From Chiloscyllium plagiosum (taxonomy: Eukaryota), in contig NC_057717.1 in the NCBI RefSeq assembly GCF_004010195.1, positions 102,855,676-102,919,675 of the forward strand: a stretch of 64,000 nt of DNA, read 5' to 3'. Below, piece by piece: positions 1 to 64,000 of this stretch; within the stretch, counting starts at the first letter, position 1; each line of letters opens with the position of its first letter. The notes below the pieces were generated by a model. That model ran no database searches, was not told the DNA's origin, and saw nothing but the letters and a program-made list of their open reading frames with translations. The position numbers were made by a program, and so were the translations under genes.

Positions 1-470
1 TGACTGGCTGGATTATTGGCGTCCATGTTTGGGAAGCTGGGAAAATCCAGAGAATCGCTGGCTCTCCCATTCAGCCAGCGTAGTGACATTGCCCAACTCT
101 TCCCAGCCCTTTAACAACCGATTTCCTTTTGAGTTTGGGAGCGTTGTCAATCCTTATTCATTCCCCCTCAAAACCTCCACAAACCCTAATTGGCATCCGC
201 ACAGGAGGAGGCTACTCAGCCCATTCTGACTGTCCAACTCCCTTTGAAAAAGTTCCCCAGTCAGTCCCTACAACATCTCAATGTCTCTAATTCCCTTTGA
301 AAGCAATTATTCAATCTCCTTCTTACCATTCGTTCATCAGATAGGAACTCATTTTCTTCAAAAAAATCTCCTCATTCATGCCGGACCCCCCCCCCCCCCC
401 CCCCATTGTTTTCTCAAATGGTTTAACTATTTGGCAGCGGTAACCAATCTTGTTGTGGTTTTTATTTTAG

Positions 471-524
471 GGAATAGATGGTGTAGTTGGTGAAAAAGGC
501 AGTCTTGGAGACCCCGGCATGATG
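471..524 (+). CDS. col5a3: Fibrillar collagen exon (54 bp): GIDGVVGEKGSLGDPGMM; gene begins upstream of the window
   Basis: ttttag acceptor, gtaggt donor, 6 perfect Gly-X-Y triplets, canonical 54-bp collagen exon size. Confidence 0.9.
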
Positions 525-851
525 GTAGGTGTGTCAGAGTGTCACACTCGTCTTCAGAAATTGCATTATGAGTAATTCTACGGCTCAAACTCTATGCTTC
601 CGCTCCCCACAACAATGAATGAGAGGTTATGCCTACAACTAGCTCCCAGCCTGAGAAAGAGCAGATCTTAAACATTGTCATTACTTCCTCAAGAGCATGA
701 GATGGAGCTGTTGCGACAAAGGAAGGGAATTGTGATGTGACAGAGTTTCGAGGTCTTTAATTGGCTACGTTACAAATACGCTCGTTCTTAAAATTGTAAT
801 TTGACGAGGCCCCAAGACAAACTTAATCCCAAAATGGTCCATTTCCACTTG

Positions 852-1760
852 GAGTCATAGAGTCATAATAGACCCTTTGGTCCAACTAGTCCATGTCCAC
901 CATTATCTCAAACCAAACTAGTCCCAACTGCCTGTGCTTGACTCATGTCCTTCCAAATCTTTTACGTACTTCTCCAAATGTCTTTTAAACACTGTAACTG
1001 TACCTGCGTCCACCACTTTCTCATTCCACACACGAACCACTCTGAGTAAAAAAGTTTCCCCTCATGTCCTTTTTTAAATCTTTGTCCTGTCACCTTAAAA
1101 GTATACCCCCTAGTTTTGAACTCCCCCAGCCTAGGGAAAAGACTCTCGTCATTCACCTTATCTATGCCCCTCATTATTTTATAAACCTCTTTAAGATCAC
1201 CCCTCAACCTCCTACGTTCCAGTGAAAAATGTCCCAGCCTGTCTAGCCTCTCCTTTATGACTCAAACCCTCCACACCCAGGAACATCCTGGTAATTTTTT
1301 TCTGAACCCTCACCAGTTTAATAGTATCTTTCCGATAACAGGGTGACCAGAACTGGTCACAGTACTCCAGAAGTGGCCTCACCAATGTCCTGTGGAACCT
1401 CAACATAACGTCCCAACTCCCATACTCAAAGGACTGAGCAATGAAGGCAAGCATGCTAAACACCCTGTCTTCCTGTGACACAAACTTCAAAGAATTATGT
1501 ACCTGAACCCCAAAGTCTCTTTGTTCTACCCAGTGTCCTACCATTAACAGTATAATTCCTGTCCTTGTTTGCATTCCCAAAATGCAATACCTCGCATTTA
1601 TCAAAATTTAACTCCATCTGCCACTCCTCAGCCCATTGACCCAATTGATCAAAATCTCTTTGTAACTTTAGATGACCTTCTTCACTGTCCATTACACCAA
1701 GTTTGGGGTCATCGGCAAGCTTACCAATAATGTCTGATATTCGCATCCAAATCATTTACA
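852..1760 (-). mobile_element. 5'-truncated, decayed CR1-clade LINE (RT C-terminal half and 3'UTR)
   Basis: Frameshifted ORFs with LADD.KLG, QW..EWQME.N.DKC, LVRPLLEYC.QFWSP, RGDL.EVYKI; (GAGTCATA)n tail at 852. Confidence 0.9.
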
Positions 1761-2070
1761 CAGAGTTTGCAGTGTGGAAGTGTCCTCTCCTGCCTTGGTA
1801 ACCCTATCAAACAGATAGCTATGTTCCGATTGAGTCTGTCATGTCCAGATATCTCTCTCTTCGTAATTACCTGTTCTCATCTACACACGCTCCAAATGTG
1901 GTGTCAATCAGCTTCCTAATCAATCAGCAGCTTTTAGCTCAGTGTCCCATGGTAATGGGGATCACAGTGACAGCATATGCAGTGTGACACACCCTGTCCA
2001 GCACAGTAAACGTGCTCTCAACACTGTCGGGAGGATGAATCTCTCTAATGTTTCTCTGTTGGGTTTGCAG

Positions 2071-2124
2071 GGTCCACGTGGTGCATCTGGTGAGCCGGGC
2101 CCTCAGGGATTGCCGGGAAAGAGA
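2071..2124 (+). CDS. col5a3: Collagen exon (54 bp): GPRGASGEPGPQGLPGKR
   Basis: ttgcag / gtgagt splice sites, Gly-X-Y frame, phase 0. Confidence 0.93.
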
Positions 2125-2439
2125 GTGAGTACTTACATACTCGGGGGAAAAGCTAATCTGGGAAAACTGGCGAGTGACAGTCACTGCTCCAACACCTTCT
2201 TCCAAACAGGGCTTCGGTACATCCACCGCTTTCATTTCCAGCAATTGCTGTTTCCACACCACCATCTGTATAAGAAGTAAAAGTTTGCATTTACATAGTG
2301 CCTGTTATGACCCCAAAGGGCTTCACTGTGAGTGAGATGCTTCTAACAGTATTGGGAAAACAGGAAACATTAATCCCCACAAAGCCCAGACAAGATACTC
2401 TGCTTCAGTGCTGTTTGCCAGGATCCTCAGCAGTACACA

Positions 2440-3950
2440 CAAGCTCCCTCAGTAGGTACTTCCTCGGTGAATCACTCACGTAGTGATGCACTCCCTCGAT
2501 GCAACACTCCCTAGTAAGGCACACCCTCGATGCAACACTCCCTCAGTAAGGCACTCCCTCGTTGCAACACTCCCTCAGTGATGCACTCCCTTGGTGCAAC
2601 ACTCCCTTGCTGTGACACTCCCTCAATAAAGCATTCTCTTGGTGCGACATTCCCTCGGTGAGGCACTCCCTCAGTGCGACTCACTCTCAGTGCGACTCAC
2701 TCTCAGTGCGACTCACTCTCAGTGCGACTCACTCTCAGTGCGACACACTCTCAGTGCGACACACTCTCAGTGCGACATTCTTTTAATGCGACCCTCCCTC
2801 AGTGAGTCACTCACTCATTGCGACACTCCGTCAGTGCGACACTCTCTCAGTGAGTCATTCCTTCAGTGCAACACTCCCTTGGTGTGACATTCCCTCAGAG
2901 CAGTACTCTCTCAGTGACTCACTCTCTCAGTGCGACACTCCCTCAGTACAATACTCCCTCAGTGAGTCACTCTCTCAGTGCAGTAGACCCTCAGTGCGAT
3001 ACTCCCTCAGTGAGTCATTCCCTCAGTGCGACACTCCCTCAGTGAGTCACTCTCTCAGTGCAGTAGACTCTCAGTGCGACACTCCCTCAGTGAGTCAATC
3101 CCTCAGTGCTACACCCCCTCAGTGAGTCATTCCCTCAGTGAGTCATTCCCTCAGTGAGTCATTCCCTCAGTGAGCCATTCCCTCAGTGAGCCATTCCCTC
3201 AGTGAGCCATTCCCTCAGTGAGTCACTCTCTCAGTGAGTCACTCTCTGTGTGACACTCCCTCAGTACAATGCTCCCTCAGTACATACTCCCTCAGTACAT
3301 ACTCCCTCAGTACATACTCCCTCAGTACATACTCCCTCAGTACAATACTCCCTCAGTACAATACTCCCTCAGTGCTATACTCCCTCAGTGCTACACTCCC
3401 TCAGTGCTACACTCCCTCAGTGAGTCACTCCCTCAGTGAGTCACTCCCTCAGTGCGACACTCCCTCGGTGCGACTCTCCCTCGGTGCGACTCTCCCTCGG
3501 TGCGACTCTCCCTCGGCGCGGCACTCCCTCGGCGCAGGACTCCCTCGGTGCAGGACTCCCTCGGTGCAGGACTCCCTCGGTGCAGTATTCCCTCGGCGCG
3601 ACACTCCCTCGGCGCGACACTCCCTCGGCGCGACACTCCCTCGGCGCGACACTCCCTCGGTGCAGTACTCCCTCGGTGCAGTACTCCCTCGGTGCAGTAC
3701 TCCCTCGGTGCGACACTCTCTCGGTGAGTCACTCTCTCGGTGAGTCACTCCCTCGGTGCGACACTCCCGGTGCAGTACTCTCTCGGTGCAGTACTCTCTC
3801 GGTGCAGTACTCTCTCGGTGCAGTACTCTCTCGGTGCAGTACTCTGTCGGTGCAGTACTCTGTCGGTGCAGTACTCTGTCGGTGCAGTACTCTCTCGGTG
3901 CAGTACTCTCTCAGTGAGTCACTCCCTCGGTGCGACACTCTCGGTGCAGT
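2440..3950. repeat. Minisatellite, ~16-bp unit (CACTCCCTCAGTGCGA and variants), roughly 90 copies
   Basis: Periodicity read directly; blocks of homogenised variants; explains the overlapping ORFs at 2639-4104. Confidence 0.95.
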
Positions 3951-4483
3951 CCCTCTTTGTTTTGTGTTTCCTGACCTGTGGTCCCTGATTGGAATCAGTT
4001 TTGGCGTCACAGGTCCTGGACATACTGCAGTTTCTGGTTACTGGCTTTCAGTTCCATGTCTAGATTTTCTGCAGCCAGTTTATTCGGTAGGTTTGGTAAG
4101 TTAGCAAGCTGAGTATGAACAAGGTGAGTTGTCATGCGACCAAGCTGTTTAACAAGTAACAATCTCCTTTAATTGGCAACTTAGTGCTGCCTAACGAGAA
4201 CTTATCTTAACGTCTGGCGAAAGTATAAAAGAAGGAACCGACATTCCTGATGCGATGAGTCTCTCTGGAATTGATGTTTGATTCTGCCAAAAATCTTACC
4301 ATTGCCCACATTGCTCAGTGTCCTACAAGAAATGTCCCAAAATGTTTCAACAGTCATGAGCCATCTCTGAAGCATTATAGTGTGATGAGCAGGAGTGAGT
4401 GATATGCTGAGTGCAGAACCCCAGGTCATGTTTTCTGCCATTTTTAACTTGTTACACCTCAGAAAACCAGCTTGCAAACATCC

Positions 4484-4588
4484 GTTCTGAGGAAGGGTCA
4501 TTCACCCCGAAACATTTAACCCTGCTTTCTCTCCACAAATGATGCCAGCCCTGCTGAGCTTTTCCAACAATTTCTGTTTCTGTTTCTG
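4484..4588 (+). mobile_element. Penelope-like element 3' end with hammerhead motif (family C)
   Basis: CTGAGGA-A-GGGT cattc ACCC-c-GAAACATT followed by the gatgcc..cctgctgagcttttcc tail shared with copies at ~24965-25070, 30865-30965, 48640-48728 and 51190-51262. Confidence 0.65.
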
Positions 4589-5075
4589 CAAAAGTGAATA
4601 ACCTTCTAATTGCAAACTTTACTGCCACAGATAAGGGGAGGAAATTACCTATTGCAATCTCTGAGGTTCTAATAACAGAATTAAAAAAAAAGTCACAAAA
4701 GGAATGTGATTTATCCAGTCGCTCGAACTCAGTGATTGCAGACTCACCTGACATCCTATTTCTGAAGGGAGTAATTAATTGGTTTGTTTTAGTTTAGTCA
4801 CTTAGGAATGCAATATTGGGAGATCTTAGGAAATCCACGGCATAATTTCTTTAGTAACAAGCAGCTCAGGGTTTTGTAAATTGTAATGATACCATCACCA
4901 TGACTGAAGGGTGAATGAAGTTAATCAACTGTTCAGTTCTCAATGCGATTCACACGCCACATATTCAAGGGAAAGTCTGCAAACTGAAGAATTTTCTTGA
5001 AAGGGGGTTTTGGATGGGACTTGAATGTGAATATATCACATTGACTATCTGTTATACAAGGTCCTTGCCCTTTTT

Positions 5076-5278
5076 TGTCTGTGTGTGTGTATCTGTCTGT
5101 ATATTTGTGTGTGTGCGCCTGTGCGTGTGTGTGTCTGTGCGTTTCTGTGTGTGTGCATGGGTTTTTTGTGTGTCTGTGCCTGTGTGTGTGTATGCGCGCG
5201 CATGCGTCTGTGTCTGTGTGTGTGTGTGTGTCTGTGCGTGTATGCGTGTGTGTGTGAGTGAGTCCGTGCATGTGTGTA
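5076..5278. repeat. Imperfect (TG)n microsatellite
   Basis: Read directly. Confidence 0.95.
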
Positions 5279-5500
5279 GTTGGTGGAAACACTGGGGTTT
5301 GTTTTGTGCTGTGTAATTAATCACACTCTAGTTACTAAACACGTCAGTGACTCGATTCCTCCCCCTCCTCAAAAGGCAGTCGTACCTACCTCTCTGCAGG
5401 AACACTAACCCCACACTGTGACACTGTACCATATTCTGATTGTTGCATGCTGTCAGAGTCTCATTATTTCAAACACAGCCCCTCTTTCTCTCTCTTACAG

Positions 5501-5554
5501 GGACCACCTGGACCTCCAGGGTCAGAGGGGCGAGAGGGTCTCAAAGGTGAAAAG
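5501..5554 (+). CDS. col5a3: Collagen exon (54 bp): GPPGPPGSEGREGLKGEK
   Basis: Pyrimidine tract + ttacag, gtatga donor; matches the type V/XI GPPG..G.EGR.G.KG.K exon. Confidence 0.93.
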
Positions 5555-6083
5555 GTATGACTATTTTATGTAAAAGAAAAGATGATAACAACCAAACTTT
5601 TACACCAAGTTTCACGAAACTACGATTGTGAAATTTACTAGAACGCATTTCCCACTGAATTTCCTCAGGGCATGGTCCATTACCACTGGGTCTGCCTCAC
5701 CGCGATTTGGACTTTTACAGTGAGCGTCGGAGGGCTATTTGGCTTTGGGGTGCATCACTGATAAATTAAGTCCGTCCTCACCTGAAGCTATCGGTTCCCA
5801 TTTTCCAGTCGCAGCTGGAAGAGGAAACATGAGTGTCTAATCCCTGGCGTACAGAGGGTTCCTGGTTTAGGAGCACAGACCAATACAGGGGTCTCAATTT
5901 AAATCTTGGACATTCGAGAGATGGTGATGTTGTCATGGTTGGTAGTGTTTGAGCTACTGTGCCTGTTCACTTCAGGCCACTCCCATCCTTGTGTCTCTCT
6001 CTCTCTCTCTCTCTCCTTTTCTTCTTTTCTCTTCTCTTTCTTCATCTTCCTGACGTTATGGGGAGGTGGGAGAGTTGGCAGTG

Positions 6084-6612
6084 CCTGGAGCGGGGATTCC
6101 TGGCTGTGGTGGGCCTGGAGTGGGGATTCCTGGCTGTGGTAAGCCTGGAGTGGGGATTCCTGGCTGCGGTGGGCCTGGTGCGGAGAATCCTGGGTGCAGT
6201 GGGCCCGGAGTGGGGATTCCTGGCTGTGGTAAGCCTGAAGTGGGAATTCCTGGCTGCGGTGGGCCTGGTGCAGAGAATCCTGGCTGCGGTGGGCCTGGAG
6301 TGGGGATTCCTGGCTGCGGTGGGCCTGGAGTGGAGAATCCTGGGTGCAGTGGGCCCGGAGTGGGGATTCCTGGCTGCGGTGGGCCTGGCGTGGAGAATCT
6401 TGGGCGTGGTGGGCCCGGAGTGGGGATTCCTGGCTGTGGTAAGCCTGGAGTGCGGATTCCTGGTTGTAGTGGGCCTGGTGTGGAGAATCCTGGGTGCAGT
6501 GGGCCTGGAGTGGGGCTTCCTGGCTGCGGTGGGCCTGGTGCGGAGAATCCTGGGCGCGGTGGGCCCGGAGTGGGGATTCCTGGCTGTGGTAAGCTTGGAG
6601 CAATGATTCCTG
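6084..6612. repeat. G-rich minisatellite, 30-bp unit GGGCCTGGAGTGGGGATTCCTGGCTGCGGT, about 17 copies
   Basis: Exact 30-bp register with no indels. Confidence 0.97.
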
Positions 6613-6756
6613 GTGGTTGATGGCGAGAAAGCAGGGCATGAGGAGTGGGGTCTCCTGGGTCACTGTTGTCGGCGGAAAGGGGACTCCTTCAAGCCAACCT
6701 TTCTTGGAGACGTTGCAGAATCCCTGGAGCTGTGTCTGGGACACCAGTCAACAATG

Positions 6757-7055
6757 AGGGAGGCGATGGCTTTGAGGTACTATCACTGGACTGTTAATCC
6801 AGAGACCCAGATATGGGGACCTGGGTTCAAATCACAGCAAAACTTTAAAAAAAATCTGAATTCAAAGTCTAATGCTGAGCATGAGTCTGTTGTCGATTGT
6901 TGAAAAAACAATGTCCTTTTGGGAAGGAAACTGCCATTCTTACCCAGTCTGGCCTACATGTGACTCCAGACCCACAGTAATATGGTTGCCCTGTAGGGCA
7001 ATTAGGGATGGGTAATGACCTAGCCAGTGATACCCTCATCCCATGACTGAAAAAA
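6757..7055 (+). mobile_element. tRNA-derived SINE, family 2
   Basis: GAGGCGATGGC start, GGTTCAAATC B-box, tail ggcaattagggatggg...catccc shared with LINE 3' ends; other copies at ~18090-18390, 25575-26045(-), 31430-31640, 36105-36385, 40808-41135. Confidence 0.75.
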
Positions 7056-7497
7056 GGACAGATGACCTCTACTTAAGTATTTTCTTTTTATTCTTTTGTC
7101 ACTTAAAAAGGCACTGGGTTGTGGTGACAAACCACTTCTCACTGGATCTCCCCAGATATATGTGATAATAAAATCATTTGTTCATTCATTCATTAAAAAT
7201 CATTTGTTCATTCATTTCCTGGACTTGTGTGCGACTGCTTTATCTTGTCCTGCATTGTTTTCTGACTGACGTACGAACCGAGTTGCAAATGGATTCAGAA
7301 ATGGAACCTGCTTGCAACCCAGGGATTGCCTGTACATCAGAAGGGGTTTAACAGATGGGAACTATCTTCAGTCCAATGTCGGAAATTGGCCCTTGGGACC
7401 ATGCGTAGATTATTCAATAAGATCCTGGCTGACCTGATTGTGGTCTCAACTCAAATCTTCTCTCTGACCTCCCTCACTCCTGTATCTATCAAGAACT

Positions 7498-7955
7498 TAG
7501 ATGTTGCCGGGGTTGGAGGATTTGGGCTATTGGGAGAGGATGAACAGGGTGGGGTTTTCCTTGAGCGTCGGAGGCTGAGGGGTGACCTTATAGAGGTTTA
7601 CAAAATTATGAGGGGCATGGGTAGGATAAATAGGCAAAGTCCTTTCCCTGGGGTCAGGGAGTCCAGAACTAGAGGGCATAGGTTTAGGGTGAGAGAGGAA
7701 AGATATAAAAGAGACCTAAGGGGCAACTTTTTCACACAAGAGGGTGGTACATGTATGGAATGAGCTGCAAAAGGAAGTAGTGGAGGCTGGTACAATTGCA
7801 ACATTTAAAAGGCATTTGGATGGGTATATGAATAGGAAGGGTTTGGATGGATATAGGCGGGTGCTGGCAGGTGGGACTAGATTGGGTTGGGATATCTAGT
7901 TAGCATGGGCGGGTTGGACTGAAGGGTCTGTTTCCATGCTGTACATCTCTGACTA
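7498..7955 (+). mobile_element. CR1 LINE 3' fragment
   Basis: LERRRLRGDLIEVYKIMRG...RTRGHRF; near-identical to the reverse complement of part of 12314-13178. Confidence 0.92.
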
Positions 7956-8539
7956 TATTCATGGACTTGCCCTCCACTGCTCTCCGGGTAGGTGAATCCC
8001 ACAGATCCTCTGGGAGCAATAGAAAAGCAGTTGTCTTCAGTTCCATCTCAAACCAAGACCTCTGATTCTTAAACATTGTCCCTTTGTTCCTGTCACTCCT
8101 ACAAGGGGAACTGTCCTCTCAGCGTCCACTCTGCCAAGTCCTCTCAGGATCCTGCATACGATAATTGAGAAAGGGTTATCAGAATTGGGCACAGAGAAAA
8201 ATTCAGCTTAATTAGAAATCTCCATCAAATTGCAATCCCAAAATTGGCAGATATTGGTTTTTGAAACATTTACGATTTACATAGAAGGTACGAAACACAC
8301 ACAAAGCTGTGTTAAAATTCCCTGCATGCCTTGTAAGCGCTGAAAATAATTTGGTTGTGATTGGCAGTGAATTGTGAGCAATAGCAAAAGCTGCTAAAAC
8401 CAATTCTGAATTCTCCGCTCAGTTGGGTCTCTTGGGGGGGTGTGACAGATTGTACTTAATTCTGCATTTAAAATGTCATTTGTTTCAAGAGATATTTTCA
8501 CAATGCTCGCACCTTCCTGAAAAGAAACGTGTTCCCACC

Positions 8540-8800
8540 TTGCGGGCATTACTAGCTGGTCCAGCATTTATTACCGGTCCCTAATTGCCCTTCACAAGAT
8601 GGTGGTGAGCTGATGTTTTGAAATTCTGGGGTTTTAAATGCATAGGGACATCTATCATGCTGTTAACAAGGGAGTTCCTGGACTTTAACCCAGTGACGGT
8701 GAAGGAATGGCAATATGCCAAGTCAGGATGGCGAGTGGCTTGGAGGGAACTTGTAGGGGGTGGTATTCTCTTTAGCTGCTGCCCTTGTCTTTCTAGTTGG
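8540..8800 (-). mobile_element. 3' end of a second LINE family (probable partner of SINE family 2)
   Basis: TVTG.KS.NSL.NS...AHHHL.KGN* terminus; further copies at ~19290-19490, 31645-31900, 47180-47620 (+). Confidence 0.65.
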
Positions 8801-9225
8801 GAGTCTATTGACCCCCAACATTCCAAATGCGGCCCGACCAGAGCCTTAAACAGCCTCAGCAGTACATATCTGCTTTTCTCTTGAAATGAATGTTGACATT
8901 GTATATGGCTTCCGAACTGCCTAACGAAGGGCTTATGCCCGCAACGTCGATTCTCCTGCTCCTCGGTTGCTGCCTGACCTGCTGTGCTTTTCCAGCGCCA
9001 CACTCTCGACTCTGATCTCCAGCATCTGTAAGTCCTCACTTTCGCCTTCCTAGCTGCTACCTCAACCCATGTGTTAACCTTATAAAAACACAAGCTAGGA
9101 TCCCCCTCCAAAATACTTTGTGCTTCAGATTACTGAAGTCTTTCCCCATTTAGAAAATAGTCTATGCCTCTATTCTTCCCACCAAAGTGCATAACCTCAC
9201 ACTTCACATTGAATTCCAGCTGTCA
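8800..9225 (-). mobile_element. CR1 fragment interrupted by a Penelope-like family B end (~8920-9043, + strand)
   Basis: VLLRLFKALVGPHLEC motif; insert has a decayed hammerhead CTAACGA-A-GGGC ttat GCCC-GCAACGTC. Confidence 0.75.
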
Positions 9226-9381
9226 GGTGTTTGGAAAGGCCGGTCAGTTGGATTAAGAGAAAAGGATCTTACCTTAATCACATAGTGATATTAAACATTT
9301 GCCTTTTTAGACACACTGTTTATAACCGCAGTATTACAGGTATTAACGATTGCACGTGGGCTTGTTTATTTTTTCACACAG

Positions 9382-9489
9382 GGCTCTCTGGGACAGGAAG
9401 GCCCAGTGGGCAGGACTGGGCCTATAGGCCCACAAGGGTCACCAGGCAACATAGGACCTGAAGGCCTCAGAGGGATACCTGGCCCTGCA
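9382..9489 (+). CDS. col5a3: Collagen exon (108 bp): [36 protein letters not shown]
   Basis: acacag / gtaagt; [18 protein letters not shown] is typical of type V/XI chains. Confidence 0.95.
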
Positions 9490-9595
9490 GTAAGTGAAGA
9501 CCCAAAGAGAATGTGATAGTCGGCATTACGTTTTGCAACAAACGGCTGCACATATCAATGCATAACCCCTCGTAATGTCTGTTATTCTTCAACAG

Positions 9596-9649
9596 GGAGA
9601 ACAAGGCCTCCATGGACCCCCTGGCCAGGCTGGACCCCCAGGCCCAATG
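9596..9649 (+). CDS. col5a3: Collagen exon (54 bp): GEQGLHGPPGQAGPPGPM
   Basis: caacag / gtaaga; follows a 106-bp intron. Confidence 0.95.
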
Positions 9650-12313
9650 GTAAGATGAGAACAGCCCCTTCAGTCTGATCTGCTACTCAGTGTTATCGTG
9701 GCGGGTCTGTACCAGACCCCCGTCTGCTTGCCTCTGCTCCACGCTTTGTAAGCGAGCCAAGCTCGTCAACCTCACAATTCGGGCCGTTATCACAAAAATG
9801 TCGCCAGAACTTTTCATCTTGCACTCATCAGGACACTTCGAGAGTACAATCTTTCAAACCATCACAATTTAAAGGACAGGAGGAACAGGCAGTTAAATTA
9901 TTGATTGATCAAGTATCCACTTTTTTTTGTGGGGTAGAGTTTCATAGAGATATAGAAAACAGGAGCTGGAGTAGACCATTCGGCCCTTCGAGCCTGCTCT
10001 GCCATTCTATAGGATCATGGCTGATCTTCCAACTCAGTCCCCTGCTCCAGCTTTCTCCCCATACCCTTTGATCCCTTTAGCCCTAAGACCTTTATCTAAT
10101 TCCTTCTGGAGTACATACAATGTTTTGGCTGTAACTATTTTCTGTAATAGTGAATTCTGCAGGTTCCCCACTCTCTGAGTGAAGACATTTCTCCTTATCT
10201 AAGTCCTAAATGGCCTCCCTGGTATCCTTATTGGGAACATCCTGTGTTAACCCTGTATTTTGATAGGTTTCTATGAGATCATCCCACCTCAATCTTCTGC
10301 ACCCCAGTGAATATAGTTCTAACCAGTCTCTCTCCGTATGTCAGTCCTGCCATCCCAGGGATTAGTCTGATCAACCCTTGTTGCACTCTCTCCATAGCCA
10401 AGACATCCTTTCTCAGTTAAGGAGACGGAAACTGCTCACAATATTCCAAATGCAATCTGACCAGTGCCTTTTACAGCCTCAGCAGTACATCCCTGCTCTT
10501 ATATTCTAGCCCTCTCGAAATAAATGCTAACAATGCATTTGCCTTCCATCAGCCAACTGAACCTGTATGTTAACCTTAAGAGGATCCTGAGCTCGGACTC
10601 CCAAGTCCTTTATGCTTCAGATTTCCGAAGACTTACCCTATTTAGAAAATACTCTACACCTCTATTCTTCCTATTACAGTGAATAACCTCACACTTCCCC
10701 ACACTGTGTTCTATCTGCCACTCATCTGCCCACTCTCCTAGCCTGTCCAGATCATTCTACAACCTCCCTCAACACCACCTGTTCTCTCTATCTATCATTG
10801 TGACATCTGCAAACTTCGCTACAATGCCCTCAGTTCCTTTGTCCAGATTGTTAATGTATCATGTTGTGGTCCCAACATTGACCCCTGTAGGACTCCACTA
10901 GTCACTGGCTGCCTTTATCCCTACTCTCTGCCTTTTGCCAGTCAGCCAATCCTCTCACCATGCCAGTACCTGCCCCTAGCACTATGGGCTCTTATTTAAT
11001 AGCCTCCTGTGTGACACCTTGTCAAAGACTTTCTGGAAATACCAAATAGATCACATCCACAGGTTCTCCTCAAAGAATTCTAATAGATTTGACTTCAGGC
11101 ATGACTTCTACTTGACGAAACCATGTGGACTCAACTCTCTTCTACCATGCACGTCCAAGTACTCTGTAATCTCATTGTTAATAATGGACTCTAAAATCTT
11201 ACCAACGACTGAGATTAGGCTTCTGCCTTCCATCCTTCCTTAAACAGGGGGTTTACATTAGCCATTTTCCAGTCCTCTGGGACCCCCCCTGACTCCACTG
11301 ATTCCTGAAAGATCACCACCAATGCCTCTACAATCTCCTCAGTTATCTCCTTCAGAACCCTACGGTGTAGTCTGAGGGTTACGGGGAGAGTGCAGGTAAG
11401 TGGAGTTGAAATGACCATCAGCCATGATTAAATGGCAGAGTGGACTCGATGGGCAGAAAGGCCTTACTTCCATTCCTATGTCTTGTGGTTCTGGTCTGAG
11501 TGATTTATCTATCTTCAGAACTACCAGCTTCCCCAGCACCTTCTCCTTAGTGATCGCCATTATACGCACCTCTGTCCCCAGCCTCTCTTGAAGTTCTGGT
11601 GTGCTACTGGTGTCTGCCACTCTGAAAACTGATGCAAAGTACCTGTTCAGTTCCTTTGCCATTTCTTTGTTCTTCTTTACTACTTCCCTAGCCTTATTTT
11701 CTAGCAGTCCAATGCCCACTCTTATCTCTCTCTCACCTTTTGTATTTCTAAAAAAAACCTCTTACAATCGTCTTTTACATAACTTGCTAGCTTACCCTCA
11801 TAATTTCATCTTCTCTCCCTTATGACTTTTTTATTCATCCTCTGTTGGTTTTTAAAGTCTTCCCAATCCTCTGGCTTCCAACTAATCTTCACCACATTGT
11901 ATGCTTTTACGTTTGACTTTATGGTGTCCCTGGCTTCCCTTATCAGCTGTAGTTACCTCGCCCTCCCCTGAATTGCTGCTATGCCTCCCGAATTAACCCC
12001 AGAAACTCCTGCCATTGCTGCTCCACTATCTTCTCTGCTCGGCTCCCTGTCCAATCAACTCTGGCCAGCTCCTCCCTCATGTCTTTGTAGTTTCATTGCT
12101 CAATTGTAATGCCGTTACATCTGGTCCTAGCGTCTCAAGCCACAGGGTGAATTCTATAATGTGATGGTCACTGTCCCCCAGAGGTTCCTTCACCTTCAGC
12201 TCCCCAATCAATACTGCCTCATTACACATCACCAAATCCGGAATTGTCTGTTCCCTAGTGGTGTCTAACCCCCATGATGCTCCAAAGTACATCTTGTAGA
12301 CATTCCATGAATT

Positions 12314-13178
12314 AGAGTCATAGAGATGTACAGCATGGAAACAGACCCTTCGGTCCAACCCGTCCATGCCGACCAGATACTCCAACCCAATCTAGTCCCA
12401 CCTGCCAGCACCCGGCCCATATCCCTCCAAATTCTTCCTATTCATATACCCATCTAAATGCCTCTTAAATGTTGCAATTGTACCAGCCTCCACCACATCC
12501 TCTGGCAGCTCATTCCATACACATATCACCTTCTGCATGAAAAAGTTGCCCCTTAGGTCTCTTTTATATCTTTCCCCTCTCACCCTAAACCTATGCCGTC
12601 TAGTTCTGGACTCCCCGACCCCAGGGAGAAGACTTTGCCTATTTATTCTATCCATGCCCCTCATAATTTTGTAAACCTCTATAAGGTCACCCCTCAGCCT
12701 CCGACGCTCCAGGGAAAACTGCCCCAGCCTGTTCAGCTGCTTCCTGTAGCTCAGATCCTCCAACCCTGGCAACATCCTTGTAAATCTTTTCTGAACCCCT
12801 TCAAGTTTTGCAACATCTTTCCGATAGGAAGGAGACCAGAATTGCATGCAATATTCCAACAGTGGCCTAACCAATGTCCTGTACAGCCGCAACATGACCT
12901 CCCAACTCCTGTAATCAAAACCCTGACCAATAAAGGAAAGCATACCAAACGCCTTCTTCACTACCCTATCTACCTGCGACTCCACTTTCAAGGAGCTATG
13001 AACTTGCACTCCAAGATCTCTTTGTTCAGCAACACTCCCTAGGACCCTACCATTTAGTGTATAAGTCCTGCGAAGATTTGCTTTCCCAAAATGCAGCACC
13101 TCACATTTATCTGAATTAAACTCCATCTGCCACTTCTCAGCCCATTGGCCCATCTGGTCTAAATCCTGTTGTAATCTG
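12314..13178 (-). mobile_element. Young CR1 (HER1-like) LINE 3' fragment nested in the older CR1
   Basis: Uninterrupted 253-aa RT C-terminal ORF 12392-13153 and agagtcatagag tail. Confidence 0.95.
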
Positions 13179-13179
13179 A

Positions 13180-13305
13180 TTGCTATAAATTCGGTGTCTT
13201 ACAATCTTATACTCCACAACCACCTGATGAAGGAGCAGTGTTCCGAAATCTAGTGCTTCCAGTTAAACCTGTTGGGCTATAACCTGGTGTTGTGTGATTT
13301 TTAAC
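13180..13305 (+). mobile_element. Penelope-like family A arm with hammerhead motif
   Basis: CTGATGA at 13224, stem GGAGC/GTTCC, GAAATCTA (one substitution versus GAAAGCTA). Confidence 0.8.
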
Positions 13306-14184
13306 TTTCCTTGAGATCCACCATCTCCCTGATTTTCCCAGTCCACCTGCATGCTGAAGTCCCTGTGTCTTTTGTAATGCTGCCTTCCTCCCATGTCTTT
13401 TCCATCCCCAGCTTTATTTTCTTCCCCGTACCCTGGCTACTGGTAGGAAGCCTGTACCCCACTCCTTTTAGGGTCTTTTTTTTCCTTTGAGGTTCCTCAA
13501 CCCTCACAGATTCTATGCTTTTCAACTTCAATTTTTGCTGTTGATTTAATATCATTTCTCTCTAACAAAGCAAATCTGTCACAACTGTCCATCTGCCTGT
13601 GCTTCCTGGATCCCCTGCCTGCCCTTCCCATCCTCTGCTTCTGAAGGCAGTAATTGTTAAAATGAGTGCGTGTGTTCCACACTGGACGCATGTAGATTCA
13701 ACCCTCCTGCCAATTTCAGGAGCATTGGCTGGAGATTTGCCAGTCTGGTGATGGGTCTACCCGTAGCTTCAGCCACCCACACAGCCGACTTGAACAGAAA
13801 TGCCTCTCTGTCTTGGTGACCCCAGAATGAACTGCCAAGGTTCTGCAGGGAGGCAGTGTCTGACTGTGGAGGGGGGTTCATCCAGCAGTCATAGCCATGG
13901 GGAAACAGTTCGAGATTCCAAATCAAACTTTCAGTGTCAGAATGAGAACCCCCCCCCCCCACAACCCCTCACCCAATCCGGCCCATTTCACTGTCAGGCT
14001 CCAGAGGGAGACAAGGAACATCAAGTAACCACTTCTGTGTGTGTGTGTCTATGTGTGTATCTCTCTCTCTTTATGTCTGCAAGTGTTTGTTTATGTGAGA
14101 GGGAGAGTGTGTGTGTCTGTATGTATGCATGTGTGAGTTGCTTGCCTTGAATTGTTTAACTCTCTGTTTGCTTCCATTGCTTAG

Positions 14185-14238
14185 GGTCCTCCTGGCATGC
14201 CTGGTCTCCGGGGTGTTCAAGGATTAAAAGGTGACAAG
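14185..14238 (+). CDS. col5a3: Collagen exon (54 bp): GPPGMPGLRGVQGLKGDK
   Basis: gcttag / gtgggt; ends in the Lys of the KGH cross-link motif. Confidence 0.93.
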
Positions 14239-14997
14239 GTGGGTAAACTTCAGGCCTGTTGGAGAGATGCTGGGCCAATGACAAACAATTGCCTGTTTTT
14301 TTTTTCCCAATCTCTTCAGTTGTTGCACTGGACTCTGGAATCACATTTCCATTTACCCCAGCTTGTCTGAATGACCATCAGTGGTGATGTGATACACATG
14401 TGGACACAGGGGTCCCTCAGGGGGGTTTTGGCCAGGGGGAAAGCAGCACATAAGATTGTCAAATGGCCATCCCACCTATATCTTGCCCAGCCCAGCAACT
14501 TCTTCCCCATGATGTTGAGGGGCACTGGCCTGTGTATTAATACTCTGGCATCTTGAGGGTCCTAAGTGGCTAATTATTGCCCCTGTTCAGCCCCTCAATC
14601 CCCCTCCACAGCTGTAACACACTAAATAGTGGCAGATGGGCTGGAATATGAAGGCTGTTCTCTTGGCAAATGGGAGACATGGCATGGGGAGCCCTTTACC
14701 CTCCCCATCTTTGTTCTTCCCCATCTGGCCTCCAAATCCTACTTTGTTGACCCTCCTCGATCCCCTGCCTTCCTGCTTTAAAAACCTAGCACTTGGCTGC
14801 ATCCAGATCCCATTGAGGATCTTCCTGGATCTCCTGTGGTCCCATTGCTGAGCTCTGGTGCTGCTTGATCCACTGAGGGGTGGGGGATAATCCTCTGCTG
14901 TTCTAACCACCGTCTACAGTTGATGAGTTTGGAAATGATCAGAAGTGTGCAGTTACCCTCCCCAGTCCCTTCAAATCCTGCCCAGACCTATACAATT

Positions 14998-15360
14998 GTA
15001 CACACACACACACTGTACATGCACCCACACACAAAACCACACACACACATGCTCATATGTACACGAAAATACACACACCCATACAAACCACCCGCGTATG
15101 CACGTGCAACCACATGTAAAAACATAAGCAAATATGCAATTAAGTACATTTGCATGTGCACATACCTAATCGTGCATCCACAAACAGACACACACACACA
15201 CTCACTTACATGCACACACTTTTTCGCACATACACTCTCTCAAACACATACTCTCTCACACACACACACATGCAAACAGATGCACACACTCGCGCACACA
15301 CGTACACACACAAACGCACACACACATGTACACACGCACATGTATACACACACACACACA
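14998..15360. repeat. Imperfect (CA)n-rich microsatellite region
   Basis: Read directly. Confidence 0.92.
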
Positions 15361-15696
15361 TTTTAATTCATTGATTACCACTGAAGGGCTTCACCAAGTG
15401 CAGTAACTGAAAAACTCAAGGTTACTCCAAAGGAACCCACTTTCTACCCTGATAATGTTGGAGGGACGGTTGCTGTTTTAAAACATATCCTGTGATGGAA
15501 TTTCGAGTTGCCATAACTCCGAGTGAAAGTGACCAAAAGCCGCAGTGAACTGGATGGTCAGTTCATCAGAGAATCAGTCTGGTGATTGAGCAGGATCACG
15601 TGGGAAACTCACTGAGCTCCAAGCATTTCAGATGGCGACTGGTGCATTGGCAATGTTCTCACTCTCATGTTGTTCTTCCCTGTTTCACTTCTTTAG

Positions 15697-15804
15697 GGGC
15701 ACATTGGATTAATCGGTTTAATAGGGCCTCCTGGTGAGATGGGTGAGAAGGGAGATCGTGGCCTTCCAGGAATCCAAGGGGTACAAGGCACCAAGGGGGA
15801 TGTG
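15697..15804 (+). CDS. col5a3: Collagen exon (108 bp): [36 protein letters not shown]
   Basis: ctttag / gttagt; [16 protein letters not shown] is the clade-B signature; GHIG (rather than GHPG as in alpha1(V) and alpha(XI)) matches alpha3(V) as I recall it. Confidence 0.95.
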
Positions 15805-17927
15805 GTTAGTACAAGCAGCACACAGTGATTGCAATTAATAATTCAGACCTATGGCCTTTATTTTCCAGGAAATATCCCCTGATATTGGGAGTGAGAACCA
15901 CTGATGCTAACTGCTTCTAGAGAGTGTTGCATTCTGGGACAGAGCAGTAACTATACTTTTCAAAAAGAAAATATCAAGATCTCAGTTATTTATTGAAAGA
16001 ATGAAACCTTCTACCATTTAAAACAGAACAAGTTTAACTTTACAAGAGTCAAACAAGCATACATCAAAAAATATCTAAACCTTCTTTTACTCTAAAACCC
16101 AGACTCCACCTAAGTTTTTAAAAATTATTTGACAGGCAAATTGCAAGTCACTCATAAACTATAGAACAAATATTAAATGCCAGGTACAACTAAGGCAGAC
16201 CTTATGGAATGGTTTGACAGTTCACTCAGTGTAGAAATCATCAATCACAATCATATGGTCCTTTATAGCTCAGCCTCCCTCATAAAGAATTTCAGTTCCT
16301 CTTCGAGGATATAACCCAAATCCCAGCTGATAGAAGCACAAACCGACCTATAATCCATAGACAATCAGCAGCAGAAATACACACACCCACAGAGCCTCCT
16401 CTACTCTGCCTATGGTGCTCTGGATGATCTTAATCCATTCATTATCTTCAATTAATGGAAACCATATCTTTGCCTATTCACAGCTTCAGGTAGCGACCTT
16501 TATCTTCATCAGTCTCCTTGTACTGCACCACTGTACTCATCAGCTACACCTGAACTGGGGCAGTGTTCTGTCCTCTTTATTCCTCTTTATACATTACAGC
16601 AAGTTTGTTTCCCCAGAAGTGTTGGTTTCTGAAATAGCTGCACATGGGCTGCTATCCCAAGTCACCCTTTATTTAATTGTGCACAGTACTATGGCCAGTC
16701 AGCTCAGAGCCAGTCCCTAAAGTGAGGAGATTCTGAATCTCATAGAAACATAGGAGAAAGGAGGAAGAGGAGGCCATTCGGCCCTATGAGCCTCCTCTGC
16801 TATTCATCACGATCATGGCTGACCGCCCAACTCAATAGCCTAATCCTGCTTTCTCCCCATAACTTGATCCCATTCATCCCAAGTGCCACATCTAGCCACT
16901 TCTTGAATACATTCAATGTATGCTGTTTATTTCTTTTATGCATTTAACTTTTAATGAATCTTAAATTGCACAATGAAAATGTTCGCTCTTGCTCCTCAAC
17001 AACTTACAGGAAATGCATATATCCAACAAGTTGCTACAAATAAGGTGGTCTAATACAATATAAATATAAAATGTGGATAAATTAATTTAATAACAATATG
17101 TTCCAATTAAAGTCAAGTAGGAAACACACTGGACAGTGGAATCTTCCGAGTAAAGCATGGTATCAAATCAATGCAGGTCTCAAATAGGCAATGATAATAT
17201 TCACAGTTATTGTTAACTTTTCAAAATAAATATGTCTGTGCTAAAGGCTGCATTTTTGTTGCACTACAGATCGTTTATAAGCTGAGATGTATATCCAGAT
17301 ATAAGTGCAGACATGAAAGTTTGTATTCTGTTTATAGGGCTCCCTGATTGACCCAAACAAACAATCCCAATCAATAAGGTCCACCTGGTTCCAATCACTA
17401 CAGTTTCCAACCTCAGGTTCAGTCTTCATATCTCTAGGAACCTTAAAGGGTCACCTGCTTTTCCTAGTTTCCCTTTTCGGTTTCTCTTTCCCCCTTTTCT
17501 CTTTACACTTAGGATCCAATTGAAAAATAAAATACAAGCTTTGAAACGAGGGTTGAACGGCCAGGGCTGATTGATAAGGAGATACCAATTCAGTTGAGGG
17601 CAATGACCTATGTTTGGGCACCAGTTCTCCTCTGCTCACTGCTGTGTTCAGAGAGTGTAGACTATGCTTTATGTGCTTTCTGGTCTTGAAGACGACTTCC
17701 TCAATACATTCTCCTCATGCAAAGTATCTAGTTTATGTTTCGCAGAGAGCCAGGCAGTTCAGCTTCCTCAAGGAGGGAGATAATGTGCAGTAAAGTTCCA
17801 AAATGTCTGTCGGTCTTACTGTCAGCTCTCAGTTTATCTTTGCAAGTATCTTTGAGCGGTCCTACAGATGATACTACCTCAGCTTGTGATTTGATTCATA
17901 ACTTAACCTTTTTTCTACCTGTTTTAG

Positions 17928-17981
17928 GGTCTTGCAGGTTTGAGTGGTCCCATAGGCCCGCCTGGATCTCCTGGTTTACCA
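17928..17981 (+). CDS. col5a3: Collagen exon (54 bp): GLAGLSGPIGPPGSPGLP
   Basis: ttttag / gtaagt, Gly-X-Y. Confidence 0.93.
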
Positions 17982-18496
17982 GTAAGTAGACAGACTCTTG
18001 TCTCCCTCAGAATGCAGATCTACCAACTTTGCATTCCACTCCCTTCCGTTGCCCACTCCTCAACTTTCTGCTTTTACCTCAGACCTCAGGTGGGGAGGTG
18101 GGTGGCAATGTCACCTGACTGGTAAATCAGAAACCCCATGTTCTGGGGATGCGGGCTCAAATCTCACCAGGTTGATGGAGGAATTAGAATTCCATAAAAG
18201 GATGGCCAGATGGGGACCATGCGCTATTGTTTAAAAGCCCACCTGGTTCACTAATTCCTCTTTAGGGAAGAGAATCTGCCATCCTTACCTGCTCTGGCCC
18301 ATGTATGAGTCATCTGGTTCACTCTTAACTACCCTCTAGGCACTTAGAGATGGACAATGAATGAAACAAGATTGCTGCCAGCATCCCACGAACATTAAGT
18401 TGTCTCGATTGTACTTAGCGCAGGAATATTCTGGAACATTGATTTTCCGAATTAATTATTGACTAAACGTCTTCCTCCCTGTTCTGTTTGATTCAG

Positions 18497-18532
18497 GGTC
18501 AACAGGGTTCAAAAGGTTCGAAGGGTTCTGAA
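18497..18532 (+). CDS. col5a3: Collagen exon (36 bp): GQQGSKGSKGSE
   Basis: attcag / gtaagt; a 36-bp exon at this position is characteristic of type V/XI genes. Confidence 0.92.
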
Positions 18533-18641
18533 GTAAGTAGTTTGACTGACGATCTCATTGGTCTCCATGATGGATGAATTTGTGCACTGTCCATTCCTGG
18601 TCCTTGTACTGACCATCGCGTGCTCTCTCTCTCCTTTGCAG

Positions 18642-18695
18642 GGACCAATGGGATTCAAAGGTGACACAGGACCCCCAGGCCTCCCTGGTCCACCT
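18642..18695 (+). CDS. col5a3: Collagen exon (54 bp): GPMGFKGDTGPPGLPGPP
   Basis: ttgcag / gtaagc, Gly-X-Y. Confidence 0.94.
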
Positions 18696-19967
18696 GTAAG
18701 CATTGTTTCTTGTTGACAGGGTGGGGGAGTTGGAGGAACGCAGGAGGGATGTGGTGGGCTGGGGAGTGGGCAGTGGGAGTGGGAGCTGTGAGAGGTACCC
18801 GGGCTCTTTCTGAGTCACAGTGGGTGGAACTGGCATCGCCACCCAAATACTTCACGTGTTGGCGATACCCTTCTGGGCGTAGACCTTTCTGGCAGGCGAT
18901 AGAGGGTGTACAGCGCAGACAAAGGCCCTTCAGCCCATTGACTCTGCACTGACCAGCTCACTATTCCAATTCCATTTTCCATCAAATAGTCCCAGAAATG
19001 TATAAGGATTTTAAGAGTTTTTTTGTCCATTTGGAGATCATTAGATGCCCATTCTTCATCAGATGGCTACAAACACCTGCTGTGTCCATCACATCCCTGA
19101 GTTGGGATTTGAACCCAAGCCTCACAGTCCAGAGGTAGGGACATTACCACTGAACCACACAATCCAGTCGATAGTTTGGACTTTCAATAATTGAGCATTT
19201 TTTGCAAGGTGACAAAAAGGCCATACCGAATTTTTTGTTACTCCTGGGAAATCTTCAAAGATTGACGAATTGCTTATAGCTTTACCTTTCCGACTTGGAA
19301 ATATATCACCGTTCCATCAGTGTCACTGGGTCAAAATCCTGGAATTCCCTCCCTAAGGGCATTGTGGGTCAACCCAAAGCAGGTGGACTGCAGCGGTTCA
19401 AGAAGGTAGCTCACCACCCACCTTCTCATGTGGCAACTAGGGACAGGCAATAAATGCTGGATGTCCATGCCCTGTGAATGATCAGAAAAAGAAAACTTAT
19501 TTCTCTGAGTTGCCTTTGTTTCTTATGGCCATTACTTTATGCCAGTGTCCTGTGATTGTCCACCTTTCTACCCTCGGGAGCAGCCCAATCTGGACCATCT
19601 CACCATTAACCAGTCAGTCACTGCTTCTGATGTCTCTCATTGCTGAGACCATTCACCTGAATCTTTTCTGTGATCTCTATCGTAGAGAGTCTTAGAGTTA
19701 AAACATGGGAGCAGCCTCTTAAGCTCATCCTGTTCACTCCAGCTATCAAACATCAATGTATTGTAACCCCATATTCCAGCACCTCACCAGTAAACATGGT
19801 ATTTAAAGATGCAATTATATCCCAAAGGTGTGGTGCCCAGAATTAGACATGGCCATTCCAGTGGTTTATGAAGGTTCATTGTAACTTCCTGCATTTATAA
19901 AGCCCATATACCTGATCAACTGCTTTCTCAACCTCTCACAGATTATCACATTACCATATGATAATGT

Positions 19968-20295
19968 GAACAGAGGCCATTTGGCCCATTGGGTCCATAT
20001 TCACCCTCCGAAGATCATCCCAGCCAGACCTAACCCCCACCCTATCCCTGTAACCCTACATTCCCCATGGCTAACACACCTAACCTGCACATCATAGTCA
20101 ATTTAGCCTTGCCAATCCACCCTAACCTGCACATCTTTGGACTGGGGGAGGAAAGTGGAAGCACTTGAAGGGAGCCCACCCAGACACCGGGAGAATGTGC
20201 AAACTCCACACAGACAGTCGCCAGAGGCTGGAATCGAACCTGGGTCCCTGGCACTGTGAGGCAGCAATGCTAACCACTGAGCCACCATGCTGCCC
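19968..20295 (-). mobile_element. HE1-type (V-SINE) tRNA-derived SINE
   Basis: A-box TGGCTCAGTGG, B-box GGTTCGATTCC, core GTGTGGAGTTTGCACATTCTCCC and CR1-like tail on the minus strand. Confidence 0.9.
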
Positions 20296-20471
20296 ATCCT
20301 ACCATCTTCAGTGATGTGTGTGTGAATGACCGCAGTGCTTCCTGCTCCTGCAACTCCTTCAGAATGATATCAGTTTTTGTATTCAGCCTCTCCTCAGTCT
20401 CCTGACAAAATCTATCACTTCCCACTTCTCTGCATTCAATGTTGTCTGTCACATGTTTCTGTCCTGGCCAG

Positions 20472-20721
20472 GGTCCACCAGCTGAGATAATACAGCCGCT
20501 GCCGATATACAGGTCAAAGACAAGAAGGCATGTTGAGACTGAGCAAGCCGACAATGCCGGGGGGAGTCCCCTTGACTACACAGAAGGGATGGAGGAGGTC
20601 TTCGGCGCCCTATCGTCACTGAAAGATGAGGTGGAGCAGATGAGGCGTCCAGTGGGGACGCAGAGTAACCCTGGCCGAACTTGTAAGGAGCTCCAACTCT
20701 GTCATCCACACTTCAAGGACG
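20472..20721 (+). CDS. col5a3: Junction exon (250 bp): helix end, C-telopeptide, basic RSKTRR convertase site and start of C-propeptide ([12 protein letters not shown]...[18 protein letters not shown])
   Basis: ggccag / gtaagt, phase-1 end; COLFI domain N-terminal motifs. Confidence 0.96.
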
Positions 20722-20770
20722 GTAAGTTAACGCGGAGGGAAACTCTTCAATACATGAAGCTCTCTTTCTC

Positions 20771-21404
20771 TGTGACAATGCTGTGGCTTTAAGAGATTAC
20801 TTTGTCTTGGTTTTATTTTGAAGAGAGTTTGTAAGGCAGAGGTGATGAGCAGTCTACCAAAAGCAGTGAACATCTTGTGACATCTTGGAATTCTTTTTTA
20901 AAAGTTGGAATAATAGAAGCTGGGTGTGACCAGCTCTCACAGACCAGGATTTCTAAGGGTTTATTTTCTGTTTTTATGTTTAGGGCTTTAAACAGTTGCT
21001 GTTGTGGGCTTGAATAGGTGAAAGCTATTTGCCCTTTTTCATTTACAGCCAAAAGCTGGACTGTTGGATTACATTTGAGAAAAAATCTGTTTTTCTGAGT
21101 TTGCCTGTTTGCCAAGGGGTGTATTATGGGATGTTACTAGATTGGACCAGTTCATTAGTAATAGTTACTGTATCTATTATTCTGTTAAGTTTTCCAATAG
21201 ACTTAAGTTATTCTAAATTCCTCTTTCTTTGGTTATATTTTAATTACAGTGTTTACAGAAATTGTGCTTTATTTAATGTCAAGTAGTTTGATCAGTTACA
21301 TCACATGGGAACAGACACCTTACAGTTGCCTTAAAAATAAGAAAAGATTAGGGTCTAGGCTACCTTCCTAAAATATTTTGAGGTGATTTGGTTGGTCCAT
21401 AACA
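20771..21404 (+). mobile_element. Probable solo LTR
   Basis: TG...CA ends (TGTGAC...CCATAACA); colinear second copy at ~58290-58900; no clear target-site duplication. Confidence 0.55.
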
Positions 21405-21597
21405 TTTTGTATTGCACTGTCTCATCAGCTCCGCTGCACACCTTGTTTGATGACAGGTAGGGTTCTCAGCAGTAAACCCTTCCTTGAACATCACTGTCAA
21501 AACAGACATGACATCAAAGCTTTATACTTTACACTCATCAGGACACAAGCAAGAATTCCAAATTTCAAAGGGAACAACAATTTACACACATTCAATT

Positions 21598-22400
21598 AGA
21601 GTCATAGAGACATAGAGATGTACAGCATGGAAACAGATCCTTCGGTCCAACCCATCCATGCCAACCAGATATCCTAACCCAATCTAGTCCCACTTGCCAG
21701 CACCTGGCCCATATCCCTCCAAACCCTTCCTATTCATNNNNNNNNNNNNNNNNNNNNNNNNNNNNNNNNNNNNNNNNNNNNNNNNNNNNNNNNNNNNNNN
21801 NNNNNNNNNNNNNNNNNNNNNNNNNNNNNNNNNNNNNNNNNNNNNNNNNNNNNNNNNNNNNNNNNNNNNNNNNNNNNNNNAGACCAGAATTGCACGCAAT
21901 ATTCCAACAGTGGCCTAACCAATGTCCTGTACTGCCGCAACATGACGTCCCAATTTCTGTACTCAATACCCTGACCAATAAAAGAAAGCATACCAAATGC
22001 CGTCTTCACTATCTTATCTACCTGCGACTCCACTTTCAAGGAGCTATGAACCTGCACTCCAAGGTCTCTTTGTTCAGCAACACTCCCTAGGACCTTACCA
22101 TTAAGTGCATAAGTCCTGCTAAGATTTGCTTTCCCAAAACGCAGCACCTGGCATTTATCTGAATTAAACTCCATCTGCCACTTCTCAGCCCATTGGCCCA
22201 TCTGATCAAGATCCTGTTGTAATCTGAGGTAACCCTCTTCACTGTTCACTACACCTCCAATTTTGGTGTCATCTGCAAATTTACTAACTGTATCTCTTAT
22301 GCTCGCATCCAAATCATTTACATAAATGACGAAAGGTAGAGGACCCAGGACCAATCCTTGTGGCACTCCACTGGTCACAGGCCTCCAGACTGAAAAATTC
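21598..22400 (-). mobile_element. Young CR1 LINE fragment spanning the assembly gap
   Basis: VTSGVPQG.VLGP and FADDTK RT motifs in ORF 21734-22456. Confidence 0.95.
21738..21880. other. Assembly gap (143 N)
   Basis: Run of n. Confidence 1.
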
Positions 22401-23214
22401 TTACCTGATGGATGAAGGATTAAAGGCTTTGATGTTCTGTCTGTTCCCTTCAACAAGACTCTGCTTCTGTGTTACCATGTAGCTAAACCTGTTCCCTGTA
22501 AATCCCTCTCCGCCCTGTTTGGTGTTGTCTCCGATGCCTTTCCCGAAAGGTGTTGGCTGGCTTTGCTGGTGTCCAGCAACAGCCTCTGATGTTGTGGTCA
22601 TTGGGTTGAGCTGAGGAAGTGATGGTCAGTGGGTCATGTGGCATTCTTACAGCTGGCACGTAACTAATGTGGTTGGTCATTTAACCACATGGGTCATTTA
22701 ACCAACTGCTCGATCGATGAGCTGCAAAACAACCCATGGCTTCCAACAAATAAATCGATGCATTGTTCAGACCTACTATGCTGTACAAAGGTCTGGTGCC
22801 ATGAACTCATCAACCTGAAAAAAACTCTTCCAAGGCTGCATCCAATCAGCAATCGGCCCTTATTCACAAATGCATTGTCTTTGACTAGAACTCTGAGTCA
22901 GGTATTATTGGGGCTCCATATCCCTGATACTCACCCTTTTAATGTTAACCAGGCTCCCTGATTGGTCTAGATTAACAGCCCCAATCAGGGAACTCAGATT
23001 CTCTGAGGTGCAACTGACCGACCTTGTTACAATCAGTACAAAGCCATTACGCCATAGAAGGAGACCATTCTGCCCATTAGATGTGCACTGGCTCTTTCAG
23101 GAAGCAACCGTTCAACCACTTTGCTCTTTCTCCACACCCTCGATTTTTTTCCTCCAAATACTTCACCTCTTGGAAATGACCACGGACTCTGTCATCTCCA
23201 GGCAGCTCCTTCCC

Positions 23215-23512
23215 AGAGTACAAAACTAGAGGGTATAGGTTCAGGGTGAGATGGGAAAAGTTTGAAAGGGACCTGAGGAGCAATGTTTTCACGCAGAGGG
23301 TGGTGTGTGTATGGAATGAGCTGCCAGAGGAACTGGTAGAGGTTGGTACAATTACAATATTTAAAAGGCATCTGGGTGGGTACATGAATAGGAAGGGTTT
23401 GGAGGGATGTGGGCCAAGTGCTGGCAAATGGGACTAGATTAAGTTAGGATATCTAGTTGGCATGGATGAGTTTGACCACAGGGTCTGTTTCTGTGCTGTA
23501 CATCTCTGACTC
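23215..23512 (+). mobile_element. CR1 LINE 3' end
   Basis: FTQRVV.VWNELPEE...FKRHL and 3'UTR. Confidence 0.9.
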
Positions 23513-24005
23513 TGTAACAGCGGGGAAGAAGCTGTTCTTGAGTCTGTTGGTACATGTATTTAAGTTTTTGTATCTTCGGCCTGATGGAAGAAGTTGGAAG
23601 AGAGTATAACCAGGGTGCGAGGGGTCTTTAATTATGTTGGTTGCTTTCCCGAGGCAGTGGGAAGTGTAGATGGAGTCAGTGGATGGAAGGTTGGTTTCTG
23701 TGGTGGACTGGGTTGTGTTCACAACTCTCCCTCGTTCCTCATGGTCCTGGGCTGAGCAGTTGCCGTACTAAACTGCAATGCATACGGGTAAGATACTTTC
23801 TATGTTGCATCTATAAAAATTGGTAAGAGTGCTGAATTTCCTTAGCCTCCTAAGTAGTTGTTGTGCTTTCCTGATCATAATGTCAATGTAGGTGAACCAG
23901 GACAGATTGTTAGTGATCATATCCCCTAGAAACTTGACCCTCTTGACCATCTCCACCTCAGCACAATCGATGGAGATAGGAACATGCCCTCCACTCTGTT
24001 TCTTC
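23513..24005 (-). mobile_element. Rex1/Babar-type LINE RT C-terminal fragment
   Basis: KFLG..IT.NLSW..ID...KAQQ...LRRLRKF..L.NFYRC.IESIL and IIKDPSHPG..LF.LLPSGRRY...RLKNSFFPA; related fragments at ~28255-28550 and 46620-47080. Confidence 0.8.
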
Positions 24006-25149
24006 AAGTAATTAAGATTCTAATCAGCCATTGTCCAATTGATGGTTATTCCTTGTTTTCACTTCTCTGGCTCCTTTACCAATTATTTTAAACCTGCTCT
24101 CCAAACCCAGTGATCTCTGACTAGCAACGTTCCCCTTTATCTAAACTCTTCAGCATTTTAATCTCCTCTCTCAAGCCCCCTCTGAGCTCTCTTGAAAGCT
24201 CGATTTCAGTCCATTGATGCGACTTGAACATTTGGTCTGTAAAAACATTGCTGTGGTGATGAACAGGATATATTATTTTCCCCACTGTACAATTTTCTAA
24301 GGTATCTGCTTGTTGGTCTGTCTGACTGACACATTGGCTGTATCAATTGGAAATACACTTCCCTCCTTTGTCTTTGATCCTAGCCTCATGGGATCGTATA
24401 AAAAGACACACAAAAGAAATGTTCATCTACCTCAAAGGTTGTTGTGATTGAGTTGTCACGGTTACTTGAGAGCATTTACGCCTCTGGGTTTCATGTCTGA
24501 CACCAAGGCTTGGTAACATACCAACCATCAGTCAAGTTATCTTTCCCTTGAAATGTTCTCACTTGCTAATTCATTTGTGAAGTTATAATAAGGGGTTGAG
24601 ATCAAACATCTCTCCTCGACTCCATTCTGCAAATTTATTAATCATTCCTGACGTGGCTGCGGAGTAAATTGTAATTTATTGTAATATTTATAAGATTGTA
24701 ATATTTAAGAGGGAGTTGGATCGGTGCTTAGAGGGAATGATTGAAAGGCTTGAAGGAGAGAGTGGGAGGAATGGGGGTGGGGAAGGGAGACATTGGGGGA
24801 GAGAGGGTGGGTAGGGATTATGGAGGGATGGGATGGGGGAGAGGGAGGGGTGGTGTTGAAAGTGAAATGCTGGGTGTGGGTGAAGCAGGCGATTCAGATT
24901 AAATTTAAAATATCAAAATTGAGAAATAAACCCAACCAGACACTAAAATGAAAGAATACTGTAAACCTGAAATGAACACGGGGAATGTTGGAGAGTCTCA
25001 GCAGGTCTGGCAGCATCTGAGGAGAGATTAACAAAGTTAACGTTTCGAGTACAGTGACGCTTCTTCGAAACTCGTTCAGTCATAAAGGACAAATGGCATT
25101 TGGAGAAGACCTTTTGACACAAAGTGTTAATTCTATGTTTGGTATAACT

Positions 25150-25290
25150 CTGATGTGGAGGTGCCGGTGTTGGACTGGGGTGTACAACATCAGATATCAG
25201 ATGATACCTGACGAAGGCGCAGCACTCTGAAAGCGCTGATTTCAAATGAATCTGTTGGACTATAACCTGGTGTTGTCTGACTTCTGACCA
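25150..25290. mobile_element. Decayed Penelope-like family A insertion
   Basis: Inverted tail plus CTGACGA...GAAAGC arm; ggtataa on both flanks. Confidence 0.65.
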
Positions 25291-25905
25291 GGTATAAATG
25301 CGACCAGCAGGGCATTACTCCCCACTCGCTTCCACCCACTCTCCTTCCCTCCCTCCTCATTCCAGTTTTGTTAGGGGTCCATGATGCCACTACACTCAAT
25401 TAAATGATGCCATGGTATCACACATAATCACAATCACCTCGCCTCTTAAATTCAACTCTTTTGTTCAAGTAATGAGATCAGGAGCAGAGTGTCCCTGGTG
25501 GAACCCGCACCTAGAACTGAAGAACAAGTTAGTGCTGAGTAAGTGCCCCTTCCCTTGCTTTGCTGATTGTATTTTATATTCATTCACGGGATATAGGCAT
25601 CACTGGCCAGGCCAGTCTTTATTACTTTTAATACATGTATTTCTTATTAGTTAAGAGATGGTGAAATCAAGTGGATCATATAGGAGTCACCTGTAGGCCA
25701 GACCGGGTAAAGATGTCAGTTTCCTTCCCTAAAGGAGATTAGTGAACCAGATGGGTTTCTCCAACAATCAATTCATGGTCACCATTAGACTGCTCATTCC
25801 AGATATTTATTGAATTCAAATTCCACCATCTGCCGTGTCAGGATTCGAACCCACGTCCCCAGGACATTACCAGGGGTTCAGGATTAATAGGCGAGCGATA
25901 ATGCC

Positions 25906-26015
25906 CGAAACGTCGATTTTCCAGCTCCTCGGATGCTGCCTGAACTGCTGTGCTTTTCCAGCACCACTCTAATCTAGAATCTGGTTTCCAGCATCTGCAG
26001 TCGTTGTTTTTACCT
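25906..26015 (+). mobile_element. 5'-truncated Penelope-like family B end inserted in SINE family 2
   Basis: 12-bp duplication AGCGATAATGCC at 25894-25905 and 26016-26027. Confidence 0.8.
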
Positions 26016-26764
26016 AGCGATAATGCCACAAGGCCATCGCCTTCCCTATGGTTGAAAGTAGACAATTGTGGGGTTGGATTTGTCCTGCTTTCTGTGGACA
26101 GGGTATACCTGGGTCATATCCCACATTGTCAGTGCAGGGCAAGGGCCAGTGTTGTAGCTGTACTGGACCATCCAGGGTGAGGGTGTGGCAAGTTCTTGTG
26201 TCGAAAGTTGGAACCGTGGGTGGAATCCACAGTTAAGTCAGCCGTGATCTTATCAAATGTTGGAGCAGGCCAGGGTTTAGTGAAAGGGGGTGCGAGGTGA
26301 GGGCTGAATGATCTACTTTGCTCAAAATTCGTGTTCTCCATAGTTTTGAAGTGTTACCCCCCCTCCCCCCCGCCCTGTTTTTGAAACTTATTGCTGAATG
26401 TTCAGTCAGCAGCCTTTCAGATCGCACAGTCCAGGTCAAAACGTGGTGTGCTATTTAAAAGCAAAAACTCACGTCATCGAGCAGAACTTGTGCTTTTCCA
26501 GACTCTCAACCTGAGCTGAAGCCCCTCAAACCTGAGACCATCACCCCTGCAAGCCCTTCACATGCCCACCTGAATTGTGATGATCAGAATGCACCATGAT
26601 ACTGCGGCTGGGACCTAACCAATGATTTCTAAAGATCTGTGGTAGCTCACTTATTTCTGTTTGCATTCTGTGCTCTATTTCTGAACGCCAAAGGACACTG
26701 TTTTCAAAAACCGTTTTCTCAACTTGCATCTGCAAGGACCTGTCAACAAGACCTTTAGGTCTAA

Positions 26765-27910
26765 AGGCCATAAGATATAGGCCATTTGGCCCATTGATTC
26801 TGTTCTGCTATTCGATCATGGCTAATATGTTTCTCAAACCCATTCTCCTGCCTTCTCCCTGTAACCCTTTACCACCTTCCTAATGGCTAAGTGGGGGGAC
26901 CACGGTGGCTCAGTGGTTAGCACTGCTGCCTCACAGCACCAGGGTCCCAGCTTGAATTCCAGCCTCGGGCGACTGTCTGTGTGGAGTTTGTACATTCTCC
27001 CCATGTCTGCGTGGGTTTCCTCCAGGCGCTCCGGTTTCCTCCCACATTCCAAAGATGTGCAGGCTCGGTGAATTGGCCCAAGCTAAATTGCCCACAGTGT
27101 TAGCTGCATTAGCCAGAGGGAAATGGGTCTGGGTGGGTTGCTCTTCAGAGGATCAGTGTGGACTTGTTGGGTCGAAGGGCCTGTTTCCACTCTGTAGGGA
27201 ATCTAATCTAATCAAGAACCTATCTGCCTCAATCTTAACTACACAAAATCAGAAGTCACATGATGCCAGATTATAGTCCGACAGGTTTATTTCAAATCAT
27301 AAGCTTTTGGAGTGCTGCTCCTTCATCAGGTTCACTGAAAAAGGTGATTTCAAATACACCTTTTGGACAATAACCTGGTGTCATGTCACTTCCGATTTAT
27401 CCACCCCAATCCAACACCAGCATCTCCACATCTTAAAGACACTCAATGACTTGGCCTCCACAGCCCTCTGTGGCAATGAGTTCCACAGATTCCCCACCCT
27501 CTGGCTGAGGATATTCTACCCCATCTCAGTTCTAAACCTTCACCCTGAGGCTGTGCCCTTGGGTCCTGGTCTCTCCTACTGGTGGAAACATTTCTCTCCA
27601 CGTCCACTCTATCCAGGCCCCTCAGTATTGAGTAAGTTTCAATCAGATTCCCCCTCACCCTTCTGAACTCCATCAAGTACAGACCCAGAGTCATCAACTG
27701 CTCCCCATACGACAAGCCCTTCATCCCCAGGATCACTCTTGTAAACCTCCTCTGGACCCTCCCTCCAAGGCCAGCACATCCTTCCTTAGATACAGGGTCC
27801 AAAGCTGCTCACAATATTTCAAATGCAGAATGACCAGAGCCTCATACTACCTCAGCAGTACATCCCTGTTCTTTCATTCTAGCCCTTACTAAATGCTATC
27901 GTTGCATTTA
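26765..27910 (-). mobile_element. CR1 LINE 3' fragment containing an HE1 SINE (~26893-27212, +) and a decayed Penelope-like fold-back (~27240-27430)
   Basis: RVQRRFTR..LGMKGLSY...EFRR.RG.LIETY ORF remnant; SINE A/B boxes. Confidence 0.85.
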
Positions 27911-27984
27911 AAGTGATAGTGCCCATTTCATTTACGATGGTATGACTTTGAGATGTTAAAAGTTGCCTGTTGTTCCCTCCCTAG

Positions 27985-28097
27985 GCGATTACTGGATTGA
28001 CCCCAATCAAGGCTGTTCTAAGGATTCCTTTAAGGTCTTCTGTAATTTCACCGCAGGTGGAGAAACCTGTATTTTCCCCGACAAGAAGACTGAAGGG
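27985..28097 (+). CDS. col5a3: C-propeptide exon (113 bp): [38 protein letters not shown]
   Basis: ccctag / gtaagt; YWIDPNQGC and NFT glycosylation site; restores phase 0; not in the ORF track. Confidence 0.97.
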
Positions 28098-28584
28098 GTA
28101 AGTTGGCAAGGACATTATATATATATATAGTGCAACAAGATCAGAATGGATCTGTCGATGGAGCACCGCGCACAATCTAATACAAAACATGGTGTTTCCA
28201 CGCCGTCCTTATTCACTCACTCAGCTAGCTAATGGTATTCAGCATCCCATCTCATTGAATTGAATTTATTGTCACGTGTACCGAGGCACAGTGAAAAGCT
28301 TTGTCTTGCGAGCGATACAGTCAGATCACAGAGTTAAGTAGCATAGATAAATAAATAATAGGTAAACAGCAGCAAAAACAAAAACACAGGTATGGGTGAA
28401 TGTTGAGAGTTTGTGAGTCCATTCAGTATCCTAACAACAGTAGGGTAGAAACTGTTTCGAAACCGGCTGGTGCTTGTGTTCAGGCTTCTGTACCTTCTCC
28501 CCTATTACAACGGTTATGGAAAAACATTGCCAGGGTGGGATGGATCTTTTAATTCATTCTGATGTGCAGTGCTTGCTGCACAGT

Positions 28585-28950
28585 GTTAAAAATCACACAA
28601 CACCAGGTTATAGTCCAACAGGTTTAATTGGAAGCACTAGCTTTCTGAGTGCTGCTCCTTCACCAGGTGGTTGTGGAGTACACAATTGGCAGACACAGAA
28701 TTTATAGCAAAAGTTTACAGTGTGATGTAACTGAAATTATATATTGAAAAATTTTTCAATGTATAATTTCAGTTACATCACACTGCAAACTATAAATTCT
28801 GTGTCTTACAATTGTGCCCTGCACAACCACCTGATGAAGGAGCAGCGCTCCGAAAGCTAGTGCTTCCAAATAAACCTGTTGGACTATAACCTGGTGTTGT
28901 GTGATTTTTAACTTTGTACACCCCAGTCCAACACCGGCACCTCCACATCA
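28585..28950. mobile_element. Non-coding fold-back Penelope-like insertion (family A)
   Basis: Inverted arms 28585-28750 and 28751-28912, 38-nt tail, duplication TTGCTGCACAGT at 28573-28584 and 28951-28962. Confidence 0.88.
28828..28862 (+). ncRNA. Minimal type I hammerhead ribozyme (intact core)
   Basis: CAC-CTGATGA-A-GGAGC agc GCTCC-GAA-AGCT-A-GTG: stem I CAC/GTG, 5-bp stem II, palindromic stem III. Confidence 0.8.
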
Positions 28951-29094
28951 TTGCTGCACAGTAACTTTGATATTTTTTAAAGAACTGTTTTTAAAATTTA
29001 TGGCCCCAAAAATGAGGCCTTATTGGTCCATATGCTGTTACATTCTTTCCTACCATCCCTCTTCATTGCATCCTCTGCTCATACCCTTCCATTC

Positions 29095-29530
29095 CCTTCC
29101 AAGTATGGAGGTATTTTCCTGTGAGGAGAGGTTGAGTTGGTTGGGCTTGTGCTCCTTGGAGTTCAGAAGGATGGGAGGAGATCTTATCGAAACATACAAG
29201 ATAGTCAGGAGGCACGATAGGATAGGTGTGGAGAAATTGTCTCCCCTTTGTGGGAGAGTTTAGGACCAGAGGGAATTGTCTCAGTGTAAGGGAGTACTCA
29301 TTTAAGTCAGAAATGAGGAGGAATTTCTTTTCTCAGAGGGGAGTGAATCTCAGAGGGGCTGCTGAGGCTGGATCTATTCAGGAGTGGGGGAGACAGATTT
29401 CTGATCACTAACGGAATCGAATGTTATGGGGTAAAGGCTTGAAGGTGGAGTTGAGATCACCTGTGATCTCATTGAATAGTGGGGTAGACTCAATGGGCCA
29501 ATGACCTACTCCTGCTCCGATTTCTTATGG
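29095..29530 (+). mobile_element. Decayed CR1 3' fragment
   Basis: EERL..LGL.SLEFRRM.GDLIETYKI. Confidence 0.85.
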
Positions 29531-30177
29531 TCTTTCTCCCTTGTGTGTCTGTCCAGCTTCCCCAGTGAATACAGCAGTGCTGTTCAACCTTAACCACTCC
29601 CTCCAGCAACCAGTTCCACATTCTGTCCTGCACCCGCACCACTCTTGAGTAAAAGAGGTTGGTTTTCCATTCCCCATTGAATTGATCAGTTACTTTACTG
29701 CTCTCCTGGAGTTTTGTTCCTCCTGGATGGCAAGTACTTTTTAAAGTATCTCCTATTGAACTCCCTTTCATAATGCCAAAGAACTCTATCAGGCAACCTT
29801 GGATTCAATAGATGAACTGTTTCACAAATGCAGCGGGACCAGCCAGTAGCATACCCAGGCAGAATGACAGAATTGTTATGGCACAGAAGGAGAGTGTTCA
29901 GCCTATCATACAAGCTCTATGCTCTAGTGCCAATATCCTGTCTATTTCCCATACCCCAGCACACTGTTTCTATGCAAGTAATCATCTCATGTTGTCTTGA
30001 ATGTCTCCAATGAACTTGCTGTCCATCACACTGCCAGGCATTTCCAGACTCTCACTGCTCACTGAGTGAAAGCTTTTGTCTCACATTACCTTTGCTTTTG
30101 TACCTCCCATTAAAGGAGCTCCTGATTTATCTATCAAGTGACAATACCATTATTCACTGCCTTCCTACAGTAGCCAT

Positions 30178-30735
30178 GATGTTGGACTGGGGTGGACAAA
30201 GCTAAAGATCACACAACACCAGGTTGTAGTCCAACAGTTTAGAACATAGAACATAGAACATAGAAAAATACAGCGCAGTACAGGCCCTTTGGCCCCTAAT
30301 GTTGCGCCGATCCAAGCCCACCTAACCTACACTAGCCCACTATCCTCCATATGCCTATCCAATGCCCGTTTAAATGCCCATAAAGAGGGAGAGTCCACTA
30401 CTGCTACTGGCAGGGCATTCCATGAACTCACGACTCGCTGAGTAAAGAATCTACCCCTAACATCTGTCCTATACCTACCCTCCTTAATTTAAAGCTATTC
30501 CCCCTCATAATAGCTGACTCCATACGTGGAAAAAGATTCTCATGGTCAACCCTATCTAAACCCCTAATCATCTTGTACACCTCTATCAAGTCTCCAATGA
30601 AAACAGCACTGCTCCATCATCCGGTGGTTGTGGGGCAGGATTCTGACCTGATGAAGGAGCGGCGCTCCGAAAGCTAGTGCTTCCAAATAACCCTGTTGGA
30701 CTACAACCTGGTGTTGTGTGATTTTTAACTTTGTC
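30178..30735. mobile_element. Penelope-like family A fold-back interrupted by a CR1 3' end (~30241-30595, minus strand, (ATAGAAC)n tail)
   Basis: Left arm broken at 30240; right arm 30646-30730 intact. Confidence 0.8.
30646..30679 (+). ncRNA. Minimal hammerhead ribozyme (intact core)
   Basis: CTGATGA-A-GGAGC ggc GCTCC-GAA-AGCT-A-GTG; stem I is only 2 bp here. Confidence 0.72.
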
Positions 30736-31160
30736 CCTAGAGTAGAATGTCAAGGCACAGTGATGGGACCCTGTAAAAGGAAGCCGGGACCTCCTCTAGT
30801 CTTTGTATCAAACTTCCCCCTCTTTGTGGTGATGCCAACAGCCAATGGCAAAGATTTCAACCTCAAACAAAACCAGAAATTACTGGAATAGCTCAACAGG
30901 TCTGGCAGCATCTGTGGAGAGATATCAGCGTTAGCATTTCCGGGCGAATGACCTTTCTTCAGAAGGTTTCAACCTCTCCCTTTCTGAAGCACTTCCTATT
31001 GCAGTTACCAATCGGAACTGATGTAGTTTGTCCTGTTTATTGTCCATCTCTGCATGTGACCCACTCAGTGACTATCCCCAGTGTGTCTGCACTGGGGCTG
31101 ACTAATTGTCATACTGTCTCTGACAGCTCCTGTCATGTCCACACTCTCTGACTTTTCCAG

Positions 31161-31229
31161 GTTAAAGTTGCATCTTGGCATAGGGACAAACCTGGAACCT
31201 GGTACAGCAATTTCAAACGAGGCAAGCAG
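31161..31229 (+). CDS. col5a3: C-propeptide exon (69 bp): VKVASWHRDKPGTWYSNFKRGKQ
   Basis: ttccag / gtaaga; size and W....P..W...F.RGK pattern of the type V/XI variable exon. Confidence 0.95.
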
Positions 31230-32392
31230 GTAAGAGTTCCTGAGGCGAGACTGTGTCTTTAATTCGCGGTATTAACAATATCTCGCATGAATCATAAGAG
31301 AGTTAACACATTAGAATGTGTGAGAGAGAGCGAGAGTCTCATCATAAGTCTCACAGAAGGTCAAATAAATATGTAGCTGAGTATAGTGCTCCTCACAGAA
31401 AGGAATACAAGCAAGAGTAGTCCAGACGAGGAGTAGATGGTAGTGCAATGGTATTCCGAAGCTAATGCTCCAGGGATGTGGGTACAATTTGCATGGCAAC
31501 TGGTTGAATTAAAATGTAATTCATAAATCAGGAATCTAGAAGCTAATCTCTGTGACGGTGACCATTTAAATCATTGTCGATTGTTGTAAAAGCCTATCTG
31601 ATTTGCAGCTGGTCTCTATGTGACTCTAGAACACAACATTCACCAAGGCTCCTCAGACAGCACTTTCCAGCCATGGCCATTATCATCTGGAAGGACAAGG
31701 GCAGCAGACACATGGGAGCACCATCCCCCTGCAAGTCCCCCTCCAGGTCATTCACCATCCTGACTTGGAAATATATTGTTGTTTCCTTCAGTATCACTGG
31801 GTCAGAATTGTAGAATTCCCTCCCGAAAAGCACTATGTGGGTTTGTCCATAGCTCAAGGACTGCTGCGGTTCAGGAAGGCAGCTTACCACCGCCACCTCA
31901 CAATAGTTTCCAAATCCACCCTCTCAAAAAGTTACATGAGCCTACGTGACCAATAAGTGAACACCACACACTTGACCACTCTTGACCTTTGAGTTGCAAA
32001 ATGAAGTCAATCACAAACACACTTGCACATTCTCTACAATACGGCAATGTCCAAATTTCTGCTCTTAGTTTACAATAAAAATGTATTCCTTCCAACGTAC
32101 TGTAACAACTCAACCAATGAGTGTGATTCATTGGCATCACAGACACAGACCATTTAGCCTGCCTGGTCTGTGCTGGTATTTATTCTGTACACCGGCTTCC
32201 TTCTGCCTTACTCCATTTCATCCCTCCGGCAGCAGTAACCATTCCTCATGTGCCCATTTAGCCTCTCCCTTAACCATTCACAGAACGACCCCATTCCAAA
32301 CCAAGGCAATGTTGATGTAACCTCACCCTGTTGGAGTTGGTGTAGGAATTTCCCTACGCTCCTGTATCAGTGTGTGTCTTTTCTCTCCTCAG

Positions 32393-32626
32393 CTCATGTA
32401 CACTGACTCCGATGGAAATCCAGTCCACGTGGTCCAGATGACCTTCCTGCGGCTTCTGAGTGCCATAGCCCGGCAGAGGTTCATCTACAATTGCCAGCAG
32501 TCCATAGGCTGGTATGACGCTGCTGCAAAGAGCTACGAGAGAGCAGTGCGCTTCCGAGGGGCTAATGACGAGGAGCTGTCACAGTCCAAGACCCCGTATA
32601 TCAATGCCATCTATGACGGCTGCAAA
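32393..32626 (+). CDS. col5a3: C-propeptide exon (234 bp): [23 protein letters not shown]...IYDGCK
   Basis: cctcag / gtaagc; [17 protein letters not shown] and DGC motifs. Confidence 0.97.
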
Positions 32627-32804
32627 GTAAGCAACAATTCTTCTGACAAGTGGGGTCAAACTGCTGGGGCTAAACAGTTCAGTGCTTAGCCTGTGCTGTT
32701 GGGATAAAGTCGGCAGACGCTCCCTGGCAGTACTGGGGAGGAGCTGCACTGTTGCATGCAGCGTTGTTCAGCTGAGATGATTGACCTAACTGTTCTCTTG
32801 CGAA

Positions 32805-33790
32805 GAACGATACAGCACAGGACCAGGCCCTTCAGCTGTGCCAACACATCACGCCTTCGTAAACTAAAAGCTTGTTGCCTACATACAGTCCATCTACCCA
32901 GGAGCAGCAAGGTGGCTTAGTGGTTAGCTCTGCTGCCTCACAGCACCGGGGACCTGGGTTCGATTCCAGCCTCGGGTAGCTGTCCTGTGTGGAGTTTGCA
33001 CGTTCTCCCCGTGTCTGTGTGGGTTTCCTCCGGGTGCTCTGGTTTCCTCCCACAGTCCAAAGATGTGCAGGACAGGTGGATTGGCCATGTTAAATTGCAA
33101 AAGTGAGGACTGGAGATCAGAGTCTAGATTAGAGTGGCGCTGGAAAAGTACAGCAGGTCAAGCAGCATCCGAGGAGCAGGAAAATCGACGTTTCGGGCAA
33201 AAGCCCTTCATCAGGAATAGAGGCAGAAAGCCTCCAGGGTAGAGAGATAAATGGGAGGGTGGGGCTGGGGAGAAGGTAGCAAAGAGTACAATAGGTAAAT
33301 GGGGGTGGGGATGGAGGTGATAGGTCAGAGGGAAGGGAAGAGCGGATAGGTGGGAAGGGAGATTGGCAGGTAGAACAGGTCATGAGGACAGTGCTGAGCT
33401 GGAAGGTTAAATTGTCCATAGTGTTAGGTGCAGTAGTTAGAGGGAAATGGGTCTGGGTGGGTTACTCTTCAGATGGTTGGTGTGGGCTTGTTGGGCTGAA
33501 TGGACTGTTTCCATTCTGTAGACATGGTCTGTTTCCATACTGTAAGTAATCTAATCTAATCAAAAAACCTCTTCCCTGTATATTTGTCAAGATGCCTCTT
33601 AAATGTTGCTATTGTATCTGTCTCTAGCATCTCCTCTCGTAGCGCTTTCCAGGCACTTACCACCCTCTGTGTAAAGCAAACCTACATCTCACATCACCCT
33701 TAAACTTACCCGCTTTTTACCTTAAACTTCTGTCCCCTCACAATTGACATTTCTATCCTGGGAAAAGAGACTATCCATTCTATCCATCTC
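32805..33790. mobile_element. Nested cluster: CR1 3' end (-) containing HE1 SINE (32901-33561, +) containing Penelope-like family B (33098-33405, -)
   Basis: SINE resumes in register after the 9-bp duplication GTTAAATTG (33089-33097, 33406-33414). Confidence 0.85.
33183..33218 (-). ncRNA. Minimal hammerhead ribozyme, family B (intact core)
   Basis: Minus strand ATTC-CTGATGA-A-GGGC tttt GCCC-GAA-ACGT-C-GATT. Confidence 0.8.
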
Positions 33791-34058
33791 ATTGTGTAAA
33801 CTTTGGTGAGGAAGTTGGATTTAGCTGGGAACAGGTGACGAAGAATCGTTGGTGGATGGGTATTCCCTCAACTCCCAGCTCCTTGTATCCTGGTCCATAC
33901 CCATCCTTCGGTCAGCTTCACCGAAACAGTTTCCCCATTCTGATGGACATAAGGCCACAATCTTCGGTGCCATGTCCCCTTTTCTTTCACAGGAATCCTT
34001 GCTGCTGTTTTACTGGAATCCTCTCTCCTTTAACATTGCATCCTGTCTTCCCTTGCAG

Positions 34059-34205
34059 CTGAGGAAGGGCTCTGACCACACTGTGCTGGAGATTGAATCG
34101 CCGCGTGTTGTTGACCTGCCCATCAAAGATGTCGCTGTGACTGACTTTGGAGAGCATCAGCAGAAGTTTGGTTTTGAGGTTGGCCCTGTTTGTTTCAACA
34201 GCTAA
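34059..34205 (+). CDS. col5a3: Terminal coding exon: [48 protein letters not shown]
   Basis: ttgcag acceptor; [13 protein letters not shown]-terminus; TAA at 34203-34205. Confidence 0.97.
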
Positions 34206-35049
34206 ACCTCAGAACCGCGTGCCACACTATTTTCTCTCTCTCTCTCTCTCATGTTTTTCTTTGCAAAATGCACATTTTTTTTGTATTCTCTCTCTTGTCT
34301 CTATTAATCATGCTGCAGATGTTTTTTTTTATTGTGTGAGAATAACAATAAAATAATTCCTGCCCTTGTGGGGCCAAAGTCTTATGACCTTTTGAAGAGG
34401 CCAAGTCAGTGGTGGTTATCTCTGGGTCATTATAAATTCCACAATTGTTTTGCCCCCGACAGTAGATAACTGGAGAGTCTTCTTCCGAGTAATTCCCGAT
34501 TGCTGGAGAGGACTAGTGCGCCAAAACACCTCCCTCCAAGAGGTGTCTTTTCTCCAGTAAGATTCAACCTAGGACCTAGTTCCTCTGTCTCCTAACACAC
34601 AGGCATTTGCAAGTGCAGTGTTGAGCCAGGAGATGACGTTAAGGATTTGGAGCTGGTCCCTTGACACTGGTGGGCTCACACTGTTACCTTGGTAATGAAA
34701 CTGAGAAAGCCAAATATGAAGCTCTAACTAACACTGCGCAGGCTTCAGGCAGACGTTTTCCTGTGACCCCATTGTAGCAATGAATTAAAAATGCCCTTAA
34801 ATCATGTAGATTGATCCTCTGTCAGCTAGTCTTTTTTTTGGAAGAGAAAACTCTCAAACTACGTTTTGACTGCAGTAAAGTTGCCTTAACCCCCTTCACC
34901 TCTTGGATTCAGGGTCCACAATGAAATCTTTAGCACAACTCCTATGTGTAACTGGGTGCTAGATGTGCATGGTAATTAGCACAAGGCTCCACCCTGCTGC
35001 ACAGAGATTGACTGCACTCTGGTGTGTCCCTGCTTGCAACAGGAAACTT

Positions 35050-35225
35050 CTAGCATCCATTCATGTGGAAATACAGTGAGTCTGCAACCCAGGTACAGGC
35101 CATTCCATCTATCAAATAGTCTGTGCTAGCATATGCACTCCATTTATGTGGAAATACAGTGAGTCTGCAACCCAGAAACAGGCCACTCGGTCCATCAAAT
35201 GGTCGATGCTGGCATATGTGGTCCA
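35050..35225. repeat. Imperfect tandem duplication of ~83 bp
   Basis: ATGTGGAAATACAGTGAGTCTGCAACCCAG occurs twice. Confidence 0.85.
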
Positions 35226-36631
35226 CTTCAGTCTCCTACCTGCCATAGCCCAACCCCCTCCCTTACACACACACCCACCCCCACTCCATCCAAACCTCTT
35301 CGCTTCATAAAAAGCCCTTTCCTTCAGGCATTGGCAGTGGGTAATTGTACTCGAGATGAAATGGGATGGAATATTCAATCCCCGGCTGCTTTGAGTCAGT
35401 TTGTGGATCTACCTGTGTGTGAACATGGGCTCCATTTCACCCCAGCCGGCTATAACTGCCCATCTCGACCAACAGCAAATCCCTCTACCTGCTGAGAATG
35501 CTGTTCTGTCTTGGAAACTGGGCAGCCACTGTCTAAATTTTAGATTTTGACTCCTTCTGAGCCTTCCAAAGCTGACTCATTGATTCCACCGAATATTTTG
35601 TTTTCAGGCTGCCATGTGATTTAACACACGACAAATCTTGTTCTTGCAATATGGAGTTGACTGGGGTTTGCAAAATTGCATCAGAGTTACTCCCAAGGGC
35701 AAAGTGACTAACTATAGGTCAATATTAAACAAGAGGTGGAGTAATTCCTTGTAAAATTTCAACTCTGACTAAACAGCCATCTTTTTGCATTAAAGAATCA
35801 ATTACTGAATAACGTTGATTATATTTTCGATGGAGTTTGTGACAATCCGGAACACCATTTGGATTCCAATTTGGAATTTGGATGTTTCTTTGTGCCTTGT
35901 TCCTATCATCCCTCCATTCAAACTGCCTCCTGTGTAAGTTAGTGGCAAAAGAATCACAGGAGAGTTGAAGAGTTTTTTGTTAACAGAGTGAGTTGAGTTT
36001 TGGAACACACTTGGAGAGGCCATGGGCCAGTGGTACATCCTGTCAATAGAAAGCAGTTCAAATCCAACCCTGCAATTGTCACTCCAGTCTCCTCTGACCC
36101 GTAGGAGTGGTGTTGGTCCAGTAGTATTATCACTGGACTATTAGTCCTGGGGATCTGGGTTCAAATCCCGCTAGGGCAGGTAGTGGAATCTGAATTTGAT
36201 TTTTAAAAAAACTGAAATTAAGGGTCAGACTGCAACCAGAAATTGATTGTCAGTGGAACCCTAATGTCCTTTAGGGAAGGAAACTGCCCTACATATGACT
36301 CCAGACCCAGAGTAAAATGGTTGACTTTTAACCGCCCTCTGGTGGTCAGCGACACTCTCATCCCATGAATGAATAAATAAAGGCAAAAAAAACACTTCCT
36401 CGAAAAGGATATGGAGACATGGTCAATAGTCACTTCCGATACGGAATCGGGTAACCATTTGAGGGAGGGAAAAGAGCTGGGGTGGTGAAAAGGGCATGAG
36501 GAGAGTGTGAGACTAATCGGATCGCTTCTCCAAAGACCCAGCCCAGCCACAGTGAGCTGAACGGCCCCCTTCACTGAATGGAAAGAACCCCAGGGCAAAA
36601 TAGCCCTTGTCTGGACAGAGTTCCCATGCAC

Positions 36632-36964
36632 GGTGCAGCATGGTGGCTTAGTGGTTAGCACTGCTGCCTCGCAGCGCCAGGGACCCGGGTTCAATTCCCA
36701 TCTTGGGCAACTGTCTGTGTGGAGTTTGCACGTTCTCCCTATGTCTGCGTGGGTTTCTTCTGAATGCTCTGGTCTCCTCCCACCGTCCAAAAATGTACGG
36801 GTTAGGTGAATTGGCCATGCTAACATTGCCCATGGTCTTAGATGCATTAGTCGGAGGTTAATGTAGGGGAATGAGTCTTGGTGGGTTGCTCTTCGGAAGG
36901 TCGGTGTGGACTTGTTGGGCCGAAGGGCCTGTTTCCACACTGTAGGGAATCCAATCTAATCTAA
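36632..36964 (+). mobile_element. HE1-type SINE, full length
   Basis: A/B boxes, core and (AATCT)n tail. Confidence 0.92.
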
Positions 36965-37089
36965 ATCTGATCAACATTGCATCCAGAGGCATATCCTGTA
37001 AAAGTAAAGGCAAAGGTATCACTGCTTAAAACCGTTGACCCAATGGTGACCACCAATTATTGTAAATGACTAAGTCTGCTCTGGTGGGA

Positions 37090-37455
37090 GCTCCAGTTTC
37101 CTTCCACAGTCCAAAGATGTGCAGGTTAGGTGGATGGGCTGTGCTAGATCATCCCACAGCATGCAGAGATGTGCAGGCTAGGTGGATGGGCTGAGCTAGA
37201 TCGTCCCACAGCATGCAGAGATGTGCAGGCTAGGTGGATGGGCTGTGCTAGATCGTACCACAGCATGCAGAGATGTGCAGGCTAGGTGGATGGGCTGTGC
37301 TAGATCGTCCCACAGCATGCAGAGATGTGCAGGCTAGGTGGGTTAACCATGGGGAACACGGTGATAGGGGGATAGGCTTGGGGGCTGGGTCTCGGCGTGA
37401 TGCTCTTCAGAGGGCAGGTGCAGACCCGATGGGTCGAATGCCCTCTTTCCGCACA
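37090..37455 (+). mobile_element. Partial HE1 SINE with an internal 52-bp tandem array (37115-37341)
   Basis: Unit starts at 37115, 37167, 37219, 37271, 37323. Confidence 0.88.
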
Positions 37456-39459
37456 TCTACAAAATGGCTACTCAACCCCAACCTGTACTCTGTTCCTATT
37501 GACATACCTGAGGGAAGTCAGAAGGTGGTTGACGTGGGAATTGAGAGAATCAGATCAGAACCCTTGGCGATTTGAAGGTGTGGGCTTTTGGAGGGATTCA
37601 AGACATGGGCAAGTTTTTTGATGATGCCTGATGAATGATTGGCAGTTTCCCTTGAGGTTTCTAGGGTGGGGTGGGGGTGGGGGTCCATGGGGGGTGGGGG
37701 GGTGGGGGAAGTGGAGAACAGTCATGGAAACCTTCTTTTGCCTCTAACCTGACATGACAGTGTTGGATACCCCGTCTGGTTCTTCACCTTCATGATCACG
37801 GCAACAATAAAAAAATCAGTGTGTAGCCTATTAATAGAGCAAAACGTCGATGGCCTTTTCAAAAGGGCAAACGTCACTTTTCCAATAAGTGTAGCATCTT
37901 GTCGCTCACTATCAGAAGAATCAGAAATTTACAAATCTAATATATATTGAGGGAAAAATAAAATGGGGTAAATCGATTTATACAGAATTGCTACAGACCC
38001 GTTTCAATTTTGGGGAAAAACCATGGGTCAACTCATACCAATTCTCCTTTGACCCTTGATCCAATTCCTCCTGCTTTTACTGTGATAGAAATGATTCTTC
38101 TCAAACCAAGTTTTCAAATGGTGCTAATCTCAAAATGCCAAAACTGTATTAAACTGTGTTGCTTGACTTTTTTTTTTGTTACAAAAAAGTAATTTATGGA
38201 GTTGTTATTTTTAGATGCTTCTTGATTGAGTGTTGGCATAATTTATTTCAGGTTAAGATGCCTTTGTGTATATAAATATTTTTTTTAAAACAAGAGGAAA
38301 GCATTTGGATTAGACCTATTAAGTCTTGGGCAGGGGCTAGAAATTCGCATTCACTTTAAGGGTCAGTAGTCTCAAGCTCCCAAAGGTATTGACCATTCGA
38401 AAGCCTTTTTAATAGTCCTTGTGGACAACATATTCTGGGGCTGTCTCTGAAAAGAGTTTCCTTAATTAACATCACTGCTAGCTGGGTTACTGAGGTAGGC
38501 TGATCCCATGTCAGATCACTCTGTGATTGGCTGTCCTCCCAGTAGACTCAGTCTGCCACAGCTGAGGGAGAGGAAACTGACCTGGTTTACCCTGTCCTAA
38601 GGGAAGCCCCAGTGATTTCCACTGGCATGAGTCCTCCAAGGTGGGAATTGGGAGAGTACTAAAGCCTTGGGCCTCATTCGCCCTATCCAACACTTCGCCA
38701 TCTTGGTTTGCAAATGGAGTGCGGCCATCTTGTGCCAGAGAACATTTGCTGTCTTGAAGGGATTGACTGGGGTTCTTGCCACATGGCGGATCCAAAGATC
38801 CTGTCATCACTTCGGTCTTAAAAGAAAACGATGAACTAAAAATTAGTTATAAAGTGGCTGCACCTGAACCTTTGGAGTTTCCCATCACCCACAGATCCAC
38901 CAGGATAACTGCAGAGTGTATGGCACCGGTTCAGGTCATTTGGCCCAATCTGTCCATGACGACGTATATATTACACCTGCCCCTCTCCTGCCATCCTTCC
39001 CCACCCAAATACTCTGTGTAATAAGAACACAATCTTCTCTTTTCTCCCCCTCATCCGTGATGGCACTCTTGCAGATGTATCAGTACTACTCAGTCCAAGC
39101 CACTCCCCGTGATAGTGAATTCCACTTTTTCACCACTCAACAGCAATATTATATCACAGAAGGCGCTCCTTCACTGCCTGCACTGCTTCTATTACCTGGT
39201 GCCAATTGTCCCCATATTCGTGCTTGCCATCTCCATCCAATGCCACTCTTAAATGCCTCAGTTGAACGTGCCTCCACGGCATTTCCAGGTGGTGCATTCC
39301 AAACCCTCTCAACTCACTGTCTGAAACGATATTTTTCTCTCTCAGATGGCCCTTACTTCATTTGCAGCTCACATTAAAATTGCACAGTCACTTTCTGGGT
39401 GAAAAGGCTTTCTGCAGAATTCCCCATTGAATGTCTTGGTGACTATGTTACCTTGACAA

Positions 39460-40303
39460 AGGTAAAAATCACACAATGCCAGGTTATAGTCCAACAGGTT
39501 TATTTGGAATCACTTGCTTTCAGAGCTCTGCTTCTTCATCAGGCGGTTGTGGAGCAGAATCATAAGACACATAATTTATAGCAACAGGATTGTAGTGTCA
39601 TGGAATGTAATATTAAATAAATTTAGCTTAAGTCTTTCATTTTTTAGATGACCATGTTAGTTTCAATCCCTTCAAACATAACTTCAAAAAAGTTCTGGGA
39701 TTTATGTTCTCAAGATAGCTTTAACAATAGATGCCATCTCACTCCAGATGAAGGTGTGAAGTTACAGTCTGTCTGTGTCCCAATGTCAGGTCCTGATTCT
39801 AATTCTTAAGTGGGAGTTACAGAATCTTATATGGATTTATGCAGTTTTTGAGCAGAAGAAAATGTAATTCTGCAAGTACAAATTCACCCCCCAAGTTTAT
39901 ATGTGTGTGTGTGTGTGTGCAGGGTAGACCAAGTGAGTGTGTGCATGTGGGTGTGTGTGTGTGCAGGGGAGACCAAGTGAGTGTGTGCATGTGGGTGTGA
40001 GCGTGAGCGTGAGCATATGAGAGAGAGCTTGTGTATGAGAGAGGGTCTGTGTGTGTGTGTATGCACACGCTTGAGTGTATGTGTGAGAGAGTGTGGTGTA
40101 GTGAGGCAATTTGTTGAATATTACATTCCATGACACTGCAATCCTGTTGCTTTCAATTCTGTGTCTTATAATTCTGCTCCACAACCACCTGATAAAGGAG
40201 CAGCGCTCTGAAAGCTAGTGTGCTTCCAAATAAACCTGTTTGACTATAACCTGGCGTTGTGTGATTTTTAACTTTGTACACCACCGGCACCACCAAACCA
40301 TGA
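39460..40303. mobile_element. Longer Penelope-like family A insertion with inverted ends and internal (TG)-rich tract
   Basis: Duplication TTACCTTGACAA at 39448-39459 and 40304-40315; both hammerhead copies carry substitutions. Confidence 0.85.
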
Positions 40304-40807
40304 TTACCTTGACAACCTCTGGCTCATGATCTTTCTCACAAAGTGGAAAGATTCTCTCTGTTAATGGTATCTGAAAACCATTGTCACATTCTTTCCTTTA
40401 GATATAAGTTGGGGTGCGGTGAGGGGGGAGTCTGGGATTGGGTAAGGGGAACCCAGAGTTATATACAGTTGGCACTGGGCCTGACTATCTTTGACCTGAC
40501 TAACCTCTACCCTCCCCGAGTTCCAGCTCAACCACACCTGTATCCTATCCCACTACCTGTCCCCATTGACTCAAGTTGGTTCCAAATTCACACCCCCATC
40601 CGCCCAACAGCCTCAAAATTGAATATTCCATGTTGCAATCCCATGGCGACACCCCATCCAATCAGAATCTGGTCTGCCTGCCCTGGGGATTAAGATTGAC
40701 AGTTAACTGCTCTTGCTGTATTTCCCTGTCAATGATGGCCCAACCATTAAGCACCCACTTCTCACGCTCGCCCTCCCCTACAGATTCATTCCTTACCTCT
40801 GCGGTTT

Positions 40808-41135
40808 GGGGAGGCGATGGCCTAGCGGTAGTATCACTAGTCTGTTAATCCAGCGACCCAGATAATGTTCCAGGGATCCAGGTTCAAATCCCACCACGGT
40901 AGATTGTGGAGTTTGTAATCAATAAATATCTGGAATTAAGGATCTAATGACTACTATAAATCCTTTGGCAATTGTCAAAAAAACCCATCTGTTTCACTAA
41001 TGTCCTTTAGGAAAGGAATCTGCCATCCTTACCTGGTCTGGCCTACATGTGACTCCAGACCCACAGCAATTTGGTTGACTCTTAACTGCCTTCTGGACAA
41101 TAAATGCTGCCCAGCCAGTAATGCCCTCATCCTGT
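40808..41135 (+). mobile_element. tRNA-derived SINE, family 2
   Basis: TGGCCTAGCGG A-box, GGTTCAAATCC B-box, same body as 6757-7055. Confidence 0.8.
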
Positions 41136-43224
41136 TAAAATATTTTTTAAAAAGATGAAGCATCTCTGCTTCTTGTCTCTTTTTAGCAAACGTTTAAAAT
41201 TCCAATTCCTCTTGTGGTTTTGACCTTCCTCACCTCCATTAGTGTCCTGCAAACCGGGAGCCTCTCTCCAGTCTCTGGTGTGTATCCCACGCTCCCTCTA
41301 CCCCACAGCGGTTGGCCCTGAGTTCAAGTACCTGGACCTCAAGCTGTTCTCCTTCAGCTTCCCTGCCTCCTTTATCTTCCAGAAAGTCAACCTGTTTGAC
41401 CTGGGCTCGAGCTTATTTCACCTTCTGTCCTGGGGAGGGGCTTATCTTCTCTGTGTTTCTGACAATGTTCAAAGTGCCTTGAAAGTAAATCCAACCCCCC
41501 CCCTCCAGTTTTCCTCCCCCACCACCACCACCATGTTAAAACGCAGTCGTACAAACTGGAGTTATTAAATTGTGGGGCTACTGACCTTTAGGATTGACAA
41601 GTGTGTATTAAAAGGAATTTCTACCTCTTCCTAAATGCTACTGTACATGTACTGCCACAATATCCTATACCACTGTGCCACACGCTGTACTCTGACACAT
41701 GGCAATGTACTGTGTCTACTCCACGTGCTCGGCTGTTATATAGGGGACGGGAAACATAAACAGGAATGCAAAATTCTACATGCTGCTGAATTCCTAGTTA
41801 GCGCACATATAGGGTGCTGGCATATGCTTTCTATATCAATAAGCAAACAAGTATTCATGTATCATTCTGAGTGAGGCTGGGTCAGAAACATCGTCCAAAC
41901 TCTCGAGTTTGTATTCTTCCAAGGGCCAAACTAAAACCAAAATATAATACAAGACTTTTCTGTACTTGCACTGGAACTAGAAATGCACAGCCATTCCGGG
42001 AGAAGGGGGGATTTAGAGGGCGCATGTGTTGTCGGTAATTTTAAGTGTGCAACTGAAACTCGAGAAGGGGTCTTGCAGCACAGTGGCAGTGTCCCTACGT
42101 CTGAGCCAGGAGGCCTGAGTTCAAGTCTCTCCTGCTCCAGAGGTGTGTCTGAACAGGCTGGTTAGAAAACATTACTGTAACTAAAATTGATCGGTTCGAC
42201 CGGACATCAGGTGACAGAGGGCAATTTGTTGCCGTAATTTGTTTTTTGTTTGTAGACCCTCGGGGTCAGGCATTCCTGGATCTTAGTGGGAGTGGTTCAA
42301 GACCCCACAGTTGTACCCAATCACTCAAGAGGGGGGGGTGGAGGGACGTATCATCAGTGCACTCCCAACATGAGCTGACCAGTGACTCCTGTTGGAGTTT
42401 CTCCATGAGTAGGTCTTGGGTTCAGGCTGAATTTGACCTCAAAGAGACCCTTCTCAGGCCCTCCAAGGTGCTGTGCTTGGACCATAGTTCTCTCTGAGCG
42501 CCTGGTGCTTCAGAACAAAGAGTGAAGGCACAGTGTCTGTGGGCCGAAGGGTCTGCGCCTGTGCAATTGTGTGCTTCACTATTTGAAAACAGGATGGGTG
42601 CTCCACTATGAAATGTAAAGATGGGTGCTATAAATCAACGGTCTTTTCTCATTAAGTCTGACTGACGTAAAAACATGTCTATTTAAGCATTTTTGCGAAT
42701 GTGACAAATTTCAGGTCACGCCATCCATCACCCCCCTGAAACCTTTAGGTTCCTTCCCTGCAGTGGACTCGTGCTGAATTCTTGTGGTGCTTTTCAGATT
42801 TGGCCCCTTGTGTATTATGATGTGTAATATCTGTTTGTACATTGGAATGTCAAGCACTGAACAAATACGGATTGTTTTGTCGTAAGGTCTGTAGCATATT
42901 AATGCAGTAAAAAATTGATATTCAGGAAAAAAATATGTAAATTTAGTTACAAAATTAAAAAAAAGATGCAACTGACTGTGTCTCAGAATTCTGCCTTTTT
43001 CTTTATCTTGCAGTTATTATTGTAACAAGGCCATTCAGCCCATCAGGCTGTTGCAATCCTCAGTCTCTACTCCTTGCACTGTAACATAAGAAGGTGACAG
43101 TGAATAACCTAATTTTACAGTGACAGCAGCAGTCATGTGTGAAAGACTGTGAGATAGGGATATCCAGTCTGTCCAAGTGAGGACTATTCCAACAGGAAGC
43201 AGTACGATGGCCAATGGTAGATGT

Positions 43225-43500
43225 AGAAAAGTCTTACAGCACAGAAACAGACCCTTTAGCCCAACTTGTCCATGCCAACCAGATCTCCCAAACTAAACTA
43301 GTCCCATTTGCCTGCGTTTGGCCCATATCCCTCTAAATTCATGTACCTGTCCAAATGTCTTTTAAATGTTGTAACTATACCTTCATCTGCCACTTCCTCA
43401 CATGAACTACCCGTCTGTGTGGAAAGGTCACCCCTCAGGACCCTTTTAAATCTTGCTCCTCTCGCCTTTTAAAATGATGCCCTCCAGTTTTGAACTTGGG
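43225..43500 (-). mobile_element. CR1 3' end
   Basis: Similar to 870-1130. Confidence 0.8.
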
Positions 43501-43728
43501 AGTCCTAGCTTAACAACTCGATGGTCGAGGAAGGCGCGTTCATAATGTGACCAAACGGATCGTCCAGAACATCCTTCCAACACATGACAATGGTGGATTT
43601 TAAGAGCAGCTCATGTGACGTAAAGAACATTGGAGACATGACCTCCACTCTCCAATCCTCTGAAATACGACAGCACATTAAAGTGAATGTCACTAAAGTA
43701 ACTCCGACTCTGTAAATGAACAGGAATA

Positions 43729-43901
43729 CAGAGGAACCTCGATTATCCGGCATTCGATAATCTGAATATCAGATTATCTGGCAAGACCTCAAGGTCCCGA
43801 TGCTTGGCTAAACTAAGTTATCCGGTATTCGATTATCCGGCATCGATTAACCGAACGAAATACTCCCCGGCCATGTCCTTTGGATAATCGAGGTTTGCTT
43901 G
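43729..43901. mobile_element. Tigger/pogo-like MITE
   Basis: TA then CAGAGGAACCTCGATTATCC ... GGATAATCGAGGTTTGCTTG imperfect TIRs; internal CGATTATCCGG repeats. Confidence 0.7.
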
Positions 43902-44401
43902 CATATAATTTGTGAACCAGCCTCTCTACCTTGAAAACTTCAGGCTTTATTTCCGCCATGTTAGTGAACAGCTGAGTTAGTGAAGGTCTCGATTTTCAGT
44001 CCTTGTTTTCCAAATTCCTTTATGCTTTGCCCGTCTCTGTCCCTTGTGACCACCTCCAGTTGGACAACACACTGAAATCTGGCTGCCGTCTCAATCTTGG
44101 TATCTTGTTGCCCCAACAAGGGCTGGCTCCCAATTTCCATCGCTTCAGAAATGGTGGCTAGATATCGAGGTCCCACACTCTGGAATTTCCTCCCCAACTC
44201 CTCCCTTTAAAGCTTGCTGTATTTCCTTGAGTTTTTGATAACTCTCCTGATATCTCTGTATCCGGCTCAGAGTCCAATCTTGACTGATAGCAGTTCTGCA
44301 AGCACCTTGAGATGTTTCTGCGTGATAAAGGTGCTATACAAATGAAGATTGTTGCTGCCGTTACATCTGAAAGTGACCTCTTTTGAACTCTTGAATCTGG
44401 C

Positions 44402-44805
44402 TTCATCAACTGCCTCCGTTGCTCTCGATGTGGCCTCCTCAACGTTGGGGAGATAGAACGCTAACTCGCGGGGTGGTTCAGGGAGTATCTCTGGGACACA
44501 CGCACGAAACAACCCCACCGCCCTGTAGCCAACTCCTTCCACTCTCCCAAGGAGGTGCCAGTCCTGGGCCTCCTCCGTCGCCAAATCAAAGCCACCCACC
44601 AACTGGAGGAATAACGCCTCATCTTCCGCCTCGGGACCCTATAACCACACAACGTCAACATCGATTTCACCAGTTTCCAAATCTCCCCGCCCCCCCACCT
44701 CTTTCCGGATCCAATGCTGAGGCGCTTATGCCTGAAACCTCGACCCCGCTGCTCCTCGGATGCTGCCTGACCTGCTGTGCTTCTCCAGCGCCACACTGTT
44801 CGATT
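44402..44805 (+). pseudogene. Penelope-like element GIY-YIG endonuclease C-terminal remnant plus family B 3' end
   Basis: Frame from 44402 reads FINCLRCSRCGLLNVGEIER*L..WFREYL...PVA.....VLGL......LEE*RLIFRLGTL*PH.VNIDF, followed by a decayed hammerhead at ~44717-44742. Confidence 0.85.
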
Positions 44806-45301
44806 TTTGAACTCCTGCCGAGCCAAGAGGTTGGCCATTGAATCCCCATTATCCGTAAATGTAGTGCAAAGTGTAGCTGCTGTTTCCTAGACAATCCCTT
44901 CAGCAGGAACTGTTTCTCAAGTTTCACTGATCACGTTTAACCACAGCACTCTAGGGAGGGAGAGAGAGAGAGAAGCTGTCCCCTAGGAACCTAAGCTGCA
45001 AAATCTTGGCAGTTTAAGTGGGAGGTATACATGTCTCTACCCACAGGGGAATACAAATCCTTTCATGAGTTGATGTGTGTGAGTGTCAAGCTCTGTTAAG
45101 ATGATTCAGTTCAACTAGCCCTAGAGAGTCACACAGCTGCTGTTATCCTAGTGAAGGAATACCAATTTCACTTTAAGAGTGTTAGAGATTACAGTAGGTG
45201 GATTCGCCTCTGTCTTCACCTCTGTCTCCCTCATGCATTTTCACTTTTTCATGGCTCATTATGTCTGAGGAAGATCTTTCTTCGCTATGTCTATTGCTGT
45301 G

Positions 45302-45530
45302 TTAAGTTAAAAATCACACAACACCAGGTTACAGTCCAACAGGCTTATTTGGAAGCACTAGCTTTCGGAACGCTGCTCCTTCATCAGGTGGTTGTGGAGC
45401 AGAATTTTGACCTGATGAATGTGCAGCGCTCCAAAAGCTAGTGCTTCCAAATAAACCTGTTGGACTGTAACCTGGTGTTGTGTGATTTTTAACATTGTCC
45501 ACTCCAGTCCGACACCAGCTCCTCCGCATC
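45302..45530. mobile_element. 229-bp non-coding fold-back Penelope-like insertion (family A)
   Basis: Arms 45306-45389 and 45410-45493, 37-nt tail, 15-bp duplication ATGTCTATTGCTGTG at 45287-45301 and 45531-45545; intact hammerhead on the minus strand at 45356-45390. Confidence 0.9.
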
Positions 45531-45804
45531 ATGTCTATTGCTGTGGTTGCAGTGGAACCGCAGCCTCCAAGGGTATGAGGATACGCCAGCCTTAGAATAA
45601 GAGATGAGGCAAAGGCTCCATCATTGTTTTGCTGAGATGGTGGGGGTTGAGGGCAGCTGGAGTGAAGTGAGCCTATATTTTTCAGTTTTAAAGAATAAGG
45701 CTTGATTACAGTGTAATCCTAGGAATTGTTGGTGGGCTTTGCGGGGTAGATGGTGACAGGATAACTGGGCAGCCTAGAGCAAGGGGATTACGGGGCCGAC
45801 CATC

Positions 45805-46330
45805 TGAGATAGTAAGACCGTAAGAAATGGGAAGATGACTAGGCCGTTCACCCCTCGAGCTTGTTGATCCAACATTCCTCACATCACTTTCCCACCCTTT
45901 CCCCATAACCCATTTGAATCTCTCTGTCTCAGCTTTAAGTATCCACAAGGTCTTTGTCCTCACAGCTCTCTGTAGCAAGGACTCACAACCTTGAGAGATT
46001 CCTCCTCATCTCATTCTTAAGTTGGTGCCCCTTTATTCTGAGACTGTGCCCTCCAGTCCTAGACTCTCCCAGGAGGGGAGCCATCCTCTCAGCATTGACC
46101 CTATCAAACCCCTTAAGAATCTGATATGGTTCAACAAGATCCCCTCTTATTCTTCTACTCTCCAGTGAATAGCGTCCCAACCTGTTTAACCTTTGCTCCT
46201 AAGCCAATCCCTCCATATTAGGGATCATCCTCTTAAACCTTCTCTGAATGACCTAAAATGCAATGGAAGCTTTCCTGAAATAAAGATATCAAAATTGCTT
46301 TCAGTCATCCCGATGAGGTCTGACCAGTAA
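45805..46330 (-). mobile_element. Decayed CR1 3' fragment
   Basis: YSLE.RRIRGDLVE.Y.ILKGFDRV. Confidence 0.85.
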
Positions 46331-46619
46331 GGAGGTGAGGAGACGGATTATGAATTTTGGGACTTTCCAGCTCAGACAGCGATGTCTGTTCAGTCATTGA
46401 CAATATTCAACACTATTGAAAGATTTTGGACATCTTAGATTCAAGGGATAAAGACATTGAGCGGAAAGATGCTGGTGATTTCAGAGATTAGCCATGTATT
46501 TACCGATAGAGACAACAGTGTTGCTGGAGTACAGCGCTTCCTCTAATTATATTTGTGTTCTTCTTAGCAAGTGACCAATAATAAGCATCTGGATTGGTTT
46601 TCTTAATGAGAGGTTGATT

Positions 46620-47080
46620 TTTGATTTGATTTGATTTATTGTTGTCACATGTACCGAGTTACAGTGAAAAGTTTTGTTTTGTGGGCAGTACAGGCAGATC
46701 ATACCATACTAACGGCGTAAGGATAATAGAACAGAGTGAGAAATTCGATGTTACAGCTGCAGAAAAGGGGAACAAACAGCGAGATCAACATTAAACCTGA
46801 AATATGAAAGTTCCTTTCAGAAGTCTAATAACAGCCAGGAAGGAGCTGTTGTTGAATTAGTTGGTAAGTGTATTCAAACTTTTGTATATTCTGTCCAATG
46901 GAAGAAGTTGGAAGAGATTATAACCGGGTGGGAGGGTTCTTTGATGATGTTGGCTGCCTTTCCGAGGCAGTGGGAAGTGTAGGTAGAGTCAATGGAATGG
47001 AGGCTGGTTTGTCTGGTGGACTGGGCTGTGTCCACAACTCTCCGTAGTTTCTGATGGTCTTAGACAGAGTGGTTGCCAAA
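46620..47080 (-). mobile_element. Rex1/Babar-type LINE 3' end
   Basis: Matches 23513-23760 and has a (TTTGA)n tail. Confidence 0.75.
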
Positions 47081-47851
47081 TGTGACTTAATTCTCTCTTT
47101 CCAAGTACAATTTCCTGCACTTCAATTTAATATTTAATCGACTGGAGCACTCTCCACTCTCATGGATCCAATGACTCTCTAGAAACTAAAGAATATTCAG
47201 GGCAAAGCAGCTCACTTCCTTGACAACCCATCCAAAGTCTCAAACATTTGATCCCTTCACCAATGATGCACAGAGGCAACACTGTGAGCCATCTGCACAA
47301 TATCGGGCAGCAACTCACTAAATGGTTTCTTTGACAACACCTTCCAAACCTGTGCCCTCTGCCACCATCTAGAAAGACGAGGACAGCAGATACAAGGGAA
47401 CACCTCCACCTGCAAGTCCCCCCTTCAAGCCACTCACCATCCTGACTTAGGAATATACCTTTACTGGGTCAAAATCGTGGAACTCCTTCCCTCACAGTAC
47501 TGCGGGCATTCTCATTTCCCAACGACTGAAGTAATTCAAGAAGCAGCTCACCACCAACTTCTCCAGGACAATCAGGGATAGATTATAACGTTATCCTGGT
47601 TGGCAGTGATGGAATAAGGAAAGAGTAAGCTCTTTACCCTGAGGAAATTTCTCAAATAAGCTGTAGCTTAGTAAAGCAAACAATTACGCTACACAAACAC
47701 ATCACCATCAAATTAAACAAAATCTTCGGTCTATGCATGACTGAGAATTGTTCGAACAACAATATATACATTTCCTGGCCCTCTAAATGCCAAATGCTTT
47801 TTGGAAAATAAATGTTAATCTGAAACAAACACGTTTGACGCCCATGTTGCC

Positions 47852-47913
47852 GTTCAGGCCTTCTCAATAAGTGTTCAGGCCTTCTCAATAAGTGTTCAGG
47901 CCTTCTCAATAAG
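47852..47913. repeat. 21-bp tandem repeat, 3 copies
   Basis: GTTCAGGCCTTCTCAATAAGT. Confidence 0.95.
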
Positions 47914-48186
47914 AGCAACCATTACAAAAGCAATTTATAAATGTGTATCCAGGTAGGAAATGGTGCCTTGGAACTAAGGAACCAAAATCTAGTTCATTTT
48001 TTTCATAATAGTCCTTTTAATTTTAAACCATAATTCCAGGAAGAATGTTTGCCAATGATAGACCACTTCAAGTCTTCAAGAACAGAAGTAAACCATTCAG
48101 TCCTTCCAGCACGCTCCCCCATTCAATAGGATCATTCCTAGCTCCCGCTTTCCTGTCCATTCCTGTGATTCCCTGACTGATCAAGA

Positions 48187-48265
<79 letters not shown>

Positions 48266-48294
48266 CATCTATCCATCTATCTATCTATCTATCT
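48187..48294. repeat. (ATCT)n microsatellite inside a CR1 fragment (~48080-48550, -)
   Basis: Read directly. Confidence 0.97.
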
Positions 48295-48937
48295 CAGCCT
48301 CAAACATACACAAGGACTCTGCCCTACAGCTCTCTGTGGCAAGGAGTTTCAAAGACTCACAACACTCTCAGAGAAGAAATTCCTCCTCATCTCAGTCTTA
48401 AATTGGCACCCCATCACTCTGAGGGTATACCCTGTGTACCCTGGACTCTCCCATGAGGGAAACATCCTCTCAGCATTAACCCTTAAGAATCTGATATGTT
48501 TCATTGAGATCGCTCCTCAGTCTTCTAAACTCCAGTGAGTAGGATTCCAACTCCGGGATTGATTGGTGGCAGGATCGCAAACAAGGAACACCCAAACAAT
48601 TTTACAAGAAGTGCAGCTCATCAAGTTATCGGAAAACACACAAAAGCAGAAATAGCTGGAGAAACTCAGCAGGTGTGAAAGAGAGAATCCGAGTGAAGGA
48701 TTTGAGTCCAGTAACCCTTCTTCAGAAGTGAAAGGAGAATGTCAGACACCCTGTCTACAAGGCTCTGTATTCCCTCCAGCCCTGGCTTGGGCAGCTTCCA
48801 GGATGTAGAAAGGTTCAAGTAATCCACATCTGATCCTGAGAGTCAGGTTGCCATGATGATTCTGTCCTTTTCTGTGTGCTCTTTATGAGCTGTAATTTAA
48901 CAAGTTTCTTTAGTCTGCTTCGATGAGTCGTTTTTAA

Positions 48938-49310
48938 GAATCGTAGAATCCCTACAGTGTAGAAAAAGGCCATTTGGCCCATCGTATCTGCACTAACCCT
49001 CTGAAGAGCATCCCTCTTCACTCTATCCCTGCAACTTCGCAATTCCCACAGCCAACCCACTCTAACTTACATATCCCTGGGCACTACAGGGCAATTTAGC
49101 ATGGCCAATCCACCCTAACCTGTACATCTCTGGACACTACGGGGCAATTTACCATGGCCAATCCACCCTAACCTGCACAGATTTGGGCTGTGGGAGGAAA
49201 CCCATGCAGACAGGGGGAGAATATACAAATTCCACACAAGAAGTCACCCAAGGCTGGAACTGAACATGGGGCCCTGGTGCTGTGAGACAGCAGTGCTAAC
49301 TACTGAGCCA
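48938..49310 (-). mobile_element. HE1-type SINE with internal duplication, followed by a (CA)-rich tract to ~49480
   Basis: Core and tail motifs; GGCAATTTA.CATGGCCAATCCACCCTAACCTG occurs twice. Confidence 0.85.
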
Positions 49311-51399
49311 CACACACACAGAAATGCAGAAGCAAACACAGGAACATACATACACAGAAACACACATGCAAACACTGAGACATACACACAACCACAGACA
49401 CACACACAAACACAGAGATTCACACATGTACACACACACAGAAACACACATGCAGACACACGCACACATACACACACTCAAACCAGAGAAACCCACATCT
49501 CAGCCAAATCCCACAAATCACTGATTGGCTTACGGCTCTTTGGGCTTTTCCAGGAAGAGGTAGCATAGCCAGAGCTCCCATTGGCTGACTAGGTCCCCAG
49601 AGCCTCAGCAAGCTCACTCCCTGTGAATGGGAAATCTATTTCAAATATGAATAATGTTTCAATTTACTATTACAGTCAAAATTGATGCCTTAGGCACTCA
49701 GGGACAATATTCATGCAGCTGTCGTCACATGTTTCCCCAATTTTAATTTCCCTTGTGGAACTGAGCTCTCCATCCCTTTATGTTCCTATATGATATAGTT
49801 AATAAGAAACACTACATCAGTGTTCATGTTTTATTTTGACTGCTTGTTTTTCATGTGTTGCATCTTCCATTTCATTGCGTTCAAACCAATGTGAATTGGT
49901 TCTGTGGAATTCTCCCAATGATACTGATGGCTCGTGCTGGGTAATACAGTTTGGGGGACATGTCCAAATCGACAAATCCAGATTAAGATGTGGTCAGACC
50001 ATGAGACCACTTTGGTTACTCACTCTTCATTGGTTGGAGAACAAAATTAGTTGCTATTCCACAAAAGTGATATGAAATAAAAAGTGCGTGTTTCTTTGAT
50101 CTTGTTAGAGAGTGAGATGAGCAATTGGAACGGGTGGTGAATGTTGGTTTTGCCAGTGACGCCCACATCACATAAAAGAAAAATTAAACTTTGTTCTGAT
50201 GCCAGCTGATGTTATTACTGGACAAGTCAAATCACTAATTGAAATCTGGCTTGATAGATCATATTTAGTTTCTTAATTTGCTTTTAATGAGGTGATCTCC
50301 CACCGAAAACAAATATGCAATGTTGCAGATTTGTTTTTAATAAACAAAAAACTTATTACAAAAAAATGAATGAAGCTAAAATGAAATAAACTAAATCATT
50401 ACATTGAAAACAAACTTAAAGATTTCAATGCACATACAATCCCATTAATCACAAGCAAGCTTTTGCCAAATACCAAACAGAAAATCCTTCTCTTTTATAT
50501 CTAACCTTAATTAAACTGTGACTTCAATTCCGTATTTTCAAAATCTGATAGCTTCTTCCCAGGACCTTAATGCAACTCAATTTAAACTTTTGCTCTTCAA
50601 GCTTTTATCCAAGCACTTCTGGTCTGGAAACTTTAAACTAAACTCCTTATACTGAGAGAACATCTTTCTTAACAGCGCCAAACTAGTTCCCTTTGTCAGG
50701 AATAACCACTTGACACATCTAGCTTCATGTTAAGATCACTGCAAACTGCCCAAAGTGAAACTATAATTTTTTTTTCCTTTTCCCCAAGACATGGTTGTTT
50801 CTTTCAATCAAAAGAAAAATCAATACTTCGCCTTCTAAACAGTAACTTTATACACAACTCTTCACTTTGTTCACTCATAAAAACCTCCCAATTGTAACAA
50901 ATTCTGATGAGCCTCCCCAGTTTGTCTTTCAGACTGCTTGAAAACAAAAAAAAAATATGGGCTACAGAAACACATACAGGTTAATGTTTAAACCCATTCA
51001 GGGACACAGAAATCCCACGTGCTACTGAGTCAAAATTCAAAGATCCAAAATAATTAATATTAAAATATATATAAATAACAAACCTTATATCACAAAATAA
51101 TTAGGAAGCCTAAAGCAAACTGGGAGATGTGAAAACACAGTGCTGAAAGGAACTGGAACAACGAAAATACGACTGAAAAACAACTGGGGCTCACAGTGGG
51201 TCAGGCAGCATCCATGGAGAGAGCAAGTTAACATTGTGAGTCTATATGACTCTTCATCAGAACTGAATATTTGTTGTTTTCAGTTCAGATTCTGCAGTAA
51301 TTCTCTCCTTCGATGAAAATGCAAAACAGATGTCGCACCCAGGATGTGAAAAACAAGAGATAAAAAGAGATGAAAAAGAGATTCCGACTTTTGTACCCC

Positions 51400-53300
51400 A
51401 ATCACTTCATAATAAAGGCCAACATTCCATTTGCCTTCCCTATTGCCCACTGAACTTGGATGCTAGTTTCTTGTAATCTATGCATGAAGATCTAAACGCC
51501 TCTGTGATGATGCCTTCTGCAGCATCTCTCTTATTTAAATAATATTCAGCTTCTCTATTCTTCTGCCAATGTGCCTAGCCTCACATTTTTCCACATTTTA
51601 TCCACCTGCCAAGTTTTTGTCCCCTTGGTTAACCTGTCTGTAATCCTCCTTAGAGTGTTTGTATCATCCTGACCACTTGCCTTCCAACCCAATTTTGTGT
51701 CATCTGCAAACAGGGTGATGGTACATTCACTCATCAAAAGCATTACTAAATAGTTGTGGCCTCAGCACTGATCACTGATCCTTGCTGGTTACCATTCTGA
51801 AAATGCTTCCCTTATCTCAACTCTCTGACTTCTATTAGTTAGCCAATCTTCTATCCATGCTAATATACTACACTCACACCTTTGACCTTTCTTTTATTAA
51901 GTAGCCTTAAGTAGACTTGAACACCTTTTGGACATTCAAACATGCTACATCTGCTGGTTCCCCTTTATCTATCCTGTGTGTTACAACCTCAAGGAACTCT
52001 GGGCTGCACAGCGGCACAGTGGTTAGCACTGCTGCTTCACAGCATCAGAGGCCCAGGTTTGATTCCTGCCCTGAACTGCCTGTGTGGAGTTTGCACATTT
52101 GCCCCGTGTCTGTGTGGGCTCCCTCCCTAGGTGCTCCAGTTTCCTCCCATTGTCCAAATATGTGCAGGTTAGATGAATTGGCCGTGCTAAATTGCCCCTA
52201 GTATTAGGTGTAGGGGTCTGAGTGGGTTGCTCTGTAGAGGGTCGGTGTGGACTTGTTGGGCCGAAGGGCCTGTTTCCACACTGTAAGAAATCTAATCTAA
52301 TAAAATTGTAAAAAAAAGACTCCAGCATTTTCCTAATGATGATATTAAGCAAACTACTTTTTGTCACCCTCCATCTCTGAAAAAAGGTATTACTTTGGCA
52401 ATTTTTCAATCCTTTAGGAGAATTCCAGAATTTAAGAATGCTTCGAAAGTTGCTCCCAGTGTATTCACTATGTCTGTAACTATTTAGAATCATAGAGCTG
52501 TACAGCACAGAAACAGATACTTCAGTCCAACTTGTCCTTGTTGACCAGATATCCTAAATTAATCTAGTCCCATTTGCCAGTATTTGGCCCAATCCCTCCA
52601 AACCTTCCTATTCATATAATCCATCCAGATGCCTTTTAAATGTTGTAATTTTACCTGTTTCCAAACTTCCTCTGGCAGCTCACTCCATACACGCACCAAC
52701 CTCTGCATGAAAATGTTGTCACTTAGGTCCCTTTTAAATCTTTCCCCTCTCACCTTAAACCTATACCCTCTAGTTTTGGACTCCACTACCTTGAGAAAAA
52801 TACTTTTGCTATTTATCCTACCCATGCCCCTCTTGATTTTATAAACCTCTATAAGGTCACCCCTCAGCCTTCGATGCTCCAGGGAAAATGGCCCCCGCCT
52901 ATCCAACCTCTCCTTATAGGTCAAACCCTCCAACCCTGGCAACATCCTTGTAAATCTTTTCTCAACTCTTTAAAGTTTCACAACATCCTTCCTGTTGCAG
53001 GGAGACCAGAATTGAATGCAGCATTCCAAAAGTGGCCTAGCCAGATATCCTGTACAGCTGCAGCATGACCTCCCAACCTTATACTCAATGCACTGACCAA
53101 TAAATACAAGCGTACTAAATGCCTTCTTCACTATCATGTTTACTTGCAACTCAAATTTCAGGGAACTATGAACCTGCACCCCAAGGTCTCTTTGTTTGGC
53201 AACATTTCCCTAGATCTTACCATTAAGGTTACTTCCTTTAGTATCCTAGGATGCAATCTATCAGGTCCAGGGGAGTATTGCTCTTTTGTCCCATTAGTTT
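51400..53300 (-). mobile_element. Old CR1 with nested HE1 SINE (52001-52300, +) and younger CR1 (52484-53225, -)
   Basis: LFADDTKLG and MLPGLEGL.Y.ERL...RGDLIEVYKI ORF remnants. Confidence 0.85.
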
Positions 53301-53679
53301 TTCTAGTATGTTTCTATGCTGCACTTACAGAGGTGTTGTCATTTTTATACAATAATAATTTGGAAACCCAGTCCAGCCATTGAATCATACTCAACCCTTG
53401 AGTTCTGAGAGCTAAGCCTAACCCTCAACCAGTGTCCCAACTTGGACTTTTCAATGGTGTCACTCAGTACCAAGCCAACTGATTTGCTCCCTTCCAACCT
53501 TCAGAGCACCAAGTCAAACTCGCTTTTCTACCTCAGCTGAAAAATTCCAGTGCAGAACTGGCTACCAGATTTGGGAATTTAGGGGTCATGTGGTTCAGTA
53601 GTCACCGGGAGATCCTTTAGCCACAAGGGAATTCCTTGAGTGCATACGCAGGTGATTTCAGTCAGGGACCAGCAGTAGG

Positions 53680-54400
53680 TCAGTGGCTAGGAATCTTGCC
53701 GTTGAGTTAAAGGAGGCAGGTTCAGCCCCCACTCTGCAGATTTAAGGGGTATAATCCAGCTGACAATCTGTCATGGTACAGAGAGAGTGCTGCACTGTTA
53801 GAGTTGAACCATGGTTTCGAATCCTGTCTGTCCTCTCAGATGGCAAATCAGATGGCACTAGGACAAGGGCAGTTATCCTCCAGTTGTGTCCTGAGCACTT
53901 AACCAACATCACAGAAGTCAGGTCATTACCTTGTTGGTGTTTGTGGGATCTTGCTGTGCATAAGCTGGTCATTGCTTCAATGACCATTGCTTCGGTGACT
54001 ATGCTTCAAATGTATTCAATTAGCTGCACAGCATTTTGAGGCAGCACGGTGGCATAGTGGTTAGCACTGCTGCCTCACAGTGCCAGGGACCCAGGTTCGA
54101 TTCCAACCTCGGGCAACTGACTGTGCAGAGTCTGCACATTCTCCCCGTGCCTGCAAGCCTGTTTCCTCCCACAGTCCAAAAGTCTGCAAGTTAGGGTGGA
54201 TTGGCTGTGCTAAATAGCCTGTAGTGTGCCGGGATGTGTAATGCTAAGTGAATTAGCCACAGCAAATGCCAAGGTAAGGGCTGCTCTGGGTGGGATGGTT
54301 TGGATTCTATGGGCTAAATGGCTGCTTCCACACTGTAGGGATATTATGGTAATATTAGTATGAGATGCACTGAGGTTATGAAAATATAAGTGCTCTCTTT
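53680..54400 (+). mobile_element. Old DeuSINE/SacSINE-like element interrupted by an HE1 SINE (54040-54340)
   Basis: gagagtgctgcactg...tgtttgtgggatcttgctgtgc body recalled from Deu-domain SINEs; family assignment from memory only. Confidence 0.5.
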
Positions 54401-55209
54401 CATTGACTTTCTATACCCACTACAAAGCTTACAGACCTTTATGAGATGTCAATTTCACAGCAGGCGTGTCAGACGATCAGGGAAGTGCAATGCACAGGGA
54501 GATATTTAGTTATGTGGCTGGCCAACTCTTTATCTCAATTACAGTCAATTTCCCATTTAAATGCCTCCTTGTTTCACCTTGAGTCTTCCTGTCACAGCAC
54601 TGAGTATTCATTTCACTATTTTCTAATTGTTCTAAATCTTCTGTTGAGAAGTATTCATAGCCAATCCCATATTATGTGCTTGGAACAGCGTGAAATTGCT
54701 TGAAAGAGTGCTTTTAATGGTAAATCCACAATCCATATTTGTTAAGGAATGATTGCAAAGTGATCCATTTCACTTATGCGTATCAGTGTATCTGATAGCC
54801 TCACGGTTAAGTTAGGTGTCCCTATAATCTGCCTAATCAATGTCCATCCATGCGCAACTCACCTCATTATAAGCTACTCTCACTTTGCGTGGTTTTGCAC
54901 TTTGCTTTCATTTTTTCTCATTTGTTCCCTCCTCTCCTAAGATTTGATGCAGTTACTTTACACAAATGCTTCTGCTCCACACATTAACCAGGACACTGAG
55001 CAGTGAGAGCTGTCATTTACCTTTACGCCATCTGCGTACATGACCTTCCAACAAGATCACAGTCAGGAGGTTGAACCCTGGCTCATCCCCTTTCCCTTTC
55101 TAACCTAAAGTCTGACATATTACTTGTTAATTACTTCTCTGAGGTCAGTTCATCCAGGATTTAAGCTCAATGATCAAGCTTTAAATATTCTGATCCATGT
55201 TAGTATTAC

Positions 55210-55968
55210 AGTTGAGCATGAAAACAGGCCATTTGGCCTACCATGTCTGTGCTGACCATGATGCCATTCTAAACTAATCCCATCTGCCTGTACATATTTC
55301 ATATCCCTCTATTCGCTGCCTATTTGTGCTTCTGTCTAAATGTCTCTTAAACATTGGCAGTGTGTTCCAGGCACACCTCCCATGGCAGTGTGTTCCAGGC
55401 ACCTACCACATTCTGCATAAACAAAATCTTCTACATCTCCTTTAAACTTTCCCCCTCTCACTTTAAACCTATACCCCCTAATATTTCACATTTCCACTTC
55501 AGAAAAAAGACTTCACCTATCCTTCTCTGTCCATGTCTCTCATAGATCACAGTCAGGAAGATGAACCCTGGCTGATCTCTTTCTATCAGGTCACCCCTCA
55601 GCTTCTGACGCTCAAATGAAAACAATCCAACTCTATCCAACCAATCATTATAGCTAATACACTCCAATACAGGCAGCATCCTGATAAATCTCTTTTGCAC
55701 CCTCTCCACAGCTTCCACATCCTTCCTATCGTGTGATAAGTTTGCACATTCTTCCCGTGTCTGCATGGGTTTCCTCCGGGTGCTCCGGTTTCCTCCCACA
55801 GTCCAAAGATATGCAGGACTGGTGAATTAGCCATACTAAATTGCCCGTAGTGTTATGTGCATTAGTCAGAAGGAAATGTGTCTGGATGGGTTACTCTTTG
55901 GAGGGTCAGTGTGGACTTGTTGGGCTGAAGGGCCTGTTTCCACACTGTAGGCAATCTAATCTAATCTA
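55210..55968. mobile_element. CR1 3' fragment (-) joined to a partial HE1 SINE (55738-55968, +)
   Basis: RKDVEA.ERVQKRF.RMLP ORF remnant; SINE core and tail. Confidence 0.85.
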
Positions 55969-56270
55969 AGAAAAAGGATTGCATACAATACTCCATAATA
56001 TTAATTACAATTTTTTGAAAGAATACATTCATAGAGACACGATCGCAGCTGATGATATTACTGTGCAAGTCAGATGCTAGATTAAAGCTTCATTTGAGTA
56101 AACTATAACTTTTTAGTTTGCTGTTGGTTACTGCAGTGTTCAGTCACTGAACATATTCACACATCACCAACAAACAAAGGAATACAAGGGTTTGTACAAA
56201 AAGAGGAAAGAAGCAAACTTAATCCTTTCTGCTGCTTTCAGGGTACAGATGAAATGTCAATGCTGGTTTA

Positions 56271-56445
56271 TTAGATTAGATTAGATTCTCTACAGTGTGG
56301 AAACAGGTCCTTCAGCCCAACAGGTCCACAGCGCCCCTCCGAAGAGAAACTCACCCAAACCCATTCCCCTACCCTGACTAATGCACCTAACACTACAGGC
56401 AATTTAGCATGGCCAATTCACCTAACCTGCACATCTTTGGACTGT

Positions 56446-56476
<31 letters not shown>

Positions 56477-56586
56477 ACGCAGACACGGGGAGAATGTGCA
56501 AACTCTACACAGACAGTTGCCCGAGGCGGGAATTGAACCCGGGTCCCTGGCGCTGTGAGGCAGCAGTGCTAACCACTGAGCCACCG
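56271..56586 (-). mobile_element. HE1-type SINE, full length and little diverged
   Basis: A/B boxes, CpGs retained, (ATTAG)n tail. Confidence 0.93.
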
Positions 56587-58289
56587 TTTCTTACCATAGA
56601 TGCTGACAGACCTGCTAAGTTGTGCCAGCAATTTCTGTTTTTGTTTCAGATCACCAGAGTCTGTAATTCTTTTATTCATGAATTTAATCCTTTTCCCAGC
56701 AACATCCTTCACAGACACTCAAGCTACCCAGACCATGGTGGTAGAGGAGGCAGCCTGTCAGTAGAAGAGTTTAAAATTGATAAAGAGGAGAATTGCAGAA
56801 CAAGCAATCGTGATATGAGAAAGAAAGCCTTTCTATACAGTGCGTAGACAGGGTCTGGAGCGCATTCCCTGGAAATGTGGTGGAGGCAGGTTCAATCAAG
56901 GATTTGGATGGTCATTTAAATTGAAACAATGTGTCAGTTATTGGGGAAAAGGCAGGAGATTGACACTAAGTTAAAGTGCTAGAGAGCTGGTGCAGACACA
57001 ATGGGCCAAATGGCATGCTTATGTATCATAACCATTCTGTGATTCTATGAATTGCAAGCCTCTGATTTGCTCGTGTGGCCTCAGATTATATGGCTGGTTC
57101 AGTTCTGGTAAAAACAAAAGTGAATTTTGAACAAGAATGTGAAATTTCTCCAATTAAAAGACCAAACATTGACCAAACGATAATCTATTAAACTATAGTT
57201 GGAGAATAGAAGCATGCTTGAAAACTATTTAGATGTTTAATCTAATTTTGGTTATTGACCCCCATTCTAAAAATCAAGAAGGGAAAGACATGAGGTAAAC
57301 TCTTTGTTTTTTTTCTATTCAACAACTGCTGCTCTCATCTGGCAATGGAACTGGTCAATTTTGAAGGAATTCTCTGGAGCAATTATTGGGGGAGGTTTCT
57401 CTTCCATACAGGACTTCACCCCTTAACTGCCTAATTCCTGTCTGTTACTATGCTGCTCATAGTACATTACATTTTTGAATGTCTGTAAACATTATTATAG
57501 TGGCTCGTCCAATGCCAGTGTTCCTCTCCTTCAAGAAATGATTGAAAACTTCTGACAGTATTCCAGCTATGGTCTGACCAGTGCCTTGTATAGTTTTAGT
57601 GTATGCATGTGGGGACAAGATATTATTTAGAAAAACAGATTAAATGGAAAGTAGGTATAGTTTGCAGGGACTGTAGACACTATCATTAACTTCTTTACCT
57701 CAGTGGTAAAACTGTTTCTTCTCTTCCACAACAATTTAATAATTGAATGGCTTCGCTCTGCAGTCTAGCATTGGTACAATAACAACATAGCTGATCATTC
57801 ACCTATGTGGGAGGATGATTGGCATGTCACACATCCTGAGTCGATGCCATAGGATCCTTCAAAAGAGATCAAATAGAGCATTGTGCTGAATTGTACAGGT
57901 GTCAGACTTTGAACTGCAATTGGCATCGTTCCGTAACCTGAAGCAATTTCACTCCAATTATTAATAATTGCACCAATTATTCATGATTTGCAAATCTTCC
58001 GATGCACTATTAATGATGTGAAGAGCAAATATTTGATTTGTTTTTTGGTGGGATACCGACTAATGACATATCTGAGTTTTGAATGTGGTGTACAGACATT
58101 CCAAACAGATAACCGAGTAAGAGAGAGGTTTAGTCTGCATGAGAGTCCCTAATAATTAAGTATTACCCATGGCTGGGTTGCCAATATTTCTGTGGGGTTG
58201 AGGCGGATGGTGATATATATTGGCTATGTTTCTAGAAATAACATACATGCCTGCTCTAATGCTCTTGTGACATGAGTTCAAATCCCAGC

Positions 58290-59128
58290 GTGAGATGATA
58301 TTATGGCTTTAAAAGTTGTATTTTGTCCTGCGTTTTTTTTAAGAGATGTTTTGAGTAATAGGTGGTGAGAAGTCTCCTCCAAGCCAATACAATAAACAAC
58401 TCGTGAGGCTTTAGTCTTTATTTAAAGTTGCAACAATAGAAACAGCCTGAATGGGTGGAGTCAGGAACCAGGTTTTTGGTTTAGCTGTCAGTAGTGGTTG
58501 GTGCTTTGAAGTTGACTGTGGAACCTTTCTCTTTCACTCTACCAGAACTTTCTCTCTCTGCTGCCAGCATTGCATGCAAGACAATCTGTTTTACTGAACT
58601 TGCCTTTGCCAAGGGTGCATTTGTGGGATGTTATGATATTGAAACGGCTGCTGTTTAGTAGTTAAATAATCTATTATTGTGTTAAGTTTTCCAATAAGGT
58701 TAAACCAATTCTTCTTCCTTTTGTTTGTATTTAATTATAGGGTAAGAATAAAGTGTGTTTTGTTTAAAGCCGAATAGTGTAGCCAGTCGAATTACATCTG
58801 GAACGCTGCACCTTACACTTGCCTTTAAATAGGATAAAAGTTAGGGTCTCAGCTATTGCCTTGATATATTTTATAGGGGTTTGGTCTGCACCATAATAAC
58901 TTCCCAAACCTCAACAACTACTGAATGCTAAACTAAAACCCTAATTGAGTGGGAACCTGAGTCCACCCATTCAGGCTACGTCTACTATTCCAACTTCAAA
59001 ATAAAAACCCAAGGCCTCAAAAGCTGTTTATTGACTTGGAGGAGACATCTCAGCTTAAGGCTCAAAATCTCTCTTCAAAACAAAGACCAGGACAAAATGA
59101 ATTTCTAAAAGCCATGGTGCCATCACAT
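58290..59128. mobile_element. Probable solo LTR (58290-58900) abutting an inverted partial copy of its 5' part (58900-59128)
   Basis: Similarity to 20771-21404; gaatgggtggagtcagg is mirrored by cctgagtccacccattc. Confidence 0.55.
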
Positions 59129-59869
59129 CTGTGTGACCATTGGAGGAAGTTAAATTGATTAATAAATCTGGAATATGATAGTGTACACGGAACTATCACT
59201 GATTCTTGTAAAAGCCCATTGGTGCCCTGTTGAGAAGGAAGTCTAGCCTACATGTGATTCCATACCCACTCTTAACTCTATATCACAGAAGAGACCTTTT
59301 AGTCCACTGACAAAAATTACTCTGAATCTACACCAGGTCCTTGCACTTGGTCCACAGCCTTCGAAGTTATGACATTTCAGGAACTCAGAGCTCATCCAAG
59401 CACTTCTTAAAGTAGATTTGTGAGGTTTTCCATCTTAACTACCCTCCCACAGGGTAATCAGTAAGCAGACCTCATTGGCTGTGAAGCACTTTGACACGGT
59501 GTAAAACAGCGAAAGTCTTCGGAGTCGTGTGGGGCAAATCAGAAAGTGGAAAATGACAGGTACTCGGGACTTTGTACGTGGGATTCTAGGACAAACTCAA
59601 AAGCAGAGCTGTCCATTTTAGACTGCCTTGTATTAGATTGTAAGTGTTAATATCTGGGACCTCACACAATGATGATACAATGGAAGGCACGACTGAGAGA
59701 CTTGGAGAGAGATTGATGATAACTCAACAACAGAAAGATAGAAACATGGAAAGCTGTCTATAGACTTCCACATGCAACAAACTAATTGTTTGCACAAAGA
59801 ATGAGTAACTCTCTAAAGCTGGATCAACCAATAAATTATGTCAGTTAGCACTCAGAGAGTTGTTACAAT

Positions 59870-60093
59870 TAGCGAGTTTTGAGAAGATTTGTAGCTGAGG
59901 TTGTGGTTCTGGATGTAGGTTTGTTCGCTGAGCTGGAAGGTTCATTTTCAGATGTTTCATCACCATTTTAGGTAACACCTTCAGTGATCCTCCGGATGAA
60001 GGCTTTATTCGGAGGCTCGCTGATGATGTTACCCAGTATGGTGATGAAACATCTGAAAACGAACCTTCCAGCTCAGCAAGCAAACCTACATCC
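59870..60093. mobile_element. Fold-back Penelope-like insertion, family D
   Basis: Palindrome 59909-60095 centred on 60002, 39-nt tail on the left, duplication AGTTGTTACAAT at 59858-59869 and 60094-60105; hammerhead motif 60017-60056. Confidence 0.85.
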
Positions 60094-61654
60094 AGTTGTT
60101 ACAATGTGCATGAAACAAGGATGCAGTAATTTTCATAGATAGATAGATAATAGGAATCAGCCAATCTGTCCTTTGAGCCTGCTCCATCATTCAGTATGAT
60201 TATGGCTGATCATCCAACTCAATACTTTTTGATCCCTTTGGCCCAAAGAGCTATATTTAACTCCTTCTGAAAATATTCATTTTGTAACCTTCCACCAAAG
60301 AGCTTACACAGTTTACTCAATGTTTTGATCATATTATGTTCAATTATGTGAGTCTGGTTACTGACCCATGCTCACTGTGCTTGATTGGTTAAGTCTGGGT
60401 GTTGCTCAGAAAAAAGCAGACAGGCACCACAGAAAGAACTAGAAGTTAATTACAAGCATGAGTATTCAGTTTCAATAAAACCTGCAACCCATCAAGTCAC
60501 CATTGTCCTACCAGATAATAGGGTTGCTCTCTTATTAGAGAGACACACACACACAAACAAAACTGGTGGTGATTTAACCTGAGGGTCACAGCATCTCAGA
60601 TGAGGGGAGAGGTCTGTATGGAAACCTCAGCTGGTGTGGGGGTTGAACCCACACAATTGGCATCATATTACGTTGCAAGCCAACCATTTATGCCATCTGA
60701 GCTAAATCAACCCCCAACACAACAAAGTATGTGTCCAAGATTTAAAATATGCAATGCTGTAAGCTGGGCTAGTTCAACTGGGACAGTGGTGCTGACGGAC
60801 TCAGGTAAGAATCTTCTTTTGTAAAATCTGAGTCAGGAGGGAAAGGGATTATTTATCTTATTGGTATCTAGAATAATAGAATCAGGTCTATGATTAATTG
60901 TTCTTGTTGTATACTCTTTGCATATTTAACCAGGGCCCCAATTTAGAACCTGAGTTCTTCTGTTTTTAGATCCATTCAAATTGCTTTTCAAAGAGAGGGA
61001 TTACAAGGAACGTTCAGCACAGAAACAGACCATTTGGCCCAGTGATGGCAGTAATTATTCTCCACACGCACCTCCTCACATTGCTCATCACTTCATCCAA
61101 TCTGATACATTCTAAATGCTGGTGCACAGAGTAACGATTCTCAGTGATTGCCCCTGGGTCACGTCATCATTGACCGAGGTATGAAGTAATTACAGCAAAA
61201 TATGCTCAGCAGGGAAGCTGAGTATGTATAAAAGCAAAGTCAGAAACAAAAAATGAAATCTTCTCCAGATGAGGAAAAATGATTAAACCCTCACTCAATG
61301 TACACAGAACACTGAAAATTAAATCTTAAAATGCACAGCAGATCTGTAAAATATCAAAAATGCTTCAAACATTCATGAAGTACATTCTGAAGCAAGACCC
61401 TGGCTCTATTACATTTAGCATGCCCTCTGTGAGTGCCATCCCTTTCCTTACATGAGAGAGTCCTGTAGAGATATCACTAATTAAATTGAACAAATTACAG
61501 CTTGTCATGCACTCAGCCACTGTAGAAATCTTGCTCTATTGGGTCTAATTGGATTGAGGCTCATTTTATCTGAGCACCGATTACAACCTCAGAGTATGGC
61601 ACTCCAGCATCAACTGTGGGAATTCTCCGTGGCTGAAGGTTATATTGTCGCTCA

Positions 61655-61980
61655 ACAGGCAGGAGGCTGGACGAACACAGCAAGCCAGGCAGCATCGGGA
61701 GGTGCAGGAGTCGACATTTCGAGTGTAATCCTTCTCTAGGACTGGGGGTGGGTGTAGGGGGAGCTGCAGATAAAGGGGGCAGGATGGTGAGGTGGGTATT
61801 GGTCAATAAAAGTAGAGAGTACAATCTGGTCGGTCGATGGGAGGAATGAATCCGATAGGTAGCTGGAAGGAAGGGTCGATGTGAGGGAATAGCAGGGAGG
61901 GGGAGGGGCTGGGAAGGGAGTTGTTTGAACAGAGGTTGTTTGAAATTGGAGACTTCAAAGTTGTGACCTCTGGACTGTAT
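61655..61980 (-). mobile_element. Decayed Penelope-like 3' end (family B related)
   Basis: Last GIY-YIG residues (Q..G.N.E.SNFK) then pyrimidine-rich UTR, GAAATGTCGAC and gatgctgcctggcttgctgtg tail. Confidence 0.65.
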
Positions 61981-62400
61981 TGTGGCTGTCTTATCGCAGG
62001 CCAATGATCAAGTGGGGCACGCTGGATATGAGTTCCTGGTCATACCATTCATGCCAAGCTTTGGGAGTGGGTAGTGCCAATGACAGGTGATTGAGGGAAT
62101 GTTTGAATGACGAGACAGCTACCCCACCTTAGTGATAATGGTCAGATTCTTTTGGAGGGGTTTATACCACATGGCTTAGTGAGTTTCCTCGCCGCACCTT
62201 CCCAAAACCACCTCATTAACCATGTTTTCCACCCAAACAGGATTCATCACATTCTACTACAACCACGTCTGACCACACACCATTCCCAGAACAACTCACC
62301 ACTGCCAGGAAATCATAGGAATTTGGAGTGGGAGTGGGCAATTCAGCCCTTTGAGCCTGCTCTACCATTTGACATGATCATATCCCAGATTCAACTCCAG

Positions 62401-62680
62401 GGTGGCTCAGTGGTCAGCACTGTTACCTCACAGCGCCAGTGACTCAGGTTCAATTCCAGCCTCGGGCAACTGTCTGTGCGGCGTTTGCACGTCCTACCTG
62501 TATCTGCATGGGTTTCCTCTGCGTGCTCTGGTTTCCTCCCACACTCCAAAGATGTGCAGATTAAGGTGGATTGGCCAGGATAAATGCAGGGATATGGTTG
62601 GTGGTTGGGTCTGAATGGGATGCTGTTCGGATGGTTAGTCTGGACTTGGTGGGCTGAATTCCACACTGTTGAGAGCCTAT
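62401..62680 (+). mobile_element. HE1-type SINE
   Basis: A/B boxes and core. Confidence 0.85.
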
Positions 62681-63659
62681 GATTCCTGAAATCCTGGAAC
62701 TGACTGCCATCGCTGGTGTGGCACCATCTTTGAAAGGCTGTTGTGCATTTGACAAGCACCACACATCTGGGGCTGACCTATGTGGTCTCTGACATTTCTC
62801 CCAAGTACGGCAGGCAATCCAGGGAGCCAAGCATACTTTTAGGACAATTAGCAAAAGTTTTGAGATCACTGTCACTGAGACATACTTTATCTTCTAGATT
62901 TACTCATTAACTTTAAATTCTGCCGTGGTGGGATTTGAACTCCTGACCACGGCGCATTCACCCTGTATTATTGTCTCTGTGAGCTCATTACGGCAGTTAA
63001 AATCTCCCAATCTGAGAATGAGCTGGCAAATTGATGGAGAGGGAACATTTGGAACACACAGGAATGCAAAAGACTGACAATCCAGGGGCAGCAATACTGT
63101 GCAGTGAAACACAGCTGACACTACAGCAAAGCAGAAGCCAAACCTCAAATAATGAAAGCTAAAAGATGCTTTGGTTTATAGCCTTAAATCTTTTAAATGC
63201 AAAGCTGGAAATTAATTGTGGTCTAGAGAACGTTAAGATAGATTTCATTACAATGGAATTAATGTAGCTGAAAAATTATATTAGAACCTCAATGAGGAGG
63301 GGAACCAGCTTCTTAATAGAAATGTTCAATATTGTGAAGAATTTTAATCGGGTCAAGGTATTAAATAAAACTATTTCTACTGGTTGCTAAATCAGTAACC
63401 AGATTGTAAGATTGCTGCAGTGATGAAGGGAAGGATTCGGAGACTCCCTTTTCATTTCTTTAATTTCTTTATTTGTTGTCAGGTGTATTTTGTGACAAAA
63501 TACAGTGAAAAGTGTTGTATAGTGTCACCACTCTCCGGCGCCATCTTAAGACACAGAAAAATAAACCAAAATATGGAATACAAAGGCAGAAAAGTATCGA
63601 AATTCTAAAGTGTTGAGCTTTACAGTACTACTTGGTAAGTGCTCCATCATGGATCCATT

Positions 63660-64000
63660 AGACTGTAAGATATAGGAGTGGAGGTAAGGCCATTTGGCCC
63701 ATCGAGTCCACTCTGCCATTTAATCATGGCTGATGGAATTTCAACTCCACTTACCCGCACTCTCACAGCAGCTCTTAATTCCTTGCGAGATCAAGAATTT
63801 ATCAATCTCTGCCTTGAAGACATTTAACATCCCGGCCCCCACTGCGCTCCGTGACAATGAATTCCACAGGCCCACCACTCTCTGGCTGAAGAAATGTTTC
63901 CTCATTTCCGTTCTAAATTGACCCCCTCTAATTCTAAGGCTGTGCCCATGGGTCCTAGTCTCCCTGCCTAACGTAAACAAATTCTCAATGTCCACCCTTT
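63660..64000 (-). mobile_element. CR1 3' end running off the window
   Basis: TRTHGHSL.IRG..F.TEMRKHFFSQRVVGLWNSL. Confidence 0.9.

What the first reader, a model, noticed from the sequence alone, without database searches (positions are those of the whole stretch)
4484..61760. About 20 minimal hammerhead-ribozyme motifs in 4-5 families spread through the window
Seen: a fixed core CTGA(T/G/A)GA...GAAA recurs while stem II differs completely yet stays paired. Family A is GGAGC/GCTCC (13224, 28831, 30648, 45356-45390 minus, plus decayed copies). Family B is GGGC/GCCC (33183-33218 minus; decayed at 8921, 25901, 44717). Family C is GGGT/ACCC or GAGTC/GACTC (4487, 51230-51262 minus and others). Family D is GTTACC/GGTGAT (60020). 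In intact copies stem III is a 4-nt palindrome (AGCT or ACGT) ending in a UH triplet, and the flanks pair as stem I. Established: Penelope-like retroelements carry minimal hammerheads with palindromic stem III that are thought to cleave as dimers. Inference: several ribozyme-bearing lineages have colonised this genome at roughly one motif per 3 kb. The class is known; I cannot tell whether these families are described.
Basis: partly seen in the sequence, partly recalled or inferred. Interest (0 to 1): 0.8.

Follow-up and report, generated by a model that had tools for sequence, protein, structure and literature searches.

The report
Hammerhead ribozyme motifs in Penelope-like remnants
The window is peppered with short, mostly decayed leftovers of Penelope-like jumping genes, each carrying the tiny hammerhead ribozyme motif these elements are already known to carry, so the pattern is real but belongs to a described class.

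Summary
I find 19 insertion loci in four repeat families (A, B, C, D), about 5% of the window. They carry 21 hammerhead-derived motifs plus 2 partial ones.

A strict minimal-hammerhead descriptor gives 6 hits against 0.007 expected. All six have one unpaired base after A9. Five open helix II with G10.1-C11.1; family D has G-U.

Helices I and II differ completely between families yet still pair. Helix III is the palindrome AGCU or ACGU, or a decayed form of it.

The Penelope-like element (PLE) link is now supported by anatomy, not only by the motif:
- nine loci have target-site duplications of 9-15 bp;
- inner (5') truncation points vary;
- head-to-head inverted arms are common;
- a 35-40 nt AC-rich "tail" sits on one arm only in 7 of 7 family A/D inverted insertions.

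These are the published hallmarks of PLE insertions.

Only 4 motifs are fully intact. No reverse transcriptase or GIY-YIG endonuclease ORF lies in the window, and none of the motifs is in direct tandem. The copies here are therefore dead-on-arrival passengers.

Rfam does not detect them. I obtained no RNA evidence. The class is known (Cervera and de la Pena 2014). Whether these particular families are catalogued could not be checked.

The parts
4477..4599 (+). Family C copy. Motif at 4487-4512: boxes intact, helix II only 3 bp in register, helix III ACAU (CpG-decayed).
8919..9042 (+). Family B copy, decayed. Box 1 reads CTAACGA and box 2 reads GCAA.
13170..13308 (+). Family A single arm. Motif at 13224-13248: core and 5-bp helix II intact, helix III AUCU (not palindromic). 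It ends at the short 3' end.
24968..25071 (-). Family C copy. Box 1 is mutated (TCGAAGA, C3 at 25068). GAA, ACGU and H17 U are kept. Helix I is 5 bp.
25151..25283 (+). Family A insertion. An inverted tail-only piece (25151-25187) is followed by a forward arm with a decayed motif at 25208-25232, ending at the short 3' end.
25906..26013 (+). Family B copy truncated at its 5' end inside the hammerhead; only C-GAAA-CGU-C is left. Target-site duplication 25892-25905 / 26014-26027 (13 of 14).
27241..27433 (.). Family A inverted pair. The minus arm carries a motif at 27305-27329 with G12 changed to A. The plus arm starts inside the motif and carries the long AC-rich tail.
28585..28950 (.). Family A inverted pair bounded by the 12/12 duplication TTGCTGCACAGT (28573-28584, 28951-28962). 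Arms 28577-28707 and 28790-28920 are 91% complementary. Motifs are at 28629-28674 minus (A6 changed to G) and 28823-28868 plus (fully intact, cleavage predicted after 28859). The tail is on the right arm only.
30177..30736 (.). Family A inverted insertion split by an unrelated nested repeat. The left arm (30177-30240) has the long tail. There is a partial minus motif at 30598-30631 and an intact plus motif at 30648-30672. The right arm ends short. Duplication 9 of 10 (30164-30173 / 30736-30745).
30865..30962 (-). Family C 98-bp insertion that begins exactly at C3 of the motif. Duplication 13 of 14 (30851-30864 / 30963-30976). Helix II is broken.
33098..33405 (-). Family B 308-bp single copy inside a SINE, with a 9/9 duplication GTTAAATTG (33089-33097, 33406-33414). 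The motif at 33191-33214 is fully intact: helix II GGGC/GCCC, helix III ACGU, H17 C, cleavage predicted after 33187.
39460..40303 (.). Family A inverted insertion bounded by the 12/12 duplication TTACCTTGACAA. Inverted repeats reported at 39511-39623 with 40108-40220 and 39456-39513 with 40220-40277, around 484 nt of unrelated TG-rich centre; the right arm runs on through the tail to the insertion end at 40303. Motifs at 39505-39550 minus and 40181-40228 plus are both decayed. The tail is on the right arm.
44712..44815 (+). Family B copy, decayed.
45302..45530 (.). Family A inverted pair bounded by the 15/15 duplication ATGTCTATTGCTGTG. Arms 45306-45389 and 45410-45493 are 94% complementary. 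The motif at 45350-45395 minus is intact with a G-U in helix II. The motif at 45404-45449 plus has G12 changed to A. The tail is on the right arm.
48638..48728 (-). Family C copy (C3 at 48725). Helix II has 5 pairs including two wobbles. Box 2 reads AAA.
51184..51346 (-). Family C insertion with a 10/10 duplication TGAAAAACAA and a short rearranged inverted arm. In the motif (C3 at 51260), helix II GAGUC/GACUC is perfect, helix I is 4 bp, box 2 reads ACA and helix III is AUGU.
56587..56650 (+). Family C tail-only fragment with no motif, abutting the head end of an unrelated SINE copy.
59870..60093 (.). Family D inverted pair bounded by the 12/12 duplication AGTTGTTACAAT (59858-59869, 60094-60105). 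Arms 59909-60001 and 60003-60095 are 87% complementary. A 39-nt AC-rich tail (59870-59908) is on the left arm only. Motifs are at 60020-60049 plus (core intact, helix II 6 bp with G-U at 10.1-11.1, helix III ACAU) and 59955-59984 minus (box 1 decayed).
61665..61749 (-). Family B-like copy, decayed. Box 1 reads CTAGAGA and helix III is AUGU.

Best explanation
These are remnants of Penelope-like retroelement (PLE) insertions from at least three unrelated lineages: A, D and the B/C group.

Why the motif is so common. Each insertion keeps the last 100-370 nt of the element. In PLEs that part includes the minimal type-I hammerhead of the pseudo-LTR. Here the predicted cleavage site lies 40-57 nt upstream of the proximal 3' end and 68-99 nt upstream of the distal 3' end, so almost every 5'-truncated copy drags the motif along. 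That explains a density of one per 3 kb.

Shown here: the motif and its features, the family structure, the target-site duplications, variable inner truncation, inverted arms, and two alternative 3' ends 35-40 nt apart.

Inferred from published PLE biochemistry: integration by a GIY-YIG endonuclease and reverse transcriptase that nicks and extends both DNA strands and starts copying at two internal AC-rich sites. This would give head-to-head arms, one with the tail and one without.

Inferred from the literature on this ribozyme class: in source elements arranged in tandem, two motifs pair through the palindromic helix III (AGCU or ACGU) and cut after GCUA (A), CGUC (B, D) or CGUU (C).

The copies in this window are almost certainly inert. 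They have no ORF and no tandem partner, 4 of 21 are intact, and CpG decay repeatedly hits C11.1-G12 and the ACGU helix III.
For: Motif far above chance.
- 6 strict hits against 0.007 expected; 4 against 0 once helix III and H17 are required.
- The hits belong to three repeat groups that neither nhmmer nor blastn can align to each other.
- All six strict hits have exactly one unpaired base, although 0-2 were allowed.

Between-family compensation.
- Helix II reads GGAGC/GCUCC (A), GGGC/GCCC (B), GAGUC/GACUC (C) and GUUACC/GGUGAU (D).
- Helix I reads GUG/CAC, GA/UC, AACU/AGUU and UGA/UCG.
- H17 is A, C, U and C.

Within family A the 11 core positions are less diverse than the rest: mean pairwise difference 0.086 against 0.188, and 177 of 5000 random column sets are as low.

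PLE anatomy.
- Exact or near-exact duplications of 9-15 bp at nine loci.
- Inner junctions at different points in every locus.
- Tail on one arm only in 7 of 7 family A/D inverted insertions.
- A split SINE with more than 8 unsplit paralogues fixes the family B boundaries.

Against: - None of 102 ORFs of at least 90 aa, and none of 42 further plus-strand ORFs of 50-89 aa between 20.8 and 32.4 kb, hits a reverse transcriptase or GIY-YIG family. The PLE link rests on anatomy and the motif.
- Rfam gives no hammerhead match even at E up to 10.
- Within family A there is no compensatory change. 81% of cells pair, which is no better than shuffles.
- Helix I is only 2-3 contiguous pairs in A, B and D, and it is absent from the minimum-free-energy folds of most copies tested.
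- No family C copy is fully intact.
- For B and C the PLE-specific anatomy is thin: one rearranged inverted arm, at 51184-51346.
- Published work reports low in-vitro activity for such motifs (PMC4209133). It also reports that hammerhead mutants do not affect insertion in vitro, and that no RNA-seq reads end at the cut site in Anolis (PMC11167929).
Confidence: 0.85

Rival explanations
1. The carriers are non-autonomous hammerhead elements (animal non-LTR retrozymes or SINE-like derivatives of PLE pseudo-LTRs) that spread through self-cleaved circular RNA, rather than truncated autonomous PLEs.
For: No ORF is attached to any copy. Family A and B frames starting at the AUG in the core hit stops. 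A 2026 preprint (10.64898/2026.07.22.740005, abstract and Results read) derives vertebrate retrozymes from PLE pseudo-LTRs and finds them in the one cartilaginous fish it sampled.
Against: Retrozymes are head-to-tail tandem arrays. Here 0 of 21 motifs is in a direct tandem, none of the 25 Tandem Repeats Finder rows covers a motif, and the pairs are inverted. Insertions show variable 5' truncation, which fits linear target-primed copying.
Confidence: 0.08
2. Families B and C are 3' tails of a non-PLE retroposon (a LINE or its SINE) that happen to carry a hammerhead-like sequence.
For: B and C copies are mostly single arms with duplications of 9-14 bp, which L1- or RTE-type elements (recalled) also make. 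Only one locus shows an inverted arm. Helix I in B is 2 bp.
Against: The apparent junction of a C tail with a SINE at 56587 is at the SINE's head end and occurs in 1 of more than 10 SINE copies, so the tail is not shared. B and C have the same unpaired A, the G-C closing pair, the ACGU palindrome and the same motif-to-end spacing as A and D. The locus 51184-51346 has an inverted arm inside a 10/10 duplication.
Confidence: 0.07
3. Families A and D are foldback or MITE-type DNA transposons with long terminal inverted repeats, and the motif has no relation to retrotransposition.
For: Inverted arms of 84-131 nt are flanked by direct duplications. They give long hairpins that hit miRNA models below threshold.
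Against: - The inner junction differs in every locus, with arms from 28 to about 170 nt and some asymmetric.
- One arm always carries an extra 35-40 nt (7 of 7).
- Copies with one full arm (13170-13308) or one full arm plus a tail-only piece (25151-25283) exist.
- Duplications vary from 9 to 15 bp.
- A cut-and-paste element would keep fixed symmetric ends and a fixed interior.
Confidence: 0.03
4. The hammerhead resemblance is a chance motif that was amplified because it sits in abundant repeats.
For: Copy number inflates raw counts. Within-family pairing shows no covariation.
Against: Counting families rather than copies, three unalignable groups carry the strict motif against 0.007 expected hits per window. 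All have the same optional features and a similar position relative to the 3' end.
Confidence: 0.02

Closest known systems
Minimal hammerheads (min-HHR) in the pseudo-LTRs of metazoan Penelope-like elements (Cervera and de la Pena 2014, PMC4209133)
   Same: CUGANGA and GAAA boxes, one unpaired base after A9, a G10.1-C11.1 pair, no loop III with palindromic 15.2-16.2, and a short helix I. There are many consensus families per genome, most copies are single or in opposite-strand pairs, and few are attached to full elements.
   Different: Helix II here is 4-6 bp; the paper describes 7-8 bp for Schistosoma and 6 bp for D. virilis. No copy here is joined to an ORF. The density of about 1 per 3 kb would, if genome-wide, exceed the 4,000-9,000 motifs that paper reports for coelacanth and Xenopus. 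I could not establish whether cartilaginous or other fish families like these were in its supplement: 2 files were searched and 1 was not readable.
Poseidon element PAc of Anolis carolinensis (PMC11167929)
   Same: The hammerhead sits near the pseudo-LTR/ORF junction. There are two alternative 3' ends separated by a 30-40 nt AC-rich tail. Both target strands are used, which fits head-to-head arms. In family D the frame from the AUG inside the core stays open to the insertion end, which lies about 110 nt downstream on the arm that carries the tail; in PAc reverse transcription starts at 111-118 nt.
   Different: Families A and B have stops in that frame. There is no sequence similarity, and a search with the 40-aa family D peptide found nothing.
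Small hammerhead variants of PLEs that cleave as dimers (Lunse, Weinberg and Breaker, RNA Biol; seen only as a reference and in a review's description, PMC6765202; the paper itself is not held)
   Same: Very short palindromic helix III and proposed dimer activity.
   Different: Activity is untested here, and no tandem partner is present in the window.
Animal non-LTR retrozymes (PMC7229834, listing and abstract only; 10.64898/2026.07.22.740005, Results read)
   Same: Type-I hammerhead, non-autonomous, related to PLE pseudo-LTRs.
   Different: Retrozymes are direct tandem arrays. The copies here are single or inverted.
Rfam hammerhead families (family names recalled: Hammerhead_1, Hammerhead_3, HH9, HH10, Hammerhead_II)
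   Same: Same catalytic core.
   Different: No match at gathering score or at E up to 10. I infer this is because these motifs lack the closed helix III that I expect those models to require.

Membership tests
PLE minimal hammerhead (min-HHR) | Core boxes CUGANGA and GAAA | tested here: met
   Both boxes are exact in 11 copies. They are recognisable but mutated in 10 more.
PLE minimal hammerhead (min-HHR) | Helix II closed by G10.1-C11.1, preceded by one unpaired base after A9 | tested here: met
   All 6 strict hits have a bulge of exactly 1 when 0-2 were allowed. The closing pair is G-C in A, B and C, and G-U in D, where the C of a CpG may have decayed.
PLE minimal hammerhead (min-HHR) | No loop III; palindromic 15.2-16.2; H17 is not G | tested here: met
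   AGCU-A in 3 family A copies and ACGU-C in 1 family B copy. ACGU-U in one family C copy, and ACAU or AUGU in the others.
PLE minimal hammerhead (min-HHR) | Helix I formed by the flanks | tested here: inconclusive
   A has 3 bp plus 2 after a mismatch, B has 2 bp, C has 3-5 bp, D has 3 bp. Helix I is absent from most minimum-free-energy folds. The literature accepts 2-5 bp.
PLE minimal hammerhead (min-HHR) | Self-cleavage, as monomer or dimer | not testable with these tools
There is no bench assay.
Penelope-like element insertion | ORF with telomerase-like reverse transcriptase plus GIY-YIG endonuclease | tested here: not met
   0 of 144 ORFs scanned hit such families. The bounded insertions are 98-844 bp, too short to hold such an ORF.
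Penelope-like element insertion | Variable 5' truncation with an adjacent inverted 5'-truncated copy | tested here: met
   Seven family A/D insertions and one family C insertion show this, each with a different junction.
Penelope-like element insertion | 30-40 bp tail at one end only | tested here: met
   Family A has about 35-38 nt and family D has 39 nt, both AC-rich. The tail is on one arm in 7 of 7 insertions.
Penelope-like element insertion | Hammerhead within the terminal repeat, near the 3' end | tested here: met
   The cleavage site lies 40-57 nt from the short end and 68-99 nt from the long end. I counted these from the sequences and boundaries.
Non-LTR retrozyme | Head-to-tail tandem units, each with a hammerhead | tested here: not met
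   No Tandem Repeats Finder array covers a motif. All paired motifs are inverted.
Rfam hammerhead families | Score at or above the family's gathering threshold | tested here: not met
   0 matches at gathering score and none at E up to 10.

The most novel reading that the evidence does not exclude
If this window is typical of its genome, these PLE tails make up about 5% of the DNA. They would supply on the order of 60-90 motifs per megabase that pass the strict descriptors (4-6 in 64 kb). That is one to two orders of magnitude more than the 4,000-9,000 reported for coelacanth and Xenopus, and would make this one of the largest natural hammerhead reservoirs.

Some intact sense-strand copies also sit in introns of expressed genes. 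Two intact family A motifs lie 1.8 kb apart in the same orientation between two C-propeptide exons of a fibrillar collagen gene. They could pair in the pre-mRNA and affect its processing.
Probability: 0.15. Interest if true: 0.45.

Novelty: new member of a known kind. Interest (0 to 1): 0.25.

Why it matters
It matters mainly for annotation.
- Rfam-based pipelines miss these ribozyme motifs entirely.
- The inverted arms mimic miRNA precursors and could be mis-called.
- The clean, duplication-bounded insertions are small natural records of PLE integration. One arm has the tail and one lacks it in 7 of 7 cases, which agrees with the recent in-vitro picture of priming on both strands from two internal sites.

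It does not change what is known about hammerheads or PLEs.

Tried and rejected
- RNA evidence. No RNA holder was listed for 28400-33600.
- Whole genome. None is held for this window.
- Outside copies. Scans for family A (metagenome and viral contigs) and for the B/C pattern (metagenome contigs) returned 0 loci.
- Earlier scan notes. Nothing was found by place, by sequence or by words.
- Covariance model. The model built from 8 family A copies recovered 10 family A arms (E of 1.3e-5 or lower). It scored family B only at E = 8 and did not list C or D (their motif sites). It is family-specific, not a general detector. Its extra hit at 19032-19070 minus (E = 0.003) lacks a GAAA box and I treat it as chance.
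- Structural alignment across families. MAFFT mis-aligned the nine motifs from families A, B and C, so between-family pair tables were made by script.
- Core variants. The U3-A8 core variant gave 0 hits.
- Dimer folding. It gave extended helix II duplexes, not the double hammerhead. This is uninformative.
- Six-frame Pfam scan of whole stretches.
- Family D peptide. The 40-aa search among longer proteins found no hit (after one search was too short).
- SINE tail idea. The idea that family C shares its tail with the abundant SINE was rejected, because the junction is at the SINE head and is unique to one copy.
- Lunse et al. The paper is not held.

Full report
**What the window is.** It is eukaryotic DNA, and I take it to be vertebrate because of the fibrillar collagen gene it holds. 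On the plus strand lie the last exons of that gene, seen as Pfam COLFI hits in ORFs 20406-20789, 27960-28127, 32321-32686 and 33825-34202. The nearest solved chains are collagen alpha-1(III) and alpha-1(I) C-propeptides. The rest is interspersed repeats. No whole genome is held for it. My impression that the repeats look like those of cartilaginous fish is recollection only and was not tested.

- The loose pattern CTGANGA-N8-30-GAAA occurs 16 times against 5.8 +/- 2.4 expected, and 0 of 100 shuffles reach 16.
- Eleven matches fall in four repeat families. The other five have at most 2 pairs at the ends of the spacer and equal the chance expectation.
- Requiring helix II of at least 3 bp gives 10 hits against 0.78 +/- 0.87.
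- A descriptor built from the published features gives 6 hits against a mean of 0.007 in 400 simulations. Those features are one unpaired base after A9, helix II of at least 4 bp opening with G, a loop of 3-8 and GAAA.
- Adding a palindromic helix III and H17 gives 4 hits against 0 in 400 simulations.
- When 0-2 unpaired bases were allowed, all six hits still had exactly one.
- The U3-A8 core variant is absent.
- Rfam finds no hammerhead at gathering score or at E up to 10. I attribute this to the missing closed helix III.

**Families and counts.** Self-comparison and a covariance model built from family A give 19 loci, about 3.2 kb in total or 5% of the window.

| Family | Insertions | Motif sites |
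|---|---|---|
| A | 7 | 10 full, plus one 5' half at 30598-30631 minus |
| B | 5 | 4, plus one copy truncated inside the motif at 25906 |
| C | 6 | 5 |
| D | 1 | 2 |

- That makes 21 motif sites with both boxes recognisable, plus 2 partial sites.
- A, D and the B/C group cannot be aligned to one another outside the core. B and C share a weakly similar tail (nhmmer E of 1e-3 to 1e-5).
- Fully intact by the strict descriptor: 28831 plus, 30648 plus, 45387 minus (A) and 33214 minus (B).
- 13224 (A) and 60020 (D) keep the core and helix II but have a non-palindromic helix III.
- The other 15 have box mutations or a broken helix II.
- No family C copy keeps everything. Taken together, the five copies show CUGANGA, an unpaired A, GAGUC/GACUC, GAA, ACGU and U17 followed by AACU.

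**Structure evidence.**
- Between families, both helices change on both sides yet still pair.

| Family | Helix II | Helix I | H17 |
|---|---|---|---|
| A | GGAGC/GCUCC | GUG/CAC | A |
| B | GGGC/GCCC | GA/UC | C |
| C | GAGUC/GACUC | AACU/AGUU | U |
| D | GUUACC/GGUGAU | UGA/UCG | C |

- Within family A there is no compensatory change. 81% of cells pair, which is no better than shuffles. That is expected if copies decay neutrally after insertion.
- Even so, the 11 invariant core positions are less diverse among the 10 arms than the rest. Mean pairwise difference is 0.086 against 0.188 for non-core non-CpG columns, and 177 of 5000 random column sets are as low. This is modest evidence that the source lineages kept the core.
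- C11.1-G12 is a CpG. It was lost by transition in 5 of 10 family A arms, and in two of those the loss destroyed G12.
- The ACGU helix III is also a CpG, and it reads ACAU or AUGU in four of the five family C copies, both family D copies and one family B copy.
- Thermodynamic folds show helix II in four of seven tested copies but rarely helix I. Dimer folds are uninformative.

**What carries the motif.** Nine loci have flanking direct duplications.

| Locus | Family | Duplication |
|---|---|---|
| 28585-28950 | A | 12/12 |
| 39460-40303 | A | 12/12 |
| 45302-45530 | A | 15/15 |
| 59870-60093 | D | 12/12 |
| 33098-33405 | B | 9/9 |
| 51184-51346 | C | 10/10 |
| 30865-30962 | C | 13/14 |
| 25906-26013 | B | 13/14 |
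| 30177-30736 | A | 9/10 |

- The family B copy at 33098-33405 splits a SINE that has many unsplit paralogues in the window. This fixes its boundaries independently.
- The outer (3') ends are constant within a family, while the inner ends differ in every locus. One family C copy begins exactly at C3 of the motif, and one family B copy begins inside it.
- Seven family A/D insertions are head-to-head inverted pairs with arm identities of 87-94%.
- In all seven, one arm stops at a short end and the other runs on through an AC-rich extension of 35-39 nt.
- At 25151-25283 the inverted arm consists of that extension alone.
- The predicted cleavage site lies 40-57 nt from the short end and 68-99 nt from the long end, depending on the family.

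**Comparison with what is known.**
- Cervera and de la Pena 2014 (main text read) describe minimal hammerheads in PLE terminal repeats. Their list includes the unpaired base, the G10.1-C11.1 pair, the palindromic 15.2-16.2 and a short helix I. They also report many families per genome, motifs on opposite strands 100-700 bp apart, and low activity, probably as dimers.
- Craig et al. 2021 (passages) describe PLE insertions as highly 5'-truncated. These often have an inverted 5'-truncated copy alongside and a 30-40 bp tail at one end only.
- PMC11167929 (passages) shows that an Anolis PLE protein cleaves and extends both target strands. It starts reverse transcription at two internal sites in an AC-rich stem-loop, and the tail is the stretch between them. 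That paper also found that hammerhead mutants do not impair insertion in vitro, and that no RNA-seq reads end at the cut site.
- The loci here fit this picture point by point, so I file the carriers as PLE-type insertions. One defining feature, the reverse transcriptase/GIY-YIG ORF, is absent from the window: 0 of 144 ORFs scanned hit such a family.

**Rivals.**
- A MITE or foldback reading fails on the variable inner junctions, the asymmetric ends, the single-arm copies and the variable duplication length.
- A retrozyme reading fails because no motif is in a direct tandem.
- A LINE or SINE tail reading for B and C is weakened because the one apparent junction of a C tail with a SINE is at the SINE head and is unique. 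It cannot be excluded without full-length copies.
- Chance is excluded at the family level.

**Function.** The source elements presumably use the motif as proposed in the literature. Paired motifs in tandem transcripts would form an extended helix III and cut after the UH triplet. This is inferred and not shown here, and the literature itself leaves the role open.

The copies in this window are best seen as inert passengers. Their inverted partners would sequester the sense motif in long hairpins, which is why these regions hit miRNA models below threshold.

**Gaps.**
- There is no RNA evidence.
- No outside copies were found.
- Dfam and Repbase were not available.
- One supplement file of the 2014 paper was unreadable, and bioRxiv supplements are closed. 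I therefore cannot say whether these exact families are already described.

**Verdict.** The class is known, and these are at most new members of it. Interest is low to moderate.

Noticed in passing
window 20406-34202, plus strand: Last exons of a fibrillar collagen gene. COLFI domain pieces lie in ORFs 20406-20789, 27960-28127, 32321-32686 and 33825-34202. Two intact sense-strand family A motifs (28831, 30648) lie between the exons at about 28.1 and 32.3 kb.
   Followed up: partly
window 20096-20286, 26902-27207, 32911-33522, 36642-36955, 49134-49311, 52013-52296, 54046-54227, 55739-55960, 56280-56587, 62401-62585: An abundant SINE-like repeat of about 300 bp. By eye, and not tested, its head looks tRNA-like. 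One copy is split by the family B insertion. The 52-nt tandem array at 37115-37341 overlaps matches to part of this repeat (37091-37454).
   Followed up: partly
window 28617-28882 and 59927-60077: The inverted retroelement arms form long hairpins that match plant and animal miRNA precursor models well below their thresholds. This is a likely source of false miRNA calls.
   Followed up: yes
window 59871-59981 minus and 60023-60094 plus: In family D the frame from the AUG inside the CUGAUGA box (AAG in the minus arm) is open to the insertion end in both arms (24 and 37 codons). This recalls the Anolis PLE, whose ORF starts at the hammerhead. A 40-aa search found no relative.
   Followed up: partly
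window 2444-3950 and 6083-6600: A satellite array with a 16/32/48-nt period, and a 30/150-nt tandem repeat that produces long low-complexity ORFs on both strands.
   Followed up: no
window 39624-40107: 484 nt of unrelated, TG-rich, partly tandem sequence lies between the two arms of one duplication-bounded family A insertion. Whether it is filler captured at integration or a later expansion is unknown.
   Followed up: no
window 21738-21880: A run of 143 N, which I take to be an assembly gap.
   Followed up: no
window 6768-6845 plus: A tRNA-like match at 27.4 bits, just under Rfam's gathering score of 29. It is possibly another SINE head.
   Followed up: no

Follow-up and report, generated by a model that had tools for sequence, protein, structure and literature searches.

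The window, by which we mean the whole 64-kb stretch of Chiloscyllium plagiosum DNA analyzed here and to which all positions refer, contains fibrillar collagen exons on the plus strand between 1867 and 32686, with COLFI domains at 20406–20789 and 32321–32686, and is rich in LINE- and SINE-like repeats. LINE-like ORF fragments, presumably of CR1 type, are found at 12392–13198 and 21734–22471, the first of which abuts the solo arm listed at 13170 in table 1, and minisatellite-like repeats with long open frames lie at 3222–4104 and 5899–6747. A profile search of the window recovers a family of fold-back inserts at seven loci, six of which have inverted arms. Four of these (at 45302, 28585, 39460, and 30178) had been described in the earlier note as sharing one design of two inverted arms, and both the coordinates and the design are borne out, with the outer arm ends falling on the same base; the loci at 13170–13308, 25151–25290, and 27239–27432 were absent from that description. 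At least the copies between 25151 and 30736 sit in introns of the collagen gene.

Table 1. Parts of the 45302 insert and the other members of the fold-back family in the window (TSD, target-site duplication).
Feature	Positions	Strand	Details
Left TSD copy of 45302 insert	45287..45301	+	15 bp; identical to 45531–45545
Extra bases before long arm	45302–45305		4 bases
Long arm of 45302 copy	45306..45406	-	Tail-less inverted pseudo-LTR end; descriptor-passing minimal hammerhead (core start 45387, minus strand)
Filler at fold-back center	45407..45409	.	3 nt; CTG in 30178 copy
Short arm of 45302 copy	45410..45493	+	Pseudo-LTR end; starts 2 nt before hammerhead core
Tail of 45302 copy	45494..45530	+	37 nt
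Right TSD copy of 45302 insert	45531..45545	+	15 bp
Fold-back (28585 copy)	28573..28962	.	12-bp TSDs; arms 28585–28751 (-) and 28752–28912 (+); 38-nt tail 28913–28950
Fold-back (30178 copy)	30178..30736	.	23-nt tail and arm on left (-); center 30643–30645; right arm 30646–30729 with descriptor-passing hammerhead
Fold-back (39460 copy)	39448..40315	.	12-bp TSDs; about 170 nt mirrored; 31-nt tail 40273–40303
Solo arm	13170..13308	+	Tail-less; descriptor-passing hammerhead at 13224; at end of LINE-like fragment
Diverged copy	25151..25290	.	Left, inverted tail alone; right, arm; 7-bp flanking repeat
Diverged fold-back	27239..27432	.	Tail on right; 7-bp flanking repeat; within another repeat

The TSDs of 15, 12, and 12 bp that had been claimed for three of the inserts are exact (45287–45301/45531–45545, 28573–28584/28951–28962, and 39448–39459/40304–40315). 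When shared words were scored between random nearby windows of 35/40 nt in up to 20,000 draws, words of at least 15 occurred in 0.13% and words of at least 12 in 0.38% of draws. The 7-bp flanking repeats at 25151 and 27239 are weak taken alone, given that chance yields 7 bp in 7.7% of draws, and the 30178 copy has a possible decayed TSD in which 12 of 15 columns match, a value reached in 2% of random pairs. The tail is one-sided, as the earlier note stated, and the length of 30–39 nt given there fits three of the four named inserts (37, 38, and 31 nt) but not the 30178 copy (23 nt); the tails of 37 and 38 nt are intact and those of 31 and 23 nt have internal deletions. The arms of the 28585 copy meet at an A5/T5 palindrome, and the spacer of the 39460 copy, which includes a microsatellite, would correspond to the upstream part of its long arm. 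The left arm of the 30178 copy is interrupted at about 30241–30600 by an unrelated insertion of about 360 nt that has short tandem repeats at its start, is accompanied by a deletion of about 30 nt, lacks a TSD, and has no second match in the window.

The claim that every arm carries a hammerhead is overstated, although the minimal hammerhead motif itself is present: a strict descriptor of the minimal hammerhead is passed by three of the eight arms of the four named inserts (28831+, 30648+, and 45387-). The other five arms have changes in the core or stems; the short arm of the 45302 copy, with mutations in helix II and the GAAA box, has a degenerate hammerhead, and the insertion splits the left arm of the 30178 copy. 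Across the whole window the descriptor finds six matches, as compared with two in 20 shuffles, and the family loci with a match are those at 13224, 28831, 30648, and 45387. Where intact, the motif combines a helix I of 3 bp with an additional base in front of helix II and a minimal, palindromic helix III, which is the layout described, short helix I included, for the minimal hammerhead of metazoan Penelope-like elements (PLEs) (PMC4209133; Cervera and De la Peña 2014). That study reported pairs of minimal hammerheads on opposite strands, 100–700 bp apart, in Schistosoma mansoni; the portion of its text available to us does not name a shark family or analyze the TSDs, tails, or centers of hammerhead pairs. 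An Rfam scan returned no match at the gathering score, and its hairpin matches, which would correspond to a microRNA-precursor reading, were generic and below threshold. In the subfamily of the 45302 copy, bases immediately upstream of the hammerhead (45369–45406, minus strand) are able to form 7 bp with the 5′ strand of helix II, and the predicted fold of this segment is a non-ribozyme hairpin (-13.8 kcal/mol).

We propose that the inserts are, more likely than not by a fair margin, extremely 5′-truncated, non-propagating insertions of a very abundant endonuclease-positive (EN+) PLE, probably of the Neptune type. We favor this class because an inverted pseudo-LTR, a one-sided tail of 30–40 nt, a variable TSD, and a minimal hammerhead together constitute the published EN+ signature. 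PLE inserts have been described in which the pseudo-LTR is inverted, a 31-bp tail may be present, the TSDs measure 8–10 bp, and palindromes lie at the junction (PMC3846280; Arkhipova, Yushenova, and Rodriguez 2013), and an inverted truncated copy with a tail of 30–40 bp at either end has also been described (PMC8557442; Craig et al. 2021); both papers agree with the earlier statement that an inverted pseudo-LTR and a short tail extension are typical of Penelope elements. In the window we observe a hammerhead-bearing pseudo-LTR, an adjacent inverted 5′-truncated copy in six of the seven loci, a tail at one end, and TSDs of variable length, and the resemblance to the EN+ units, as far as these are described in the accessible text, extends to the junction palindrome. 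The shark units differ from those published in being 140–850 bp long, without an ORF, and extremely abundant. We regard the family as an apparently unreported shark family of a known kind, as the mirror-image-plus-tail pattern has already been described for PLEs. The literature that we searched, often in partial text and with repeat databases and most subscription papers outside its scope, describes neither this shark family nor a self-propagating fold-back derivative of a PLE.

The inverted arms, identical outer ends, and very high depth of the family are also what a MITE-like DNA transposon family mobilized by a DDE transposase would display. We give this reading almost no credence, as the TSDs are 15, 12, 12, and possibly 7 bp, the tail is on one side, solo arms occur, the centers vary, and a hammerhead is present; fixed short TSDs and symmetric termini were not found. 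The earlier preference for a target-primed Penelope origin over a MITE is thus upheld by the variable TSDs, the one-sided tail, the minimal hammerhead, and a shark gene model with a Penelope-type reverse transcriptase (RT) that is discussed below. The presence of minimal hammerheads raises a second alternative, that the units are retrozyme-like and spread as circular RNA after being freed by hammerhead cleavage, and the derivation of animal non-LTR retrozymes from PLE pseudo-LTRs (Li, Clavereau, and Pollet 2026, bioRxiv 10.64898/2026.07.22.740005) makes the comparison natural, since such retrozymes are likewise non-coding and hammerhead-bearing. However, retrozymes as described there are head-to-tail repeats or monomers, whereas the shark inserts are head-to-head fold-backs with a tail and a TSD, inverted rather than tandem; the predicted cut site is 53 nt upstream of the arm end and 90 nt upstream of the tail end, and each strand has only one sense hammerhead, which would be paired with its own antisense in the long duplex predicted for the unit RNA. 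Neither head-to-tail repeats nor unit ends at the hammerhead cut were observed, and we consider this origin very improbable.

The RT evidence comes from the related shark Chiloscyllium punctatum, one of whose proteins includes the repeat read in antisense (a 52-aa query matches at 83% identity over 58% of its length). In the C. punctatum gene model P0002 the antisense repeat is joined to an RT, and the end of the model is a sense reading of the same hammerhead core. With the RT region of P0002, 15 long proteins were found among 354 candidates, and 10 of the 15 have a precomputed GIY-YIG domain. The closest long relative, P0003, is 65% identical to the P0002 RT and has a GIY-YIG-like C-terminal region, on which Pfam does not call GIY-YIG; by eye, its linker reads CX4CxxC, within the CX2-5CxxC pattern found between RT and endonuclease in the Neptune clade. 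This linker points to the Neptune type, and the link from repeat to RT, made through one gene model, is suggestive and not stronger because that model may fuse separate insertions. The 64-kb window itself has no RT or endonuclease remnant of the family, pattern scans gave no loci in viral, metagenome, and prokaryote collections, and scanning with P0003 yielded 94 pattern matches, none of them a confirmed relative. A 66-aa antisense peptide across the 45302 center had no candidate of 36–116 aa; in the 50% library it had five matches, two of which cover one arm only and three of which look spurious.

The earlier note left open whether such inserts are repeated truncation products or copies of a short master element, and leaned toward the latter on the basis of the nearly identical spacer of the 45302 and 30178 copies. 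The evidence now leans the other way. Among the six fold-backs of the window there are five types of center, and nine of the 13 minor alleles that occur in at least two arms include both arms of one locus. The 45302 copy has an A>G of its own in both arms and the 30178 copy a T>C of its own in both arms, and neither variant is present at the other locus, which makes a single master for both unlikely. We note that arm-to-arm gene conversion could also give variants common to one locus. RNA editing was considered as a source of the arm variants and rejected, as the 30178 variant could not be placed on both arms under the proposed model; both variants are also present in the family at 2–10% each in public contigs, which likewise speaks against editing. 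A fold-back of a second, unrelated hammerhead family lies at 59858–60105, with an exact 12-bp TSD, a tail of about 40 nt on the left, 93-nt arms, and a descriptor-passing hammerhead at 60020, and the recurrence of the same design in an unrelated family favors repeated truncation over a short master. Taken together, these observations favor repeated truncation products.

Four of 24 listed public runs were compared with 45116–45715, with Logan contig depth taken as an indication of orders of magnitude and not as copy number, and bearing in mind that contigs can drop junctions and rare variants. The raw RNA run X22 gave 0 reads, which carries no weight for or against expression. In run X1 the depth is 12.8 in the flank, 3.1 million in the arm at 45370, and 236–381 at the 45302 center; the same center has a depth of 395–531 in X13 and 60–63 in X16. 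Depth in the arms thus exceeds that at the 45302 center by a factor of about 10^4, and the center reaches about 1% of the subfamily-specific depth at 45400 (29,152), although the center depth is not a strict upper bound, given that X1 is too deep for a full joint count and contigs lose junctions. The contigs contain 584 types of joint, with at most five contigs and a depth of 406 among the 15 listed, and eight of those 15 leave the long arm at 45387–45396, no more than 9 nt upstream of the core of the hammerhead. Arm ends cluster at 45492–45494, with 810 contigs at 45493 in X1 and 875 in X13, which indicates a fixed tail-less end. Since collapsed multi-copy joints persist at depths of 270–400, a center present in thousands of copies should be visible; a dominant master with the 45302 center is not seen in these contigs, with the caveat on junctions given above.

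The similarity of the 45302 and 30178 copies nevertheless requires explanation, as independent formation of their common center needs either a junction hot spot or selection among many windows. The two align without gaps over 128 nt through the center at 89.8% identity, with 13 mismatches spread over the length; the near identity noted earlier therefore holds, but the presumed spacer is mostly the longer arm. What is truly common to the two is the end point of the long arm, the 3-nt filler (TTG/CTG), and the start of the short arm 2 nt before the hammerhead core. Their centers face the same way and their tails lie on opposite sides (left in 30178, right in 45302), and they are the only two of the six fold-backs in the window to have a common center. 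The pair would also be explained by a junction hot spot that came to notice among many windows.

Another possibility, which we hold tentatively and at well below even odds, is that a minority lineage inherits the center through a fold-back RNA template, supplied perhaps by a mini-element but more probably by an autonomous PLE that has the junction at its 5′ end. Two cDNAs would start on the sense arm, and the strand crossing the center would anneal to the other, leaving the tail on the right (45302) or on the left (30178); a template of this kind, when copied from two start points, would thus yield an unchanged center with the tail on either side. The gapless alignment spanning the center, the common center orientation with opposite tail sides, and the upstream and tail subfamily letters common to the two copies all agree with such inheritance, as do three organism B contigs that differ at 45406–45407, away from contig ends. 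An autonomous copy with the junction at its 5′ end would also keep the downstream sequence that the RT of the anole element discussed below needs, as far as its published account is available. Against inheritance stand the different arm variants of the two copies and a center depth of no more than 20–40 single-copy equivalents. The unit RNA is moreover predicted to form a single long duplex (-141 and -152 kcal/mol), in which the hammerhead would be buried, and inserts that end at the tail would, by analogy with the anole enzyme, be without the downstream sequence that it needs. We regard as unlikely, and favor less than inheritance, an ectopic gene conversion or break repair that followed independent insertion and acted between the two neighboring palindromes, which lie 15 kb apart. 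The homology of roughly 90 bp that flanks the center on either side, the differing distal variants and tail sides, the deletion and TSD-less foreign insertion in the left arm of 30178, and the occurrence of a rare center twice within 64 kb, suggesting a local event, are all compatible with conversion, but the 13 mismatches are scattered over the 128 nt and there is no tract of lower divergence near the center.

Returning to repeated truncation, we posit that a cDNA would be primed from each of the two nicks on the same kind of RNA, one beginning at a far site and giving the tailed end and the other at a near site and giving the tail-less end. Both cDNAs would halt early, and a short palindrome or microhomology would serve to join them head to head; the offset between the nicks would produce the TSD of 7–15 bp, and the mirror half would be made anew at most insertions. 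This scheme has a parallel in vitro in PAc, a Poseidon element of Anolis carolinensis, for which the available text reports that both target strands are nicked and extended, that reverse transcription begins inside the RNA at two sites one tail length apart, and that the RT requires sequence downstream of the start sites (PMC11167929; Frangieh et al. 2024). Like PAc, the shark family has a pair of fixed 3′ ends downstream of the hammerhead, separated by the length of the tail, and priming on both strands would give inverted arms; unlike PAc, the RT tied to the shark repeat looks Neptune-like. PAc priming is reported as non-homologous to the target, whereas several shark inserts have short matches between target and template. 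In three of six tailed copies the bases past the tail (at 45531, 30177, and 40300) match the continuation of the element at six of seven positions, and in the other three at three to four of seven; at 45302 the match falls within the TSD. The continuation used is a loose-end consensus from run X13 with an agreement of 0.57, and it begins with an ATG that may be the start of an ORF. We take the matches past the tail as a hint of annealing-assisted priming.

The practical consequence of our assignment is that annotation should label the hairpins Penelope stubs and not MITEs, microRNA precursors, or coding exons; one shark gene model is already contaminated by the repeat read in antisense. Given their very high copy number, shark genomes are good data for how PLEs make inverted copies and tails. 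If the pair with a shared center and opposite tails reflects inheritance, it would be a direct genomic test of two-site priming and a genomic readout of the unsolved Penelope second-strand step, the lineage would be a hairpin-type non-autonomous retroelement, and short target–template matches at the two priming sites would show that annealing assists priming in vivo. The search for an empty site orthologous to 45302 that the earlier note called for yielded none; organism B carries the insertion, as one contig reaches from the left flank into the insert for 32 letters, with the right junction too thinly covered to bridge. Finally, the 3′ end of a third PLE-like family lies at 44393–44800, where a weak match to the C-terminus of P0010 (29%, E = 4e-4) is followed by a terminal repeat, and stubs related to this family are found at 8931–9004, 25895–25970, and 33131–33213.
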